Part shown: in pieces, positions 1 through 20,274 of the stretch | How the letters are laid out: each line of letters opens with the position of its first letter | How positions within the stretch are numbered: position 1 is the first letter of the stretch | IMG/VR virus record: IMGVR_UViG_2548877009_000004 | Reading direction: 5' to 3' (one strand) | Source of the DNA: a virus | Lineage: Duplodnaviria; Heunggongvirae; Uroviricota; Caudoviricetes | DNA: 20,274 nt | Translations under genes and position numbers: made by a program | Notes under the pieces: model-generated | The model's input: the letters and a program-made list of their open reading frames with translations, nothing else | Database searches by the model: none | What the model was told of the DNA's origin: nothing

Positions 1-210
1 GTTGCCGCTGGTCGTCGTCGGTTGCACCTCCAAGCAGTCTGTCAGTCAGTGCGTGAAGCCACCACCGCCTCCGGCGTGGATAATGCAGCCTCCCCCCGAC
101 TGGCAGACACCGCTGAACGGGATTATTTCACCCTCCGGGAACGACTGGTAATGATGCAGGCCCAACTTGAAGGTGCTCAGCAATACATAACCGAGCAGTG
201 TTTAAAGTAA
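1..210 (+). CDS. Rz: i-spanin Rz, C-terminal part (5' end lies outside the window)
   Basis: Frame 1 is open from base 1 and translates to VAAGRRRLHLQAVCQSVREATTASGVDNAASPRLADTAERDYFTLRERL..., which closely matches the C-terminus of lambda Rz as I recall it. Stop codon at 208-210. Confidence 0.88.
   Translation, partial: VAAGRRRLHLQAVCQSVREATTASGVDNAASPRLADTAERDYFTLRERLVMMQAQLEGAQQYITEQCLK
2..151 (+). CDS. Rz1: o-spanin Rz1, embedded in the +1 frame of Rz (5' end outside the window)
   Basis: Frame 2 from base 2 translates to LPLVVVGCTSKQSVSQCVKPPPPPAWIMQPPPDWQTPLNGIISPSGNDW, ending at TAA 149-151. The proline-rich sequence matches lambda Rz1. It is missing from the ORF track because its start lies upstream of the window. 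Confidence 0.85.
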   Translation: MPLVVVGCTSKQSVSQCVKPPPPPAWIMQPPPDWQTPLNGIISPSGNDW

Positions 211-265
211 AATCTTAACTACAATATGATTCATTTTGATGATTGTTTCATAAGGAACAGTGAAG

Positions 266-310
266 TAAGATCTAAGAGGAGTTAAATTTTATACAGTATA
301 ATCATAATAT
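266..310 (+). promoter_or_regulatory. Possible sigma70 promoter for the trkG moron
   Basis: AT-rich intergenic region after Rz with TATAAT at 297-302 and CATAAT at 303-308, about 40-50 nt upstream of the trkG start. The -35 element is weak (ttaaat at 282-287). Hexamer match only. Confidence 0.3.
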
Positions 311-347
311 TGCAGCAAGGTGGTTATAATTGAAAGAATATTTAGAT

Positions 348-1805
348 ATGAATACATCTCATGTAAGAGTTGTTACTCATATGTGTGGGTTCCTGGTTTG
401 GCTCTATAGTCTTTCAATGTTGCCACCAATGGTTGTAGCATTGTTTTATAAAGAAAAAAGCCTGTTCGTTTTCTTTATAACTTTCGTTATATTTTTTTGC
501 ATTGGTGGCGGAGCGTGGTATACAACTAAGAAATCTGGCATTCAATTACGTACCCGTGATGGGTTTATTATAATTGTAATGTTTTGGATTTTGTTTTCTG
601 TTATTAGTGCATTCCCTTTATGGATTGACTCAGAACTTAATTTAACGTTCATTGATGCTCTGTTTGAAGGGGTTTCTGGAATAACAACAACAGGAGCAAC
701 TGTAATTGATGATGTTAGTTCATTACCTCGGGCATATTTGTACTATCGGTCACAGTTAAATTTTATAGGTGGTTTAGGAGTTATTGTTCTGGCGGTTGCT
801 GTATTGCCATTATTGGGTATTGGTGGTGCAAAGCTTTATCAGTCAGAAATGCCGGGGCCATTTAAGGATGACAAACTCACTCCCCGCCTGGCCGATACGT
901 CACGGACACTGTGGATAACTTATTCTTTATTAGGTATTGCTTGTATTGTCTGTTATAGACTTGCAGGAATGCCTTTGTTTGATGCTATTTGTCACGGGAT
1001 TTCCACAGTTTCGCTTGGTGGTTTCTCAACTCATAGCGAGAGTATCGGATATTTTAATAACTATTTGGTTGAGCTGGTGGCTGGTTCTTTTTCCCTGCTA
1101 TCGGCTTTCAACTTCACTCTTTGGTATATTGTTATTAGCAGGAAAACGATAAAACCTTTAATCAGAGATATTGAACTTCGTTTCTTTCTGTTAATAGCCT
1201 TAGGGGTGATCATTGTTACCTCTTTCCAGGTCTGGCATATAGGTATGTATGACTTGCATGGAAGTTTTATTCATTCGTTTTTTCTTGCCAGCTCCATGCT
1301 CACTGATAATGGTTTAGCTACGCAGGATTATGCAAGTTGGCCCACGCACACGATAGTGTTTTTGCTGTTGTCAAGTTTCTTTGGGGGATGTATAGGTTCA
1401 ACTTGTGGTGGAATTAAGTCACTTCGATTTCTTATACTTTTAAAACAAAGCAAACACGAGATAAATCAGCTTTCTCATCCCAGAGCGTTGTTGAGTGTAA
1501 ATGTAGGAGGGAAGATAGTTACAGATCGTGTAATGAGGTCTGTATGGAGTTTCTTTTTTCTTTATACTCTCTTCACGGTGTTTTTTATACTGGTGTTAAA
1601 TGGTATGGGATATGATTTTCTTACATCATTTGCAACAGTGGCTGCATGTATTAATAATATGGGATTAGGTTTTGGGGCTACTGCATCGTCATTCGGAGTG
1701 CTTAATGACATTGCAAAATGTTTAATGTGCATAGCTATGATTCTTGGTCGCCTTGAAATTTATCCTGTTATTATATTGTTTTCAGGTTTTTTTTGGCGCT
1801 CCTAA
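348..1805 (+). CDS. trkG: TrkG/TrkH-family Trk-system potassium uptake protein (prophage moron)
   Basis: The 485-aa product begins MNTSHVRVVTHMCGFLVWLYSL... and is a polytopic membrane protein. Family motifs are present (GITTTGAT, LYQSEMPGPFKDDK, GGCIGSTCGGIK, C-terminal GRLEIYPVIILF). N-terminus matches my recall of E. coli TrkG. The gene is conspicuously AT-rich compared with flanking phage genes. An in-frame TTG at 330 with AGGTGG 5 nt upstream is an alternative start. Confidence 0.9.
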   Translation: MNTSHVRVVTHMCGFLVWLYSLSMLPPMVVALFYKEKSLFVFFITFVIFFCIGGGAWYTTKKSGIQLRTRDGFIIIVMFWILFSVISAFPLWIDSELNLTFIDALFEGVSGITTTGATVIDDVSSLPRAYLYYRSQLNFIGGLGVIVLAVAVLPLLGIGGAKLYQSEMPGPFKDDKLTPRLADTSRTLWITYSLLGIACIVCYRLAGMPLFDAICHGISTVSLGGFSTHSESIGYFNNYLVELVAGSFSLLSAFNFTLWYIVISRKTIKPLIRDIELRFFLLIALGVIIVTSFQVWHIGMYDLHGSFIHSFFLASSMLTDNGLATQDYASWPTHTIVFLLLSSFFGGCIGSTCGGIKSLRFLILLKQSKHEINQLSHPRALLSVNVGGKIVTDRVMRSVWSFFFLYTLFTVFFILVLNGMGYDFLTSFATVAACINNMGLGFGATASSFGVLNDIAKCLMCIAMILGRLEIYPVIILFSGFFWRS

Positions 1806-1891
1806 TATATGGCTGATTTATAATTGTGAGTTTAATATTATGTTGACTCACTCATTGATCCAATACCTAACTTTACCAGCAACCCCTCCGT

Positions 1892-1925
1892 CCCCAGTAG
1901 CACTGGCTGCTGGGGTGCGTTTTAT
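1892..1925 (+). terminator. Possible intrinsic terminator downstream of trkG
   Basis: Inverted repeat ccccag(1892-1897)/ctgggg(1910-1915) with inner ccagt/actgg pairing, followed by tgcgttttatt. Stem/loop geometry is imperfect. Confidence 0.35.
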
Positions 1926-1942
1926 TCATAAAGCAAGGCTGT

Positions 1943-2737
1943 ATGAGCGAGAAATTAAAGATAGTCTATCGCCCATTACAAGAATTGTCACCGTATGCGC
2001 ACAACGCCAGGACGCACAGCCCTGAGCAGGTGGCACAACTGGTAGAAAGTATTAAGCAATTCGGCTGGACTAATCCGGTGCTGATTGACGAAAAGGGCGA
2101 AATTATTGCGGGTCACGGTCGTGTTATGGCGGCTGAAATGCTCAAAATGGATTCTGTTCCGGTCATTGTTCTGTCTGGCCTGACGGATGAGCAGAAAAAG
2201 GCGTACCGCCTGGCAGATAATCGCCTGCCGATGAATGCTGGCTGGGATGAAGATCTGTTGCGGATGGAGCTGTCGGACCTAATCAATGCTGATTTTGATG
2301 TCTCCCTGACAGGCTTCATCCCGACAGAAATTGATGAACTGTTGACGGATGTTTTGCCCGGTACAGGAAATGAGGAGGAGCCGTATACGACGAAAATTGA
2401 TACGCCTGTTTATGAGCCGTCGGGCGGTAAACCGGATATCAGTGAACTGTACGACGATACGAAAACTCAGGAGCTGATCAGCCGGATACGTTCGGCGTCC
2501 CTTGAGCCTGATATTGAGAAATTCCTCCTGTGTGCGGCAGAACGTCACACGGTGTTTAATTTCAGCAGAATTGCGGACTATTACGCTCACGCCCCCTCTG
2601 AAATTCAGTGCCTTTTCGAGGAGTCGGCGCTGGTGATCATTGATTATCAGCAGGCTATTGAAAATGGATTTGTCCGAATGACGCAGCGCATGGTGGAGAT
2701 CATGCATGGCGGGGAGGAGGAGGAGGAATATGCGTGA
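1943..2737 (+). CDS. ParB/Srx-like nuclease-domain protein (phage accessory protein)
   Basis: The N-terminal ~90 aa show the ParB N-domain pattern (IVYRPLQELSPYAHNARTHSPEQVAQLVESIKQFGWTNPVLIDEKGEIIAGHGRVMAAEMLKMDSVPVIVL). The C-terminus is an acidic tail (GGEEEEEYA). AAGG lies upstream of ATG 1943. Confidence 0.75.
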   Translation: MSEKLKIVYRPLQELSPYAHNARTHSPEQVAQLVESIKQFGWTNPVLIDEKGEIIAGHGRVMAAEMLKMDSVPVIVLSGLTDEQKKAYRLADNRLPMNAGWDEDLLRMELSDLINADFDVSLTGFIPTEIDELLTDVLPGTGNEEEPYTTKIDTPVYEPSGGKPDISELYDDTKTQELISRIRSASLEPDIEKFLLCAAERHTVFNFSRIADYYAHAPSEIQCLFEESALVIIDYQQAIENGFVRMTQRMVEIMHGGEEEEEYA

Positions 2738-3662
2738 TGATTTTTGCGCCTTTATTCTGACTCACGGGCGACCGGACAAAGTTCTGACTTACCGGACGTT
2801 GCGTCGTGCTGGCTATACCGGGAAAATTTTTATCGTTGTTGATGATGAAGATAAGACACGGCATCAGTACATGGCTGAATTTGGTGAACAGGTGCTGGTA
2901 TTTTCCAAAGCCGATATTGCCAGTCGTTTTGACGAAGCCGATAATTTTGGTGATCGCCGCTCAATTTTTTACGCCCGTAATGCCTGTTTCGACCTGGCAA
3001 AACTGGTCGGGTGTAAATACTTCATTCAGCTCGATGATGATTATCACGAGTTCCAGTTTCGGGTGGATCGCAACTATGACCAGGCCTATTTCCCGATAAG
3101 GAAACTGGATGCGATCCTTTCTGAAATGCTGGCGTATTACGAATCAATACCCGCGCTTTCCATCGCTATGTCGCAGGGCGGGGATTTTCTTGGTGACAAT
3201 GGCGGCCATGCTTCGTGGGTGAAACGCAAGGCAATGAACAGCTTTATCTGTTCGGTTGATCGACCGTTCTCATTCATGGGGCGCATTAACGAGGATGTGA
3301 ATACGTACACGAATCTCGGTCGCTGTGGTGAATTGTTTATGACGATCGGTGCTGTCCAGTTAGGGCAGAAACAGACGCAGAAAAACAGCGGCGGAATGAC
3401 CGAGCTGTATCTGGATTCCGGAACCTACGTTAAAAGTTTTTACTCCGTCATGTATTCGCCGTCGTGCGTAAAAATCTCACTGATGGGTGCCAGCCATAAA
3501 CGCATTCACCATCAGGTCACCTGGAACAACGCTGCAGTAAAAATCCTTCACGAAAAATACAGGAAGAAGACACCCTGCATATCAATGGGGGTGACAAATG
3601 ATTCCGTATTCGAAAGTCGAGTCTCTGGCAGCGTGCCGGATGACTGCACAACAAATCGCTGA
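2730..3662 (+). CDS. Soluble GT-A-fold (GT2-like) glycosyltransferase-like protein, function unknown
   Basis: Motif layout matches GT-A enzymes: FILTHGRPDK (cf. IIPTYNR), IFIVVDDEDK (cf. IVVDDGS), ARNACFDLAKLVGCKYFIQLDDDY (ARN...A + DxD). No hydrophobic transmembrane stretch is evident. The ORF track starts it at 2706; I prefer ATG 2730 because a perfect GGAGGAGGAGGA Shine-Dalgarno precedes it. Confidence 0.6.
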   Translation: MRDDFCAFILTHGRPDKVLTYRTLRRAGYTGKIFIVVDDEDKTRHQYMAEFGEQVLVFSKADIASRFDEADNFGDRRSIFYARNACFDLAKLVGCKYFIQLDDDYHEFQFRVDRNYDQAYFPIRKLDAILSEMLAYYESIPALSIAMSQGGDFLGDNGGHASWVKRKAMNSFICSVDRPFSFMGRINEDVNTYTNLGRCGELFMTIGAVQLGQKQTQKNSGGMTELYLDSGTYVKSFYSVMYSPSCVKISLMGASHKRIHHQVTWNNAAVKILHEKYRKKTPCISMGVTNDSVFESRVSGSVPDDCTTNR

Positions 3663-3849
3663 CGTTCTGGATGTTGATCTGAACCGACTGAAAGAAAATC
3701 GGGAAGCAATGACAGATTTTTATGCGGCCATCCGTAAGGGCAGAGCGAAAGGTGAAGCCGAGTTACGAGCGGCATTGTTTAAGCTTGCCAGAAAAGGGGA
3801 TGCCTTTGCTCTGCGCGAACTACTCAGGGTGGATAAAAATCAGGACTAA
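3598..3849 (+). CDS. Small putative DNA-binding protein (helix-turn-helix-like), possible packaging accessory
   Basis: 83-aa ORF with a GGGGGTGA Shine-Dalgarno 3-6 nt before ATG 3598. An HTH-like segment (TAQQIADVLDVDLNRLKEN) is present. It lies immediately upstream of terS and overlaps the 3' end of the preceding gene by 65 nt. Confidence 0.5.
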   Translation: MIPYSKVESLAACRMTAQQIADVLDVDLNRLKENREAMTDFYAAIRKGRAKGEAELRAALFKLARKGDAFALRELLRVDKNQD

Positions 3850-3852
3850 CTG

Positions 3853-4947
3853 ATGAGCAGACCGGACTGGGGGGCGTTGCAGCAGGAGTATATTGCTGAA
3901 TACACCCGCTCCGGTATATCTCCGGTGGCATGGTGTGAAGCAAGGGGACTGAACTACGCAACAGCCCGTCGTTACATCAAAAAAACTCCGAAAAATGCGC
4001 AGAAAGAAATGCGCAAAACTGCGCAAAAAAGTGCGCGAAAAAAAACTGCGCAGACTGCGCAAAGGCAGAACGGAAAATCTCAGAAAAAAAAGGCTGTATC
4101 CGATGCACTCCTGATTGAGGGGGACACGGAAGAAATTTCGTTCTGCCCCGATGAATTCGGTATTTCTGACCAGCAGGCAAAATTCGCCATGTTGGTTGCT
4201 CAGGGGAAAAAGCCGACAGAGGCATACCGACTGGCTGGTTATGAGGGGCAAGGTGCGACAGCTAACAGCAACGCCAGCCGTATGCTTAGAAATGCCAGGG
4301 TTTATCGTGCTATCAGCTACTTCCGCAATCAGTACCAGAAACGCTATACCGCAGACCTGGATTTACTGGTGAGCCAGTTGATGGCCATTGTCCAGGCCGA
4401 CCCCAATCAGTTGGCACAATTTCGCCGTGTTAACTGCCGTTATTGCTGGGGCGAGAATCATCTCTACCAGTGGCGTGATATTGCAGAATTCGATAAGGCT
4501 GCGGCACAGGCCTCCAGAGATGGTAAACCCGAGCCGGAATATGGAGGCCTCGGCTTTGTTGATAACGCCATACCCAATCCTGATTGCCCGAAGTGCTGCG
4601 GTGAGGGAACAGGACAGCTTTATATGGCTGATACCACACTGCTTGATGGGGATGCGCGGCAATTATATGCAGGGTCAAAGCTCGGAAAATACGGTGTTGA
4701 GATCCTGCTGGAGGATAAGGCTGCCGCCCGGCGTGAATTGTTGCGTTTGCTTTCTGCTGGCGGGGCATTATGTGCAGATAAGCGGCTACAGGAACTGGAA
4801 ATTGAACGGCGCAGAATAGAGAACCAGAAGCTGCGCAAAGAGATCGAAACGGTGGAGGATAATGAACATCCCCAGCCTGTGGCGATCAATATTAATGTGG
4901 TTGATGCCAGATTAAGGAGTGATGAAGATGATCTCTCCGACGCTTAA
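3853..4947 (+). CDS. Terminase small subunit (extended form with basic linker and Cys-rich zinc-ribbon-like region)
   Basis: N-terminal HTH (ISPVAWCEARGLNYATARRYIKK) and a small-terminase-like core (QQAKFAMLVAQGKKPTEAYRLAGYEGQGATANSNASRMLRNARVYRAISYF). CxxC ... CxxCC cluster (CRYCWGENH ... CPKCCGEG). Sits directly upstream of the large terminase. Confidence 0.78.
   Translation: MSRPDWGALQQEYIAEYTRSGISPVAWCEARGLNYATARRYIKKTPKNAQKEMRKTAQKSARKKTAQTAQRQNGKSQKKKAVSDALLIEGDTEEISFCPDEFGISDQQAKFAMLVAQGKKPTEAYRLAGYEGQGATANSNASRMLRNARVYRAISYFRNQYQKRYTADLDLLVSQLMAIVQADPNQLAQFRRVNCRYCWGENHLYQWRDIAEFDKAAAQASRDGKPEPEYGGLGFVDNAIPNPDCPKCCGEGTGQLYMADTTLLDGDARQLYAGSKLGKYGVEILLEDKAAARRELLRLLSAGGALCADKRLQELEIERRRIENQKLRKEIETVEDNEHPQPVAININVVDARLRSDEDDLSDA
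3996..4061 (+). repeat. Six direct TGCGCR repeats phased by A-tracts inside terS
   Basis: TGCGCA/TGCGCG at 3996, 4010, 4020, 4032, 4047 and 4056, spaced 9-15 nt, each followed by an A-run. This stretch encodes the basic low-complexity linker AQKEMRKTAQKSARKKTAQTAQRQ. Confidence 0.7.
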
Positions 4948-6229
4948 TGTGCCTCAGGCGCGATTTCTTTCAATGCCCCATAAATTTAAAGCCTATATTG
5001 CTGGTTTTGGCTCGGGCAAAACATGGGTTGGGTGTGGCGGCATATGCAAGGGGATTTGGGAGCATCCAGGTATAAATCAGGGATATTTTGCGCCAACGTA
5101 TCCCCAAATTCGCGATATTTTTTACCCTACAGTGGAAGAAGTTGCTGCTGACTGGGGATTGAACGTAAAAATTAATGAGGGAAATAAAGAGGTTCACTTT
5201 TATTACGGACGCCAGTATCGGGGAACCACTATCTGCAGATCGATGGAGAAGCCACAAACGATCGTCGGTTTCAAAATTGGTAATGCGCTGGTGGATGAAC
5301 TGGACATTTTGCCGAAGGAAAAAGCCAGAACGGCGTGGCGCAAGATAATTGCGCGTATGCGTTATAAGATTGATGGACTTCGCAACGGTATTGACGTTAC
5401 AACCACGCCGGAAGGATTCAAATTTGTCTACGAGCAGTTTGTTAAAGCCGTGCGTGAAAAAACAGAGCTGGCCTCACTGTATGGTCTGGTGCAGGCATCT
5501 ACTTTCGATAATGAAAAGAACCTGCCAGCAGATTACATTCCTTCACTTCTTGAATCATACCCTCCAGAGCTGATTAAAGCCTATCTTCTAGGACGGTTTA
5601 CTAACCTGACAAGTGGTACTGTTTACCATCAGTTTGACCGGAAACTGAATAATTGCGAAGAAGTGGAGCAGCCAGGGGAGCCGATTTATATTGGGATGGA
5701 TTTTAACGTTGGAAAGATGGCGGGAATCGTCCATGTGCTGCGTTTGGGGCTTCCATGTGCGGTAACTGAAATCATCAATGCCTACGATACGCCGGATATG
5801 ATCCGCATCATTAAAGAACGCTTCTGGCTGTATGATGGGAATGATTACCGGAAAGTGAGGGAAATTTATATTTATCCAGATGCTTCCGGGGATTCCAGAA
5901 AATCAAGTAACGCAAGTACGACGGATATAGCCCAGCTTAAGCAGGCTGGATTTAACGTTGTGGTGAACAGCTCGAACCCGCCAGTAAAAGATCGCGTTAA
6001 CTCAATGAATGCAATGTTCTGCAATGCCAATGGTGAGCGTCGCTATAAAGTTAATGTGAAGCGTTGCCCGTTATATGCCGAATCTCTGGAGCAACAGGTC
6101 TGGGATGAGAAGGGGGAGCCTGATAAAAAATCTGGCAATGATCACCCGAATGATGCCGGAGGTTATTTCATCGTTAAGCAATTCCCTATTGTCAAACCGA
6201 CCGGAAGAGTCACATCACTTCGGATTTAA
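4928..6229 (+). CDS. Terminase large subunit (ATPase/nuclease)
   Basis: Walker A-like motif AGFGSGKT near the N-terminus. Size (~433 aa) and position after terS fit. AAGGAG at 4914-4919 lies 8 nt before ATG 4928; the ORF track starts at GTG 4919. Confidence 0.88.
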   Translation: MISPTLNVPQARFLSMPHKFKAYIAGFGSGKTWVGCGGICKGIWEHPGINQGYFAPTYPQIRDIFYPTVEEVAADWGLNVKINEGNKEVHFYYGRQYRGTTICRSMEKPQTIVGFKIGNALVDELDILPKEKARTAWRKIIARMRYKIDGLRNGIDVTTTPEGFKFVYEQFVKAVREKTELASLYGLVQASTFDNEKNLPADYIPSLLESYPPELIKAYLLGRFTNLTSGTVYHQFDRKLNNCEEVEQPGEPIYIGMDFNVGKMAGIVHVLRLGLPCAVTEIINAYDTPDMIRIIKERFWLYDGNDYRKVREIYIYPDASGDSRKSSNASTTDIAQLKQAGFNVVVNSSNPPVKDRVNSMNAMFCNANGERRYKVNVKRCPLYAESLEQQVWDEKGEPDKKSGNDHPNDAGGYFIVKQFPIVKPTGRVTSLRI

Positions 6230-6231
6230 TT

Positions 6232-7638
6232 ATGGCTGATATATCAACACCCAACCTCGACTATAACGATATGCTGGAGGCGTGGGATATTAACGACGCA
6301 CTGATGGGCGGTACGCTTGAAATGCGCAGGCAGGGGGAAAATTATCTCCCAAAATGGCCTAACGAAGATGAAGACGCTTATAAAAAACGCCTGTCTGTGG
6401 CTACGCTACTTCCTGTGTATGAAGAAAGCATCAAGCAAAATATTGGGCGCATATTTGCAGAGCCGACAGTATTGAGTGAGGAAACGCCGGCAAAAATCAG
6501 GGAATATGCAGAAAATATCGACATGGAGGGGAGCCGACTGGATGTGTGGGCGCAGCAATTTTTCAGCCTCGCATTTCAGTATGGTGTGGCACATGCGCTG
6601 GTGGACTATCCACGAACGGATATGAAAGAGATTCGGACAAAAGCCGATGAAAACGCGACCGGTGGTCGTCCGTACGTTACGATGCTGAATCCACGCCAGG
6701 TTATTGGATGGAAATCGAAAGTTGAAAAAGGGAAAGTTGTTCTCACTGATTTGCGTATAAAAGAGGTCATCATTATTGATGGTGATGATTTCGGGCAGAA
6801 GAAGGTGGAGCAGATCCGCCATATTATGCCCCGTCGAGTTGAAATTTATCGACGTAGCGAAGGCACTAATGGCGAATCTGTCTGGACGCTTCATGAGTCA
6901 TGGAATACCAGCCGTGATGATATTCCTCTGGTAACACTGTACACGAAGAAAACAGGATTTATGCGTGGTACACCGCCATTGCTTAATCTTGGCTTGCTGA
7001 ATATCAAGCACTGGCAAAGCCAGAGCGAGCAGGACAATATTCTTCATGTTGCCCGCGTTCCATTGCTGGTGGCCTACGGGCTGGACAGGAATGAAGAACT
7101 GACGGTTGGTGCATCCACCGCTACGATTTTTGAGGACAGAACAAAAAATGGCCTCGAATATGTTGAACATAGTGGCGCAGCGATAGAATCTGGCGAAACA
7201 TCACTTGAGAAGCTGGAAAATCAGATGCGTCATGCCGGCGCTAAACTTCTGCGTGCTGAAAATACATCCACCAAATCTGTTGATCAGACTAATGAAGAGC
7301 GAATGCAGGAAAACTCGCCGCTTTATACAATGGCGAACTCCCTCGAAGATGCCCTCGATAATATTCTCCAGATAATGGCGGAATGGATCGGAGAGAGTTG
7401 CGGTGGCAATGTGGATGTGCGCACTGAACTGGATGTATCTGCCCAGGTGTTTGACTCATCCTCCGCGCTGGCTGTTCAGTCATTGCGTCAGGGCGGTGAT
7501 ATACGTCAGATTGATGCGGTTCGGGTGTTGCAGGCGTTGAAATTTATCGATCAGGATTCCCGTCCAGAGGAAGTGATCGATGAATTAAAAAATCAGAGTG
7601 TAATGCTGATGGAAATCAATGATGCAAACCGTGAATGA
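6232..7638 (+). CDS. Portal protein
   Basis: 468-aa acidic protein immediately after the large terminase and translationally coupled to it (TAA 6227-6229, ATG 6232). Size and position are typical of portal proteins. Confidence 0.78.
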   Translation: MADISTPNLDYNDMLEAWDINDALMGGTLEMRRQGENYLPKWPNEDEDAYKKRLSVATLLPVYEESIKQNIGRIFAEPTVLSEETPAKIREYAENIDMEGSRLDVWAQQFFSLAFQYGVAHALVDYPRTDMKEIRTKADENATGGRPYVTMLNPRQVIGWKSKVEKGKVVLTDLRIKEVIIIDGDDFGQKKVEQIRHIMPRRVEIYRRSEGTNGESVWTLHESWNTSRDDIPLVTLYTKKTGFMRGTPPLLNLGLLNIKHWQSQSEQDNILHVARVPLLVAYGLDRNEELTVGASTATIFEDRTKNGLEYVEHSGAAIESGETSLEKLENQMRHAGAKLLRAENTSTKSVDQTNEERMQENSPLYTMANSLEDALDNILQIMAEWIGESCGGNVDVRTELDVSAQVFDSSSALAVQSLRQGGDIRQIDAVRVLQALKFIDQDSRPEEVIDELKNQSVMLMEINDANRE

Positions 7639-8734
7639 ACGGCTGCGTGATGAATCAATTGCTCATGCAGTCTGGATATCCCGCTATAGCACTGGCGTGG
7701 CTGCCAGAATGGTGAAAATACTGAATGACAGCGATGCGGAACTTACTGCTCGCCTGCTGATAGCACTGGACAGCCTCGATCCAGGTAGTTTTACCGTTAA
7801 GCGCCTGGAGTCACTTCTGGCGAGCGTCAGAGAGGTTAACCGCACTGCTATTAACAGCATGTTTACCAGTCTCTCCAGAGAGCTGAACGAGCTGGCAATT
7901 TATGAGGCTGGTTATCAGTTAAGTCTGTTTGATTCTATGCTACCTGATTTTGTTGCTGATGTTCACCCTCTGGTTGGTATCTCTCCTGATGCACTTTATG
8001 CCGCTGCAATGGCGCGACCATTCCAGGGACGACTGCTCAGTGAGTGGGCCTCAGATCTTGAGGCGGATCGGCTCAGACGCATAACAAATACAGTGCGTCA
8101 GGGTTTTTTGCTGGGGGATACCAATGAGCAGATCGCAAGAAAAATTCGGGGACATGTCAGTAAGGGATTTCAGGATGGTGCATTGCAGATGAGCCGGGCT
8201 AATGCGGCCAGCATTGCAAAAACAGCGGTTGGACATCTTGCTGCTACTGCCCGTGAGAGTTTTGCCAGCGCGAATAATGATTTGATTAAGGGTAAGCAAT
8301 GGTTATCAACGCTTGATAATCGTACTACGCCACAATGTCGAATCAGGGATCGCCTCAAATATACGCTGAATAATAAACCTGTAGGTCACAGCGTGCCTTA
8401 TTTGCAGGGGCCGGGAAAAATTCATTTCTGCTGCCGCTCAACGGAAACGTTCATTCTGAAATCAGCGAAGGAACTGGGTATTGATGTTCGCGATATTTCC
8501 CCGGCTGAGCGGGCCAGCATGGATGGCGTGGTGGCCGGAGATACAACCTACAGGGAATGGTTTTTGCGTCAGCCTTACACCAGACAAAAACAGATTGTGG
8601 GGGAAACCCGAGCAAAGCTGATTCGGGATGGTGGTATGTCGCCAGATGAATTTTACACCGATAAAGGCGAATGGCTGACGCTGAAGCAGCTCCGTGAGCG
8701 TGATGCACAGGTATTCAGAAAAGCAGGGATTTAA
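7619..8734 (+). CDS. Head morphogenesis / minor capsid protein (SPP1 gp7 / Mu F-like)
   Basis: 371-aa ORF overlapping the portal stop by 20 nt. Conserved position between portal and scaffold; call by synteny and size rather than a recognised motif. Confidence 0.65.
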   Translation: MMQTVNERLRDESIAHAVWISRYSTGVAARMVKILNDSDAELTARLLIALDSLDPGSFTVKRLESLLASVREVNRTAINSMFTSLSRELNELAIYEAGYQLSLFDSMLPDFVADVHPLVGISPDALYAAAMARPFQGRLLSEWASDLEADRLRRITNTVRQGFLLGDTNEQIARKIRGHVSKGFQDGALQMSRANAASIAKTAVGHLAATARESFASANNDLIKGKQWLSTLDNRTTPQCRIRDRLKYTLNNKPVGHSVPYLQGPGKIHFCCRSTETFILKSAKELGIDVRDISPAERASMDGVVAGDTTYREWFLRQPYTRQKQIVGETRAKLIRDGGMSPDEFYTDKGEWLTLKQLRERDAQVFRKAGI

Positions 8735-8753
8735 ATAAATCATTTATTACAAC

Positions 8754-8779
8754 AGGCTACCTTCGGGTGGCCTTTTTTA
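8754..8779 (+). terminator. Intrinsic terminator (UUCG tetraloop) after the head morphogenesis gene
   Basis: aggctacc (8754-8761), ttcg loop, ggtggcct (8766-8773): an 8-bp stem with one G-U pair, followed by a run of six T. Confidence 0.65.
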
Positions 8780-8838
8780 TTGCTGCGATCCGGATGGTGA
8801 GCAGCGTAACTGTCGGAAGACTTAAACCAGGTACTAAT

Positions 8839-9603
8839 ATGAAACTGAAAACGGTCGAGATTAACGGAAAACAATACGCAGAAATTGATACTGCTGGCCT
8901 GCCAGTTTATGTGCACGACGATGGTAAAGAAATTGGCTTCGATGCACCGCTGGCGACAAAAAAAATTACAGAGCTTAATGGCGAGGCAAAAAATCATCGC
9001 CTGGCTAAAGAAGCTGCAGAGGAAAAACTGGCTAAGTTTGCCGCTATCGAAGACCCGAAGAAGGCGATCGAGGCACTGGAAATGCTGTCAAAAATCGACC
9101 AGAAAAAGCTGCTCGATGCGGGACAGGTTGACCAGGTTAAGGCAGAAATTACGAAAAATTTTCAGCAGCAATTAGATGAAGAAAAGCAACGCTCTCAGAT
9201 GCTGGAGAAGCAGCTTTACGATTCTATGATTGGCGGTAGTTTTGCGGGTTCAAAATATATTGCCGATAAAATTGCGATCCCGGCAGATTTATTACAAGCC
9301 CGCTTCGGGCAGGCATTCAAAGTGGAAGAAGGGAGGATCGTTGCTTATGACGCTTCCGGCAACAAAATTTATTCCCGCGCGAAGCCTGGCGAACTGGCGC
9401 AGTTTGATGAGGCGCTGGAGTTCCTTGTCGAAAATTACCCTCAGAAAGACTACATCCTGAAAGCCAGTGGCAACAATGGCGGCGGCTCCCGTCCGACACA
9501 GCATGATATTGGTCAGAAAACGATGAAACGCTCTGCTTTTGATGCACTGGATGTTGCAGGTAAGCAAAACGCATTGAAAGACGGTATCACAATCGTTGAT
9601 TAA
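8839..9603 (+). CDS. Capsid scaffolding protein
   Basis: Begins MKLKTVEINGKQYAEIDTAG...; highly charged, helix-rich composition (EEKLAKFAAIEDPKKAIEALEMLSKIDQKKLLDAG). Lies directly before the major capsid gene. The longer track ORF (start 8767) would run through the upstream terminator, so ATG 8839 is preferred. Confidence 0.65.
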   Translation: MKLKTVEINGKQYAEIDTAGLPVYVHDDGKEIGFDAPLATKKITELNGEAKNHRLAKEAAEEKLAKFAAIEDPKKAIEALEMLSKIDQKKLLDAGQVDQVKAEITKNFQQQLDEEKQRSQMLEKQLYDSMIGGSFAGSKYIADKIAIPADLLQARFGQAFKVEEGRIVAYDASGNKIYSRAKPGELAQFDEALEFLVENYPQKDYILKASGNNGGGSRPTQHDIGQKTMKRSAFDALDVAGKQNALKDGITIVD

Positions 9604-9701
9604 CACATTTGTCAGCTTCCGGATGGGAGCTGGTGTCAGGGCTGGATAGCTCATTACTCCATCTATTCACAATTACGCAAATTTTTAAGGAATATTTAAT
9701 T

Positions 9702-10841
9702 ATGGCTGGAAATACCCTGACCGGGTTGATCCCGACTATTTATACCGCCCTGGATGTTGTATCCCGTGAGCAGGTAGGTTTTATCCCTGCGGTAGCAAAA
9801 AACGCAAAAGCTGACGCCGCAGCAAAAGATCAGACGGTAACCGCGCCAGTTGCGCCTGAGGCGAAAACCGAAGATATCGTACCGGGGCCGTCAGCTCCGA
9901 ATACCGGTGATCAAAATATTGGCACTGTTGATGTAAAAATTACTAAATCCAAAATGGCACCGGTTAAATGGAATGGTGAAGAACAACTGGCTCTTGGCCC
10001 TTCAGGGACTTACAACACCATTCTGGCTGATCAGTTCAAGCAGGCTTTTCGCGCCCTTGCAAACGAGGTTGAGGCTGATCTTGGTGCGTTGTATTTCGGT
10101 GCTTCCCGCGCCGTGGGAACCGCAGGGACAACGCCGTTTGGTGTTAAAGATGATCTTTCTGATGCTGCTCTGGCTCGTCAGGTTCTGGAGGATAACGGCG
10201 CACCGACAACCGATCTGCAGATGGTGCTTGGCTCCACTGCCATTGCTAATTTGCGCGGAAAACAGTCTGTATTGTTTAAAGTGAATGAATCCGGCACTGA
10301 ACAGCTACTGCGTGAGGGCGTGTTGGGGCGTCTGGAGGGATTCAATATTCACAGTTCGGCAGGTGTGAAACGAGCGCCAAAGGTTGCTGCAACTGGTTAT
10401 CTCGTGAATGGAGAGAAAAAAGAAGGCGATGTTCTTATTTCCATTGATACTGGTTCGGGGAGTATTTCTGCAGGTCAGATTGTTACGTTCGCTGGTGATC
10501 CGAATCAGTATGTTGTGGCAGCAGCGACCAGCAATCTGATTACTCTTGCAGCGCCCGGACTGCGTCAGGATCTGGCCGATGATACTGCCATCACAGTTGT
10601 TGGGGCCTTTACGGCAAATATGGCGTTTGATCGCAACGCGTTTCTGCTGGCATCCCGTACTCCGGCAATGCCGGAAGGTGGCGATAATGCTGATGATGTA
10701 ATGAATGTTACGGACCCGATTTCAGGGATTACGTTCCAGATTGCACTGTATCGTCAGTATCGCCAGGTGCGCTATGAAGTTGGACTGGCATGGGGTGTTT
10801 CATCAGTGAAGCCGGCACATGGTTGTCTGATTCTTGGTTAA
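9702..10841 (+). CDS. Major capsid protein
   Basis: 379 aa from ATG 9702, with TAAGGA 10 nt upstream. Follows the scaffold gene and is followed by a strong terminator. The track's TTG 9609 start has no Shine-Dalgarno. Confidence 0.78.
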   Translation: MAGNTLTGLIPTIYTALDVVSREQVGFIPAVAKNAKADAAAKDQTVTAPVAPEAKTEDIVPGPSAPNTGDQNIGTVDVKITKSKMAPVKWNGEEQLALGPSGTYNTILADQFKQAFRALANEVEADLGALYFGASRAVGTAGTTPFGVKDDLSDAALARQVLEDNGAPTTDLQMVLGSTAIANLRGKQSVLFKVNESGTEQLLREGVLGRLEGFNIHSSAGVKRAPKVAATGYLVNGEKKEGDVLISIDTGSGSISAGQIVTFAGDPNQYVVAAATSNLITLAAPGLRQDLADDTAITVVGAFTANMAFDRNAFLLASRTPAMPEGGDNADDVMNVTDPISGITFQIALYRQYRQVRYEVGLAWGVSSVKPAHGCLILG

Positions 10842-10851
10842 ACATTCAAAC

Positions 10852-10871
10852 GGGGCTTCGGCCCCATTTTT
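10852..10871 (+). terminator. Intrinsic terminator (UUCG tetraloop) after the major capsid gene
   Basis: ggggc ttcg gcccc perfect 5-bp GC stem followed by atttttaat. Confidence 0.7.
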
Positions 10872-10883
10872 AATGGGGGGCAT

Positions 10884-11060
10884 ATGGCCGGATTAACTAA
10901 AGAGCAAAGAGCACAGCGTGAAGCCGCACAAAAAACGCAAATTGAGTTAGTGGTTATGGTGACCGATTATCAGATGTTTCCCGGCGCACCAACTATCGCT
11001 AATGTTCATCCTGATGAAGTTGACAACTGGAAGGCTATGGGCTGGAAAACTCAGGAGTAA
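10884..11060 (+). CDS. Small hypothetical protein (58 aa), not in the ORF track
   Basis: ATG 10884 preceded by GGGGGG; translates to MAGLTKEQRAQREAAQKTQIELVVMVTDYQMFPGAPTIANVHPDEVDNWKAMGWKTQE. Its stop (11058-11060) lies within the AGGAG Shine-Dalgarno region of the next gene. Below the track's apparent 60-aa cut-off. Confidence 0.35.
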   Translation: MAGLTKEQRAQREAAQKTQIELVVMVTDYQMFPGAPTIANVHPDEVDNWKAMGWKTQE

Positions 11061-11063
11061 CAC

Positions 11064-11459
11064 ATGATCACTTACGTGACCTGTGATGACGTTGATAATG
11101 CGTTTGGGAACGCCTGGACGAGTGAGAACGCTAAAAATAAAGCTGTTTTAATGGCTAATGCCTGGCTTAATGGCTTCAACCTGAAAATTAACCCATCCCG
11201 TATTCCGGAAGAGGTAAAACTTGCGGGAGCATATGCAGCCAGAATTGCCTCATTCGGTAAGTTGTTTCAGCAGAAAAATGATTCTGGCGTTGTTATCAGT
11301 AAAGCCGTGTCGGCTGACGGGGTCAGTGTATCGAAATCATTTTCTGAGTTGCCAGCAAACAGCACTGCATTGCTTGAACCCGATTTACAGCTTGCGATAG
11401 CACTGCTGAAACCGTACGGACTTAGTCGCTCACAAGTCAGGGTTGTGAGGGGGGGATAA
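11064..11459 (+). CDS. Head-tail connector (gp6-like) protein
   Basis: 131-aa ORF immediately after the capsid genes, AGGAG before ATG 11064. Call by synteny. Confidence 0.55.
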   Translation: MITYVTCDDVDNAFGNAWTSENAKNKAVLMANAWLNGFNLKINPSRIPEEVKLAGAYAARIASFGKLFQQKNDSGVVISKAVSADGVSVSKSFSELPANSTALLEPDLQLAIALLKPYGLSRSQVRVVRGG

Positions 11460-11842
11460 TGGGGCTTCGTGAAGAGATTCAGTCAGAGGTTGCCGCTGCT
11501 TTTGATGAGGATTTAGCGGACGCCGTGAGTGATTTTTCTGGTTCTTACGTTACGCACCGGCACTGGGATCCTGTGACGGAAACTGGCGGCGAATCCACCG
11601 CAATCTATACCGGGCGAGGCGTGTTGACACGTTATAAGCTGGGCAGAATTGATGGGATTAATATTTTGCATGGTGACCTTAAATTAACCGCTCTGGTATG
11701 CGAGGTTACGGATAAACCAGCTGTCGACCATATTATTGAGATTTATGATCCTGTATCAAGGCAGTTACAACGATACGAGGTAATTACAGCAAGTGTAGAG
11801 CCTTCCGCATCAGTTTACTCTATCCAGTTAAGGAGAGCGTAA
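11459..11842 (+). CDS. Head closure / head-tail joining protein
   Basis: 127-aa ORF whose ATG overlaps the previous stop (TAATGG). Call by synteny. Confidence 0.5.
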   Translation: MGLREEIQSEVAAAFDEDLADAVSDFSGSYVTHRHWDPVTETGGESTAIYTGRGVLTRYKLGRIDGINILHGDLKLTALVCEVTDKPAVDHIIEIYDPVSRQLQRYEVITASVEPSASVYSIQLRRA

Positions 11843-12223
11843 ATGGCAAAGGCATGGGATATAGAACCGTCAATATTTGCCGGGATGATTGAGGAAGATG
11901 TAGGGCTGAAGATTCGCTACATCGCTATTCAGATTCTTACTGCTATTGATATTGCTGCTCCGGTTGATACCGGACGTTTCAGAAATAACAACCTGGTGTC
12001 GTTACAGCATCCCGATTTTGGTATATCTGATAACGTGGATCCGAACGGTACGATTGCTGTTCAGCGTGGGATCGGGGTTATTTCGAAAGCTGCAAATTAC
12101 GGAGTTATTTATATCCAGAATAACCTTCCTTATGCAGAGGCTCTTGAAAACGGTCATTCACAACAAGCGCCAACTGGCGTGTATGCCAACGCTTTTCATG
12201 GTGTTTTACAGGCTTACAAATGA
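11843..12223 (+). CDS. Tail component (HK97 gp10-like / neck protein)
   Basis: 126-aa ORF; TAAATG coupling to the previous gene and AGGAG upstream. Call by synteny. Confidence 0.5.
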   Translation: MAKAWDIEPSIFAGMIEEDVGLKIRYIAIQILTAIDIAAPVDTGRFRNNNLVSLQHPDFGISDNVDPNGTIAVQRGIGVISKAANYGVIYIQNNLPYAEALENGHSQQAPTGVYANAFHGVLQAYK

Positions 12224-12612
12224 CGTTTACTGAAATCAGAAATACGGTTATTTCCAGAATGACGGCACAGACGATTATTGATGGAAAAGACGTATTGTAT
12301 CCGAACGCGCCAACGTTCGATCCTTCCGGTAAGTTAATCTGGGCGCGGTTAAGTAATATTCCCGGGCAGGCTGGAGTTAATGAAATTGGCGCGGGGCCGA
12401 TTGTTTATCGCACGGGGATAATCATTATTCAGTTATTTGTCCCCGCAGGTTCTGGTTCAAAACTCATTACTGAGACAGCCGATAAATTGCGGGAACTGTT
12501 TGAGTTTCAGGATGACGATCGTCTCAGTTACCAGGCTGTTTCCTCAATAGCCGTTGGCGAAAAGAATGGCTGGTTCCAGCTTAATCTTCAAATTCCATAT
12601 CGCGCGCTCTAG
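12220..12612 (+). CDS. Tail completion / tail terminator protein (gpU-like position)
   Basis: 130-aa ORF with ATGA overlap to the previous gene, immediately upstream of the major tail gene. Confidence 0.5.
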   Translation: MTFTEIRNTVISRMTAQTIIDGKDVLYPNAPTFDPSGKLIWARLSNIPGQAGVNEIGAGPIVYRTGIIIIQLFVPAGSGSKLITETADKLRELFEFQDDDRLSYQAVSSIAVGEKNGWFQLNLQIPYRAL

Positions 12613-12638
12613 CGCAATTAATGACATAGGAGGCTCCT

Positions 12639-13601
12639 GTGAGTTCAGGTGCAAAGGTTATCTCGGCATTTATCCGGGAGACGGTTGCAGGCACTACGCC
12701 AGCAAGTGGTGACTGGAGTTTATTAAAACGCACAAGCTGGGGAGTAAAACCCACCCAGAATAAAGGCGAAAATAATGAGATTGGTGGCTCCCGGATGGCT
12801 CAGGGGGCGACGCCTGGCACTGTGGATGTCGGCGGTGATGTTGGTACCAAATTTCGCTGGGGTCAACATGATGATTTTCTTGCATCCTGTTTCGGCGCGG
12901 AATGGTCAGGCGATTCTCTGACAATGGGGAATGAGCGAATAACATTTTCTCTGGCGACCTATGCGTCCGATGTCGGAATTGCCTCTGTCGTCAGAGGAGC
13001 GCAGGTTGGCTCATGGAAAATGCAGATCCCTAACGACGGCGATATTACAGCGACCGTAACCTTTGCCGGACTGGACTGGGAATCAAAGGCCGATGATACG
13101 AATTTTATCAAAGGCGAACCTGTGGATAGTGCAGGAAAGCTACGTTATTCGTTTAAGGAGGTTTCAGCAGTAAGCCTGAATGGTGTTGCCGGAGGTAACG
13201 GTTTTTGTATCGACAGTTTTGATATTCAGTTCGATAACAAACTCCAGACACAGCGTTGTATCGGGACTGGCTCGCCTTATGCAGGAGCAAATATTCCGAC
13301 TACTTTTACACCGTCCGGTACGGTGACGCTTTCATGGTCTAAAGCCGCGTGGGAAATCTGGAGTAAAACACTGACTGGAGAAACAGTTCCGATCAGCTTC
13401 ACGCTTTCGAATGGAGAGGGGGCATACACTTTCAGTTTCCCGAAGGTTCAGGTGTCAGGTGAATGGCCTGATGGGGGTAATAGCGACATTATCCAGGTTC
13501 AATTGAGCATTACCGCAGCAGATGAAGCACCTACGATAACCAGAAAAAAAAATTCCCCGGCTGCCGTGATCGCAAAAGCCAGTGCTGAGGCGATTAGTTG
13601 A
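12639..13601 (+). CDS. Major tail (tube) protein
   Basis: 320-aa ORF starting at GTG 12639 with AGGAGG 6 nt upstream. Gly/Ser/Thr-rich, beta-type composition. Sits directly before the G/GT chaperone pair. Confidence 0.65.
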   Translation: MSSGAKVISAFIRETVAGTTPASGDWSLLKRTSWGVKPTQNKGENNEIGGSRMAQGATPGTVDVGGDVGTKFRWGQHDDFLASCFGAEWSGDSLTMGNERITFSLATYASDVGIASVVRGAQVGSWKMQIPNDGDITATVTFAGLDWESKADDTNFIKGEPVDSAGKLRYSFKEVSAVSLNGVAGGNGFCIDSFDIQFDNKLQTQRCIGTGSPYAGANIPTTFTPSGTVTLSWSKAAWEIWSKTLTGETVPISFTLSNGEGAYTFSFPKVQVSGEWPDGGNSDIIQVQLSITAADEAPTITRKKNSPAAVIAKASAEAIS

Positions 13602-13649
13602 TTTTCCGTTATTCCTCCTGTGGTACTGCCCTACAGGGGGACGCATTGA

Positions 13650-14111
13650 ATGAGGTTATGGATGTTTATTCTTAATCAGAAAATTATCATTGGTGGAGAA
13701 CGCTGGTTTACGCCAATGAAGGACTTAAAACCTGTAGACGGGTTAAAACTGTTGGTGGCAAGCAGCGATAACGATCAGTATCGCTCCCGTAATGCATTAA
13801 TCCGTCGCCACATTGAGAAAATGGATGCCAGTTTGCACGTCGGAACGAAGGAGTTTGATATTTCAAAGGTTTCCGAGGTGGATTCTGTTGATGATTTACT
13901 CATTGATAATGCCGCTCGTTATCTGCTGAAAGACTGGAAAGGGGTTGGTGAACTGGTTAATGGTGTTGAGGTTGCACTGGAATATACGGCAGAACGAGGG
14001 ATCGCGCTGCTTAAGCAGAATCCAGAGTTGTACTGGCAGATCCTTGCAGAAGCAGCCAGCATCGCCCAGGGTAAAGAGCAGCAGAAGCAGGATACGATAA
14101 AAAAGCCATAG
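13650..14111 (+). CDS. Tail assembly chaperone (lambda gpG analogue)
   Basis: 153-aa acidic protein between the major tail and tape measure genes. It ends ...QDTIKKP with the slippery heptamer A AAA AAG inside its last codons. AGGGGGA lies upstream of ATG 13650. Confidence 0.7.
   Translation: MRLWMFILNQKIIIGGERWFTPMKDLKPVDGLKLLVASSDNDQYRSRNALIRRHIEKMDASLHVGTKEFDISKVSEVDSVDDLLIDNAARYLLKDWKGVGELVNGVEVALEYTAERGIALLKQNPELYWQILAEAASIAQGKEQQKQDTIKKP
14099..14105 (+). other. Programmed -1 ribosomal frameshift slippery site (A AAA AAG)
   Basis: Heptamer X XXY YYZ in the G frame, 2 codons before the G stop. The -1 frame is open from 14075 to 14419. Confidence 0.65.
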
Positions 14112-14419
14112 CTGCCCAGCGGTGGTTATCGGAGTTCGGGGGAGAAAGGGGGGAAAAGGCAAGATGGAAGCGAGAAAAACTCAGGTTGCCACCGATACCG
14201 GAACCAGAAATAGACCCGGTGCTTAAGGAGTTGTTGTACGCCTATTCGGTAATATCCCGTGCCCGACGTTATGCTGGAATGGCTGGGGTGCCTTTGCCTT
14301 TATCTCTGACAGAGATAAATGAATATTTAGCCACTCATCCGGTATTGATTGAGCGCGATGAATTTGAAGCAGTGATCTTTGCACTGGATGACCAGTATTT
14401 TCAGGAGCAGTGTGTGTAG
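14105..14419 (+). CDS. Tail assembly chaperone frameshift extension (lambda gpT analogue; expressed as a G-T fusion)
   Basis: The -1 frame relative to G is open from 14075 and ends at TAG 14417-14419. The track lists it only from TTG 14186 (77 aa); read from the slip site it adds about 104 aa to G. Confidence 0.65.
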   Translation, partial: AIAAQRWLSEFGGERGEKARWKREKLRLPPIPEPEIDPVLKELLYAYSVISRARRYAGMAGVPLPLSLTEINEYLATHPVLIERDEFEAVIFALDDQYFQEQCV

Positions 14420-14539
14420 TTGTTAATTACGTACACTCTGTTACAGAGATGTGATGGTGTCTTTAATTAAATCGATGATGCTCCTGGAGAAAAGCATTGC
14501 GTGGCCTCGTAATCGCTATATCTACTATTATGTCGCCTG

Positions 14540-14566
14540 AAACCCACTTCGCGGTGGGTTTTTTGT
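14540..14566 (+). terminator. Intrinsic terminator upstream of the tape measure gene
   Basis: aaacccac (14540-14547), ttcgcg loop, gtgggttt (14554-14561), then a T-run; AGGAG and ATG 14585 follow. Confidence 0.6.
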
Positions 14567-14584
14567 TGTCAGGAGTTTTAATAA

Positions 14585-17500
14585 ATGGCAGAGCAAACCT
14601 CGCGTCTCGCAATAATTATTGATAGCACTGGAGCGAAAAATAATGCTGACAATCTGACCTCCTCATTAGTCAAAATGACGCAGGCTGGGGAAACTGCTGC
14701 AAATAGCGCAGGGAAAGTGACTAAGGCAACAGAAGATGAGAAGAACGCGCTCGCAAAATTAAAAGCAGCTATTGATCCAGTTGGTGCCGCAATTGATACT
14801 GTCGGTCGACGCTATTCTGAATTAAAGAAATTTTTCGATAAAGGGCTTATTGATAAAGAAGAATATGAATTTCTTGTCCGTAAACTTAATGAAACCACAG
14901 AGGAATTGAGCGGGGTTGCGCAAGCGCAGAGAGAAGCCGAGAAGGCCGGAAAACTTGCTGCCGCCCAGCAGGAAGCGCAGGCTCAGGCCTTTCAAAGAAT
15001 GCTGGACAAGATCGACCCTCTGGCTGCGGCGCTAAGAAATCTTGAACAACAGCATGATGAACTTAATGCTGCGTTTGCATCCGGGAAAATAAATGGTTCT
15101 CAGTTTGAGAATTATAGCCGAAAAATACAGGAAACACGGCGAGAGCTTACCGGAGAGGCTCAGGCAGAGCGAGAAGCAGCAAAAGCGCATGATGAACAGG
15201 TTGTTGCTTTGCAACGTCTGATTGCTCAACTTGATCCTGTCGGAACTGCTTTTAATCGTCTGGTAGAACAACAGAAACAGCTCAATGAAGCAAAAGCTAA
15301 GGGGATGCTTTCTCCTGAAATGTATGAGGAGCTTTCTGGAAAACTTCGTGCTATGCGGAGTGAGCTTGAGGTTACTCAATCACAATTAAGCAAAACCGGA
15401 ATGTCGGCAAAACAAACGGCTTTTGCTATGCGCATGTTGCCTGCACAAATGACGGATATTGTTGTTGGGTTGTCCACTGGTCAGTCGCCATTTATGGTGT
15501 TAATGCAGCAGGGCGGCCAGCTAAAAGATATGTTCGGTGGGATTGGCCCGGCGATCAAAGGTGTAGGTTCTTATGTGCTGGGATTAATTAATCCTTTTAC
15601 CCTGGCCGCAGCAGCCGTTGGGGTCTTAGGACTGGCTTACTATAAAGGCTCTCAGGAGCAGGACGAATTTAATAAATCTCTTATTCTTACCGGAAATCAG
15701 TTGGGGACAACCAGCGGGCAATTGGGCGATATAGCTCAACGTGCCGGGAATGCGGCTGATTCGACAACTGGTGCTGCGGCGGCAGTATTAAATCAGCTTG
15801 TGCGTTCGGGAAAGGTAGCGAGCAGTTCGCTGGAGCAAGTGACGACAGCGATAGTAAAAACGAGCGAAGTAACAGGAATATCAACCGAACAACTGGTTAA
15901 TGACTTCAATGAAATTGCAAAGGATCCTGTCAGTGCCATATCAAAACTTAATGATCAGTACCATTTTCTGACACTTGCGACTTATAACCAGATTAAGGCG
16001 CTACAGGATGAAGGGAACCAGCAGGAGGCCGCCCGCATTGCGACAGAAGAATACTCATCCTCAATGATCCAGCGCACCAACCAGATTAAAGAAAATCTTG
16101 GTTATCTTGAGACTGCATGGAAAGCTGTCGCAGACTCCGCAAAATGGGCATGGGATTCCATGCTGGATATTGGCCGTGAGGCCTCCCTTGATCAAAAAAT
16201 CTCAGATGTTCTCCGTCAAATTGATGAAATAGAAAAAAATACCCGACCCGGAGTTTTCGGGTTAGGTGGCATTGGAGATGGCGGAGCTCAAAATAAAAGG
16301 CTGGCACGATTAAAGCAGCAATTGGGCGTACTTCAAGCAGAAAAAATTGCTCAGGACGTACTAAATTCATCAATAAACGATTACAACAAGCGACAACAGG
16401 AAGGAATTGAACTCAGACAGAGAGCAGATGCCTTTTCAAAACAATATCAGACCCGGGAGCAGCAGAGAGCTAGTGAACTTGCAAAACTGGAAAAGCTAAA
16501 GAATCAGTATTCAAAGGAAGAATATAATAATCTTATCGCTCAAATAAATGAGCGTTATAAAGATCCAAAGCAACCAAAGGCGAAAGGTTATTCTGATGAT
16601 GCAGCCCAACGAATGATTGATCATCTGAATCAACAGAATGCGTTACTAAGTTCACAAGCTGAGTTGACCGTTAAATTAAGTTCCTCTGAACAGGAACTGG
16701 TTAAGTGGCGTCAGCGGATTGCCGACCTAGAGTCACGACCATCATCGAAATTAACCCAGGATCAGAAATCGCTTCTCTTACACCGGGAAGAAATAACCGC
16801 GTTGATGGAGAAAAATGTTGCGATTGAAAAGAATAACAGGCTAATCAAGGAATCCGCCGAAATAACAGCATGGCGTGATTCATTGCAGGCTTCGATTGAT
16901 AATCGTCAGCAGGGGTATGATATTCAGATTGCTGGTTATGGGGTTGGCGATAAAAATCAGCAACGCCAGCAGGAATTACTGCGGATTGAACATGGATATA
17001 ACAATCAGCGTCTGCAACTTGAACGTGACTATGCAGATAAATCCCGTGGAATGTCAGATCATGTTTTTCAAGAGAAAATGCAGGCTCTGAATGATGCTCT
17101 GGAACGGGAAAAAGAAATTGTCAGACAGAAAAACGAGCAACTCGATATTCAGGCAGGAGACTGGGTTAGTGGTGCCTCCCAGGGATTCAATAACTGGCTG
17201 GATGACACTAAGGATATCAGTGAGCAGATAAAATCAACCACGACTCAGATGTTTGATGGGATGACCGATGCGCTGGGTGATTTTGTCACGACAGGCAAGG
17301 CAAATTTTCGTTCTTTCGCTACTTCCGTGATTTCGGATCTTAGTCGAATGGCATTAAAGGCTTCAATTACTGGGATTTTCGACAGCATTAGTAACAGTTC
17401 TTCTGGGGGGATTTTAGGAACTATCGGGAGTGCTATTAGTAAATTTATTCCGAATGCAAAGGGCGGTGTTTATGAGTCTCCGTCATTGAGCACGTATTCG

Positions 17501-17818
17501 AACGGTATTTATGATTCCCCGCAATTTTTTGCTTTTGCAAAAGGGGCTGGTGTTTTTGGTGAGGCTGGACCGGAAGCCATTATGCCATTAACACGAACTT
17601 CCGATGGTTCTCTTGGTGTCAGAGCTATTAATAGTAAAAGTGGTAATGGAGGCGGAGATATTACCTATGCCCCTGTATACCAAATCACTATTCAAAATGA
17701 CGGCCAGAATGGAGAGATTGGCCCTCAGGCAATAAAAGCACTTATGGGGATGGTTGATCAGCGGGTGCAGGGCAATCTGTTAAATATGCGACGTGATGGG
17801 GGAATATTAAGTGGCTAA
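14585..17818 (+). CDS. Tail tape measure protein
   Basis: 1077 aa, long helical Gln/Ala/Glu-rich sequence. Three N-terminal tandem repeats. A hydrophobic, Gly-rich central segment ([36 protein letters not shown]). Located between GT and M. Confidence 0.9.
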
Positions 17819-18149
17819 TACGGAAGAATTTCACTGGTTACCAGAGGATGGAATGAAAACAGAAAATAAACCATCGATAAAAACTGTAAGATTTGGCGAT
17901 GGTTATGAGCAACGAAGTCCAAATGGACTTAATCATTCTCTGCGCGTTTTCACCTGTGATTTCAAAGTTGAGGCGAATGAACGTGATTCATTTGAAAAAT
18001 TTTTAGCCCGGCATGAAGGCTATAAATCTTTTTTTTGGCGCCCGCCGGGTATTAACAGAAAAATCAGAGTGGTGTGTCGAACGTGGTCAGCGACAGAACA
18101 TATCACCTATACCGATTTTTCGTGTCAGTTTGACGAAGTGGTGATCTGA
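17811..18149 (+). CDS. M: Minor tail protein M
   Basis: Contains [16 protein letters not shown] (lambda M has VRFGDGYSQRAPAGLN) and ends ...FDEVVI (lambda ...FEQVVN). GTG start overlaps the tape measure stop; ATG 17853 is an alternative start. Confidence 0.8.
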
Positions 18150-18847
18150 TGCAGGACATACAACAGGAAACGCTGAATGAATGCATTCGTGCGGAGCAGT
18201 CGGCCAGCGTGGTGCTCTGGGAAATCGACCTGACCGAGGTAGGCGGGGATCGCTACTTTTTCTGTAATGAGCAGAACGAAAAAGGTGAGTCTGTCACCTG
18301 GCAGAGTCGGCAGTATCAGGCCTATCCCATTCAGGGGAGTGGATTTGAGATGAACGGCAAGGGCAGTGCTGCCCGTCCGACACTGACGGTCTCTAACCTG
18401 CACGGCATGATCACCGGGATGGCGGAAGATCTGCAGAGTCTGGTCGGCGGAACGGTGGTCCGGCGTAAGGTTTACGCCCGTTTTCTGGATGCGGTGAACT
18501 TCGTCAACGGAAACAGTGACGCCGATCCGGAGCAGGAGGTGATCAGCCGCTGGCGCATCGAGCAGTGCAGCGAACTGAGCGCGGTGAGTGCCTCTTTTGT
18601 ACTGTCCACGCCGACGGAAACGGATGGCGCTGTTTTTCCGGGACGTATCATGCTGGCCAACACCTGCACCTGGACCTATCGCGGTGACGAGTGCGGTTAT
18701 AGCGGTCCGGCGGTCGCGGATGAATATGACCAGCCGACGTCCGATATCACGAAGGATAAATGCAGCAAATGCCTGAGCGGCTGTAAGTTCCGCAATAATG
18801 TCGGCAACTTTGGCGGCTTCCTTTCCATTAACAAACTTTCGCAGTAA
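18149..18847 (+). CDS. L: Minor tail protein L
   Basis: 232 aa, [33 protein letters not shown]...FGGFLSINKLSQ; nearly identical to lambda gpL as I recall it. Start overlaps the M stop (ATGA). Confidence 0.95.
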   Translation: MQDIQQETLNECIRAEQSASVVLWEIDLTEVGGDRYFFCNEQNEKGESVTWQSRQYQAYPIQGSGFEMNGKGSAARPTLTVSNLHGMITGMAEDLQSLVGGTVVRRKVYARFLDAVNFVNGNSDADPEQEVISRWRIEQCSELSAVSASFVLSTPTETDGAVFPGRIMLANTCTWTYRGDECGYSGPAVADEYDQPTSDITKDKCSKCLSGCKFRNNVGNFGGFLSINKLSQ

Positions 18848-18852
18848 ATCCC

Positions 18853-19182
18853 ATGACAGAGACAGAATCAGCGATTCTGGCGCACGCCCGGCGATGTGCG
18901 CCAGCGGAGTCGTGCGGCTTCGTGGTGAGAACACCGGAGGGGGAAAGATATTTTCCCTGCGTGAATATCTCTGGTGAGCCGGAGGCGTATTTCCGGATGT
19001 CGCCGGAGGACTGGCTGAGTGCAGAAATGCAGGGAGAGATTGTGGCGCTGGTCCACAGCCACCCCGGTGGTCTGCCCTGGCTGAGTGAGGCCGACCGGCG
19101 GCTGCAGGTGCAGAGTGATTTGCCGTGGTGGCTGGTCTGCCGGGGGGCGATTCATAAGCGGAGTCGTGCGGCTTCGTGGTAA
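18853..19182 (+). CDS. K: Tail tip assembly protein K, 5' fragment (gene disrupted by internal 254-bp tandem duplication)
   Basis: MTETESAILAHARRCAPAESCGFVV...HSHPGGLPWLSEAD matches the lambda K N-terminus with its JAMM/MPN motif. The frame is lost at the duplication junction and terminates at TAA 19180-19182. Confidence 0.8.
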   Translation: MTETESAILAHARRCAPAESCGFVVRTPEGERYFPCVNISGEPEAYFRMSPEDWLSAEMQGEIVALVHSHPGGLPWLSEADRRLQVQSDLPWWLVCRGAIHKRSRAASW

Positions 19183-19412
19183 GCACGCCGGAGGGGGAAA
19201 GATATTTCCCCTGCGTGAATATCTCCGGTGAGCCGGAGGCGTATTTCCGTATGTCGCCGGAAGACTGGCTGCAGGCAGAAATGCAGGGTGAGATTGTGGC
19301 GCTGGTCCACAGCCACCCCGGTGGTCTGCCCTGGCTGAGTGAGGCCGACCGGCGGCTGCAGGTGCAGAGTGATTTGCCGTGGTGGCTGGTCTGCCGGGGG
19401 ACGATTTATAAG
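18905..19412. repeat. Direct tandem duplication, 2 x 254 bp, inside gene K
   Basis: Copy 1 is about 18905-19158 and copy 2 about 19159-19412. They align base for base without indels and differ at about 12 positions (~95% identity). 254 is not a multiple of 3. Confidence 0.85.
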
Positions 19413-19850
19413 TTCCGCTGTGTGCCGCATCTCACCGGGCGGCGCTTTGAGCACGGTGTGACGGACTGTTACACACTGTTCCGGGATGCTTATCATCTGG
19501 CGGGGATTGAGATGCCGGACTTTCATCGTGAGGATGACTGGTGGCGTAACGGCCAGAATCTCTATCTGGATAATCTGGAGGCGACGGGGCTGTATCAGGT
19601 GCCGTTGTCAGCGGCACAGCCGGGCGATGTGCTGCTGTGCTGTTTTGGTTCATCGGTGCCGAATCATGCCGCCATTTACTGTGGCGACGGCGAGCTGCTG
19701 CACCATATTCCTGAACAACTGAGCAAACGAGAGAGGTACACCGACAAATGGCAGCGACGCACACACTCCCTCTGGCGTCACCGGGCATGGCGCGCATCTG
19801 CCTTTACGGGGATTTACAACGATTTGGTCGCCGCATCGACCTTCGTGTGA
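19176..19850 (+). CDS. K: Tail tip assembly protein K, 3' fragment (second JAMM motif copy plus NlpC/P60-like domain)
   Basis: From GTG 19176 the K frame is restored inside copy 2: VSTPEGERYFPC...HSHPGG...CYTLFRDAYH...NHAAIYCGDGELLHH...AASTFV, matching lambda K through to its native stop. Confidence 0.8.
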   Translation: MVSTPEGERYFPCVNISGEPEAYFRMSPEDWLQAEMQGEIVALVHSHPGGLPWLSEADRRLQVQSDLPWWLVCRGTIYKFRCVPHLTGRRFEHGVTDCYTLFRDAYHLAGIEMPDFHREDDWWRNGQNLYLDNLEATGLYQVPLSAAQPGDVLLCCFGSSVPNHAAIYCGDGELLHHIPEQLSKRERYTDKWQRRTHSLWRHRAWRASAFTGIYNDLVAASTFV

Positions 19851-20274
19851 AAACGGGGGCTGAAGCCATCCGGGCACTGGCCACACAGCTCCCGGCGTTT
19901 CGTCAGAAACTGAGCGACGGCTGGTATCAGGTACGGATTGCCGGGCGGGACGTCAGCACGTCCGGGTTAACGGCGCAGTTACATGAGACTCTGCCTGATG
20001 GCGCTGTGATTCATATTGTTCCCAGAGTCGCCGGGGCCAAGTCAGGTGGTGTATTCCAGATTGTCCTGGGAGCTGCCGCCATTGCCGGATCATTCTTTAC
20101 TGCCGGAGCCACCCTTGCAGCATGGGGGGCAGCCATTGGGGCCGGTGGTATGACCGGCATCCTGTTTTCTCTCGGTGCCAGTATGGTGCTCGGTGGTGTG
20201 GCGCAGATGCTGGCACCGAAAGCCAGAACTCCCCGTACACAGACAACGGATAACGGCAAACAGAACACCTATTT
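19748..20274 (+). CDS. I: Tail assembly protein I (3' end outside the window)
   Basis: ATG 19748 gives MAATHTLPLASPGMARICLYGDLQRFGRRIDLRVKTGAEAIRALATQLPAF..., matching lambda gpI. The start overlaps the 3' end of K as in lambda. The frame is open to the window end, so it is absent from the ORF track. Confidence 0.9.
   Translation, partial: MAATHTLPLASPGMARICLYGDLQRFGRRIDLRVKTGAEAIRALATQLPAFRQKLSDGWYQVRIAGRDVSTSGLTAQLHETLPDGAVIHIVPRVAGAKSGGVFQIVLGAAAIAGSFFTAGATLAAWGAAIGAGGMTGILFSLGASMVLGGVAQMLAPKARTPRTQTTDNGKQNTY

Follow-up and report, generated by a model that had tools for sequence, protein, structure and literature searches.

In two earlier reports, the Rac prophage of Escherichia coli K-12 was described as an incomplete element that has lost its structural genes (PMC6379469, citing Lawrence 2001; PMC5700373). 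Fuller relatives have also been published. Sp10 and CP-933R, two Rac-like prophages, were located at ttcA (PMC4632033), and KingRac, an active Rac-like prophage that is inducible and transmissible, replaced the K-12 Rac in vivo (PMC6731689). As trkG is not listed in the KingRac gene table, the late region of KingRac probably differs from the one described here. Both the deleted state of K-12 Rac and the existence of fuller relatives are already known; as this prophage has for a long time been regarded as a decayed lambdoid element, the discovery value of the present data is small. One practical product is the base-level position of the breakpoints of both late-region deletions.

The stretch of DNA analyzed here (20,274 nucleotides, hereafter the window) is very probably the late-operon block of a full-length Rac-type lambdoid prophage, of which K-12 Rac would be a decayed derivative through two deletions within the block. 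A blastn comparison with NC_000913.3 aligned K-12 positions 1423435-1425630 to window 1-2196 (99.64% identity, 8 mismatches, no gaps), which contains the Rz/Rz1 ends, trkG and the start of the ParB-like gene, and K-12 positions 1425629-1427388 to window 13760-15519 (99.94% identity over 1760 bp, 1 mismatch), which contains the tail chaperone and the start of the tape measure gene. In blastn, the two blocks lie in the same order and on the same strand as in K-12 Rac. This collinearity is real and far beyond chance, and it continues beyond trkG into the start of ynaK and through the second block, as the first-pass annotation had anticipated. Near-identical collinear DNA was also the mark of the Rac lineage, and it was found for the K-12 late remnants rzpR/rzoR, trkG, ynaK, ydaY and ynaA.

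Alignment to K-12 Rac located the deletion endpoints to the base. At the join of deletion 1, an 'AA' is shared between window 2195-2196 and 13760-13761 (2-bp microhomology). Deletion 2 removed about 8.4 kb in K-12, from window 15520 into the middle of lom, a gene lying outside the window, and its join shows a 2-bp 'CA' microhomology between the tape measure gene (last kept base 15519) and lom. A third K-12 deletion, between ydaW and Rz, removed about 8.2 kb further upstream; compared with a full-length element at ttcA (L003), K-12 presents three deletions with a 2-nt overlap at each join. The suggestion of one internal deletion was right in that the block was lost by deletion, but two separate events affected this region, besides the one upstream. 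When 5,426 complete E. coli genomes were searched, the 60-mers spanning the K-12 junctions of deletions 1 and 2 occurred in 346 and 345 of them, respectively, and an evenly spaced sample (n = 30) of the genomes with these junctions consisted mostly of K-12 laboratory derivatives.

The K-12 ORFs at these joins could be traced to their parent genes from the junctions and translations. YnaK (87 aa) is made of residues 1-85 of the 264-aa ParB-like protein followed by QR, YdaY of MSR followed by residues 38-153 (the last 116) of the 153-aa tail assembly chaperone G, and YnaA of residues 1-311 of the 1077-aa tape measure protein followed by a 31-aa out-of-frame tail. This corrects the parentage of three K-12 "y-genes": ynaK derives from the ParB-like gene, ydaY from the tail chaperone and ynaA from the tape measure gene. 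The ParB-like gene had been proposed as the full-length counterpart of a remnant and the K-12 tape-measure fragment had been expected to match the window, and both proposals were borne out. The same proposal for the GT-A-like (TAGT-family) gene has to be abandoned, as this gene lies entirely within deletion 1 and is without any remnant in K-12, ydaY coming from the tail chaperone at 13650-14111 instead. Since the K-12 remnants represent longer genes with family assignments, in truncated form and with out-of-frame fusions, we infer that the change was a loss in K-12 and not a gain in the window. Two illegitimate deletions at 2-bp microhomologies (window 2197-13761, and 15520 to mid-lom) would have joined what was left into the ORFs that carry the names ynaK, ydaY and ynaA. 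Also, these results carry a warning, as names centred on K-12 lead to full-length genes elsewhere being annotated as fragments.

Table 1. Features of the window, with their positions and the evidence for each.
Feature	Position	Strand	Evidence
Rz spanin gene, 3' end, cut by window edge	1..210	+	Pfam Phage_lysis 5e-28; collinear with K-12 rzpR/rzoR
Embedded Rz1 (rzoR) end	1-151	+	Collinear with K-12 rzpR/rzoR
trkG, K+ transporter cargo gene (moron)	348..1805	+	Pfam TrkH 1.5e-144; maps to K-12 trkG within the 99.64% block
Terminator-like hairpin 3' of trkG	1892-1915		
Full-length ParB-like protein, 264 aa	1943..2737	+	Pfam ParB_N 28.9 bits (cut-off 26.3); phrog_620 8.6e-91
Deletion 1, without counterpart in K-12 Rac, 11,565 bp	2197-13761		blastn blocks overlap by 2 nt in K-12; junction sequences
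TAGT-family GT-A fold glycosyltransferase, 310 aa	2730..3662	+	Pfam PF20691 6.1e-35; phrog_842 1.5e-103
69-aa ORF, related to part of small-terminase family	3640..3849	+	phrog_309 8.3e-23; CDS annotated in relative L001
Small terminase subunit (TerS), 364 aa	3853..4947	+	Pfam Terminase_2; phrog_51 6.4e-75
TGCGCA-type repeat run inside TerS gene	3978-4063		TRF and sequence
Large terminase subunit (TerL)	4928..6229	+	Pfam Terminase_6N 3.6e-32, Terminase_6C 3.4e-10
Portal protein (DUF4055)	6232..7638	+	Pfam 5.6e-45
Mu-F-like head morphogenesis protein	7622..8734	+	Pfam Phage_Mu_F; phrog_241 5.8e-183
DUF6651 protein, likely scaffold	8839..9603	+	Pfam 1.1e-60; phrog_206 'head scaffolding' 3.1e-22
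Major capsid protein, P22-coat-like	9702..10841	+	Pfam P22_CoatProtein
58-aa ORF, then Ad1 head-tail adaptor, Hc1 head closure, Neck1/tail completion, tail terminator	10884..12612	+	phrog_1514, phrog_493, phrog_161, phrog_169; Pfam Phage_tail_terminator_5
Tail tube protein	12639..13601	+	Pfam Phage_tube_2 3.7e-32
Tail assembly chaperone G (13650-14111, 153 aa) and -1 frameshift extension T	13650..14419	+	Sequence, translations; weak Pfam Phage_TAC_18 on T part
G/GT slippery site A AAA AAG; -1 frame open to 14419	14099-14105		
Tape measure protein, 1077 aa	14585..17818	+	Pfam TMP_2 1.4e-81, Tape_meas_lam_C
Lambda-type minor tail proteins M (17811-18149), L (18149-18847)	17811..18847	+	Pfam Phage_min_tail 1.2e-31, Phage_tail_L 1.3e-98
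Tail tip gene K (lambda-K-like, with JAB + NlpC/P60 domains), broken into two ORFs: 18853-19182 (109 aa), 19176-19850 (224 aa, GTG start)	18853..19850	+	Translations; Pfam Prok-JAB, NLPC_P60
254-bp tandem duplication in gene K (18903-19156 / 19157-19410)	18903..19410	+	blastn overlap; TRF 2.0 copies, 95% match
Lambda-I-like tail assembly protein, cut by window end	19847..20274	+	Pfam Lambda_tail_I 3.5e-19

Gene families were assigned with Pfam and PHROGs (Table 1). The block runs from the end of a lysis cassette through the trkG cargo gene, which has a low GC content (0.39-0.40), and the ParB-like and TAGT pair to packaging, head, connector and tail genes, and then to the lambda-type M, L, K and I genes. 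From trkG to L, 20 genes are without internal stops and show 0-9 residue differences from a complete-genome relative; TerS, TerL, portal, scaffold, capsid, connectors, terminator, tube, G/GT and tape measure are all present and open. The TGCGCA-type repeats could possibly serve as a pac or TerS-binding site. The first reading of this DNA as an undeleted version of the morphogenetic region of K-12 Rac, with a complete terminase-portal-capsid-tail series, stands for these 20 genes and for the segment lost in K-12, as the blastn blocks and junctions indicate. It does not extend to the whole tail tip: the region is not fully intact, as gene K is split. The window ends within gene I, and J and the fibre genes lie beyond that end.

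In the relative L001, gene K is intact and encodes 247 aa. In the window, the 254-bp duplication shifts the frame and thereby splits the gene. Its two copies show 13 differences over 254 positions and meet at a 2-bp 'AG'; two diverged K alleles were probably joined out of register. With gene K disrupted, the window copy by itself is probably unable to make proficient tails. Given a whole gene K, we infer, the block could build particles. No virion-derived sequence of the block was found, the "phage" records containing it being bacterial contigs or prophages predicted in silico.

At least 80% of the window is held by 692 of the 5,426 complete E. coli genomes, and the late block was found at two sites, ttcA (true Rac) and the DLP12 locus. 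In the full-length prophages at ttcA, it stands behind intR-xisR-rcbA-ralR-recT-recE-racC-kilR-sieB, and the K-12 right flank uspF-ompN is present in one full-length record; the right arm lom-stf-tfa-pinR-ynaE/ydfK-ynaM, outside the window, is present in L001 and 94.6-98.3% identical to K-12. The chances are about even that the window comes from a mosaic prophage sited at the DLP12 (argU-ompT) locus, which gained a Rac-type late block (holin to pinR/ynaM) by recombination and would be a relative of Rac rather than "the intact Rac". The closest relatives are 99.4% identical to the window, and in the three examined the block lies at the DLP12/ompT locus and follows a DLP12-type early region, with bet-gam, a cI-like repressor, O/P-ren, emrE-ybcK and ninE-rusA-quuD-porin-essD-rrrD-rzpD directly upstream of trkG. 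One of them ends beside ybcY/tfaX/ompT, and homology between the DLP12-type and ttcA Rac elements begins exactly at the holin gene. As neither prophage end is inside the window, integration at ttcA would be an assumption for this copy. The ttcA relatives are slightly more distant (98.96-99.1%), but the gap is slight and falls mostly within a single mosaic patch (5.8-9.3 kb), and the Rz-trkG junction of the window is common to both types. The "same left-hand context" as Rac thus holds for Rz-trkG (99.64% to K-12) but is shared by prophages at two sites, the closest being at DLP12/ompT. At either site, however, the late block is the same source of the K-12 Rac remnants (99.6-99.9%).

The likeness to K-12 Rac could also be attributed to recent lateral exchange of short segments (trkG, and the chaperone/tape-measure start) between unrelated prophages, an explanation that we consider highly improbable. 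Lambdoid prophages are mosaic, and the block itself stands behind two different early regions; nevertheless, the K-12 segments end mid-gene at 2-bp joins and leave truncated, frame-shifted ORFs, a junction anatomy that contradicts such exchange. They also keep the order and orientation seen in the full block, and ttcA prophages with the K-12-type early genes intR to sieB carry the full block. Another doubt concerns gene K, whose duplication might be an assembly or read-chimera artefact at a locus that is really fully intact; this is plausible, though we favour a true duplication. The duplication junction occurred in none of the 5,426 complete E. coli genomes, in no GTDB species representative and nowhere in IMG/VR, and both split K ORFs were not found in the protein index. 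The copies differ as if two different prophages had contributed, and K alleles are multi-copy in most genomes (median 2 per genome), a classic setting for misassembly. On the other hand, k-mer assemblers rarely create junctions with just 2 bp of shared sequence without spanning reads, and illegitimate recombination between co-resident lambdoid prophages also gives out-of-register joins of diverged alleles. Descent of K-12 Rac by deletion from a full-length block is the reading retained here, with the caution that the window copy has a broken gene K and may sit at the DLP12 locus, not at ttcA.

The ParB-like and TAGT genes, immediately upstream of the terminase genes, are the sole element that could lead somewhere new. 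ParB homologues act as activator or loader for phage thymine dioxygenases. In the window, the start of the TAGT gene and the stop of the ParB-like gene overlap by 8 nt, and a ParB-like ORF abuts the glycosyltransferase in each of the 80 best IMG/VR relatives. The TAGT match (PF20691) reached 121.5 bits for a cut-off of 27.5, and the motifs DDDY (GT-A DxD) and INEDVN are invariant in the alignment with distant homologues. A ParB/Srx N-terminal domain was found in the ParB-like protein, and Spo0J/ParB N-terminal domains of the PDB match it at 2e-5. Families of the hydroxymethyl-pyrimidine pathway (TET/5mYOX, alpha-/beta-GT as in T2/T6) were absent from the window proteins and from the annotated full prophages L001 and L003; the window TAGT is "solitary" in the sense of PMC13216743. 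By analogy, the pair (1943-3662) might form a self-contained, packaging-linked module for DNA (or virion) glycosylation, without a hydroxymethyl-pyrimidine pathway and with the ParB-like protein as putative activator or loader of the transferase, a speculative and rather unlikely proposal. Separately, the pair recurs in distant viruses of bacteria and archaea, where it forms a conserved cassette just upstream of the terminase genes; in Lactobacillus and Nocardia phages and a haloarchaeal virus, identity is 34-48% over the full length of both proteins.

Likeness to cultured phages is limited to modules, the head for HK639 and the tail tip for lambda. HK639, compared by its capsid gene, is the closest cultured phage for the capsid protein (75% aa identity, tblastn against the phage collection). 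Lambda M-L-K-I DNA is 96.5% identical to the window from 18127, and lambda has the same G/GT -1 frameshift arrangement; trkG and the ParB-TAGT pair were not found in lambda. The DLP12-locus mosaics (NZ_CP123266, NZ_CP142789, NZ_CP138412; 99.4%) have the same genes from holin to tail fibre, with a DLP12-type early and Q region, beside ompT, but not the 254-bp duplication. The full-length Rac-type prophages at ttcA (strain M10 NZ_CP010200, OSUCMP42NDM NZ_CP087578, contig ON470595) carry the same late block (99.0-99.1%), but their gene K is uninterrupted. K-12 Rac (NC_000913.3 1411899-1434958) shares with the window Rz/Rz1-trkG and the ParB-like, chaperone (with T extension) and tape-measure pieces at 99.6-99.9%. 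It has IS5 inserted in lomR and lacks 2197-13761, 15520 to mid-lom and the ~8.2 kb from ydaW to Rz, whereas the window has the whole packaging, head and tail set.

Beyond trkG, the K-12 Rac prophage proved to be collinear with the window, as the first-pass annotation had proposed, and the alignment that it suggested placed the deletion endpoints at 2196/13762 and after 15519. In a blastn comparison with NC_000913.3 1409000-1437000, exactly two blocks matched, window 1-2196 with K-12 1423435-1425630 (99.64% identity, 8 mismatches) and window 13760-15519 with K-12 1425629-1427388 (99.94%, 1 mismatch). Since 2 nt of K-12 belong to both blocks, the K-12 sequence corresponds to window 1-2196 joined to 13762 onward, with 11,565 bp deleted at an 'AA' microhomology. 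Past window 15519, K-12 runs on in lom, and 8,394 bp were removed in comparison with a full-length relative, at a 'CA' microhomology. Altogether, K-12 Rac carries three deletions with respect to contig ON470595, with a 2-nt overlap at every join. Long repeats were ruled out as the basis of these deletions, the overlaps being of just 2 bp. The ~8.2-kb deletion took nin-type genes, Q, two tRNAs, the holin and the lysozyme. Of the 5,426 complete E. coli genomes, 346 contained the 60-mer of the K-12 junction at the 11,565-bp deletion and 345 that of the junction with lom; 30 junction-positive genomes, sampled at even spacing, were mostly K-12 laboratory derivatives, with a few animal or human isolates.

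Translation across the K-12 junctions gave the parentage of three K-12 ORFs. YnaK (87 aa) consists of residues 1-85 of the ParB-like protein followed by QR. YdaY (119 aa) has three codons, from an ATG onward, on the ParB side and then runs as chaperone G (153 aa) from residue 38 to residue 153, and YnaA (342 aa) is constituted of residues 1-311 of the tape measure protein and 31 out-of-frame residues. The ParB-like and GT-A-like genes had both been put forward as possible full-length counterparts of K-12 remnants; this held for the ParB-like gene (ynaK) and failed for the GT-A-like gene, which lies wholly inside the 11.6-kb deletion and left no remnant in K-12. The latter was also rejected by alignment as the parent of ydaY, which derives from chaperone G. 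As the K-12 ORFs are cut-short, frame-fused products of longer genes assigned to families, we infer from these sequences that the change ran as a loss in K-12.

The RefSeq annotation of full-length genomes copies the K-12 stubs. In NZ_CP123266, one of the closest complete genomes, the intact 264-aa ParB-like ORF is called a C-terminally truncated 'ynaK' pseudogene (15943-16200, window 1943-2200), and a 119-aa 'YdaY' is started from an internal TTG (27752-28111, window 13752-14111), the real chaperone having 153 aa. Also, the G/GT -1 frameshift signal and the entire T-frame extension are kept in K-12, 3' of ydaY (window 14099-14419, K-12 1425968-1426288), where the T part is unannotated.

K-12 Rac has been described as incomplete compared with EDL933 (Lawrence, 2001, as cited in PMC6379469), and as a prophage which lost many structural genes and is mosaic across strains (PMC5700373). 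The Rac-like Sp10 and CP-933R are located at ttcA (PMC4632033). The decayed K-12 Rac is a known concept, which the window restates by way of an actual full-length sequence. Breakpoints and ORF parentage are added here, as details rather than as a new concept.

Genes of the window were assigned by Pfam and PHROGs scans, and every gene listed lies on the + strand. When the gene annotation of the closest complete genome was mapped onto the window, 20 genes were without internal stop, with 0-9 aa differences. Scans of the window for tRNAs and Rfam families gave no matches. Four terminator-like strong hairpins were observed, through which Q-modified polymerase presumably reads. The small terminase gene contains a cluster of TGCGCA-type repeats with A-runs between them (TRF periods 12, 24, 36), coding for a lysine-rich linker; this cluster may be a pac or TerS-binding site.

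Features of the window and deletions of K-12 Rac
Feature	Position	Strand	Remark
Rz/Rz1 ends	1-210	+	Pfam, PHROGs
trkG	348-1805	+	low GC
ParB-like protein, 264 aa	1943-2737	+	Pfam, PHROGs
GT-A glycosyltransferase, TAGT family PF20691, 310 aa	2730-3662	+	followed by a 69-aa ORF
TerS, TerL, DUF4055 portal, Mu-F-like head protein	in this order after the 69-aa ORF	+	packaging and head
DUF6651 scaffold-like protein, P22-coat-like capsid protein, 58-aa ORF	after the Mu-F-like head protein	+	
Ad1, Hc1, Neck1, tail terminator, tube	after the 58-aa ORF	+	connectors and tail
Chaperone G with T extension, tape measure (1077 aa), lambda-type M, L, K, I	right end of window	+	
Canonical -1 slippery heptamer A AAA AAG	14099-14105		in chaperone; -1 frame open up to 14419
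K ORF 1, 109 aa			JAB domain
K ORF 2, 224 aa			GTG start; partial JAB and NlpC/P60
TGCGCA-type repeat cluster	3978-4063		inside small terminase gene
Hairpin	1892-1915	coding	3' of trkG
Hairpin	8754-8773	coding	before scaffold-like gene
Hairpin	10852-10865	coding	3' of capsid gene
Hairpin	14539-14562	coding	just 5' of tape measure gene
K-12 deletion, ydaW to Rz, ~8.2 kb	ON470595 25112-33311 vs K-12 1423200-1423201		outside window
K-12 deletion, 11.6-kb block			vs ON470595
K-12 deletion, block beginning in tape measure			vs ON470595
ParB-like and TAGT pair	window 1943-3662; L005 3-1720; L007 3196-4858; L008 3274-4849		pair also at loci L011-L090

The terminase-portal-capsid-tail series had been taken as complete and apparently intact. 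The 20 open genes agree with this description, except that the lambda-K-like tail tip gene K is split by a 254-bp duplication. Relatives are shorter than the window by 254 bp. In the alignment with a relative, 1-19158 comes to an end and 19157-20274 starts again 256 bp upstream of that end. TRF reported a 254-bp unit in 2.0 copies (18903-19412); the tandem duplication lies at 18903-19410, inside K. This gene encodes 247 aa in relatives, and strains such as M10 and YZLc23-1 have an unbroken copy; in the window, the duplication shifts the frame, and the stop of the 109-aa ORF overlaps the GTG start of the 224-aa ORF (GTGGTAA).

This duplication could have arisen when two K alleles recombined out of register. 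Alternatively, it could be an assembly or read chimera and not real, which we consider possible although somewhat doubtful. The two copies of the unit differ at 13 positions; copy 2, with 2 differences, is near the allele of the relative, and copy 1, with 11, is not. The join shares just 'AG', a 2-bp microhomology. Exact and degenerate patterns of the junction were absent from 5,426 complete E. coli genomes, GTDB species representatives and IMG/VR; the duplication is thus private to its source among all collections searched. Also, both split ORFs were without exact protein match in the protein index. Tail assembly in lambda requires K. Hence, the copy in the window would probably be tail-defective if the duplication is real.

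The window was present in 692 of the 5,426 complete E. coli genomes at a coverage of at least 80% (megablast), with best matches at 99.4% identity. As it was found behind two types of early region, the late block is a module occurring at two loci. Contig ON470595, deposited as a 'phage', is chromosomal sequence with a full Rac at ttcA, where intR-xis-ralR-recT-recE-racC-kil-racR-ydaS/T/U/V/W, then Q and tRNAs, are followed by S-R-Rz-trkG, the ParB-like gene, the GT gene and the terminase genes. The complete genomes M10 and OSUCMP42NDM have the K-12-type intR to sieB at ttcA, upstream of the late block, and ON032529 has the K-12 right flank uspF-ompN. For the three closest relatives inspected (99.4%), the late block stands behind a DLP12-type early region (bet-gam, O/P-ren, emrE-ybcK, rusA-quuD-porin-essD-rrrD-rzpD), and ompT adjoins the prophage in one of them. 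Homology between DLP12-type and ttcA-type prophages starts exactly at the holin gene. Since the window holds neither prophage end, it can be assigned to neither ttcA nor DLP12.

The prophages of NZ_CP123266 (L001 1-48020) and of two further close relatives (L091, L092) are mosaics at the DLP12/ompT locus, in which the early and Q regions are of DLP12 type, the block running from holin to pinR/ynaM is of Rac type, and the DLP12 remnants ybcY/tfaX follow. Such an arrangement suggests Rac-to-DLP12 recombination via shared lysis and tail-fibre-assembly genes. Also, the window shows 105 differences from the closest genome, and about 60 of them cluster within window 5800-9300, in the terL, portal, Mu-F-like and scaffold genes, indicating a putative mosaic patch that stems from a different allele of this module.

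The ParB-like gene and the TAGT gene, which overlap by 8 nt, lie just 5' of the terminase genes. An adjacent ParB-then-GT pair also occurs in distant viruses: in Lactobacillus phage phi jlb1 and Nocardia phage NTR1 it directly precedes the terminase genes, and in the haloarchaeal virus HHTV-2 it is located ~3 kb upstream of TerL. Identity in these distant pairs was 34-43% for the ParB-like protein, including its C-terminal domain, and 42-48% for the GT, with DDDY and INEDVN invariant. Among the IMG/VR relatives of the GT, the best 80 all had a ParB-like ORF abutting it on the same strand; in a jumbo Vibrio phage, the GT is present and no ParB is annotated. GT-A DNA glycosyltransferases often adjoin ParB-like and terminase genes (bioRxiv 10.1101/2023.12.21.572611), phage thymine dioxygenases are activated by ParB homologues (PMC13229309), and 'solitary' TAGTs are widespread, with unknown function (PMC13216743). 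Neither the window nor its annotated relatives showed a TET/5mYOX or hydroxymethylase gene, and a PDB sequence search with the GT gave no matches. A packaging-linked glycosylation role is possible for this pair.

No virion-derived sequence of the late block was found in the records examined. The 'phage' records were rejected as proof of particles, being prophages located in genomes or a bacterial contig: the vB_EcoS records, like ON470595 and its sibling records, derive from work on prophages within clinical-isolate genomes, ON470595 has long chromosomal flanks, and the 'Salmonella phage SPF_0923' record, ON032529, is a bacterial contig that carries uspF-ompN-ydbK. In the mouse gut, the inducible Rac-like prophage KingRac took the place of K-12 Rac (PMC6731689). 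KingRac was rejected as an active version of the late block, since trkG is missing from its published gene table and this prophage cannot be equated with the block of the window. Among cultured phages, HK639 comes nearest in the head module, with a capsid protein 75% identical to that of the window, and the tail tip genes share 96.5% identity with those of lambda.

Follow-up and report, generated by a model that had tools for sequence, protein, structure and literature searches.

The window, the whole 20,274-nt stretch of DNA analysed here (Caudoviricetes record IMGVR_UViG_2548877009_000004), opens within the lysis genes of a phage late region. The interval flagged for study, 211-1940, holds a single long open reading frame, at 330-1805 on the plus strand, encoding the membrane subunit of a Trk-type potassium transporter. 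The gene and the features around it are the following:

1-210 (stop codon 208-210), plus strand: 3' part of the spanin gene Rz, cut by the window start (Pfam Phage_lysis, 7.7e-23)
ending at 151, plus strand: Rz1 lipoprotein reading frame embedded in Rz, also cut by the window start, with a readable LVVVGC lipobox
201-230, plus strand: candidate promoter TTTAAA-18-TATGAT (looser hexamer scan)
211-329, plus strand: AT-rich spacer (about 25% GC) with candidate sigma-70 promoters (GC content and hexamer scans)
281-286 and 303-308, plus strand: candidate -35 GTTAAA and -10 CATAAT, separated by 16 nt (looser hexamer scan)
297-302, plus strand: candidate -10 TATAAT (looser hexamer scan)
317-323, plus strand: Shine-Dalgarno sequence AAGGTGG, 6 nt before a TTG at 330 (read from the sequence)
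330-1805, plus strand: trkG, membrane subunit of the Trk K+ transport system, an intact reading frame with the annotated ATG at 348
1826-1851, plus strand: AT-rich hairpin just past the trkG stop codon (computed fold)
1892-1926, plus strand: candidate intrinsic terminator, a GC-rich 10-bp stem CCCCAGTAGC/GCTGCTGGGG at 1892-1915 followed by the U-run UGCGUUUUAUU
1943-2737, plus strand: full-length ynaK, 264 aa, with a ParB/Srx N-terminal domain (domain search and comparison with K-12)
2706-3662, plus strand: TAGT/GREB1-like glycosyltransferase gene (Pfam PF20691, 6.1e-35; phrog_842, 1.5e-103), not part of the trkG unit
between the glycosyltransferase gene and terS, plus strand: a small open reading frame
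3853-4947, plus strand: terS (small terminase subunit), the start of the packaging and head block
4919-6229, plus strand: terL (large terminase subunit)

Portal, capsid and tail genes follow terL on the same strand as trkG.

The product of the 330-1805 reading frame is a cellular-type K+ transporter of the TrkH/TrkG family, as had been proposed from the DNA alone. It matches the Pfam TrkH profile (PF02386) over its full length (E = 1.5e-144; 482.7 bits for a cut-off of 27; profile positions 3-500 of 502) and the TrkH-family subfamily model TIGR00933 of NCBIfam (415 bits; cut-off 331), and scores 447 bits, under the cut-off of 866, with the NCBIfam equivalog model for TrkH. A best match to chromosomal trkH rather than trkG would have spoken against the original prediction; the protein is identical to TrkG of E. 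coli K-12 MG1655 at 484 of 485 residues (99.8%), with three nucleotide differences in the coding sequence, versus 40.7% identity to K-12 TrkH. The sole residue difference, L365 in the window and F365 in K-12, falls at a position occupied by L, F, Y or A in other members of the TrkG clade. The translated sequence contains the motifs of four pore loops, with their selectivity-filter glycines (GITTTGAT, SLGGFS, TDNGLAT and NNMGLGF). Alignment of the third loop with TrkH places a serine of TrkH opposite D327, the aspartate found five residues after the third-loop glycine both in the window protein and across the TrkG clade. The nearest solved structures are those of Vibrio TrkH (3PJZ and 4J9U).

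Translation from the annotated ATG at 348 yields a protein of 485 aa and translation from the TTG at 330 one of 491 aa. Homologues from E. fergusonii, Citrobacter and Pectobacterium have a Shine-Dalgarno sequence and a TTG at the corresponding position, and a conserved TTG so preceded suggests that the true product is the 491-aa form. If so, the annotated K-12 TrkG is short of six N-terminal residues, and the probable TTG start would slightly revise the annotation of a K-12 gene that has received much study.

The flanks of the gene identify the element that carries it. Window positions 1-2196 align to the Rac prophage of K-12 at 99.6% identity and positions 13760-15519 at 99.9%, in agreement with the suggestion that the element is Rac-like and shares the trkG arrangement of K-12 Rac. 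What K-12 lacks is the intervening 11.5 kb, window 2197-13759, comprising the 3' part of ynaK and the glycosyltransferase, terminase, portal, capsid and tail genes. The deletion, flanked by ynaK and ydaY and with only 2 bp of microhomology at its junction, begins after 2196 and cuts K-12 ynaK to 87 aa. Because it lies between two matching segments, the window is, on alignment evidence, a full-length Rac-type prophage, and trkG with its flanks marks it as such. Near-identical records present the complete Rac layout, ttcA-int-xis-ralR-recT-recE-racC-kil-repressor region (racR)-replication genes-Q-S-R-Rz-trkG-ParB-like-glycosyltransferase-terminase-head-tail. Matching records have Rac-type early regions with int, recET, racC, kilR, sieB and racR-type genes next to ttcA, and it is in these records that integration at ttcA is seen, the attachment sites being located beyond the ends of the window.

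As had been claimed, trkG directly follows Rz/Rz1, which end at 210 and 151, respectively. Its placement between the lysis cassette and the head genes is right on the upstream side and needs qualifying on the other, where two non-structural genes, ynaK and the glycosyltransferase gene, intervene and the terminase and head genes begin only at 3853. The rzpD/rzoD genes of DLP12 are nearly identical to the window Rz/Rz1 up to about position 135, and similarity is gone after the stop codon.

trkG is clearly foreign in base composition. At 38.0% GC (32.1% at third codon positions, GC3) it stands well below the phage genes around it (GC 45-51%, GC3 43-56%; 46-51% and 46-56% for the next five genes), which is the composition looked for in a moron. 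The spacer at 211-347 has 25.5% GC and the Rz fragment 55%; downstream, GC is 50% in ynaK, 48% in the glycosyltransferase gene, 51% in terS, 46% in terL and 48% in the portal gene, and the whole of 211-1940 averages 37.3% versus 47.3% in 1941-18000. In 100-nt windows GC is 0.53 before the Rz stop codon and 0.24 after it, returning to about 0.5 near 1860, so that the AT-rich region, real as it is, ends at about 1860 and not at 1940 as first delimited. Codon use is distinctive too: of the 18 window genes trkG has the lowest GC3 and the most ATA codons for its length (17), and no other gene of 260 codons or more departs as far from the pooled phage genes in its choice of synonymous codons. The original prediction, which stood or fell with GC content and codon usage differing from those of the flanking genes, is upheld on both counts.

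The spacer upstream of trkG had also been credited with promoter-like hexamers of its own. Candidates are indeed present, but their number is what chance provides in DNA so rich in AT: a consensus scan of positions 1-2800 found five, for 6.4 +/- 2.4 expected from shuffled sequence. A looser scan returned several weak candidates with poor -35 elements, among which sequence alone gives no ranking; with the hexamer count at chance and the -35 elements poor, the promoter cannot be placed from the sequence. Window 32-466, the whole upstream spacer included, is identical to K-12, for which experimental information exists. There, a SELEX peak of the RpoD holoenzyme identified a constitutive promoter at trkG, one of very few inside the prophages of K-12, and the authors concluded that trkG came into Rac with its promoter (PMC5811629). 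The K-12 promoter drives a lux reporter, trkG transcription is raised in hns and hns stpA mutants, silencing being only partial, and expression is comparable to that of trkH (PMC9898762) and takes place in the uninduced state (PMC5811629, PMC9898762). Over-expression of SlyA increases trkG 3.8-fold, and the gene belongs to the H-NS regulon (PMC5797941). The AT-rich spacer at 211-329 is a likely target of H-NS. We note that the high-affinity H-NS motif TCGATAAATT is not enriched (31 occurrences for 24.5 expected) and forms no cluster upstream of trkG, and that an Rfam scan of positions 1-4000 gave no matches.

On the downstream side, the possible terminator noted earlier is represented by the hairpin at 1892-1915 and its U-run. 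The stem folds at -22.5 kcal/mol (z = -4.5), a value equalled by none of 200 shuffled sequences, and together with the U-run it makes 1892-1926 a credible intrinsic terminator as judged from its predicted fold. This element is situated beyond the low-GC tract and is not included in the sequence that Rac trkG shares with E. fergusonii trkG; lying as it does in DNA of normal GC content, it may derive from the phage backbone and not from the imported unit.

A survey of 5426 complete E. coli genomes located segment 211-1940 in 1551 of them, with an identity of 99% or higher in nearly every case; 1542 of these carriers have at least 80% of it, and some copies are partial. Escherichia ruysiae and Shigella flexneri have trkG in their Rac-type prophages as well, and the segment occurs in 10 deposited phage records and on 15 plasmids (E. 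coli, Citrobacter, Klebsiella and Enterobacter). Of the plasmid copies, the one inspected lies within a small prophage remnant adjoining IS26. E. albertii has a partial allele, 87% identical, in a different prophage-like setting, and in strain W444 the gene carries an internal stop. A published comparison of strains places trkG and recE as the best-conserved genes of Rac (PMC5700373).

Beyond these near-identical copies, database searches retrieved TrkG homologues of 60-79% amino acid identity from E. fergusonii, Citrobacter, Pectobacterium, Pantoea, Enterobacter, Leclercia, Cronobacter, Buttiauxella, Serratia and Xenorhabdus. The copies of E. fergusonii, Citrobacter and Pectobacterium, whose contexts were checked, have non-phage chromosomal settings, and genes of the clade are carried on plasmids in Cronobacter, Pluralibacter and Raoultella. 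Since every sampled member is 39-43% identical to TrkH, TrkG is, to judge by these comparisons, an old paralogous clade within the Enterobacterales and did not arise recently from E. coli trkH; the same identities rule out a recent duplication of the latter gene. At the DNA level, similarity between Rac trkG and the E. fergusonii copy is confined to 325-1809, so that the spacer before the gene and the hairpin after it belong to the Rac context alone. Between the two genes dN is 0.15 and dS is saturated, indicative of purifying selection. Acquisition by aberrant excision was considered as well and ruled out, the gene lying in the interior of the prophage map.

The vacant site that would document an insertion was sought widely. 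Complete E. coli genomes, E. ruysiae, Shigella, phage records and GTDB species genomes yielded no Rac-type late region from which trkG alone is missing, nor a close relative in which the two genes that flank trkG adjoin each other. Strain W444, the one candidate for such an empty site, was ruled out: it has an IS66 insertion between trkG and ynaK. With no trkG-less Rac late region at hand, the insertion event and its exact boundaries are deduced from base composition and from the point, after the Rz stop codon, at which similarity to lambda and DLP12 is lost. One relative, a prophage of strain ETEC1701, shares the terS module from window position 3522 onward at 92% identity; about 380 bp separate its own Rz from this module, and trkG, ynaK and the glycosyltransferase gene are all missing from it. 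Its layout defines 211 to about 3521 as a variable region between lysis and packaging genes, within which two compositionally distinct parts can be told apart, the trkG island and the pair of ParB-like and glycosyltransferase genes. Besides composition, the promoter known from K-12 experiments, the terminator-like hairpin and the slot after Rz would suit a moron. The designation of trkG as a lysogenic-conversion moron is a reasonable label drawn from K-12 experiments and composition; the search turned up no sister phage free of trkG. A literature search on trkG as a moron yielded nothing relevant, and one on TAGT/ParB yielded papers on partition ParB only.

The residence of trkG in Rac has reportedly been known since 1991. 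That this arrangement is not new, as had been anticipated, is plain from the published work (PMC9898762, PMC5811629, PMC5700373), in which trkG of Rac is already described; foreign composition, promoter, H-NS control and Na+-dependent transport all having been published, the feature is a known one. In particular, the Rac location and the contrast in GC content between trkG (38%) and trkH (53%) are stated explicitly, and K-12 TrkG was found to need Na+ for K+ uptake and to take up Na+ as well, with D327 implicated, to work with TrkA (and SapD), and to be able to replace TrkH (PMC9898762). All functional data on trkG come from the defective Rac of K-12, and trkA lies outside the window.

We consider it highly probable that the segment represents a horizontally acquired K+ transporter gene that has its own low constitutive promoter damped by H-NS, supports Na+-dependent uptake through TrkA, is terminated at the downstream hairpin and is read through under the control of Q. 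This reading starts from the identity, composition and position of the gene and from the hairpin as determined here. Horizontal transfer would have brought the low-GC segment into the late operon, where it occupies the accessory slot that immediately follows Rz/Rz1 and shares its strand with Q, S, R, Rz and the terminase genes. In the lysogen, if the K-12 literature on promoter, H-NS control and transport applies, trkG would be transcribed from its weak constitutive sigma-70 promoter in the spacer under partial repression by H-NS and StpA, and TrkG together with host TrkA (and SapD) would mediate Na+-dependent K+ uptake accompanied by Na+ entry, providing a second, partly redundant Trk route. 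We infer that uninduced transcription probably ends at the 1892-1926 hairpin and that, upon induction, Q-modified RNA polymerase would have to read through both trkG and this terminator to reach the packaging genes.

The main rival view of the same arrangement is that trkG is kept mainly for the phage, with high late expression after induction and an influx of K+ and Na+ that helps to make late proteins, to energise the membrane or to time lysis, or that compensates for leakage of K+. The strand and position of the gene, between Rz and terS and downstream of Q, are those of a late gene; Rac-type late regions without it were not seen in about 1600 E. coli genomes, E. ruysiae or Shigella, and the E. 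albertii allele shows a related gene in a second prophage-like context. Yet trkG is intact in K-12, where the head and tail genes are deleted and a lytic cycle is impossible, and it is kept in small plasmid-borne prophage remnants; its retention in both settings points to selection at the level of the host. In K-12 it also has a constitutive promoter of its own and is expressed without induction (PMC5811629, PMC9898762), and we see only a slim chance that benefit to the phage is the main reason for its maintenance. We likewise regard it as unlikely that trkG is a fixed, phage-selected part of the Rac-type late operon instead of optional host cargo, strong expression after induction tuning K+ and Na+ for late expression or lysis timing, a proposal that would explain the absence of trkG-less Rac-type late regions.

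Low GC content, rare codons (the 17 ATA codons), a TTG start, repression by H-NS (PMC9898762) and the occasional inactivated or partial copy, such as the W444 gene with its internal stop, could be taken to mean that trkG is a passenger without function, silent or in decay, foreign DNA that H-NS keeps switched off and that is turning into a pseudogene. Such decay is difficult to reconcile with the near-complete, nearly uniform copies of the region found in 1542 of the 1551 carriers or with a dN far below dS relative to E. fergusonii. It is largely refuted by the transport assays performed on K-12 TrkG, which differs from the window protein by one residue, transports K+ and complements the loss of TrkH (PMC9898762); we hold it to be very improbable. 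The notion that the segment is ordinary chromosomal DNA, a core gene of the trkH type lying beside a prophage end, has in its favor that genes of this family are normally chromosomal and that the E. fergusonii and Pectobacterium homologues of TrkG have non-phage settings. With same-strand phage genes on both sides (Rz/Rz1 upstream; ParB-like, terminase, portal, capsid and tail genes downstream), only 41% identity to TrkH, and a place deep within the prophage map, well away from attL and attR, its probability appears negligible, and we take it as refuted on the predicted gene order.

Of the known systems, the closest is trkG of K-12 itself (b1363, in the cryptic Rac prophage), which is 99.6% identical in DNA to the window, both spacers included, and has the same neighbors, rzpR/rzoR upstream and ynaK downstream. 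The difference is that the prophage of the window keeps the 11.5 kb that K-12 Rac lost, making visible the position of trkG relative to an intact late operon; the window displays the ancestral layout around the gene and should be useful for testing any role of trkG for the phage. TrkH (E. coli b3849; Vibrio parahaemolyticus 3PJZ/4J9U) shares with the trkG product its Pfam family, its length and the four pore-loop motifs. It differs in sequence (about 41% identity), in the serine that replaces D327 and in the composition of its gene (53% GC, and 63% GC3 in K-12, versus 38% GC for trkG), and the dependence on Na+ and permeability to Na+ of TrkG are absent from it (PMC9898762). TrkG-clade genes of E. 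fergusonii, Citrobacter, Pectobacterium, Serratia and Xenorhabdus and of pESA3-type plasmids of Cronobacter have in common with Rac TrkG the D327 residue, the TTG start with its Shine-Dalgarno sequence and 60-79% identity, but they are located on chromosomes or plasmids outside any phage late operon and do not share the spacers and terminator of Rac. The slot itself has a counterpart in lambda bor and DLP12 borD, accessory genes that also lie right after Rz and, like trkG, are expressed from the prophage. However, bor encodes a small lipoprotein and is oppositely oriented, whereas trkG is a 1.5-kb transporter gene on the strand of the late operon, so that late transcription would have to pass through it.

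The 11.5-kb deletion that made Rac, the cryptic prophage of E. coli K-12, defective left ynaK with its 5' portion alone, fused to the ydaY region; the microhomology at the junction is only ~2 bp (AA).

Window 2196/2197 and 13759/13760: breakpoints of the K-12 Rac deletion
Window 317-350: candidate trkG start region (Shine-Dalgarno sequence and TTG)
NZ_CP055012.1, 1586-9695: plasmid trkG copy and prophage remnant (Klebsiella quasipneumoniae IncA plasmid)
E. albertii contig, 1-6700: divergent trkG allele
Window 18150-20274: high-GC tail-tip segment (lambda-like L, K, I and J homologues)
Window 1943-3662: ynaK and TAGT/GREB1-like glycosyltransferase gene pair, just 5' of terS

TrkG is probably 491 rather than 485 amino acids long. 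A TTG at position 330, in frame with the annotated ATG and 18 nt 5' of it, is preceded by the Shine-Dalgarno sequence AAGGTGG, and both elements are also kept in the homologues from E. fergusonii, Citrobacter and Pectobacterium; the codon at the position of the K-12 ATG is CTG in Citrobacter and ATT in Pectobacterium. The called length of many homologues is 491 amino acids, and the PHROG profile has 491 positions.

Conjugative plasmids also carry the gene, at 99.5% identity, in Klebsiella, Citrobacter, Enterobacter and E. coli. The single plasmid copy examined (NZ_CP055012.1) is part of a short remnant of a prophage, made up of int, xis, Rz, trkG and a tail-fibre assembly gene and adjoining IS26. 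A divergent allele in E. albertii (87% amino acid identity over a partial ORF; GC content 39.5%) has as neighbours a gene for an NleF-type effector and one for a lambda-type phosphatase, and this setting is a second, distinct prophage-like context.

GC content, 44-50% in the head and tail-shaft genes, jumps to 58-65% where the lambda-like tail-tip genes are reached (window 18150-20274), and this step is a mosaic joint. An ETEC1701 prophage (6995-8208 of its record) shares the small ORF and terS with window 3522-4737 at 92% identity; its lysis cassette is unrelated, and genes for an ADP-ribosyltransferase and a subtilase-B toxin lie upstream. Since the similarity begins at 3522, a mosaic boundary is placed at ~3522, within the 3'-terminal part of the ORF for the glycosyltransferase.

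This ORF overlaps ynaK, which is full-length in the window and encodes a 264-amino acid ParB/Srx-domain protein. The glycosyltransferase matches PF20691 and phrog_842, the latter named 'beta-glucosyl-HMC-alpha-glucosyltransferase'; no TET/JBP gene was seen within the window. The two genes may represent a DNA-glycosylation module of Rac-type phages. A ParB/Srx-domain and glycosyltransferase pair is similarly annotated in Lactobacillus phage phi jlb1.

Follow-up and report, generated by a model that had tools for sequence, protein, structure and literature searches.

The two adjacent genes found at positions 1943 to 3662 of the window, i.e., the whole 20,274-nucleotide stretch of viral DNA that we analysed, are essentially an obligate pair. 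The first gene, ynaK, encodes a protein in which a ParB/Srx domain is followed by a conserved C-terminal domain that we call YnaK-C, and the second encodes a glycosyltransferase (GT) which, judging from its sequence, belongs specifically to the TAGT (TET-associated glycosyltransferase) family of DNA glycosyltransferases. The constant companion of the GT is the YnaK-C domain and not the ParB domain, which some partners lack. We propose, with moderate confidence, that the pair forms a two-subunit phage DNA glycosyltransferase expressed late in infection, for which YnaK would serve as the NTP-binding regulator or adaptor. The features of the locus are the following:

1892..1915, + strand: terminator-like hairpin which closes the trkG moron and bounds the pair upstream, 28 nt 5' of the ynaK ATG
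1943..2737, + strand: ynaK, 264-aa ParB-like partner composed of the ParB/Srx N-domain, a linker and the YnaK-C domain
1943..2362, + strand: YnaK residues 1-140, ParB/Srx (ParB-CTPase fold) nucleotide-binding-type domain and a short helical extension
2381..2422, + strand: YnaK linker motif P-Y-T-T-K-I-D-T-P-V-Y-E-P-S, with the family consensus YTxKIxxPxYEP
2453..2707, + strand: YnaK-C, acidic helical C-terminal domain of ~85-100 aa
2711..2737, + strand: translational-coupling junction, read directly off the sequence
2730..3662, + strand: TAGT-family GT-A glycosyltransferase, soluble, 310 aa
3640-3849, + strand: small TerS-like ORF (context)
3853-4947, + strand: TerS (context, 3' of the pair)
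4919-6229, + strand: TerL (context, 3' of the pair)

Both open reading frames are present on the + strand at these coordinates and ynaK is intact within the window. The stem of the upstream hairpin counts 10 bp, of which 7 are GC; TGCGTTTTAT follows, and it is at this point that the GC content climbs from ~0.38 to ~0.50. The initial annotation had read the pair as accessory cargo. This reading was abandoned because the GC content of the two genes (0.46-0.51) is that of the phage backbone, unlike that of trkG (0.34-0.40), and because their position 5' of the terminase genes is conserved across unrelated phages; the pair is thus not moron-like. In the window it lies directly 5' of the small TerS-like ORF, TerS and TerL, and searches of this terminase region (3640..6229) returned Pfam Terminase_2, Terminase_6N and Terminase_6C as well as PHROG 309, 51 and 2. 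Concerning the junction between the two genes, a GT start at 2706 was considered and rejected in favour of the ATG at 2730, most likely the true start according to the RefSeq start, the alignments of homologues and the GGAGG-rich run at 2711-2728. With this start, giving 310 aa, the GT gene would therefore overlap ynaK by 8 nt, the stop codon TGA of the latter being at 2735-2737. The GGGGAGGAGGAGGAGGAA run at the junction encodes the EEEEE tail of YnaK and at the same time provides a Shine-Dalgarno-like sequence. Overlapping or abutting ynaK/GT junctions are found in most related loci.

The assignment of the GT relies on profiles, fold and conserved residues. Residues 16-230 match the Pfam family TAGT (PF20691) with 121.5 bits for a cut-off of 27.5 (E 6e-35), and the protein belongs to PHROG 842 (E 1.5e-103), whose name, 'beta-glucosyl-HMC-alpha-glucosyltransferase', comes from the T-even phages; for both proteins of the pair, the Pfam and PHROG matches far exceed chance. 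The fold search supports a GT-A (nucleotide-diphospho-sugar transferase) fold, and the neighbours that it finds include teichoic-acid, polysaccharide and small-molecule transferases. The translation contains every motif on which the GT-A layout had originally been recognised (THGRPD, IVVDDED, ARN and QLDDD). The lack of a membrane anchor was also confirmed, since the GT has no hydrophobic segment and its maximal 19-residue Kyte-Doolittle mean is 1.08. An alignment of 31 homologues shows no variation at the catalytic-type residues R14, D102-D103-D104 and E188-D189. These residues correspond to the motif R...DDD...ED(Y/F) described for phage GT-A DNA glycosyltransferases (bioRxiv 10.1101/2023.12.21.572611), with Val after ED in place of Tyr or Phe. 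Residues 216-290 constitute a conserved basic C-terminal region and the last ~20 aa an extension specific to E. coli. An NCBIfam search with the GT gave no meaningful match, and a search of PDB sequences with its profile found no relative. The K-12 gene ydaY was examined as a candidate for this GT and discarded, as RefSeq places it further downstream, as a tail-region gene.

Database records label the first gene 'ParB-like partition nuclease', and we found no report of its function in the literature searched. YnaK corresponds along its full length to PHROG 620 (E 9e-91). The ParB N-terminal-type domain proposed from the first reading of the sequence was borne out by the Pfam family ParB_N (PF02195; residues 23-90, 28.9 bits for a cut-off of 26.3) and by the fold search, and so was the acidic tail: the net charge is -26 over the full protein and -11 for YnaK-C alone. 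In the structure model, residues 1-135 are folded, residues 137-169 have a pLDDT <50 and the C-domain is helical; the structure models of the two proteins of the pair are of only moderate confidence (pLDDT of 70 and 64). Although the fold of the N-domain is that of the canonical CTP-dependent DNA clamps ParB, Spo0J and Noc, a partition ParB was rejected, given that the match to TIGR00180 is below the cut-off (38.6 versus 58.45), that there is no helix-turn-helix and that no parA is annotated nearby. Neither a helix-turn-helix nor a dimerisation family was found in YnaK by Pfam and NCBIfam profile searches. The GERR box is also altered: box II reads G57-H58-G59-R60 rather than GERR(xR), its single retained Arg being invariant. 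The ParB-CTPase fold is able to bind CTP, ATP or GTP (PMC12704722); because GHGR replaces GERR, NTP binding by YnaK is treated here as a candidate property. Being strongly acidic and devoid of a helix-turn-helix, YnaK is no obvious DNA binder. For the same reasons we give less weight to the idea that its ParB domain acts as a DNA sliding clamp which would be swapped for a beta clamp in the ParB-less loci, and such loci count only as DNA-related context.

In the linker, a segment predicted to be disordered, two Tyr and one Pro are invariant in the two alignments examined (A7 and A8), and the motif is retained in short partners lacking the ParB domain, including minimal ones of 130 aa. The YnaK-C domain presents the conserved pattern FLxxAAxRHxVFN...IAxYY...LxExSALVIID...AIxxG and has no match in Pfam or NCBIfam. 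At 50% identity the family falls into 1197 clusters, and 150/150 of the matches listed carry the domain at their C-terminus.

The pairing was examined from both sides. When GTDB loci were collected with the GT as a seed, a YnaK-type gene was directly upstream in 68 of 72; the other four are contig edges or GT fragments, so that all 68 informative loci have the pair. Seeding IMG/VR viral loci with YnaK-C gave a downstream GT in 80/80, directly adjacent in 75 of them. The pairing persists in a Porphyromonas phage at a GT identity of 27%, and the pair is found across many bacterial phyla and in one archaeal virus, HHTV-2 of haloarchaea. In complete E. coli genomes, the pair of the Rac-type prophage is matched at least partly in ~29% and nearly completely in 16%. 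The initial annotation had named, as a refuting outcome, that the two genes never co-occur in related prophages; this test fails decisively because they are essentially an obligate pair.

The genomic context depends on the form of the partner. Pairs bearing the ParB_N domain are located just 5' of TerL genes from at least four different Pfam families, and in Lactobacillus phage c5 the pair comes directly after the cos site. The ParB-less partners of two loci (L030 and L034) lie between a family-A DNA polymerase (PolA) and a homologue of the beta clamp, while a short partner in a 195-kb Vibrio phage lies amid genes for a processivity factor, SSB, a primase and a helicase. Some loci have additional enzymes in or beside the module, among them a second TAGT, fusions with a SAM methyltransferase, a histidine-phosphatase/cytidylyltransferase fusion, a radical SAM enzyme and an NDP-sugar epimerase. 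Two tandem TAGT paralogues exist at some loci and a single GT at most, including the window, c5, HHTV-2 and Rac. The pair was also compared with known defence systems and could not be assigned to any: PADLOC is silent for the GT, and for YnaK the sole match is to a methyltransferase model, in its ParB_N portion.

Comparison with characterised enzymes shows where the GT stands apart. The T2/T6 beta-glucosyl-HMC-alpha-glucosyltransferase, a TAGT member, glycosylates DNA (PMC13216743), and phage GT-A enzymes that act on 5hmC are structural relatives of JGT, the base-J glucosyltransferase of trypanosomes (bioRxiv 10.1101/2023.12.21.572611). In the characterised TAGT members cited, the acceptor is always a hydroxyl, carried either by a modified base of DNA or by a sugar attached to such a base (PMC13216743; bioRxiv 10.1101/2023.12.21.572611). 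Our GT shares with the TAGT enzymes of T2/T6 and of the C5-methyltransferase/5mYOX (TET) clusters the profile, the GT-A fold, the R...DDD...ED residues, the solubility and the phage origin, but departs from them in having no association with TET/5mYOX, a ThyS-type hydroxymethylase or a primary alpha- or beta-GT, whether among nearby genes or across complete genomes. A search with a ThyA seed found no ThyA-like hydroxymethylase in 1.78 Mb of loci. No TET/JBP was found among the commonest Pfam families counted in the neighbours, a count that leaves room for rare cases. The complete 31.8-kb genome of phage c5 (50 ORFs) and the Rac prophage contain no thymidylate-synthase-like or TET gene and have no room for a hydroxymethylase or a TET. 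Finally, no primary GT or hydroxymethyl-base pathway was found in the window, phage c5, HHTV-2 or Rac. In a published survey, ~65% of viral contigs with a GT had no 5mYOX/ThyS neighbour (bioRxiv 10.1101/2023.12.21.572611).

For YnaK, the closest parallels are regulators and fusions of other DNA-modifying enzymes. ParB-like phage proteins are required for the activity of clade-E thymine dioxygenases on DNA, and ParB is lacking from the clade-C2 dioxygenases, for which an association with glycosyltransferases is common (bioRxiv 10.1101/2025.08.14.668559). As modelled, YnaK resembles the clade-E regulators in layout, with a nucleotide-binding domain, a disordered linker of 30-50 aa and a C-domain, and with no DNA-binding domain. 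As with these regulators, the ynaK gene is beside that of a modifying-type enzyme and a complex with the enzyme is proposed (bioRxiv 10.1101/2025.08.14.668559); in contrast to them, the partner of YnaK is a glycosyltransferase instead of a dioxygenase and its box II is GHGR. The N-terminal ~140 residues are also closely related to those of the ParB_N-DNA methyltransferase fusions (PHROG 498, E 1e-50; PADLOC MTase_II, E 2e-38) which were surveyed in phages and prophages in PNAS 2025 (PMC12704722), and both YnaK and these fusions are enriched in prophages (PMC12704722). Unlike in the fusions, the enzyme here is a separate polypeptide and a sugar transferase, for which we propose recruitment by a dedicated adaptor domain. 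The GtrB-type serotype-conversion GTs of temperate phages are likewise GT-A enzymes found in prophages. However, our GT has no membrane segment and no GtrA/GtrC neighbours (the neighbours being trkG and the terminase genes), and the pair is in the late operon rather than at the prophage end that bears the attachment site; serotype conversion was consequently rejected.

We propose the following scenario, in which the acceptor is a nucleic acid and most likely DNA. The TAGT-family GT-A protein would be the catalytic subunit, and its R...DDD...ED site would engage the nucleotide-sugar donor. The acidic C-domain of YnaK and its YTxKIxxPxYEP motif would dock on the GT, probably at the basic C-terminal region of the latter, and the ParB/Srx N-domain may constitute an NTP-binding, dimerising regulator or a targeting module, a role it would share with the corresponding domains of the ParB-like thymine dioxygenase activators and of the ParB-methyltransferase fusions. 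In temperate phages, lambdoid ones included, late-operon transcription would cover the pair, which directly precedes the terminase genes, and for that reason replicated phage DNA would be modified just prior to packaging and shielded from restriction in the next host. A bolder version of this scenario, tentative and rather doubtful in our judgement, is that the YnaK-C/TAGT module puts the sugar straight on a canonical base or another unmodified position of DNA, with no hydroxymethyl-pyrimidine precursor, the ParB-like subunit gating or targeting the reaction. The functions cautiously listed in the initial annotation, namely DNA or protein modification, anti-restriction and packaging, are compatible with our findings.

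The main rival to a DNA glycosyltransferase is protein glycosylation, which we regard as unlikely. The GT would modify YnaK itself at an invariant Tyr or Thr of the YTxKIxxPxYEP motif, in the manner of glycogenin or of toxins, or else a packaging, replication or host-defence protein, and YnaK would be the substrate or an adaptor. The two invariant tyrosines in the disordered linker, retained even in the 130-aa minimal partners, speak for this reading, and no DNA acceptor pathway was found in the loci and genomes searched. GREB1, a eukaryotic relative within the TAGT family, is a reported protein O-GlcNAc transferase, which also supports a protein target. Yet the characterised phage members of the family modify DNA (PMC13216743; bioRxiv 10.1101/2023.12.21.572611), the contexts are those of DNA metabolism (polymerase, clamp, helicase, terminase and a domain of the ParB-methyltransferase type) and not of virion structural genes, and so strict a co-inheritance across bacteria and archaea would be unexpected for a mere substrate. 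We give a still lower probability to some other acceptor, be it RNA (e.g., a modified tRNA base bearing a hydroxyl), a nucleotide or small molecule, or a cell-envelope polymer, glycosylated for countering a defence system or excluding other phages. The chemistry of GT-A enzymes is versatile, as illustrated by the fold neighbours of the GT, the cytidylyltransferase/phosphatase and NDP-sugar genes at certain loci point to specialised donors, and there is no obvious acceptor on DNA; on the other hand, a soluble GT with no Gtr-type or membrane partners nearby and no PADLOC match, in a late operon and not positioned like a lysogeny-expressed moron, argues against such acceptors, and the ParB, polymerase and clamp contexts favour DNA.

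Two further explanations fare worse. A secondary DNA glycosyltransferase, extending as in T2/T6 a sugar put on DNA by another enzyme, would account for the T-even name of PHROG 842 and for the tandem TAGT paralogues, but is very improbable: most loci have a single GT, with no primary GT and no hydroxymethyl-base pathway, and the TAGTs of T4-like Aeromonas phages are just 23-26% identical to ours. Moreover, the +/-4 kb around the TAGT of Aeromonas phage Ah1, the sole T4-like locus checked, contain no YnaK-C partner, unlike the surroundings of our GT, which is always paired with a YnaK-C protein. Hardly tenable is the idea of two unrelated functions side by side, a ParB-like nuclease or DNA-binding helper of the terminase (compare the HNH proteins at cos sites) next to an accessory GT, to which the location beside cos and terminase and the nuclease label of the databases would lend themselves. 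The co-occurrence data largely refute it, with pairing at every informative locus from either seed and overlapping reading frames; it is YnaK-C and not the ParB domain that always travels with the GT, the ParB-less versions are far from any terminase, and the terminase families vary among loci.

Two recent papers point to many 'solitary' phage glycosyltransferases with no defined function, of which the present pair is a concrete and experimentally convenient example, made up of two small genes for soluble proteins in an E. coli prophage. In the literature searched we did not find the obligate partner domain YnaK-C with its ~1200 clusters at 50% identity, the interchange of ParB-fused partners next to terminases with ParB-less ones in replication modules, or complete small genomes that carry the pair and no acceptor pathway. 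Should protein be the target, the pair would represent a new phage glycosylation system. Should it be DNA, the pair would bring to light either a novel modification of DNA or a novel acceptor, the idea of a ParB-like activator of a DNA-modifying enzyme would extend from dioxygenases and methyltransferases to glycosyltransferases, and the finding would have implications for anti-restriction, for defences of type IV or based on glycosylases, and for DNA-labelling enzymes. Finally, if the sugar goes directly on canonical DNA, this would constitute a novel type of DNA modification, present in Rac-type prophages and in phages of many phyla and of haloarchaea.

The window comes from E. coli and is the late region of a full-length lambdoid prophage of the Rac type. 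This prophage is integrated at ttcA and carries intR, xisR, ralR, recET, kilR and sieB. The genes run from lysis-gene remnants through the trkG moron, ynaK, GT, a small TerS-like ORF, TerS, TerL and portal to the head and tail genes, with the following features around the pair:

330-1805, trkG moron, of low GC
1892-1915, strong terminator-like hairpin closing trkG, just 5' of ynaK
1943-2737, ynaK, encoding a ParB-like protein of 264 aa
2730-3662, GT, encoding a 310-aa glycosyltransferase of the TET-associated family (TAGT); ATG 2730 is the probable start

Both ORFs and every motif quoted for them by the initial annotation were found. The start of GT is most probably ATG 2730, considering the RefSeq start, the start of the homologue alignment and a GGAGG-rich run 5' of this codon; the two reading frames thus share 8 nt at the ynaK stop (ATGCGTGA), which is a translational-coupling arrangement. 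The neighboring trkG (330-1915 including its hairpin) is a classic moron, with a GC of 0.34-0.40 versus 0.46-0.51 in the phage DNA on either side.

The question raised initially of whether the two genes co-occur can be answered: they form an obligate pair. Seeding the GTDB genome collection with GT gave 72 loci (45-100% identity) from Proteobacteria, Bacteroidota, Firmicutes, Planctomycetota, Acidobacteriota and other groups. A gene for YnaK-C, the acidic C-terminal domain of YnaK, lies immediately 5' of GT, on the same strand and mostly overlapping it, in 68 of them, the remaining four being contig edges or GT fragments. In the reverse direction, IMG/VR seeded with YnaK-C gave 80 loci, of which about half are Rac-type and nearly identical, and GT was found 3' of the YnaK-C gene in all 80, directly adjacent in 75. 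The other five (L134, L138, L141, L150 and L154) contain a single gene inserted between the YnaK-type gene and GT; its product, of 317-331 aa, joins a histidine phosphatase (His_Phos_1) to a cytidylyltransferase-like domain and may produce a special nucleotide-activated donor. These co-occurrence data essentially exclude that the genes are two unrelated neighbours. Cultured bacterial phages with the pair include Lactobacillus delbrueckii and L. gasseri phages, Nocardia phage NTR1, Vibrio phages of ~190 kb and a Porphyromonas phage (GT identity of just 27%). The Haloarcula hispanica tailed virus 2 (HHTV-2) also encodes a ParB-YnaK/TAGT pair (gp21-gp22, L075 11128-12790), with a GT 43% identical to that of E. 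coli, so the module crosses the boundary between bacteria and archaea. The TAGTs of T4-like Aeromonas phages are only 23-26% identical to GT, and no YnaK-C gene was found within 4 kb of the TAGT in Aeromonas phage Ah1, the single T4-like locus examined.

The 1.7 kb of the pair is contained in 10 phage records and matched in 1580 of 5426 complete E. coli genomes. Decay of the module is common in cryptic prophages, since at least 80% of this length is kept in only 889 of the 1580 and broken copies of ynaK exist: the gene is split into two ORFs in Shigella flexneri (L002 7102-8008) and interrupted by IS1 in E. coli MB06173 (H1). In addition, RefSeq/PGAP calls the intact 264-codon ynaK a pseudogene ('partial, missing C-terminus') and annotates its first 258 nt only, both at L001 20001-20795 (NZ_CP019944.1) and in the matches H2-H15, presumably since the truncated K-12 remnant serves as the YnaK reference. 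YnaK-C is thus unannotated in many E. coli genomes.

GT matches Pfam PF20691 (TAGT; E 6e-35) and PHROG 842 (E 1.5e-103), and is matched by more than 8000 clusters at 90% identity, which many sources name 'GREB1-related' or TAGT. Residues R14, D102-D104 and E188-D189 are invariant in an alignment of 31 homologues and are the counterparts of the R...DDD...ED motif known from phage GT-A DNA glycosyltransferases (bioRxiv 10.1101/2023.12.21.572611). The protein has no hydrophobic segment, in agreement with the initial view of a soluble enzyme devoid of membrane anchor.

The N-domain of YnaK and the N-terminal part of phage ParB-DNA-methyltransferase fusions are closely related (PHROG 498, E 1e-50; PADLOC MTase_II, E 2e-38); box II of YnaK reads GHGR, not GERR. 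A canonical partition ParB was rejected, the TIGR00180 score being under the cut-off and no HTH being detected. The N-domain is followed by residues 137-169, for which disorder is predicted and inside which lies the invariant motif YTxKIxxPxYEP, and then by YnaK-C, an acidic helical domain of ~90 aa. This C-terminal part had no match in Pfam or NCBIfam. A search of 1.84 billion representative proteins found YnaK-C in 1197 clusters; it is C-terminal in all 150 matches listed, in proteins of ~250-300 aa or short ones of ~130-200 aa.

The pair occurs in two genomic contexts. Where the partner has a ParB domain (ParB_N was found by Pfam in 29 of 52 partners, and ParB-like motifs are seen in the alignment for most others), the terminase genes follow directly 3' of the pair, their TerL belonging to at least four Pfam families (Terminase_6N, Terminase_3, GpA and TerL_ATPase); in phage c5 it constitutes ORF1-ORF2, immediately 3' of the cos site. 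Pairs in which YnaK-C (~130-140 aa) makes up the whole partner lie within replication modules, in the order PolA, YnaK-C, GT and beta-clamp homologue in L030 and L034, and among processivity factor, SSB, exonuclease, primase and helicase genes in Vibrio phage SRILMA. Some loci present extras of the glycan-tailoring type, namely a second TAGT (paralogues stand in tandem in L030, L053, L055 and L057), an NDP-sugar transferase with an epimerase, and the following:

L032 189-1736, class-I SAM methyltransferase fused to the N-terminus of a ParB-YnaK protein
L055 3581-5272, class-I SAM methyltransferase fused to the C-terminus of a TAGT
L053 8830-9816, radical SAM gene 3' of GT

A Faecousia locus (L015 8875-9444) encodes, besides the upstream ParB-YnaK partner, an additional stand-alone ParB_N protein immediately 3' of GT. 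On the terminase side of the window, a 69-aa ORF (3640-3849; 83 aa if the first ATG, 3598, is used) aligns with the central part of a TerS profile (PHROG 309, E 8e-23) and precedes the 364-aa Terminase_2 TerS. Loci of Pantoea, Superficieibacter and Serratia have the same small gene between GT and TerS, which suggests that the small terminase consists of two parts or that the ORF encodes an accessory protein for packaging. The TerS gene itself contains AAAA(A/C)TGCGCA(G/A)A as four direct repeats, 10-27 nt apart (3991-4054), which overlie the coding of a lysine-rich low-complexity stretch and could be a pac or TerS-binding array or merely reflect the repetitive peptide.

The best-supported reading makes the pair a phage glycosyltransferase of two subunits, expressed late and acting on DNA. 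In the YnaK/GT complex that we infer, GT would be the catalytic subunit, YnaK-C a docking or activating element and the ParB/Srx domain, which is optional, an NTP-dependent regulator or targeting module; packaged DNA would thereby probably be shielded from restriction. The data show the pairing, the coupling, the fold assignments and the contexts, whereas the acceptor, the timing and the biological role, like the complex, are inferred. Late expression would depend on read-through from the late promoter across the hairpin closing trkG (1892-1915). Recent experiments showed that clade-E phage thymine dioxygenases need ParB-like proteins for activation on DNA, and that in these activators a disordered linker connects a nucleotide-binding domain to a C-terminal domain, with no DNA-binding domain (2025, bioRxiv 10.1101/2025.08.14.668559); YnaK has the same layout. 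A 2023 preprint named ParB-like proteins, terminase and clamp genes among GT-A gene neighbours without analysis (bioRxiv 10.1101/2023.12.21.572611), a 2025 PNAS survey of the ParB-CTPase fold described phage fusions to methyltransferases and DUFs and did not mention glycosyltransferases (PMC12704722), and a 2026 NAR study counted a solitary TAGT of undefined function in 288 of 753 TAGT-encoding phages (PMC13216743). Neither the YnaK-C domain nor its strict pairing with TAGT was found described in the literature searched.

The main weakness of the DNA reading is the acceptor, since no known one was found. The characterised relatives considered here glycosylate 5hmC, 5hmU or a sugar already on 5hmC (PMC13216743; bioRxiv 10.1101/2023.12.21.572611). 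No ThyA homologue was detected in 1.78 Mb of loci with E. coli ThyA as seed, and TET/JBP and thymidylate-synthase families were absent among the commonest families listed for the genes 5' and 3' of the pair and for flanking genes sampled at random, rare exceptions being possible. The complete genome of phage c5 (31.8 kb, 50 ORFs) has no polymerase of its own and no unannotated ORF big enough for TET or ThyS, and no acceptor-making pathway was found in the Rac prophage. This absence keeps alive, as a rival to DNA modification, the glycosylation of a protein, for instance at the invariant Tyr/Thr motif of YnaK itself, and it equally leaves room for direct glycosylation of an unmodified DNA position.

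Together, these results support and sharpen the initial interpretation of an accessory pair and indicate that the finding is real. The kinds of system concerned, TAGT DNA glycosyltransferases and ParB-like partners of DNA-modifying enzymes, are known, and the pair represents a variant of both, whose acceptor is a clearly testable question.

Follow-up and report, generated by a model that had tools for sequence, protein, structure and literature searches.

A TGCGCR Hexamer Array Within a Phage Small Terminase Gene as a Probable Recognition Element of a P1-Type pac Site

The Terminase Genes and the Hexamer Array

The window analyzed here, meaning the whole 20,274-bp stretch of viral DNA, carries an ORF at 3853-4947 (plus strand) that encodes a 364-aa small terminase subunit (TerS) of the Terminase_2 type. 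The assignment follows from a match to Pfam Terminase_2 (PF03592) above the gathering score (36.1 bits, cutoff 26.1, aa 122-316) and from the adjacency of the ORF to terL. The protein also matches PHROG 51 (“terminase small subunit”) with an E of 6e-75 and has about 1,740 homologues, many of them labeled “terminase small subunit” by their source. Its Terminase_2 core (aa 122-316, encoded at 4216-4800 on the plus strand and delimited by Pfam) has its own HTH and oligomerization region and contains a Zn-ribbon-like CxxC...CxxC insertion. The large subunit gene, terL (4919-6229, plus strand; Terminase_6N E 3.6e-32, Terminase_6C E 3.4e-10), has terS directly upstream, and its start at 4919 overlaps the terS end; it is followed in order by genes for a DUF4055 portal, a MuF-like protein and a P22-type coat protein.

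Outside the Terminase_2 match, TerS has an extra N-terminal domain (aa 1-44, ...GISPVAWCEARGLNYATARRYIKK), encoded at 3853-3984 on the plus strand (...GLNYATARRYIKK) and described as a PacA-N-like module from AlphaFold2, hhalign and tblastn results. The AlphaFold2 model predicts three helices (residues 6-20, 24-31 and 35-38; pLDDT 81.5), and a Foldseek search of the PDB with that model returned HTH domains only, each at E > 0.4 and none of them significant. No significant Pfam family was found for TerS aa 1-105, and a profile search of PDB sequences with the N-domain gave matches at E > 0.1 only, with the IstA transposase HTH at 0.37; between them, the two PDB searches gave IstA transposase, Aca1, DeoR and Fis as HTH neighbors, none at a significant level. 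We have therefore called the fold an HTH on the strength of a small model and weak matches, and the name should be read as a prediction of that kind. The third predicted helix carries the motif TA-R-RY, whose Arg39 codon (CGT) lies at 3967-3969 on the plus strand.

The same N-domain was recovered by tblastn on the TerS proteins of Stx-converting, Klebsiella, Yersinia and Aeromonas phages, where it is joined to quite different bodies, and a weak match was found in the P1-like phage D6. In every gene found in this way except that of D6, an array of short repeats directly follows the N-domain, although the word that is repeated differs. The reverse approach pointed the same way: when triple-TGCGCA arrays were picked from viral contigs by pattern alone, 58 of the 81 sampled lay within 400 nt of an N-domain. 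One further sampled array of this sort was cut off by the end of its locus. A search of a 5.8-billion-protein set with a 47-aa domain profile returned almost only fragments of 44-83 aa, several of them frameshifted in the array region, and was of no use for assessing diversity.

In the window, the array occupies 3996-4061 and consists of six TGCGCR hexamers: TGCGCA at 3996, 4010, 4020, 4047 and 4056 and TGCGCG at 4032. It corresponds to nt 144-209 of terS, just past the HTH codons, which end at nt 132, and it encodes a basic linker of TerS, KNAQKEMRKTAQKSARKKTAQTAQRQ. The first-pass annotation of this DNA had placed six copies of TGCGCA or TGCGCG here, in DNA that also encodes a basic linker within terS, and a hexamer scan of the window found all six where it put them; the linker, too, is as it described. 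It had further described an A-tract after each copy and a helical phasing at 9-15 bp. A run of at least three A follows four of the six copies but not the other two, and the hexamer-to-hexamer spacings (14, 10, 12, 15 and 9 bp) do fall in that range but are phased only loosely. Across relatives that have the array, the commonest spacings are 9, 14, 12, 10 and 7 bp, and the extended consensus of the hexamer is A-rich / C-TGCGCA-R-A.

TGCGCR is not an unusually common word in the window. There are about 18 distinct sites in total, and the 29 strand-matches compare with 30.5 expected from shuffles, so that the overall count is at chance level. The sites closest to the array on either side are at 3812 (a solitary TGCGCG at 3812-3817 on the plus strand, 184 bp upstream of the array and within an ORF at 3598-3849) and at 4653. 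By contrast, the densest cluster within 66 bp holds six sites in the real sequence and one to three in 300 first-order Markov simulations; since six in 66 bp never arose in the simulations while the total is at expectation, the clustering cannot be put down to chance.

The array lies within a stretch at 3979-4091 that contains seven runs of at least four A, whose centers are about 11-12 bp apart or multiples thereof. The A content of 3975-4095 is 49%, compared with 27% window-wide, and this A-tract-rich stretch is a candidate for intrinsic bending.

Constraint on the Array at the DNA Level

Resampling and comparison with relatives both show the array to be constrained as DNA and not as protein. 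Five of the copies read xxT-GCG-CAR (Ala-Gln or Ala-Arg) and copy 2 is set in another frame, as ATG-CGC. When synonymous codons were resampled according to window codon usage with the peptide held fixed, the maximum was four hexamers, and five or more were seen in 0 of 20,000 resamplings, against the six that are actually present. At copy 2, the encoded residue varies among M, L and V in relatives (ATG, CTG and GTG), with the TG of the hexamer kept each time.

The same holds over larger distances. Prophages of Serratia fonticola, Superficieibacter and Buttiauxella, whose TerS proteins have 53-55% amino acid identity to that of the window, have TGCGCA in the equivalent place as four or five exact copies spread over two or three frames; six copies are present there in a Klebsiella phage, and an Aeromonas phage keeps them as well, with five to seven in its Aeromonas-type relatives. 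Overall, distant relatives with the same HTH type keep four to eight TGCGCA copies despite differing linker peptides. Among 91 non-redundant sequences of this HTH type, the hexamer occurs 376, 81 and 28 times in the three reading frames, and at least two frames are used in 82 of the 91. A repeat at the peptide level cannot explain an array whose word appears in all three frames among relatives.

The first-pass annotation had suggested that coding and DNA function constrain this sequence together and had proposed a conservation comparison across related prophages as a check. Both the three-frame conservation and the resampling bear out the dual constraint, and the comparison came out in its favor as well: among 49 distinct near relatives, the hexamer columns show a diversity (pi) of 0.038, as against 0.09-0.14 for the downstream linker and 0.157 for third codon positions elsewhere in the gene, and the N-domain and array together are much less variable than the adjoining downstream linker. 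The conservation of individual copies is not absolute in these near relatives. Copies 2, 5 and 6 sometimes differ by one base, with TGTGCA at copy 2 and TGCACA at copy 6 in many of the sequences. Rac-SA53 has lost the HTH through a deletion, and of the five hexamers left to it, three have decayed by substitution.

Co-variation With the HTH and Exchange of the Cassette

The identity of the repeated word follows a single residue of the N-domain. In a set of 158 non-redundant domain-plus-array sequences, the dominant word is TGCGCA for all 99 sequences with TA-R-RY in the third helix and TGCGAA/TTCGCA for all 58 with TA-K-RY or TA-K-RH (Fisher p = 2e-44, a value calculated without phylogenetic correction), so that Arg39 co-varies with position 5 of the hexamer. 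K-type sites frequently take the form TGCGAAT or the palindrome TGCGAATTCGCA; Klebsiella phage RothC and Yersinia vB_YenM_30.14 are examples with TGCGAAT arrays. The rule is valid separately in each of three families of TerS body, which were delimited by BLAST clustering of the sequence past the linker. A neighbor-joining tree of 62 distinct domains, with the trait column masked, implies about eight independent switches between R and K, a count that is to be read with the shortness and noise of a 41-column tree in mind. One such pair, L140 (R) and L148 (K), is 97.6% identical outside the residue itself and yet carries different arrays. Host genus does not account for the pattern, since both types occur in phages of Klebsiella pneumoniae. 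Nor can residue 39 be the sole determinant, given that P1 PacA has TARRY yet reads TGATCA.

A target for restriction-modification or methylation (GCGC/FspI) had been entertained for the hexamer and was rejected: relatives use the non-palindromic TGCGAAT, and the motif tracks the HTH type.

Further, the association between domain and array is not confined to one HTH family. Two unrelated N-terminal HTH families found on the window-type TerS body carry arrays of their own at the same position, one with three to five copies of GGGGCA(A) and then inverted TGCCCC, the other with GTTTCCAC/GTGGAAAC. In relatives, the window-type body bears four different types of N-terminal cassette; conversely, the N-domain is seen only on small terminase subunits, where it is fused to at least three unrelated TerS bodies. 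Exchange of these parts is thus modular. The terS 5′ region of the window type is present in 883 of 5,426 complete E. coli genomes, and cassettes related to it are found in Stx-converting, Klebsiella, Yersinia, Serratia and Aeromonas phages. Identical copies of terS as a whole are carried by, for example, E. coli CFSAN061771 and Shigella flexneri SFBU0723.

Taken together, these patterns raise the idea that the HTH and the array in its own linker make up a self-contained, portable cassette of packaging specificity. Such a cassette would have moved among at least three unrelated TerS bodies and would have undergone repeated Arg/Lys specificity switches with concerted change of all four to eight hexamers (TGCGCA to TGCGAA), and its variants would include the Dam-site arrays of Stx/933W phages and, more distantly, P1. 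We consider the case for this broader proposal to be evenly balanced.

Probable Packaging Role and Relation to Known Systems

For the array itself we can be more definite: it is probably the element of a pac site that is recognized by the TerS HTH. The first-pass annotation had proposed a terminase recognition site here, as a candidate pac, and that proposal gains strong support from the co-variation with the HTH residue in three body families and from the homology to PacA described below. From these relationships we infer binding, wrapping on the oligomer, bending of the DNA, cleavage and the start of packaging along the following lines. TerS would oligomerize through its Terminase_2 core, and its flexibly tethered N-terminal HTH domains would each take one hexamer, with Arg39 of the third helix reading hexamer position 5. 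The four to eight weak sites, set in A-tract DNA, would provide avidity and would allow the DNA to wrap on the TerS oligomer; TerL, the presumed nuclease and motor, would then be recruited, would make the first cut nearby and would go on to headful packaging. The added sequence-specific HTH would in this way give a specificity that is missing from the canonical Terminase_2 domain.

Several other explanations deserve consideration. One of them would make the array a by-product of a low-complexity coding linker, in which tandem duplication or slippage of a (T/S)AQK unit created repeats without any DNA function. Tandem Repeats Finder does report degenerate periods of 12, 24 and 36 bp, the copy number of whole units ranges from four to seven among near relatives (which shows slippage or unequal exchange), and one frame yields Ala-Gln or Ala-Arg at five of the six copies. 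What such an origin would leave behind, however, is a unit of constant length, a multiple of three, in one frame, and neither the irregular spacings nor the off-frame copy 2 fits this. Selection for a peptide repeat is also at odds with the use of all three frames among relatives, with codon resampling that never recreates the array, with an identical hexamer kept where the linker peptides differ and with a hexamer type that tracks one HTH residue. We regard this explanation as largely refuted by the comparisons, and scarcely credible as a full account. Hardly more persuasive, in our judgment, is the notion that the array acts through nucleic acid structure, with palindromic TGCGCA copies pairing as hairpins. 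On the minus strand, a hairpin followed by a T-run could serve as one of several tandem intrinsic terminators that stop antisense transcription, and hairpins in the mRNA could modulate translation. The array does contain three terminator-like consensus matches on its minus strand, RNA folding of 3975-4080 gives -29.5 kcal/mol (z = -3.58), and the GGGGCA/TGCCCC and GTTTCCAC/GTGGAAAC arrays likewise hold inverted copies beside A-runs. But the stems are just 6 bp long; a structural role predicts compensatory variation, whereas the hexamer stays the same from E. coli through to Aeromonas and changes only when the HTH residue does; and the K-type arrays are mostly direct TGCGAAT repeats, which cannot all pair. 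The hairpins and terminator-like matches are real features, but with stems so short, with the sequence conserved rather than the pairing and with K-type arrays made up mostly of direct repeats, they look like by-products.

A different possibility is that the array is a recombination linker whose short repeats, placed at the junction of the N-module and the TerS body, promote shuffling of modules between phages. Homology breakpoints do lie in the array or just past it (the Rac-SA53 match begins at window position 4005 and that of vB_Apl-pPE4 at 4146), and the same cassette sits on many bodies. These breakpoints would be equally expected, however, if the HTH and its site must travel together, and a recombination role leaves both the link between HTH residue and hexamer and the differing arrays of unrelated HTH families unexplained. 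As the main explanation we think it very improbable, while as an additional role it may coexist with recognition. More serious, though still unlikely, is the view that the array is an autoregulatory operator through which the TerS HTH controls expression of terS and terL, with no part in the choice of where packaging starts. Co-variation and modularity show only that the HTH reads the hexamers and not what binding achieves, and a protein bound in the 5′ part of the gene could block transcription. Against this, there is no promoter-like site in 3400-4400, the homologous PacA/hexamer system of P1 is a proven pac site, and a domain found only on small terminase subunits, on at least three unrelated bodies, fits a role in packaging specificity better.

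The recognition of pac by the TerS HTH therefore remains the reading that we favor. The literature, in a search of incomplete coverage, yielded neither TGCGCA/TGCGAA arrays described as pac sites nor a domain-plus-array cassette, nor did it yield mapped virion DNA ends, TerS binding or cleavage for phages with this terS. The boundaries of GenBank records were considered as a clue to packaging ends and proved uninformative (the vB_EcoP_phi346 record has its cut 786 nt inside terS, and that of Klebsiella phage RothC begins 455 bp upstream).

How a small terminase chooses the viral DNA is a long-standing puzzle, and a natural switch of one residue and one base makes recognition directly testable. 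If our reading is right, the hexamers amount to a readable code that would predict pac sites, and hence the start points of lateral and generalized transduction, for a large fraction of enterobacterial prophages; once the pac site and its orientation are known, the neighboring chromosomal genes moved by lateral transduction can be predicted. The model of non-specific recognition by conformational selection for Terminase_2 TerS proteins would, in that case, also face a sequence-specific counter-example. Knowledge of the pac site would further allow packaging signals to be designed or disabled in phage-based delivery vectors, for which synonymous recoding of the pac hexamers in P1 is a precedent in the engineering of a packaging signal (PMC10028697).

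Among characterized packaging systems, that of SPP1 and SF6 (pacL, pacC and pacR box repeats, with G1P) is similar in that the TerS core belongs to the same Pfam family, pac overlaps the start of terS and the repeats are set in bendable DNA; it is also the source of the model of wrapping on an oligomer that we use here (PMC4737164). The SF6/SPP1 proteins are the best-studied of the Terminase_2 family; their DNA-binding domain binds weakly and without specificity, and sequence-specific reading of the box repeats does not occur (PMC4737164), whereas the added N-terminal HTH of the window TerS appears to read a defined hexamer, on the evidence of the one-residue/one-base co-variation.

The likeness to lambda lies in several copies of a short element being read by an N-terminal HTH of the small subunit, together with DNA bending. 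The cosB site of lambda has the elements R1-R3 and an IHF site, I1, and is read by the winged HTH of gpNu1. Lambda differs, however, in being a cos system with fixed ends, in having its sites outside coding sequence and in using another HTH family. P22 and Sf6, the analogues named in the first-pass annotation, do have pac inside terS and package by the headful mechanism, but P22 has, in place of a hexamer array, one asymmetric pac element of about 22 bp that lies midway along gene 3, and the TerS families are unrelated. We have set this analogy aside in favor of P1, whose pac fits best on account of the homology to the PacA N-terminus and a hexamer array at the equivalent place.

Judging from profile comparison, the N-terminal HTH of TerS and the P1 PacA N-terminus are homologous: a profile built from 13 lambdoid TerS N-domains was aligned by hhalign with the PacA N-termini of P1 and D6 at a probability of 97.7% and an E of 1.5e-12 over 44 of 46 columns, and pairwise BLASTP by itself was weak (E 0.11). 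The P1 pac site and PacA were reportedly the subject of studies by Sternberg and Coulby in 1987 and by Skorupski et al. in 1992 and 1994. The site has been defined experimentally as an element of 161-162 bp inside pacA with seven TGATCA/G hexamers, and Dam methylation of these hexamers controls cleavage (PMC10028697). In P1 pacA, TGATCA hexamers are located at nt 194-233 and 324-352, beginning 65 codons into the gene (its HTH codons end at about nt 120), and they flank the cleavage sites (nt 276-285) and the IHF site annotated in GenBank AF234172. In both systems, then, an array of 6-bp palindromic hexamers is found in the 5′ third of the small-subunit gene, just past the codons of a homologous HTH, in DNA that is also protein-coding.

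The differences are equally plain. The hexamer in the window is TGCGCA/G, and there is no GATC in 3996-4061 and hence no Dam control. The six copies form one cluster, with no second half-site of the P1 kind in a TGCGCR scan of the window, whereas in P1 four and three copies flank the cut. The TerS body is of the Terminase_2 type and unrelated to the rest of PacA; TerL is Terminase_6N/6C, whereas the large subunit of P1 is PacB, and BLASTP detected no similarity between TerL and PacB (best E 0.82). Given that Dam/GATC hexamers and the 4 + 3 layout, both hallmarks of P1, are missing, the array could make up no more than a portion of pac, or serve as a binding site for a different purpose. The Stx/933W-type phages bridge the P1-type and TGCGCA-type arrays: their terS genes have four [C/T]GATCAT repeats with a 12-bp period, followed by two copies of TGCGCA. 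Phage 933W carries this N-domain on its TerS; it performs generalized transduction, and its DNA appears to be terminally redundant (PMC3752737). Because it shares the PacA N-domain but lacks hexamers of the Dam/GATC kind, a bipartite layout and a large subunit of the PacB type, the system is best described as a variant of the P1 type, and we conclude on these comparative grounds that the array at 3996-4061 would represent a new variant of the recognition element of the P1-type pac site.

Array sequence and copy number across terS variants

The body of the window's TerS (the portion after the linker) is also found joined to other N-terminal HTH families, each accompanied by its own array at the same position. 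Among the related database loci, these families occur in L089, L090 and L387-L403; in L002 and L386; and in L188, near position 2120. The array of one alternative family consists of three to five copies of GGGGCA(A) followed by two to three inverted copies of TGCCCC; that of another has two copies of GTTTCCAC and then two of GTGGAAA(C), and a third HTH, HGVAESTLRKRIASGGW, is accompanied by an array of TGCGCA repeats.

The arrays of near relatives L030, L061, L068 and L071 hold 7, 5, 4 and 5 hexamer copies, respectively; compared with the window at 4020-4061, they differ in whole repeat units, which shows that the array expands and contracts rapidly. Such expansion and contraction is a plausible route to the concerted change of all hexamers when specificity switches. 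According to its annotation, the terS of Rac-SA53 (L001, 2912-3070) is a fusion created by a deletion that took out the N-terminal HTH; three of its five remaining hexamers carry a single substitution each (TTCGCA, TGCGCT and TGCCCA), a level close to the background divergence of this terS. These changes are consistent with relaxed constraint after loss of the proposed reader domain.

Reading frame and nucleic-acid structure of the array

Many of the database TerS versions (P0008-P0042, P0121-P0240) are frameshifted inside the A7-A9 runs of the array region (3975-4095), and then either regain the frame or end as fragments of 44-83 aa. These frameshifts could be homopolymer sequencing errors, genuine pseudogenes or slippage products; in the window, none of the three plus-strand frames is interrupted by a stop codon within the array. 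Adjacent palindromic hexamers in 3996-4062 can pair with each other, RNA of the plus strand across the array has a folding z of -3.58, and the minus strand of 3996-4062 holds three hairpin-plus-T-run sites that match an intrinsic-terminator consensus.

Genes upstream of terS

Immediately 5' of terS, Pfam and PHROG identify a ParB_N-domain ORF (1943-2737; PHROG 620) and a TET-associated glycosyltransferase gene (2706-3662; Pfam TAGT; PHROG 842, "beta-glucosyl-HMC-alpha-glucosyltransferase"), preceded by a trkG-like potassium transporter gene (330-1805). These look like DNA-hypermodification genes, despite which no TET or hmC-forming enzyme was seen within the window by Pfam or PHROG. An 83-aa ORF (3598-3849) lies just 5' of terS and aligns with no more than the middle part of PHROG 309 (E 8e-23; profile positions 145-218 of 319), another small-terminase family; it may be what is left of a terS that was replaced, or a small packaging protein in its own right.

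Stx-phage arrays and P1 pac

The same N-terminal HTH, with helix TARTRIK, is present in the terS of two Stx-phage loci, L101 and L102 (P27 / WGPS9, 933W-like). There, at terS nt 130-190 and 230-270, four copies of [C/T]GATCAT with a 12-bp period come after the HTH and encode IDHE/IDHK/TDHE/IDHD, and downstream of these lie two copies of TGCGCA in L101 and one copy plus TGTGCA in L102. This arrangement is a predicted Dam-sensitive pac site of Stx-converting phages; the [C/T]GATCAT repeats are Dam sites, as are the hexamers of P1 pac.

Follow-up and report, generated by a model that had tools for sequence, protein, structure and literature searches.

Terminator-like sites inside the late operon are an already known and ordinary feature of phage genomes: they are annotated in HK97, HK639 and P22 and are present in lambda. 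According to the GenBank/RefSeq feature tables, from which our comparisons with HK97, HK639 and P22 were drawn, the putative terminators of HK97 (NC_002167) include 3309-3335, 5192-5213, 6692-6719, 7443-7462 and 8398-8422. There are sites before the prohead cassette, just after the major capsid gene and between the G/T region and the tape-measure gene, all co-oriented in the single late operon of a lambdoid phage. HK639 (NC_016158) has annotated terminators at 4901-4922, 9019-9040, 10003-10029 and 10850-10873, and its tube gene is flanked by terminators on both sides. In P22 (NC_002371) a stem_loop (6102-6119) follows coat gene 5 and carries the note 'similar in location to stem-loops in phage HK97 and phage lambda'; its hairpin, GGGGC-UGCG-GCCCC, is followed by UUUCUUU, a Shine-Dalgarno sequence and a small ORF. 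The late operon of lambda is Q-antiterminated (tR') and its capsid gene E is flanked by hairpins. With the score that we used throughout, hairpins with T-runs were found at 6101-6114 before E, at 7164-7179 (UGGCCC-UUCG-GGGCCA) right after E, and further before and after J; the lambda record carries no annotation for them. For phage L, a P22-like podovirus, one such site, an intra-operon terminator after the procapsid module, has been discussed; both roles taken up below were proposed there and called 'not known' (PMC8022706).

The window, i.e. the whole stretch of 20,274 nucleotides analysed here, corresponds to the late region of an intact Escherichia coli prophage of the Rac type and is 100% identical to an APEC chromosome. 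Among 5426 complete E. coli genomes, 1211 carry the prophage, and the complete, 100% identical prophage (L001) supplies the coordinates beyond the window. Genes of the window lie on the + strand throughout. They include a Mu-F-type head morphogenesis ('minor head') gene (7619-8734; Pfam PF04233; phrog_241, E = 6e-183), a scaffold-like gene (8839-9603; DUF6651; phrog_206, head scaffolding protein) and a major capsid gene of the P22 coat family (9702-10841). Further downstream are the tail assembly chaperone G (ydaY) with its -1 frameshift extension T (13752-14419; phrog_313, tail assembly chaperone; weak PF23812 match) and the tape-measure gene (14585-17818). G stops at 14111, the slippery sequence A_AAA_AAG lies at 14099-14105 and the T (-1) frame stops at 14419. 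An earlier note on this DNA had described three intrinsic terminators in the late operon, following the minor head, capsid and G/T chaperone genes. We confirmed a hairpin with a T-run on the + strand at each of the three places (T1, T2 and T3), all intergenic and co-oriented with the genes. T1 and T2 directly follow the genes named, T3 does not. As described below, three is not the full count of such sites.

T1 (8754-8779) lies between the Mu-F-type gene and the scaffold gene and starts 19 nt past the stop of the former (8734). Its hairpin, AGGCUACC-UUCG-GGUGGCCU (8754-8773), has 8 pairs, folds with -13.8 kcal/mol (z = -3.0) and is directly followed by U6. T2 (10852-10871) begins 10 nt past the stop of the capsid gene (10841), and the next ATG is 12 nt downstream. 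It consists of the hairpin GGGGC-UUCG-GCCCC (10852-10865; 5 G-C pairs) followed by A and U5. T3 (14540-14566) lies between the G/T chaperone and the tape-measure gene, 16 nt upstream of the tape-measure ATG (14585), and 120 nt of non-coding DNA separate it from the stop of the T frame. Its hairpin, (GAAA)CCCAC-UUCGCG-GUGGG(UUU) (14540-14562), forms 6-10 pairs, and an uninterrupted U-tract (U6, then GUUGU) comes directly after the stem. The UUCG-type loops reported for the three sites are thus found at T1 and T2, while the loop of T3 is UUCGCG; since close relatives have CCCAC-UUCG-GUGGG, the window carries a 2-nt loop insertion.

By a d'Aubenton-Carafa-type score, T1 (45.5) was equalled in none of 80 dinucleotide shuffles and T3 (29.3) in one of 80. 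The word 'strong' in the earlier note does not suit T2, whose score of 11.7 was equalled in 34 of 80 shuffles, with about 0.5 such sites for each shuffled strand, and is not significant by itself; T2 was accepted as real because of its conservation. The T2 figure is what could be said for the three sites being chance hairpins beside T-rich DNA. We rejected that explanation, to which we assign practically no probability, given the shuffle results for T1 and T3 and the finding that all three sites are intergenic, co-oriented and conserved.

A hairpin with a U-tract is found at the same junctions as T1 and T2 in about 34 prophages of many genera, including Escherichia, Citrobacter, Serratia, Providencia, Photorhabdus, Erwinia, Gilliamella, Tolumonas and others. 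The position of T1 is conserved in 31 of 34 loci, the other three having no upstream flank, and 21 distinct hairpin sequences occupy it. In alignment A1, 95.6% of the cells are paired as compared to 28-51% with the partners slid, and 14 pairs have changed on both sides, which was matched by none of 500 shuffles. The most invariant part of T1 is its U-tract: in each distinct variant detected, 7 of the first 8 post-stem bases are T, and the alignment shows invariant T columns. At T2, hairpin and U-tract are kept in nearly all relatives with a variable spacer to the stop codon, and T makes up 4-8 of the first 8 bases in all variants detected, 4 being the minimum of the scan. Bases near T1 and T2 in non-coding DNA vary freely among the relatives. 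Purifying and compensatory selection clearly acts on these elements in different genera, the U-tract being no exception, and conservation of the U-tract, beyond that of the stem alone, points to an action on RNA polymerase. Together, the comparisons support the reading of T1, T2 and T3 as genuine Rho-independent terminator-type elements under selection. Two additional pairings were considered at these sites. An attenuator-like alternative pairing between T1 and the hairpin next to it (A, see below) is feasible in some relatives and by inspection absent in the window, and pairing of the 3' arm of T2 with the GGGGGG Shine-Dalgarno sequence of the next gene is lineage-specific, with no conservation; both were discarded.

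The T3 junction is more variable. Unrelated hairpins with T-runs occupy it in the diverged relatives L114, L117, L004 and L020, and small membrane-protein genes or other inserts are found there in L115, L118, L119, L116 and L120. HK97 has at the equivalent junction the moron gp15, closed by the terminator at 8398-8422, the positional analogue of T3, and HK639 has a 38-codon ORF between the Mu-F gene and its T1 equivalent. Such cases, together with the 120 nt of non-coding DNA ahead of T3, would fit functionless scars of modular exchange or of lost morons, T3 for instance being the leftover of a small inserted gene. We regard this as very unlikely, since compensatory changes preserve T1 and T2 in different genera amid non-coding neighbours that are free to vary, and since L114 and L117 carry their unrelated hairpins with T-runs at the T3 junction despite having no insert. 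An intact moron of the gp15 type was also discarded. Unlike HK97, the window has only non-coding DNA at this place, with no conserved ORF in 14420-14539, and it differs in this also from L115, L118 and L119 with their small gene. The sole ORF nearby (14497-14622) crosses the hairpin and does not stay in frame among close relatives, which differ by the 2-nt indel in the loop.

Besides T1 to T3, the strongest terminator hairpin in the window (T0, 1889-1925, + strand; -22.5 kcal/mol, z = -4.2; -21.5 kcal/mol for 1889-1919) follows the trkG moron, between the lysis and the terminase genes and in the same late transcription unit; the trkG terminator is also present in the Rac prophage of E. coli K-12. 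Outside the window, at 9651-10193 of L001, lies a gene for a DUF1133 protein (E = 3e-109) that passes Phage_antitermQ (PF06530) with 28 bits against a cut-off of 26. A promoter-like site is found downstream of this Q-like gene, followed by two terminator-like sites (L001 10274-10299 and 11208-11229; pattern-level), both upstream of the holin gene. These findings agree with the Q-type antitermination that the earlier note had raised, and they support the assignment of this late operon, as predicted from its genes and signals, to the Q-antiterminated kind. The same note had set the three sites against lambda, whose late operon it described as a single antiterminated transcript. That contrast falls, since lambda itself has hairpins with T-runs around E and J, and HK97, HK639 and P22 have such sites annotated.

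On balance we think that T1 to T3 are probably Rho-independent terminator modules, kept by selection where gene modules meet in a late operon of the Q-antiterminated type. At the late promoter the Q-like protein would modify RNA polymerase, which would then read through T1 to T3. To reach the head genes it would already have to pass the two promoter-proximal terminators and the trkG terminator, and the presence of these sites together with a Q-like antiterminator makes read-through by a modified polymerase the likeliest behaviour. Unmodified polymerase, whether it started at the promoter of the trkG moron or at a chance promoter or came by read-in, would be halted, and the head and tail genes would thus be expressed only with the antiterminator made. 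Regarding T2, the U-run abuts the stem directly in P22 and in nearly all relatives and is interrupted by an A in the window; with this U-tract and its 5-bp stem, T2 may terminate poorly even when the polymerase is unmodified.

Published 3'-end maps exist for K-12, the Rac remnant of which holds a copy of T3 at about 1426409-1426436 (NC_000913.3). The tables of Adams et al. 2021 (PMC7815308) give no 3' end at 1426400-1426499; only a Rho-dependent region at 1425351 is given, adjoining the trkG hairpin. The K-12 remnant has lost the stretch from ydaW to the lysis-gene remnants, in which the Q-like gene and promoter-like site of the full prophage lie, and for this reason the absence is uninformative.

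Of the two roles suggested for the sites by the earlier note, graded expression and insulation of the structural genes in the lysogen, both are standard ones, found near word-for-word in the phage L paper (PMC8022706). Insulation cannot be the sole role of T2-type hairpins. Such hairpins also stand 3' of the capsid genes of Vibrio SSP002, Paraglaciecola JLT2 and Caulobacter DMCA, phages that share this head module, and this suggests that the hairpins may have a function in lytic growth as such. Hairpins on both sides of the capsid gene, as in the window, or of capsid and tube genes, as in HK97 and HK639, would likewise not be predicted if the sites did nothing other than stop unmodified polymerase.

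Graded expression during lytic growth would mean that the Q-modified polymerase terminates in part at each site, so that upstream genes receive more mRNA. Leaky terminators are used in this manner in T7 and are widespread in phage LUZ7 (PMC9163698). The demand for protein falls at T2, after the capsid gene, and at T3, before the tape measure, and capsid-gene terminators are also found in Vibrio SSP002 and other phages that share this head module. While these two steps fit, T1 is the wrong way round: it would cut the mRNA for scaffold and capsid relative to that for the low-copy terminase, portal and Mu-F proteins, although scaffold and capsid are the proteins required in the highest copy number. 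A terminator precedes the major tail gene in HK97 and HK639 as well. Since such sites precede the most abundant structural genes too, grading cannot be the whole story, and as the principal explanation we hold it to be unlikely. Also counting against it, Sampson et al. in 1988 reportedly put the ratios of lambda late proteins down to translation initiation, with mRNA roughly uniform.

The hairpins might instead act mainly after transcription, the long late mRNA being cut in the U/A-rich stretch that follows each hairpin and the UUCG hairpins blocking 3' exonucleases. The message would then fall into segments that are stable on their own, for example a scaffold-capsid mRNA, and termination would be incidental. 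T1, T2 and the T3 of close relatives have C(UUCG)G loops on GC stems, a combination of exceptional stability. Hairpins moreover bracket genes whose products are needed abundantly, namely scaffold and capsid in the window, E in lambda, and capsid and tube in HK97 and HK639. An exonuclease barrier, however, needs no U-tract, yet just this part is the most invariant in T1 and is present in every T2 variant detected. As the main function we judge this to be distinctly unlikely. Under the antitermination model that we prefer, the very stable hairpins would stay in the long mRNA and would probably serve as 3'-exonuclease stops bracketing the scaffold-capsid message.

The described phages each share part of this arrangement. 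HK97 resembles the window in the placement of its sites and differs in its head genes (protease and HK97-type capsid as compared to scaffold and P22-type coat) and in the hairpin sequences, which are unrelated; it also brackets the tube gene, whereas the window has no site after its own tube gene. In lambda the head genes are unrelated to those of the window, and the G/T and H genes overlap and therefore leave no T3 analogue. P22 has neither a long scaffold leader nor an analogue of T1 or T3. Its coat hairpin has the same 14-nt form as T2 and is identical to the T2 variants of L015 and L026, and unlike in the window no A stands ahead of the U-run. The coat proteins of P22 and the window show no more than about 21% identity across 165 residues, and the same GGGGC-UNCG-GCCCC hairpin follows both of these distant coat genes. 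HK639 has a homologous head module (capsid protein 75% identical) with a different tail module; its T1 equivalent is an annotated terminator and its T2 equivalent (6918-6931) is unannotated. As HK639 is cultured, it offers a practical experimental system for this head module. What the window adds is one more lineage, common in E. coli, for a pattern seen in the HK97 record, in P22 and in phage L.

A second set of RNA elements accompanies T1 and T2. Just past T1, in the leader of the scaffold gene (8780-8820, + strand), two hairpins, A and B, carry the loops C-GGAU-G and C-GGAA-G (model R1, 20.8 bits, E = 4e-4). The two-hairpin motif recurs in the scaffold-capsid spacer (9609-9654, + strand), here as hairpins D and E with GGAU loops. 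The GGAU/GGAA tetraloops are about 23-25 nt apart. No match to Rfam 15 at gathering score was obtained for the whole window, with only sub-threshold noise at 8700-8900 and 9590-9720. Hairpins with GGAW tetraloops are not enriched window-wide (4 observed, 5.9 expected), and the motif is therefore local to the two leaders. Its conservation extends over enterobacterial prophages, a Caulobacter phage and HK639, which carries GGAU hairpins downstream of its T1 equivalent.

Autoregulation of the P22 scaffold is known genetically. Tentatively, the scaffold-capsid message may form a self-contained post-transcriptional unit, with T1 and T2, two hyper-stable UUCG hairpins, as its outer boundaries and the GGAU motif controlling translation or stability as the operator for a dimeric RNA-binding protein; we consider this conceivable, though improbable. 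Candidate binders would be the phage scaffold or capsid protein, in the manner of autoregulation, or a host GGA-binding protein such as CsrA; our search of the literature on CsrA and phage capsid leaders found nothing relevant. Compared with the terminators, the GGAU double hairpin is the more promising lead, as it is strongly covarying, undescribed and situated in the leaders of scaffold and capsid, the head genes with the highest expression.

The annotated neighbours ydaS, ydaT, ydaU, ydaV, trkG, ynaK, ydaY and tfaR identify the source of the window as an intact Rac-type lambdoid prophage. Positions 7600-15000 are 100% identical to the chromosome of Escherichia coli APEC E12049. Of 5426 complete E. 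coli genomes, 1211 contain this region, as do ten induced-phage records at an identity of at least 99%. The Rac prophage of K-12 is a deleted remnant, matching window 1-2196 and 13760-15519 only. On the plus strand, a lysis-gene remnant, trkG, ynaK, the genes for small and large terminase and the portal gene are followed by a Mu-F-type head morphogenesis gene (7619-8734), a scaffold-like gene (8839-9603) and a P22-type major capsid gene (9702-10841). Further 3' lie a 58-codon gene, four connector genes, the tail terminator gene, the tube gene (12639-13601), chaperone gene G (stop at 14111) with its -1 frameshift extension T (entry at A_AAA_AAG 14099, end at 14419), the tape-measure gene (14585-17818) and then M, L, K and I. 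The G stop is located 7 nt 3' of the slippery A_AAA_AAG and the -1 frame is open to 14419, a classic G-T tail-chaperone frameshift. RefSeq annotates ydaY (G) alone, and the GT fusion is unannotated in the E. coli records examined.

Three strong intrinsic terminators had been proposed within these genes, T1 (8754-8779) after the Mu-F-type gene, T2 (10852-10871) after the capsid gene and T3 (14540-14566) after the chaperone. All three plus-strand hairpins with T-runs are found at these places and, the trkG terminator aside, they head the plus-strand list of a consensus scan, but T2 is weaker than claimed. When every hairpin with a T-tail on both strands was scored with a d'Aubenton-Carafa-type function, T1 reached 45.5, the trkG terminator 35.7, T3 29.3 and T2 11.7. 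Dinucleotide shuffling of the window (80 replicates) never reached 45.5 and reached 29.3 once, whereas scores of at least 11.7 arose 0.5 times per strand; therefore T1 and T3 exceed chance on score alone and T2 does not. The T2 stem has 5 bp and an A separates it from U5. T3, with the loop UUCGCG, is located 120 nt past the end of the G-T frame and 16 nt 5' of the tape-measure start. Only this lineage allows base pairing (10861-10883) between CCCC, the T2 3' arm, and the Shine-Dalgarno sequence of the 58-codon gene, an unusual GGGGGG, and the minimum-energy fold of 56 nt prefers it; relatives carry GGAGG. This gene (10884-11060), directly 3' of T2, encodes a 58-residue protein (MAGLTKEQR...) of phrog_1514, function unknown, and is kept in all relatives.

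A capsid-protein scan with one genome per species yielded 37 loci (protein identity 71-100%) from Escherichia, Shigella, Citrobacter, Serratia, Providencia, Rahnella, Photorhabdus, Tatumella, Erwinia, Pectobacterium, Enterobacter, Kluyvera, Gilliamella, Tolumonas and others. Nearly all share the order capsid stop, spacer, hairpin of the GGGGC-UNCG-GCCCC type, U-run, Shine-Dalgarno sequence and next ATG at the T2 junction. The spacer (5-18 nt) varies freely in sequence and length; loops differ too, and occasional stems carry compensatory variants (GGGGA/UCCCC, GGGGG/CCCCC). A hairpin with a U-tract separates the Mu-F-type and scaffold genes in 31 of 31 loci with enough flank, in 21 distinct hairpin sequences. 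In an alignment of the T1 region, 95.6% of cells are paired in the named structure, compared to 28-51% with the 3' partners slid by 1-3 columns; 14 pairs changed on both sides, and none of 500 shuffles matched the observed values. T occupies seven of the first eight bases after the stem in every distinct variant found. That the most invariant part of T1 is its U-tract argues against a pure exonuclease-barrier role. A Raoultella prophage (L022 3016-3075) and a Leclercia prophage (L030 3085-3143) each have two tandem terminators, spaced by about 40 nt, in place of a single T1.

The T3 junction was surveyed in eighty viral contigs with the same chaperone. Close relatives carry CCCAC-UUCG-GUGGG followed by a T-run; the window has CG inserted in the loop. 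At 78-81% chaperone identity, two loci (L114, L117) have an unrelated hairpin with a T-run immediately 5' of the tape-measure start, and others have a small gene or other DNA inserted, in L115 and L118 followed by a terminator. In L004 and L020 the junction is likewise occupied by an unrelated terminator. The function is conserved in its location although the sequence itself is replaced, as selection for a terminator-type element predicts. The junction is also an insertion hot spot, with genes for small hydrophobic proteins or other inserts in L115, L116, L118, L119 and L120 and 120 nt of non-coding DNA (14420-14539) in the window.

These terminators are real but of a known kind. HK97 (NC_002167) is annotated with a 'terminator, putative' at 3309-3335, 3' of the portal gene and 5' of the protease and capsid genes, and with putative terminators 3' of the capsid gene (5192-5213), on both sides of the major tail gene and just 5' of the tape measure (8398-8422). 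The last follows the moron gp15, located at the chaperone/tape-measure junction like the inserts in relatives of the window. In HK639, whose capsid protein is 75% identical, the annotation covers the T1 equivalent (4901-4922) together with three terminators in the tail region, and our hairpin and T-tail scan detected the T2 equivalent. Between the HK639 Mu-F-type gene and this terminator, 38 codons (L040 4785-4901) form an unannotated ORF whose product would be a hydrophobic peptide; from this ORF, the T1 junction may be a further host site for morons. In the P22 record, a stem_loop that follows coat gene 5 (6102-6119) is described as 'similar in location to stem-loops in phage HK97 and phage lambda'. 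Its sequence, GGGGCTGCGGCCCC plus TTTCTTT, is of the same hairpin type as T2 (window 10852-10865, 14 nt) and near-identical, at a coat protein identity of only ~21% over 165 residues. The two lineages could have converged on the shortest hairpin of very high stability, or the junction could have been transferred horizontally. The premise of the earlier note that this departs from lambda is wrong; lambda itself has hairpin and T-run sites before E (6101-6114), after E (7164-7179), before J and after J. For an intra-operon terminator of phage L, partial termination or halting of non-antiterminated transcription have been offered as possibilities (PMC8022706). The interpretation in the earlier note, graded expression or insulation in the lysogen, is partly supported and not new.

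The complete prophage encodes a DUF1133 protein that also passes the Pfam Phage_antitermQ cut-off, and its gene is located just 5' of several late-region signals: a promoter-like site, a terminator-like hairpin (L001 10274-10299) and a second terminator (L001 11208-11229) 5' of the holin gene. The moron trkG (351-1925; K-12 1423782-1425360) lies within the late operon, between lysis and terminase genes, and carries the strongest terminator hairpin of the window (1889-1919). Late transcription has to cross this terminator to reach the terminase genes; therefore the late complex must be terminator-resistant, and T1-T3 are unlikely to hold it up to any great extent. Two points count against graded expression as a general explanation: T1 separates low-copy from the highest-copy proteins, and HK97 and HK639 have a terminator 5' of the major tail gene too. 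Insulation in the lysogen as the only role is opposed by capsid-gene terminators in Vibrio phage SSP002, Paraglaciecola JLT2 and Caulobacter DMCA. We prefer the reading that polymerase without Q, the lambdoid late antiterminator, would be stopped at T1-T3 and Q-equipped polymerase would read through, which would render structural-gene expression strictly Q-dependent. Once transcribed, the hairpins may secondarily stabilise mRNA segments. The recurrence of hairpins on both sides of abundant genes is incompletely explained.

K-12 retains a T3 copy (NC_000913.3, ~1426409-1426436), for which Adams et al. 2021 give no 3' end in their Term-seq tables. This absence is uninformative, since the remnant has lost the DNA from ydaW to the lysis-gene remnants, in which the full prophage carries its Q-like gene and promoter-like site. 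The same study reports only a region of Rho-dependent termination, at K-12 1425351, the foot of the trkG hairpin, with no curated 3' end there.

Of the elements analysed, the terminators are of low interest; an unexplored two-hairpin RNA motif beside T1 is moderately interesting. The 59 nt from T1 to the scaffold ATG contain conserved small hairpins with C-GGAU-G or C-GGAA-G loops, A (8782-8805), B (~8811-8820) and, in many relatives, a third, C; the single-sequence fold of 8750-8845 yields T1, A and B. The 98 nt separating the scaffold and capsid genes have two more in one sub-lineage, to which the window belongs: D (centre 9621, 11-bp stem) and E (centre 9644), predicted independently by RNAalifold. 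Covariation is strong; in their alignment 94% of cells are paired, compared to 31-53% when slid, and 11 pairs changed on both sides, matched by 0 of 500 shuffles. A covariance model built from D and E alone matches the corresponding spacer of Caulobacter phage DMCA (42 bits, E = 3e-11) and the A and B pair 3' of T1 in every locus, HK639 and window included (21-38 bits), with no credible match in lambda, HK97 or P22. A+B and D+E are one previously undescribed motif, to which no Rfam family corresponds, present once or twice per scaffold-capsid cassette in the 5' leaders that precede the scaffold gene and the capsid gene (window 8780-8820 and 9609-9654; HK639, L040 4927-4972; DMCA, L124 2386-2430), its tetraloops ~23-25 nt apart. 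The motif may be a protein operator. Recognition of GGA in loops suggests CsrA or a CsrA-like protein as partner, but GGA here forms the first three positions of a tetraloop and the motif is also present in a Caulobacter phage; for these reasons a phage-encoded partner is to be considered. By analogy with P22, where scaffold autoregulation has been described genetically, such a partner might be the scaffold protein.

Follow-up and report, generated by a model that had tools for sequence, protein, structure and literature searches.

The window, that is, the whole stretch of 20,274 nucleotides analyzed here, is an intact, lambdoid E. coli prophage of the Rac type in which the tail genes follow one another in the order tail terminator (12220..12612), tail tube or major tail protein (12639..13601, plus strand), G, T, tape-measure protein (14585..17818, plus strand) and minor tail protein (17811..18149). 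The tube gene matched the Pfam family Phage_tube_2 (E = 4e-32) and is called "phage tail tube protein" by PGAP; the tape-measure gene matched TMP_2 (E = 1e-81), Tape_meas_lam_C and TMP_4, and PGAP agreed on the tube and tape-measure genes as the neighbors of the pair. G is a G-type tail assembly chaperone ORF of 149 aa (13662..14111, plus strand), named ydaY in E. coli by PGAP, whose product is read in the zero frame. Its probable start is ATG 13662 and not the listed ATG 13650, because homologues from other genera begin there; they start with M[LFI]I[LI], which matches ATG 13662. T is a T-type segment at 14105..14419 on the plus strand, where the -1 frame offers 104 codons and a TAG; it is predicted to be reached only by slippage.

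Over 1 kb, the region matches Salmonella phage SPF_0923 at 100% identity, shares ~98% identity with nine induced E. coli phages and is present in 1074 of 5426 complete E. coli genomes, about one fifth; the two-frame arrangement was found in ~1060 of the 5426. The gene ydaY belongs to the Rac prophage, and a truncated copy of it survives in E. coli K-12. In RefSeq/PGAP, "protein YdaY" has 119 aa even in an intact prophage (locus L103, CP095088), where the full gene encodes 149 aa, and this 119-aa model uses the truncated, chimeric K-12 start (MSRSSDNDQY...). The T part is a "hypothetical protein" or absent in public records of close relatives; ON032529, for example, carries a CDS equivalent to 14234..14419 of the window. 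At the E. coli genome matches, ydaY and "hypothetical protein" were the only feature names, and no slippage annotation was present in the inspected records of close (E. coli, Salmonella, Klebsiella) relatives. In the ORF list of the window itself, the -1 frame is represented only by the 77-aa, TTG-initiated fragment (14186..14419) mentioned in the original prediction, and the expectation that automated annotation would miss or mis-start the product was indeed realized in the public records of close relatives. A separate observation concerns the E. coli protein P0040 (246 aa), in which a ParB N-terminal domain (PF02195) is joined to the YdaY family domain (PF27119). Apparently, the ynaK-ydaY deletion in defective Rac left a junction that is read as a single ORF in some genomes.

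Two further features flank the pair. Upstream, the tail tube gene contains a run of nine A at 13544-13552, 16 codons before its stop. Among related loci, the run was A9 in 33, A8 in 5 and A7 in 5, each length giving the tube protein a different short C-terminal tail, and PGAP flagged the tube gene in CP095088 as "frameshifted". This variation could reflect sequencing error, phase variation or a transcriptional-slippage site. Downstream, the gap between T and the tape-measure gene (14420-14584) contains a 28-codon ORF (14454-14540; MVSLIKSMMLLEKSIAWPRNRYIYYYVA) immediately 5' of a terminator-like hairpin with a T run (hairpin at 14539-14562), which lies directly before the tape-measure gene. 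At the same place, relatives from Klebsiella, Pseudomonas and Acinetobacter carry one to three additional small genes, and the equivalent of the gap in Acinetobacter phage TRS1 has an annotated terminator. The gap looks like a moron-type insertion slot.

Direct reading of the codons at the end of G (...CAG GAT ACG ATA AAA AAG CCA TAG) places AAA at 14100-14102 and AAG at 14103-14105. Together with the A at 14099, these bases form a heptamer of the X XXY YYZ type, A AAA AAG (14099-14105, plus strand), in phase with G and followed 3' by CC. It is the sole in-phase slippery heptamer inside the G/T overlap. The stop codon of G, TAG at 14109-14111, is the second codon 3' of the heptamer, exactly as claimed for the end of the tail chaperone ORF. 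In the -1 frame, a TAA at 14072-14074 closes the preceding reading, and the frame is open from 14075 to the TAG at 14417-14419, as had been proposed. The continuation comprises 104 sense codons (14105-14416) encoding AIAAQRWLSEFGGERGEK...QEQCV; the predicted extension of G by about 104 aa agrees with this count. After the slip, the codons read GCC ATA GCT GCC CAG CGG TGG, which translate to AIAAQRW; therefore, the predicted junction peptide DTIKK-AIAAQRW is correct. The +1 frame closes 38 codons beyond the G stop in window-type loci and closes sooner or at variable points in relatives.

The heptamer alone is no rarer than expected by chance: AAAAAAG occurs 8 times in the window, with 6.4 copies expected. 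It stands out by its phase, by its position and by the continuation behind it. The 20 ORFs of the window contain 24 in-phase XXXYYYZ heptamers, and a long -1 continuation lies behind only one of them, that at 14099-14105 (104 codons, versus 56 codons for the next longest of the 24). Two other members of this set may be mentioned in their own right: a second in-phase A AAA AAG at 4086-4092 in the ORF 3853..4947, where the -1 frame stops after 8 codons, and an in-phase G GGA AAG at 15808-15814 in the tape-measure gene, where it stops after 28 codons. Both are probably incidental shift-prone sites giving truncated by-products.

The upstream ORF had been taken for a tail chaperone, and its position between the tube and tape-measure genes as well as profile searches support this. 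The zero-frame protein matched PHROG 313, "tail assembly chaperone" (258 positions), with an E value of 5e-46 at positions 15-149, and the -1 segment aligned with positions 173-246; thus, both halves align to a single profile. The -1 segment also matched PHROG 1189 (E = 1e-36). In Pfam, G gave no matches, and the T segment aligned with positions 12-78 of the 79 positions of Phage_TAC_18 (PF23812) with 20.7 bits (E = 4.7e-4). The curated gathering threshold of this family is 27 bits; judged by this profile alignment, the T segment is related to Phage_TAC_18, without formal membership (20.7 < 27 bits). Profiles of G and T searched against PDB sequences gave no matches. An AlphaFold2 model of G built with 41 homologues (pLDDT of 73) had as its best structural match among 48,164 PDB chains the tail assembly chaperone of HK97 (PDB 2ob9), and by family or fold the G part is a tail assembly chaperone. 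The model of T (pLDDT of 81) gave nothing meaningful when searched against the PDB with Foldseek. In a viral structure library, it matched many ~80-aa orphan ORFs as well as chaperones of ~260 aa from phages CcrColossus, K1H and Loki that are labeled "tail assembly" or "tape measure" and to which it aligned at the C-terminal end; the TM-scores were 0.4 to 0.6 and the best E value was 4e-3.

The comparison set consisted of 80 IMG/VR loci, 14 genome loci (Shigella to Pantoea) and six annotated phage loci. In the 104 loci obtained with the T-segment search (window included), which range from Escherichia to Acinetobacter and Pseudomonas, both frames were present with a shift-prone site at the homologous codon, and the slippery site was retained there in relatives down to ~30% identity. 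It reads A AAA AAG in 94 of the 104 loci (Escherichia, Shigella, Citrobacter, Klebsiella, Siccibacter and Scandinavium) and G GGA AAG in at least 5 loci of four genera (Raoultella, Serratia, Pantoea and, with phages TRS1 and TCUAN1, Acinetobacter). The heptamer begins at the wobble position of an Ile or Val codon, and this base co-varies with the six that follow: ATA or GTA precedes AAA AAG, and GTG precedes GGA AAG. The codons flanking the slippery site vary freely among the relatives, and the CC 3' of the heptamer is found in the window and in all Escherichia, Citrobacter and Klebsiella relatives. Within this single orthologous family, A AAA AAG, G GGA AAG and degenerate sites alternate naturally at one codon.

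The end of the zero frame is variable. In the window, it terminates at TAG after one codon; in loci L062 to L065, this TAG is lost and the zero frame continues for 34 codons; in several Citrobacter-type loci, a TGA follows after 7 codons, and in Pantoea and Scandinavium the stop comes later still. The stop shifts between loci so that G is 149, 155, 165, 167 or 183 aa long. The -1 ORF has 103 to 117 codons across the loci, and its protein sequence is kept. The peptide AI.AQ+WL.EFGGE.GEKA+W+REKL.LPPIPEPEID in the -1 frame is preserved across genera despite many synonymous changes. Nucleotide diversity shows the same change of frame. In the body of G, mean diversity at window positions mod 3 = 0, 1 and 2 was 0.139, 0.085 and 0.363, with the zero-frame third position highest; in 14106-14185, it was 0.140, 0.359 and 0.155, with the -1 third position highest. 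The latter interval lies upstream of the first possible T start codon. Judging from this variation, selection acts on the -1 segment as on a protein-coding sequence, starting at the heptamer. This selection and the slippery site kept in relatives are among the points that support the original reading of the overlap as a -1 frameshift of the G/GT type.

Homologues of T were also collected with a profile from 1.84 billion representative proteins. The search gave 135 homologues, all of 20 to 180 aa, with N termini scattered over profile positions 2-50; gene callers place the starts at 8 or more positions, and a conserved T start codon was not found among the homologues. None of the 135 is an in-frame fusion of G and T. 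With scattered N termini and without a fusion among these homologues, the two-frame arrangement is therefore a constant of the family and not a local lesion. Four database proteins, P0001 to P0003 and P0010, were considered as natural in-frame G-T fusions and rejected; they arose by indels elsewhere in single assemblies.

Not every member of the family has a canonical site at the junction. The Pectobacterium locus (L092) reads G GGG AAG, and in Erwinia phage Gungnir39 (L099) the site is C GCA AAG with TAA as the very next codon. The sites of two Pseudomonas phages, Aurca01 (L096) and phiPSA1 (L101), are also non-canonical, that of phiPSA1 being G GAA AAG. The exact mode of slippage may therefore vary within the family. 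These sites suggest slippage of a single tRNA (on A AAG or G GGG) or a lower efficiency in parts of the family.

We also looked for elements that could stimulate the shift. The hairpin at 14106-14132 was considered as a conserved stimulator and rejected: its z-score of +0.2 to +0.55 is no better than that of shuffled sequences. It is broken in the close relatives L062 to L065, where 14110 has changed from A to U and 14126 from U to A. RNAalifold of 12 relatives gave no consensus RNA structure 3' of the site (-2.7 kcal/mol), and in none of 10 relatives did the sequence fold better than its shuffles (z-scores of -1.05 to +1.14). An Rfam scan of 13900-14700 returned chance-level matches only, none with an E value below 0.09. 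Upstream, an AGGA (14089-14092) is located 6 nt from the heptamer. Many relatives carry it and several lack it, and its presence is confounded by coding, the codons CAG GAx being conserved.

On the evidence of sequence and conservation, the locus very probably uses a programmed -1 ribosomal frameshift of the lambda G/GT type that yields a 252-aa GT fusion, join(13662..14105,14105..14419) on the plus strand. For most ribosomes on 13662..14111, translation would end at TAG 14109 and yield the G-type protein of 149 aa. The others, a minority, would slip back by one base with tRNA-Lys on AAA in the P site and on AAG in the A site, both tRNA-Lys re-pairing with AAA AAA. Decoding would then restart at GCC 14105 and proceed for 104 codons to TAG 14417, which would give the minor, 252-aa GT protein (...DTIKK|AIAAQRW...). 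We infer the occurrence of slippage, its efficiency and the roles of the G and T parts. Sites of the lambda type work at a few per cent. With these and the HK97-like sites as a guide, a low frameshift efficiency would be expected here as well, and a value of a few per cent is anticipated because no stimulator was found. In lambda, the tape measure is held to be coated by G, and the tube protein to be brought in by T (PMC5009743). By analogy, the shared G part would cover the tape-measure protein here and the T part would bring in the tail tube protein, and neither G nor GT would end up in the virion.

Could the downstream ORF instead be an independent small gene with its own start, the heptamer being incidental? 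Public annotation treats it as such (the CDS in ON032529; the "hypothetical protein" of PGAP in some genomes). Candidate starts are TTG 14186, TTG 14231 or 14234 behind AAGGAG (14225-14230) and ATG 14279; the AAGGAG resembles a Shine-Dalgarno sequence and lies just 5' of TTG 14234, but the spacer between them is only 3 nt. Moreover, neither the candidate starts nor AAGGAG are conserved, relatives having GGG GAA ATC CT there, and the starts called in homologues scatter as described above. The coding-type variation in the -1 frame is already seen from 14106 on, whereas the first candidate start comes 80 nt later, and the 27 residues encoded before that start are conserved across genera. Hence, an independent gene is highly improbable. 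The same small probability is assigned to a change of frame made by RNA polymerase, that is, transcriptional slippage on the A6 run. There are six consecutive A at the site, and homopolymeric A/T runs are known sites of polymerase slippage, but the runs implicated have more than 7 A (PMC3711429). In the G GGA AAG members, with only 3 A, this route is impossible, and the conserved feature is not a run of A but a phased X XXY YYZ with a co-varying wobble base, the signature of tandem tRNA slippage.

Finally, the two ORFs might be a pseudogene in a decaying prophage, the debris of what was once a single gene, with a frameshift mutation or a sequencing error in the A run as the cause of the break. 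The Rac prophage of E. coli K-12 is defective and its ydaY truncated, and a few G-T fusions in the databases, such as P0001 and P0002, do result from indels elsewhere. Yet the same arrangement is found in isolated phages as well as in the ~1060 E. coli genomes, and also in relatives from Citrobacter, Klebsiella, Serratia, Pantoea, Erwinia, Pseudomonas and Acinetobacter. Purifying selection acts on both frames, and in-frame fusions are missing from the 135 representative T homologues. This makes debris even less probable than either of the two preceding explanations, and the programmed -1 ribosomal frameshift is the reading we retain.

The mechanism is textbook; only the instance is new. It adds one family to the well-established G/GT rule and leaves current understanding unchanged. 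Its main value is for annotation: with a CDS entered as join(13662..14105,14105..14419) and ribosomal slippage, two proteins of Enterobacterales Rac-type prophages that are now called hypothetical would gain a function. In addition, the family offers a clean example of wobble-base co-variation that preserves a slippery heptamer. In K-12 (strain DH1), the truncated ydaY of the Rac remnant is still followed by the T frame, with all 104 codons intact, and the heptamer is identical to that of the window. Tentatively, K-12 may harbor an unannotated -1 recoding product; separately, and just as tentatively, the alternating heptamers of the family might serve as a natural test series for the G:GT ratio. 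Among the papers searched, none linked ydaY or Rac to a tail-chaperone frameshift; Xu 2004 and Gurvich 2003 may be exceptions. The work of Gurvich et al. in 2003 is said to deal with A_AAA_AAG sites in E. coli genes.

Among the closest known systems is the lambda G/GT frameshift, which was reportedly described by Levin, Hendrix and Casjens in 1993 and by Xu, Hendrix and Duda in 2004, the latter authors reportedly also in 2013 and 2014 (summarized in PMC5009743). In lambda as in the window, the pair sits between the major tail and tape-measure genes, a short ORF has a -1 extension of ~100 codons that begins a few codons before the stop, and the heptamer is an X XXY YYZ ending in A AAG without a strong RNA stimulator. 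The heptamer itself differs, as had been pointed out, being A AAA AAG in the window and G GGA AAG in lambda; nevertheless, some members of the window's family carry G GGA AAG at the homologous codon. A second difference lies in the sequences: homology of the window's G or T to the lambda families was not detectable, G having no Pfam match and T only the Phage_TAC_18 match below the threshold. The G/GT frameshift has been confirmed experimentally in lambda, P2, L5, TM4, phiC31, HK022 and HK97 (PMC5313236).

Acinetobacter phage vB_AbaS_TRS1 provides a distant relative in which slippage is annotated: its chaperone, TRS1_18/TRS1_19 (NC_031098), is deposited as a joined CDS. Its T homologue is 38.8% identical over residues 170-249 of the GT query, its -1 extension likewise has the gene for the major tail protein on one side and the tape-measure region on the other, and the slippery site is at the homologous Val-Gly-Lys codon position. 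TRS1 differs in using G GGA AAG, in a zero-frame ORF that runs ~28 codons past the site and in extra genes between T and the tape measure. The heptamer of the window, in turn, is identical to that of E. coli dnaX (gamma/tau), where A AAA AAG is read by the single tRNA-Lys of E. coli; A_AAA_AAG is among the most shift-prone heptamers in this organism (PMC5009743). The dnaX site is flanked by two stimulators, a Shine-Dalgarno-like sequence upstream and a stem-loop downstream, and its shift reaches ~50% (PMC3711429). In cassettes of this type, the upstream stimulator is expected ~10 nt from the heptamer and the stem-loop a few nucleotides 3' of it. Of this cassette, the window has the heptamer; a conserved stimulatory hairpin was not found downstream, and only the doubtful AGGA lies 6 nt upstream. 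Moreover, the dnaX shift truncates the protein, whereas the shift in the window would extend it. In Loki, whose chaperone was among the structural matches of the T model, a frameshift product at AAAAAAC has been predicted (PMC5313236). HK97, finally, is like the window in that its chaperone (PDB 2ob9) is the best structural match of the G model and follows the same two-product logic, and at sites of the HK97-like chaperone cluster 6 to 7% frameshifting was measured (PMC3711429).

Follow-up and report, generated by a model that had tools for sequence, protein, structure and literature searches.

The closest described counterpart of the locus reported here is gpK (TAPK) of phage lambda, which combines a JAB peptidase domain (PF14464) with an NlpC/P60 peptidase domain (PF00877) and which RefSeq names 'C40 family peptidase'. 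Lambda needs K to assemble its tail, although the virion does not contain K (PMC12617516); the predicted substrate of K is the ubiquitin-like protein I (PMC1779556). The JAMM motif is defined as E...HxH(x7)Sx2D, with the Glu forming part of the catalytic motif (PMC300881). Degenerate or split forms of TAPK are known from prophages, either as NlpC/P60-only proteins or with the JAB domain fused to TAPI, and these variants represent established lineages (Iyer, Burroughs and Aravind 2006, PMC1779556).

We analyzed a window of 20,274 nt (IMG/VR record IMGVR_UViG_2548877009_000004) that has the M-L-K-I gene order and the two peptidase domains of lambda, with a nucleotide identity to lambda K of ~96-99%. 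The order is M (17811-18149), L (18149-18847), the K fragments, and I (from 19847), as in loci L001 and L002-L024 of our comparison set. Gene L (plus strand) encodes the 232-aa minor tail protein L; its counterparts in L001 and L002-L011 carry the annotation phage minor tail protein L / PF05100, and its stop codon lies 5 nt ahead of the K ATG. The 5' part of gene I (tail assembly protein I; 19847-20274, plus strand) begins at a GTG that overlaps the K stop and runs past the window end. Its counterpart in L001 (31593-32165) is annotated 'tail assembly protein'. The remaining structural module is colinear with that of intact relatives.

Natural K genes keep both domains fused in an uninterrupted 744-nt frame, as we observed in 103/103 K genes of our panel, and the JAMM residues, including E19, are invariant in 85 unique natural K haplotypes. 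In the window, the two domains do not share one ~247-codon frame; the frame is broken at a novel junction, leaving ORFs of 109 and 224 aa. The locus is a disrupted allele of K, not an intact member. Unlike lambda gpK, it carries a 254-nt internal tandem duplication that puts the two domains in separate ORFs, and its JAB segment occurs twice, the second copy having no catalytic Glu in any translatable frame. JAB and NlpC/P60 thereby lie on separate polypeptides, as in the variants of Iyer et al. (PMC1779556); whereas those are established lineages, the K described here is a unique allele in which the route of origin, a partial duplication with a frameshift, can still be seen.

A repeat search of the window returned a gap-free direct tandem repeat of 254 nt with 95% identity, with copy 1 at 18903-19156 (K offsets 50-303) and copy 2 at 19157-19410. 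Tandem Repeats Finder independently reported 18903-19412 (period 254, 2.0 copies, 0% indels, score 934). A 254-bp direct tandem duplication within K had been proposed in the first-pass annotation, and both repeat finders bear it out. The coordinates given there (18905-19158 and 19159-19412) denote the same repeat, the phase of which is ambiguous by the 1-2 nt common to the junction. The copies had been said to differ at about 12 positions; they are indeed diverged, and the exact count is 13 mismatches and zero indels. A match of 241/254 positions in perfect tandem register is far beyond chance. The copies stand head to tail without a spacer (the start-to-start spacing of 254 nt equals the unit length), and no direct repeat besides this pair was found by the repeat search within 18000-20274. 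An identity-block computation placed the longest identical block between the copies, of 111 nt, at 19036-19146 (partner 19290-19400). This block is internal to the unit (offsets 133-243) and lies away from the unit ends.

Since 254 cannot be divided by 3, the duplication breaks K into two ORFs, and the ORF list agrees with the earlier reading of 109 and 224 aa. ORF1 (K'; 18853-19182, plus strand) encodes native K residues 1-102, followed by seven frameshifted residues (RSRAASW) and a TAA stop. ORF2 ('K; 19176-19850, plus strand) encodes K residues 24-247 from a GTG start that overlaps the ORF1 stop in the sequence GTGGTAA, with a GGAG 12 nt upstream of the overlap. By Pfam, ORF1 has a complete Prok-JAB domain (PF14464 over residues 4-98, 54.5 bits), and it keeps all five motif residues (E19, H68, H70, S78, and D81); E19 aligns to the Glu of PNEACG in PDB 2KKS. 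The JAB domain of ORF2 is partial, covering PF14464 profile positions 38-103 only (26.5 bits) and having no E19. The sequence HSHPGGLPWLSEAD is present in both ORF1 and ORF2, and by translation the HxH(x7)Sx2D part of the JAMM motif lies at 19054-19095 (H68-D81 of ORF1) and again at 19308-19349 (ORF2), both on the plus strand. A complete metalloprotease motif in each ORF, as was first supposed, is nevertheless not what is encoded. Three-frame translation of 19131-19215 locates the second catalytic Glu codon at 19161-19163 (plus strand), between the in-frame stop TAA at 19155-19157 and the first start, GTG at 19176, so the motif of ORF2 lacks a translated Glu and is incomplete. The NlpC/P60 (C40 peptidase) domain is a single undisturbed copy at 19437-19778 (plus strand), which Pfam assigns to ORF2 (PF00877 at residues 88-201, full profile 1-105, 49.5 bits) and not to ORF1, in accord with the earlier description.

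The length of native K matters for reading these fragments. An intact K of ~199 aa had been assumed, but removal of either copy gives an open 247-aa K frame (744 nt). We traced the 199-aa figure to the lambda reference (J02459/NC_001416), in which one G is missing in K; this G is present in resequenced lambda and in all prophages. In the lambda annotation K runs from 14276 to 14875, and the imm21 record marks a ribosome-binding site at this 'classical' start. That start is intact inside ORF2, as an internal GGAGG (19235-19239) and ATG at 19251 (19235-19253, plus strand), and a copy of it also occurs at ATG 18997 in ORF1. If the 199-aa form were the true product, ORF2 would encode a fully wild-type K. 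We rejected this for these prophages because across the 85 haplotypes codons 1-48 contain no stops, vary with a third-position bias, and keep E19 invariant, and because resequenced lambda also carries the missing G. As a side observation, the missing base in the lambda reference hides the JAB domain of K, and recent reviews still quote a 199-aa gpK. This by-product is perhaps more broadly useful than the duplication.

We compared each copy with natural K alleles, a check that the first-pass annotation had named, and the result was positive. Copy 1 is 100% identical to one natural allele (e.g., O103:H2 12009 and strain D5; 218 records at >=99%), which we call A-type, and copy 2 is 100% identical to another (CFSAN064036 and TUM9868; 1683 records at >=99%), which we call B-type. 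Between copy 2 and L001, the closest Rac-like relative, there are 2 differences. All 13 of the 13 sites that differ between the copies are natural polymorphisms, nine of them synonymous. Since each copy matches a distinct natural allele and all 13 sites are natural, the copies derive from two alleles and did not diverge in place. The statement that this was no fresh slippage event stands, the copies being two unaltered natural alleles, and neither drift after slippage nor mutation in place since an old duplication fits the data.

Exact A-type identity extends over 18847-19157 (311 nt; A-type prophages L012/L013), and exact B-type identity over 19157-19666 (510 nt; L014, which is CFSAN064036). 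Gene I is likewise B-type, with 3-4 differences to L001/L014 versus >140 to A/C-type loci. Because A-type identity ends and B-type identity begins at 19157, the switch of allele coincides with the novel junction, which fits what would be expected if a single event joined two different molecules. The carriers of the A-type allele are lambda-like prophages whose tail-shaft module differs from that of the Rac-like window, indicating that the donor was a second element. Such elements are commonly at hand: the claim that hosts often hold several lambdoid prophages is upheld by the finding that an E. coli genome contains this region in 2 places at the median and in as many as 13.

The novel junction, CATA/AG/CGGA at 19153-19162, joins K offset 303-305 to offset 50. 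The junction-spanning sequence is CATAAGCGGAGTC, and the 21-mer GATTCATAAGCGGAGTCGTGC would mark reads that carry the duplication. Microhomology at the junction amounts to 1 nt (A) or 2 nt (AG), depending on the donor, and left and right extension tests indicated that the sequences beyond the joined points (K offsets 305 and 50) are unrelated past these 1-2 nt. Unequal recombination between two K alleles had been suggested at first. The two alleles stand, but homologous unequal crossing-over is ruled out, as the joined points had no pre-existing homology beyond 1-2 nt.

We lean, somewhat beyond an even chance, toward a private heteroallelic partial tandem duplication of K in a Rac-like lambdoid prophage of E. 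coli, produced by a single illegitimate event. We infer both the molecular mechanism and the physical presence of the junction in the source DNA from the assembled sequence. In such an event, synthesis or repair would have copied an A-type K, from another lambdoid prophage or an incoming phage, up to K offset ~305. A join or switch would then have followed to offset 50 in the B-type K already resident, the two points having only 1-2 nt of homology. Near the L/K boundary, on the left, ordinary homology would let the A-type tract pass into the resident sequence. In E. coli, template switching is documented to produce tandem duplications with microhomology junctions (PMC1428787). Illegitimate and template-switch duplications in this species (lac amplification, Slack et al. 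2006, PMC1428787; MMBIR model, PMC2621351) are likewise head to tail with a near-homology-free junction. Such events and the K duplication also share a foreign tract that is anchored by homology on one side and joined illegitimately on the other. They differ in scale and partners. The unit here is 254 nt, versus kilobases; the copies come from two alleles, so the switch would have been between different molecules or elements and not between sister strands; and the microhomology is 1-2 nt, versus 4-15 bp for lac amplicons (PMC1428787). Homology-facilitated illegitimate recombination, reportedly described by de Vries and Wackernagel, offers a further analogy.

A two-step origin, in which a B-type intramolecular duplication arose first, by slippage or sister-strand exchange, and one copy was then overwritten through gene conversion by an A-type K elsewhere in the genome, strikes us as very improbable. 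In its favor, gene conversion and mosaicism are rampant in L-K-I and tandem duplications arise readily in E. coli (PMC1428787). The A-type tract, however, reaches site 19153, with exact identity to 19157, and so stops no more than 0-4 nt from the junction. To resolve, a conversion tract requires homology past its end, whereas the donor diverges completely after the junction (TTCCGC versus CGGAGT), and two rare events would be needed where one suffices.

We searched for the duplication in several collections. Among 5,426 complete E. coli genomes there was none, and all best matches spanned 947 nt, i.e., 1201-254 nt. This screen relied on the span of a 1201-nt query, and that of the contig collections on exact pattern scans; BLAST of a 120-nt junction probe against E. 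coli genomes and phages was uninformative, as its two halves, 256 nt apart in single-copy genes, were joined as '100% covered'. The duplication was likewise absent from 110 fetched relatives and from 80 IMG/VR K loci, and 20 loci with the exact same tape-measure or gpL protein were all single-copy. An exact scan of three collections (genome, viral, and metagenome contigs) did not find the junction pattern, and exact protein look-up in a 153-billion-gene index found neither the ORF1 nor the ORF2 product on record.

Being a singleton in every collection searched, the duplication could be an assembly or library artefact, in which a gap-closer, a scaffolder, contig merging, or a chimeric library fragment joined the A- and B-type K of two lambdoid prophages in the source genome out of register. 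We regard this as possible, if on balance unlikely. It resembles contig-merging and gap-closing artefacts in lying in a multi-copy repeat, near an apparent contig end (within 1.4 kb of the window end), and in its unique occurrence. The first base of the window lies within 8 nt of where another deposited contig begins, and its last base within ~145 nt of where several 20.3-kb contigs covering this region stop, which suggests a short-read contig bounded by repeats. Abutting two contigs would also place the allele switch exactly at the junction, and microhomology of 1-2 nt is at chance level. On the other hand, a De Bruijn assembler can output the junction k-mers only if some reads carry them. 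A contig-end overlap predicts identical copies of shared k-mer or block length, whereas here 13 sites distinguish the copies, and the unit boundaries (K offsets 50 and 305) lie off the only long shared block. This simplest form of artefact, contig-overlap duplication, therefore does not fit, the copies being different and the 111-nt block internal. Base quality is otherwise high. The remainder of the window has no indels and 95 mismatches over 18.9 kb relative to the closest relative, which indicates a base-accurate assembly.

A chimeric consensus might also be expected to betray itself in the flanks, which are no more mosaic than natural haplotypes. In a copying-model tiling, the L-K-I region proved hyper-mosaic, with 93 unique haplotypes among 102 loci and a median of 9 exact-match segments; the window flanks need 10-11 segments versus this natural median. 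Flank mosaicism thus appears typical, with no sign of a chimeric consensus. No perfect extant haplotype was found for the whole left or right arms (best 99.4%, 99.5%, and 98.9%), a result that is not diagnostic because the region is hyper-mosaic. Against the single illegitimate event that we favor, the microhomology of 1-2 nt is no more than chance gives, and the duplication is a singleton located in a multi-copy repeat region, 0.4-1.4 kb short of the window end. Window ends that look like breaks between short-read contigs make artefacts more likely in such a place.

With K broken in this way, ORF1 is a stand-alone complete JAB/JAMM domain with a 7-residue junk tail, and ORF2 is a JAB domain minus the catalytic Glu together with NlpC/P60 left whole. 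Ribosomes could translate ORF2 after reinitiating at the GTGGTAA overlap, or by starting at the internal GGAGG-ATG. Judging from these predicted products, K function, and hence tail assembly, is most likely lost or strongly reduced. The earlier verdict that the prophage probably cannot make a functional tail tip is plausible in this light. It is overstated in two respects: ORF1 and ORF2 still encode one complete JAB and one complete NlpC/P60 domain between them, and an in-frame collapse is possible across the 111-nt block. Tandem repeats of ~100 bp delete often and independently of RecA (PMC8378479). Recombination between the copies, or replication slippage, would give back a chimeric K of 247 aa in frame, and collapse across the 111-nt block could thus potentially restore a 247-codon gene. 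Separately, we considered the 98.8%-identical record 'Salmonella phage SPF_0923' as evidence that this module makes virions and rejected it, since the record holds sitABCD, ompN, and other chromosomal genes.

Functional gene fission, with ORF1 acting as a free, active JAB peptidase, ORF2 supplying the NlpC/P60 activity, and tails still assembling, seems to us quite improbable. Several features speak in its favor: the whole JAB domain and its five motif residues are in ORF1, the whole NlpC/P60 domain is in ORF2, and the overlap with its GGAG, together with the strong internal GGAGG-ATG, offers routes to translation. Natural tail clusters with the two domains on separate polypeptides, or with an NlpC/P60-only TAPK, also exist (PMC1779556), but the NlpC/P60-only versions are viewed as probably degenerate prophage forms (Iyer et al. 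2006, PMC1779556). Selection for fission has left no sign, the duplication being a singleton of two unaltered natural alleles, and the 103/103 natural K genes with fused domains in a 247-codon frame and invariant E19 argue against it. The crippled JAB of ORF2, moreover, might misfold or interfere with ORF1. We give a similarly small chance to the idea that split K works as a translationally coupled pair (a free JAB plus NlpC/P60 with a dead JAB remnant) or that it is a reversible on/off lesion that collapses during induction.

Programmed ribosomal frameshifting could in principle fuse the ORFs into one protein with a duplicated JAB, as ORF2 reads in the -1 frame with respect to ORF1, the two reading frames overlapping at 19158-19182. 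A scan of 19140-19185 found no X XXY YYZ heptamer, however, and no homopolymer of >=4 in the overlap, and the junction is unique, so there is no conservation to suggest recoding. We rejected this explanation, which we hold to be barely conceivable, for want of a slippery site.

Most likely, then, the duplication is an ordinary private mutation that left a tidy footprint of recombination; in either case it changes nothing fundamental. Should it prove an artefact, it would usefully caution against taking multi-copy lambdoid tail genes at face value in draft assemblies. If real, it would be a clean record, made in nature, of illegitimate recombination between two lambdoid phages that were resident together or co-infecting. 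It would also illustrate clearly how a two-domain gene can be split by partial duplication, and it would predict a prophage that is tail-defective but revertible. The locus would lend itself, as it stands, to asking whether gpK can work with JAB and NlpC/P60 on separate polypeptides. Were split K, improbable as it is, to work or to be a reversible lesion, it would follow that K's two peptidase activities can operate in trans when the tail tip is assembled.

The window is drawn from a Rac-like lambdoid prophage and comprises its late region, with lysis-gene remnants, trkG, terminase, a portal-like DUF4055 gene and a P22-type capsid gene, followed by the tail tube, the tape measure, and finally M, L, K, and I of lambda type. 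The trkG gene (Trk potassium transporter, 330-1805) is cargo between the lysis and terminase genes, as in K-12 Rac; here it is joined to a complete-looking head and tail module, such as K-12 Rac has lost. Among complete E. coli genomes, the closest matches share 99.4% identity with the window. All of these matches span 20,020 nt, that is, 20,274 minus 254, and are therefore single-copy for a 254-nt segment of K that the window carries twice. With this duplication excluded, the window shows no indels against its closest relative, strain YZLc23-1, with mismatches at 95 sites across 18.9 kb and at 11 in the final 864 nt. The lesion in K is the sole structural lesion within the window. A case of more conventional K decay is GCA_045610265.1 (300-19111), a decaying Rac-like prophage in which IS1 insertions stand in place of the head genes and J is split into two ORFs; its K region has four gap openings relative to the window and is called only as a 156-aa NlpC/P60 product.

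Two independent repeat finders identified the duplication as a gap-free direct tandem repeat with 95% identity (copy 1, 18903-19156; copy 2, 19157-19410; TRF score 934). The first-pass annotation had described the same repeat, with coordinates shifted by the 2 nt of ambiguity at the junction, and about 12 differences between copies; base-by-base comparison gives an exact count of 13 mismatches and no indels. As that annotation also held, the ORF map divides K, on the plus strand, into a 109-aa ORF1 (18853-19182) and a 224-aa ORF2 (GTG 19176 to 19850). In silico removal of either copy yields a single open frame (744 nt; 247 aa) rather than the intact K of ~199 aa that had been expected. The K ATG (18845-18855) has no recognizable Shine-Dalgarno sequence and lies 5 nt past the L stop, which suggests that K is translationally coupled to L. 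On the minus strand, a 353-aa ORF (18125-19186) takes in L together with the first half of K, and the duplication lengthens it; openness is its sole support, and it most likely arises as a by-product of the opposite, G+C-rich coding strand.

Intact K contains two Pfam domains, Prok-JAB (PF14464, residues 3-104) and then NlpC/P60 (PF00877, residues 111-224), an order that agrees with the TAPK architecture of Iyer et al. 2006 (PMC1779556). ORF1 consists of native K residues 1-102 followed by RSRAASW and a stop. Its JAB domain is scored as complete (54.5 bits), and it holds the full set of the JAMM motif, EXnHxHX7SXXD (PMC300881): E19, H68, H70, S78, and D81. E19 pairs in alignment with the Glu of the PxExCG element in 2KKS, a solved Prok-JAB protein. 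ORF2 corresponds to K residues 24-247, with a full NlpC/P60 domain and a JAB match restricted to profile positions 38-103 (26.5 bits). Its frame opens only at 19158, after an in-frame TAA (19155-19157), and its first start codon is GTG 19176; hence, the second Glu codon (19161-19163) lies outside ORF2. The HSHPGG...SEAD segment is duplicated, as first noticed, but only ORF1 carries a complete catalytic motif. The stop of ORF1 overlaps the start of ORF2 in GTGGTAA, with GGAG 12 nt upstream; a stronger signal, GGAGG-N11-ATG, lies inside ORF2 (19235-19253). The overlap contains no slippery heptamer or homopolymer run, so programmed frameshifting joining the two ORFs has no sequence support and was rejected. 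The locus, a lambda-type K allele in disrupted form, retains the synteny and domains of the K family but not its single uninterrupted frame.

The lambda reference (J02459 / NC_001416) annotates K at 199 aa, starting at an internal Met. In alignment, this reference lacks one G (GGAGGC-TATTTCC, position ~14266; window equivalents 18987-18988 and 19241-19242) that is present in the independently sequenced Lambda_AGU (LC730321, 48,503 bp), in lambda imm21 (OM418625), and in all prophage K genes compared. Across 85 unique K haplotypes found in nature, codons 1-48 are free of stops, 15 of the 23 polymorphisms in these codons fall at third positions (a bias as in the remaining gene), and E19 is invariant. 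Because of these features, and because the resequenced lambdas have the G, the 247-codon frame is the real K gene; ORF2 has therefore lost a conserved part of K. The missing G breaks the 247-codon frame in the lambda reference, masks the JAB domain, and accounts for the 199-aa gpK, which is still quoted in reviews (e.g., PMC7291167). The 1982 lambda sequence probably contains an error or a strain variant here, and a strong GGAGG at internal Met49 probably helped entrench the shorter annotation.

Compared with K in the closest Rac-like relative, copy 2 has 2 differing sites and copy 1 has 11. We searched each copy separately against 5,426 complete E. coli genomes. Copy 1 perfectly matches K of, e.g., O103:H2 12009, ATCC 43886, and strain D5 (218 records at ≥99%), and copy 2 that of CFSAN064036 and TUM9868 (1683 records at ≥99%). 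We call these two natural alleles A-type and B-type. Copy 1 is A-type at 13/13 discriminating sites, and the B-type state is found in copy 2 and ~237 nt beyond. Nine of the 13 differences between copies are synonymous, and the remainder are the natural variants R26S, S56Q, A99T, and H101Y. Since each copy has its own perfect matches and all differences are natural variants, the allele comparison suggested at first pass comes out positive: the copies derive from two alleles. This bears out the earlier view that the repeat is not a fresh slippage event, and slippage with subsequent divergence in place is likewise ruled out. In the fetched A-type carriers, which are lambda-like prophages, the tail-shaft module is of another kind (U, V, G, T, and a shorter tape measure); hence, the donor and the resident Rac-like prophage are different elements. 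The L-K-I region (18149-20274, loci L001-L111 of relatives) is extremely mosaic, with 93 unique haplotypes among 102 loci; rebuilding a typical haplotype takes ~9 exact-match segments of the others, and I alleles divide into two or more deeply divergent classes (>140 differences within 356 nt).

The window is identical to A-type loci (L012/L013) from 18847 to 19157 (311 nt) and to the B-type locus of CFSAN064036 from 19157 to 19666 (510 nt), and the allele switch coincides with the novel junction. Here, K offset 303-305 (position within the gene) is joined to offset 50. The joined points share A only, or AG if the donor had AAG, as do 15/20 similar haplotypes, and the join is therefore illegitimate. 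The initial proposal of unequal recombination between two diverged K alleles was right about the alleles, but a homologous unequal crossover is excluded by the lack of misaligned homology at the joined points. A duplication followed by gene conversion of one copy is unlikely, because the A-type tract ends within 0-4 nt of the junction, past which donor and recipient are unrelated and offer no homology to resolve a conversion tract. We propose that one event joined an A-type molecule (left) to a B-type molecule (right) out of register, and that the left end of the A-type tract would blend in by ordinary homology near the L/K boundary. This single join would explain all observations. Homology-facilitated illegitimate recombination offers an analogy. 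The proposed join also resembles the template switching, or duplication formation mediated by microhomology, that has been documented in E. coli (PMC1428787; PMC2621351). Short tandem duplication by illegitimate joining is a well-known kind of event; the unusual detail is that both copies are still pristine versions of two different alleles, so that the event can be dated as recent and recognized as one between two elements.

The duplicated arrangement is a singleton in the collections searched. With a 1201-nt query, every top match in complete E. coli genomes spans 947 nt in two pieces. The exact junction pattern is absent from species-representative genomes, IMG/VR, and metagenome contigs, and exact protein look-ups found no record of the ORF1 and ORF2 products. 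All 20 loci whose tape-measure or gpL protein is exactly that of the window, and all 80 IMG/VR K loci, are single-copy. This singleton status would fit an artifact from a gap-closer, contig merger, or library chimera, a serious rival that we nonetheless regard as less likely. It is serious because E. coli genomes hold the region in multiple copies (a median of 2 and as many as 13 places in a genome, in keeping with the first-pass remark that hosts often carry several lambdoid prophages), and because the feature lies near a window end and the window ends match those of other deposited contigs of the region. However, De Bruijn assemblers require reads containing the junction. In addition, the usual contig-overlap artifact leaves copies that are identical and delimited by shared sequence, but the present copies show 13 differences and end off their sole long shared block (111 nt, offsets 133-243 of the repeat unit). 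The window is also indel-free against its closest relative, and its L-K-I flanks comprise 10-11 exact segments, no more mosaic than natural haplotypes (median 9, mean 11). On balance, we think it probable that the duplication is a real event.

The window starts inside a lysis (Rz-like) gene and ends inside gene I, 8-270 nt from the ends of several separately deposited ~20.3-kb contigs of the region (ON470585, ON470587, and others), which suggests that it is a whole short-read contig bounded by repeats common to lambdoid prophages. ON032529.1 ("Salmonella phage SPF_0923", 28143-35262) starts 8 nt from the window start. It was deposited as a complete phage genome; the presence of sitABCD, uspF, ompN, and a gene for pyruvate-flavodoxin oxidoreductase shows it to be a chromosomal contig that carries a prophage rather than the genome of a virion.

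Lambda tail assembly needs gpK, which is not found in virions and whose location is unknown (PMC12617516; PMC10721106); gpK is predicted to process the ubiquitin-like protein I (PMC1779556). Judging from the sequence, the split most likely abolishes or lowers K function, which would make the prophage tail-defective. The first-pass conclusion that a functional tail tip probably cannot be made is thus plausible, but is softened by two considerations: (i) the copies have an identical block of 111 nt in common, any in-register exchange or slippage between them gives a 247-aa chimeric K, and since ~100-bp tandem repeats in E. coli delete at high frequency independently of RecA (PMC8378479), K+ revertants should arise; and (ii) ORF1 and ORF2 jointly still supply a complete JAB domain and a complete NlpC/P60 domain, and tail clusters are known in nature that place these domains on separate proteins (PMC1779556), so residual K function in trans is conceivable, if quite improbable. 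Should the split K prove functional, the finding would gain modest added significance.
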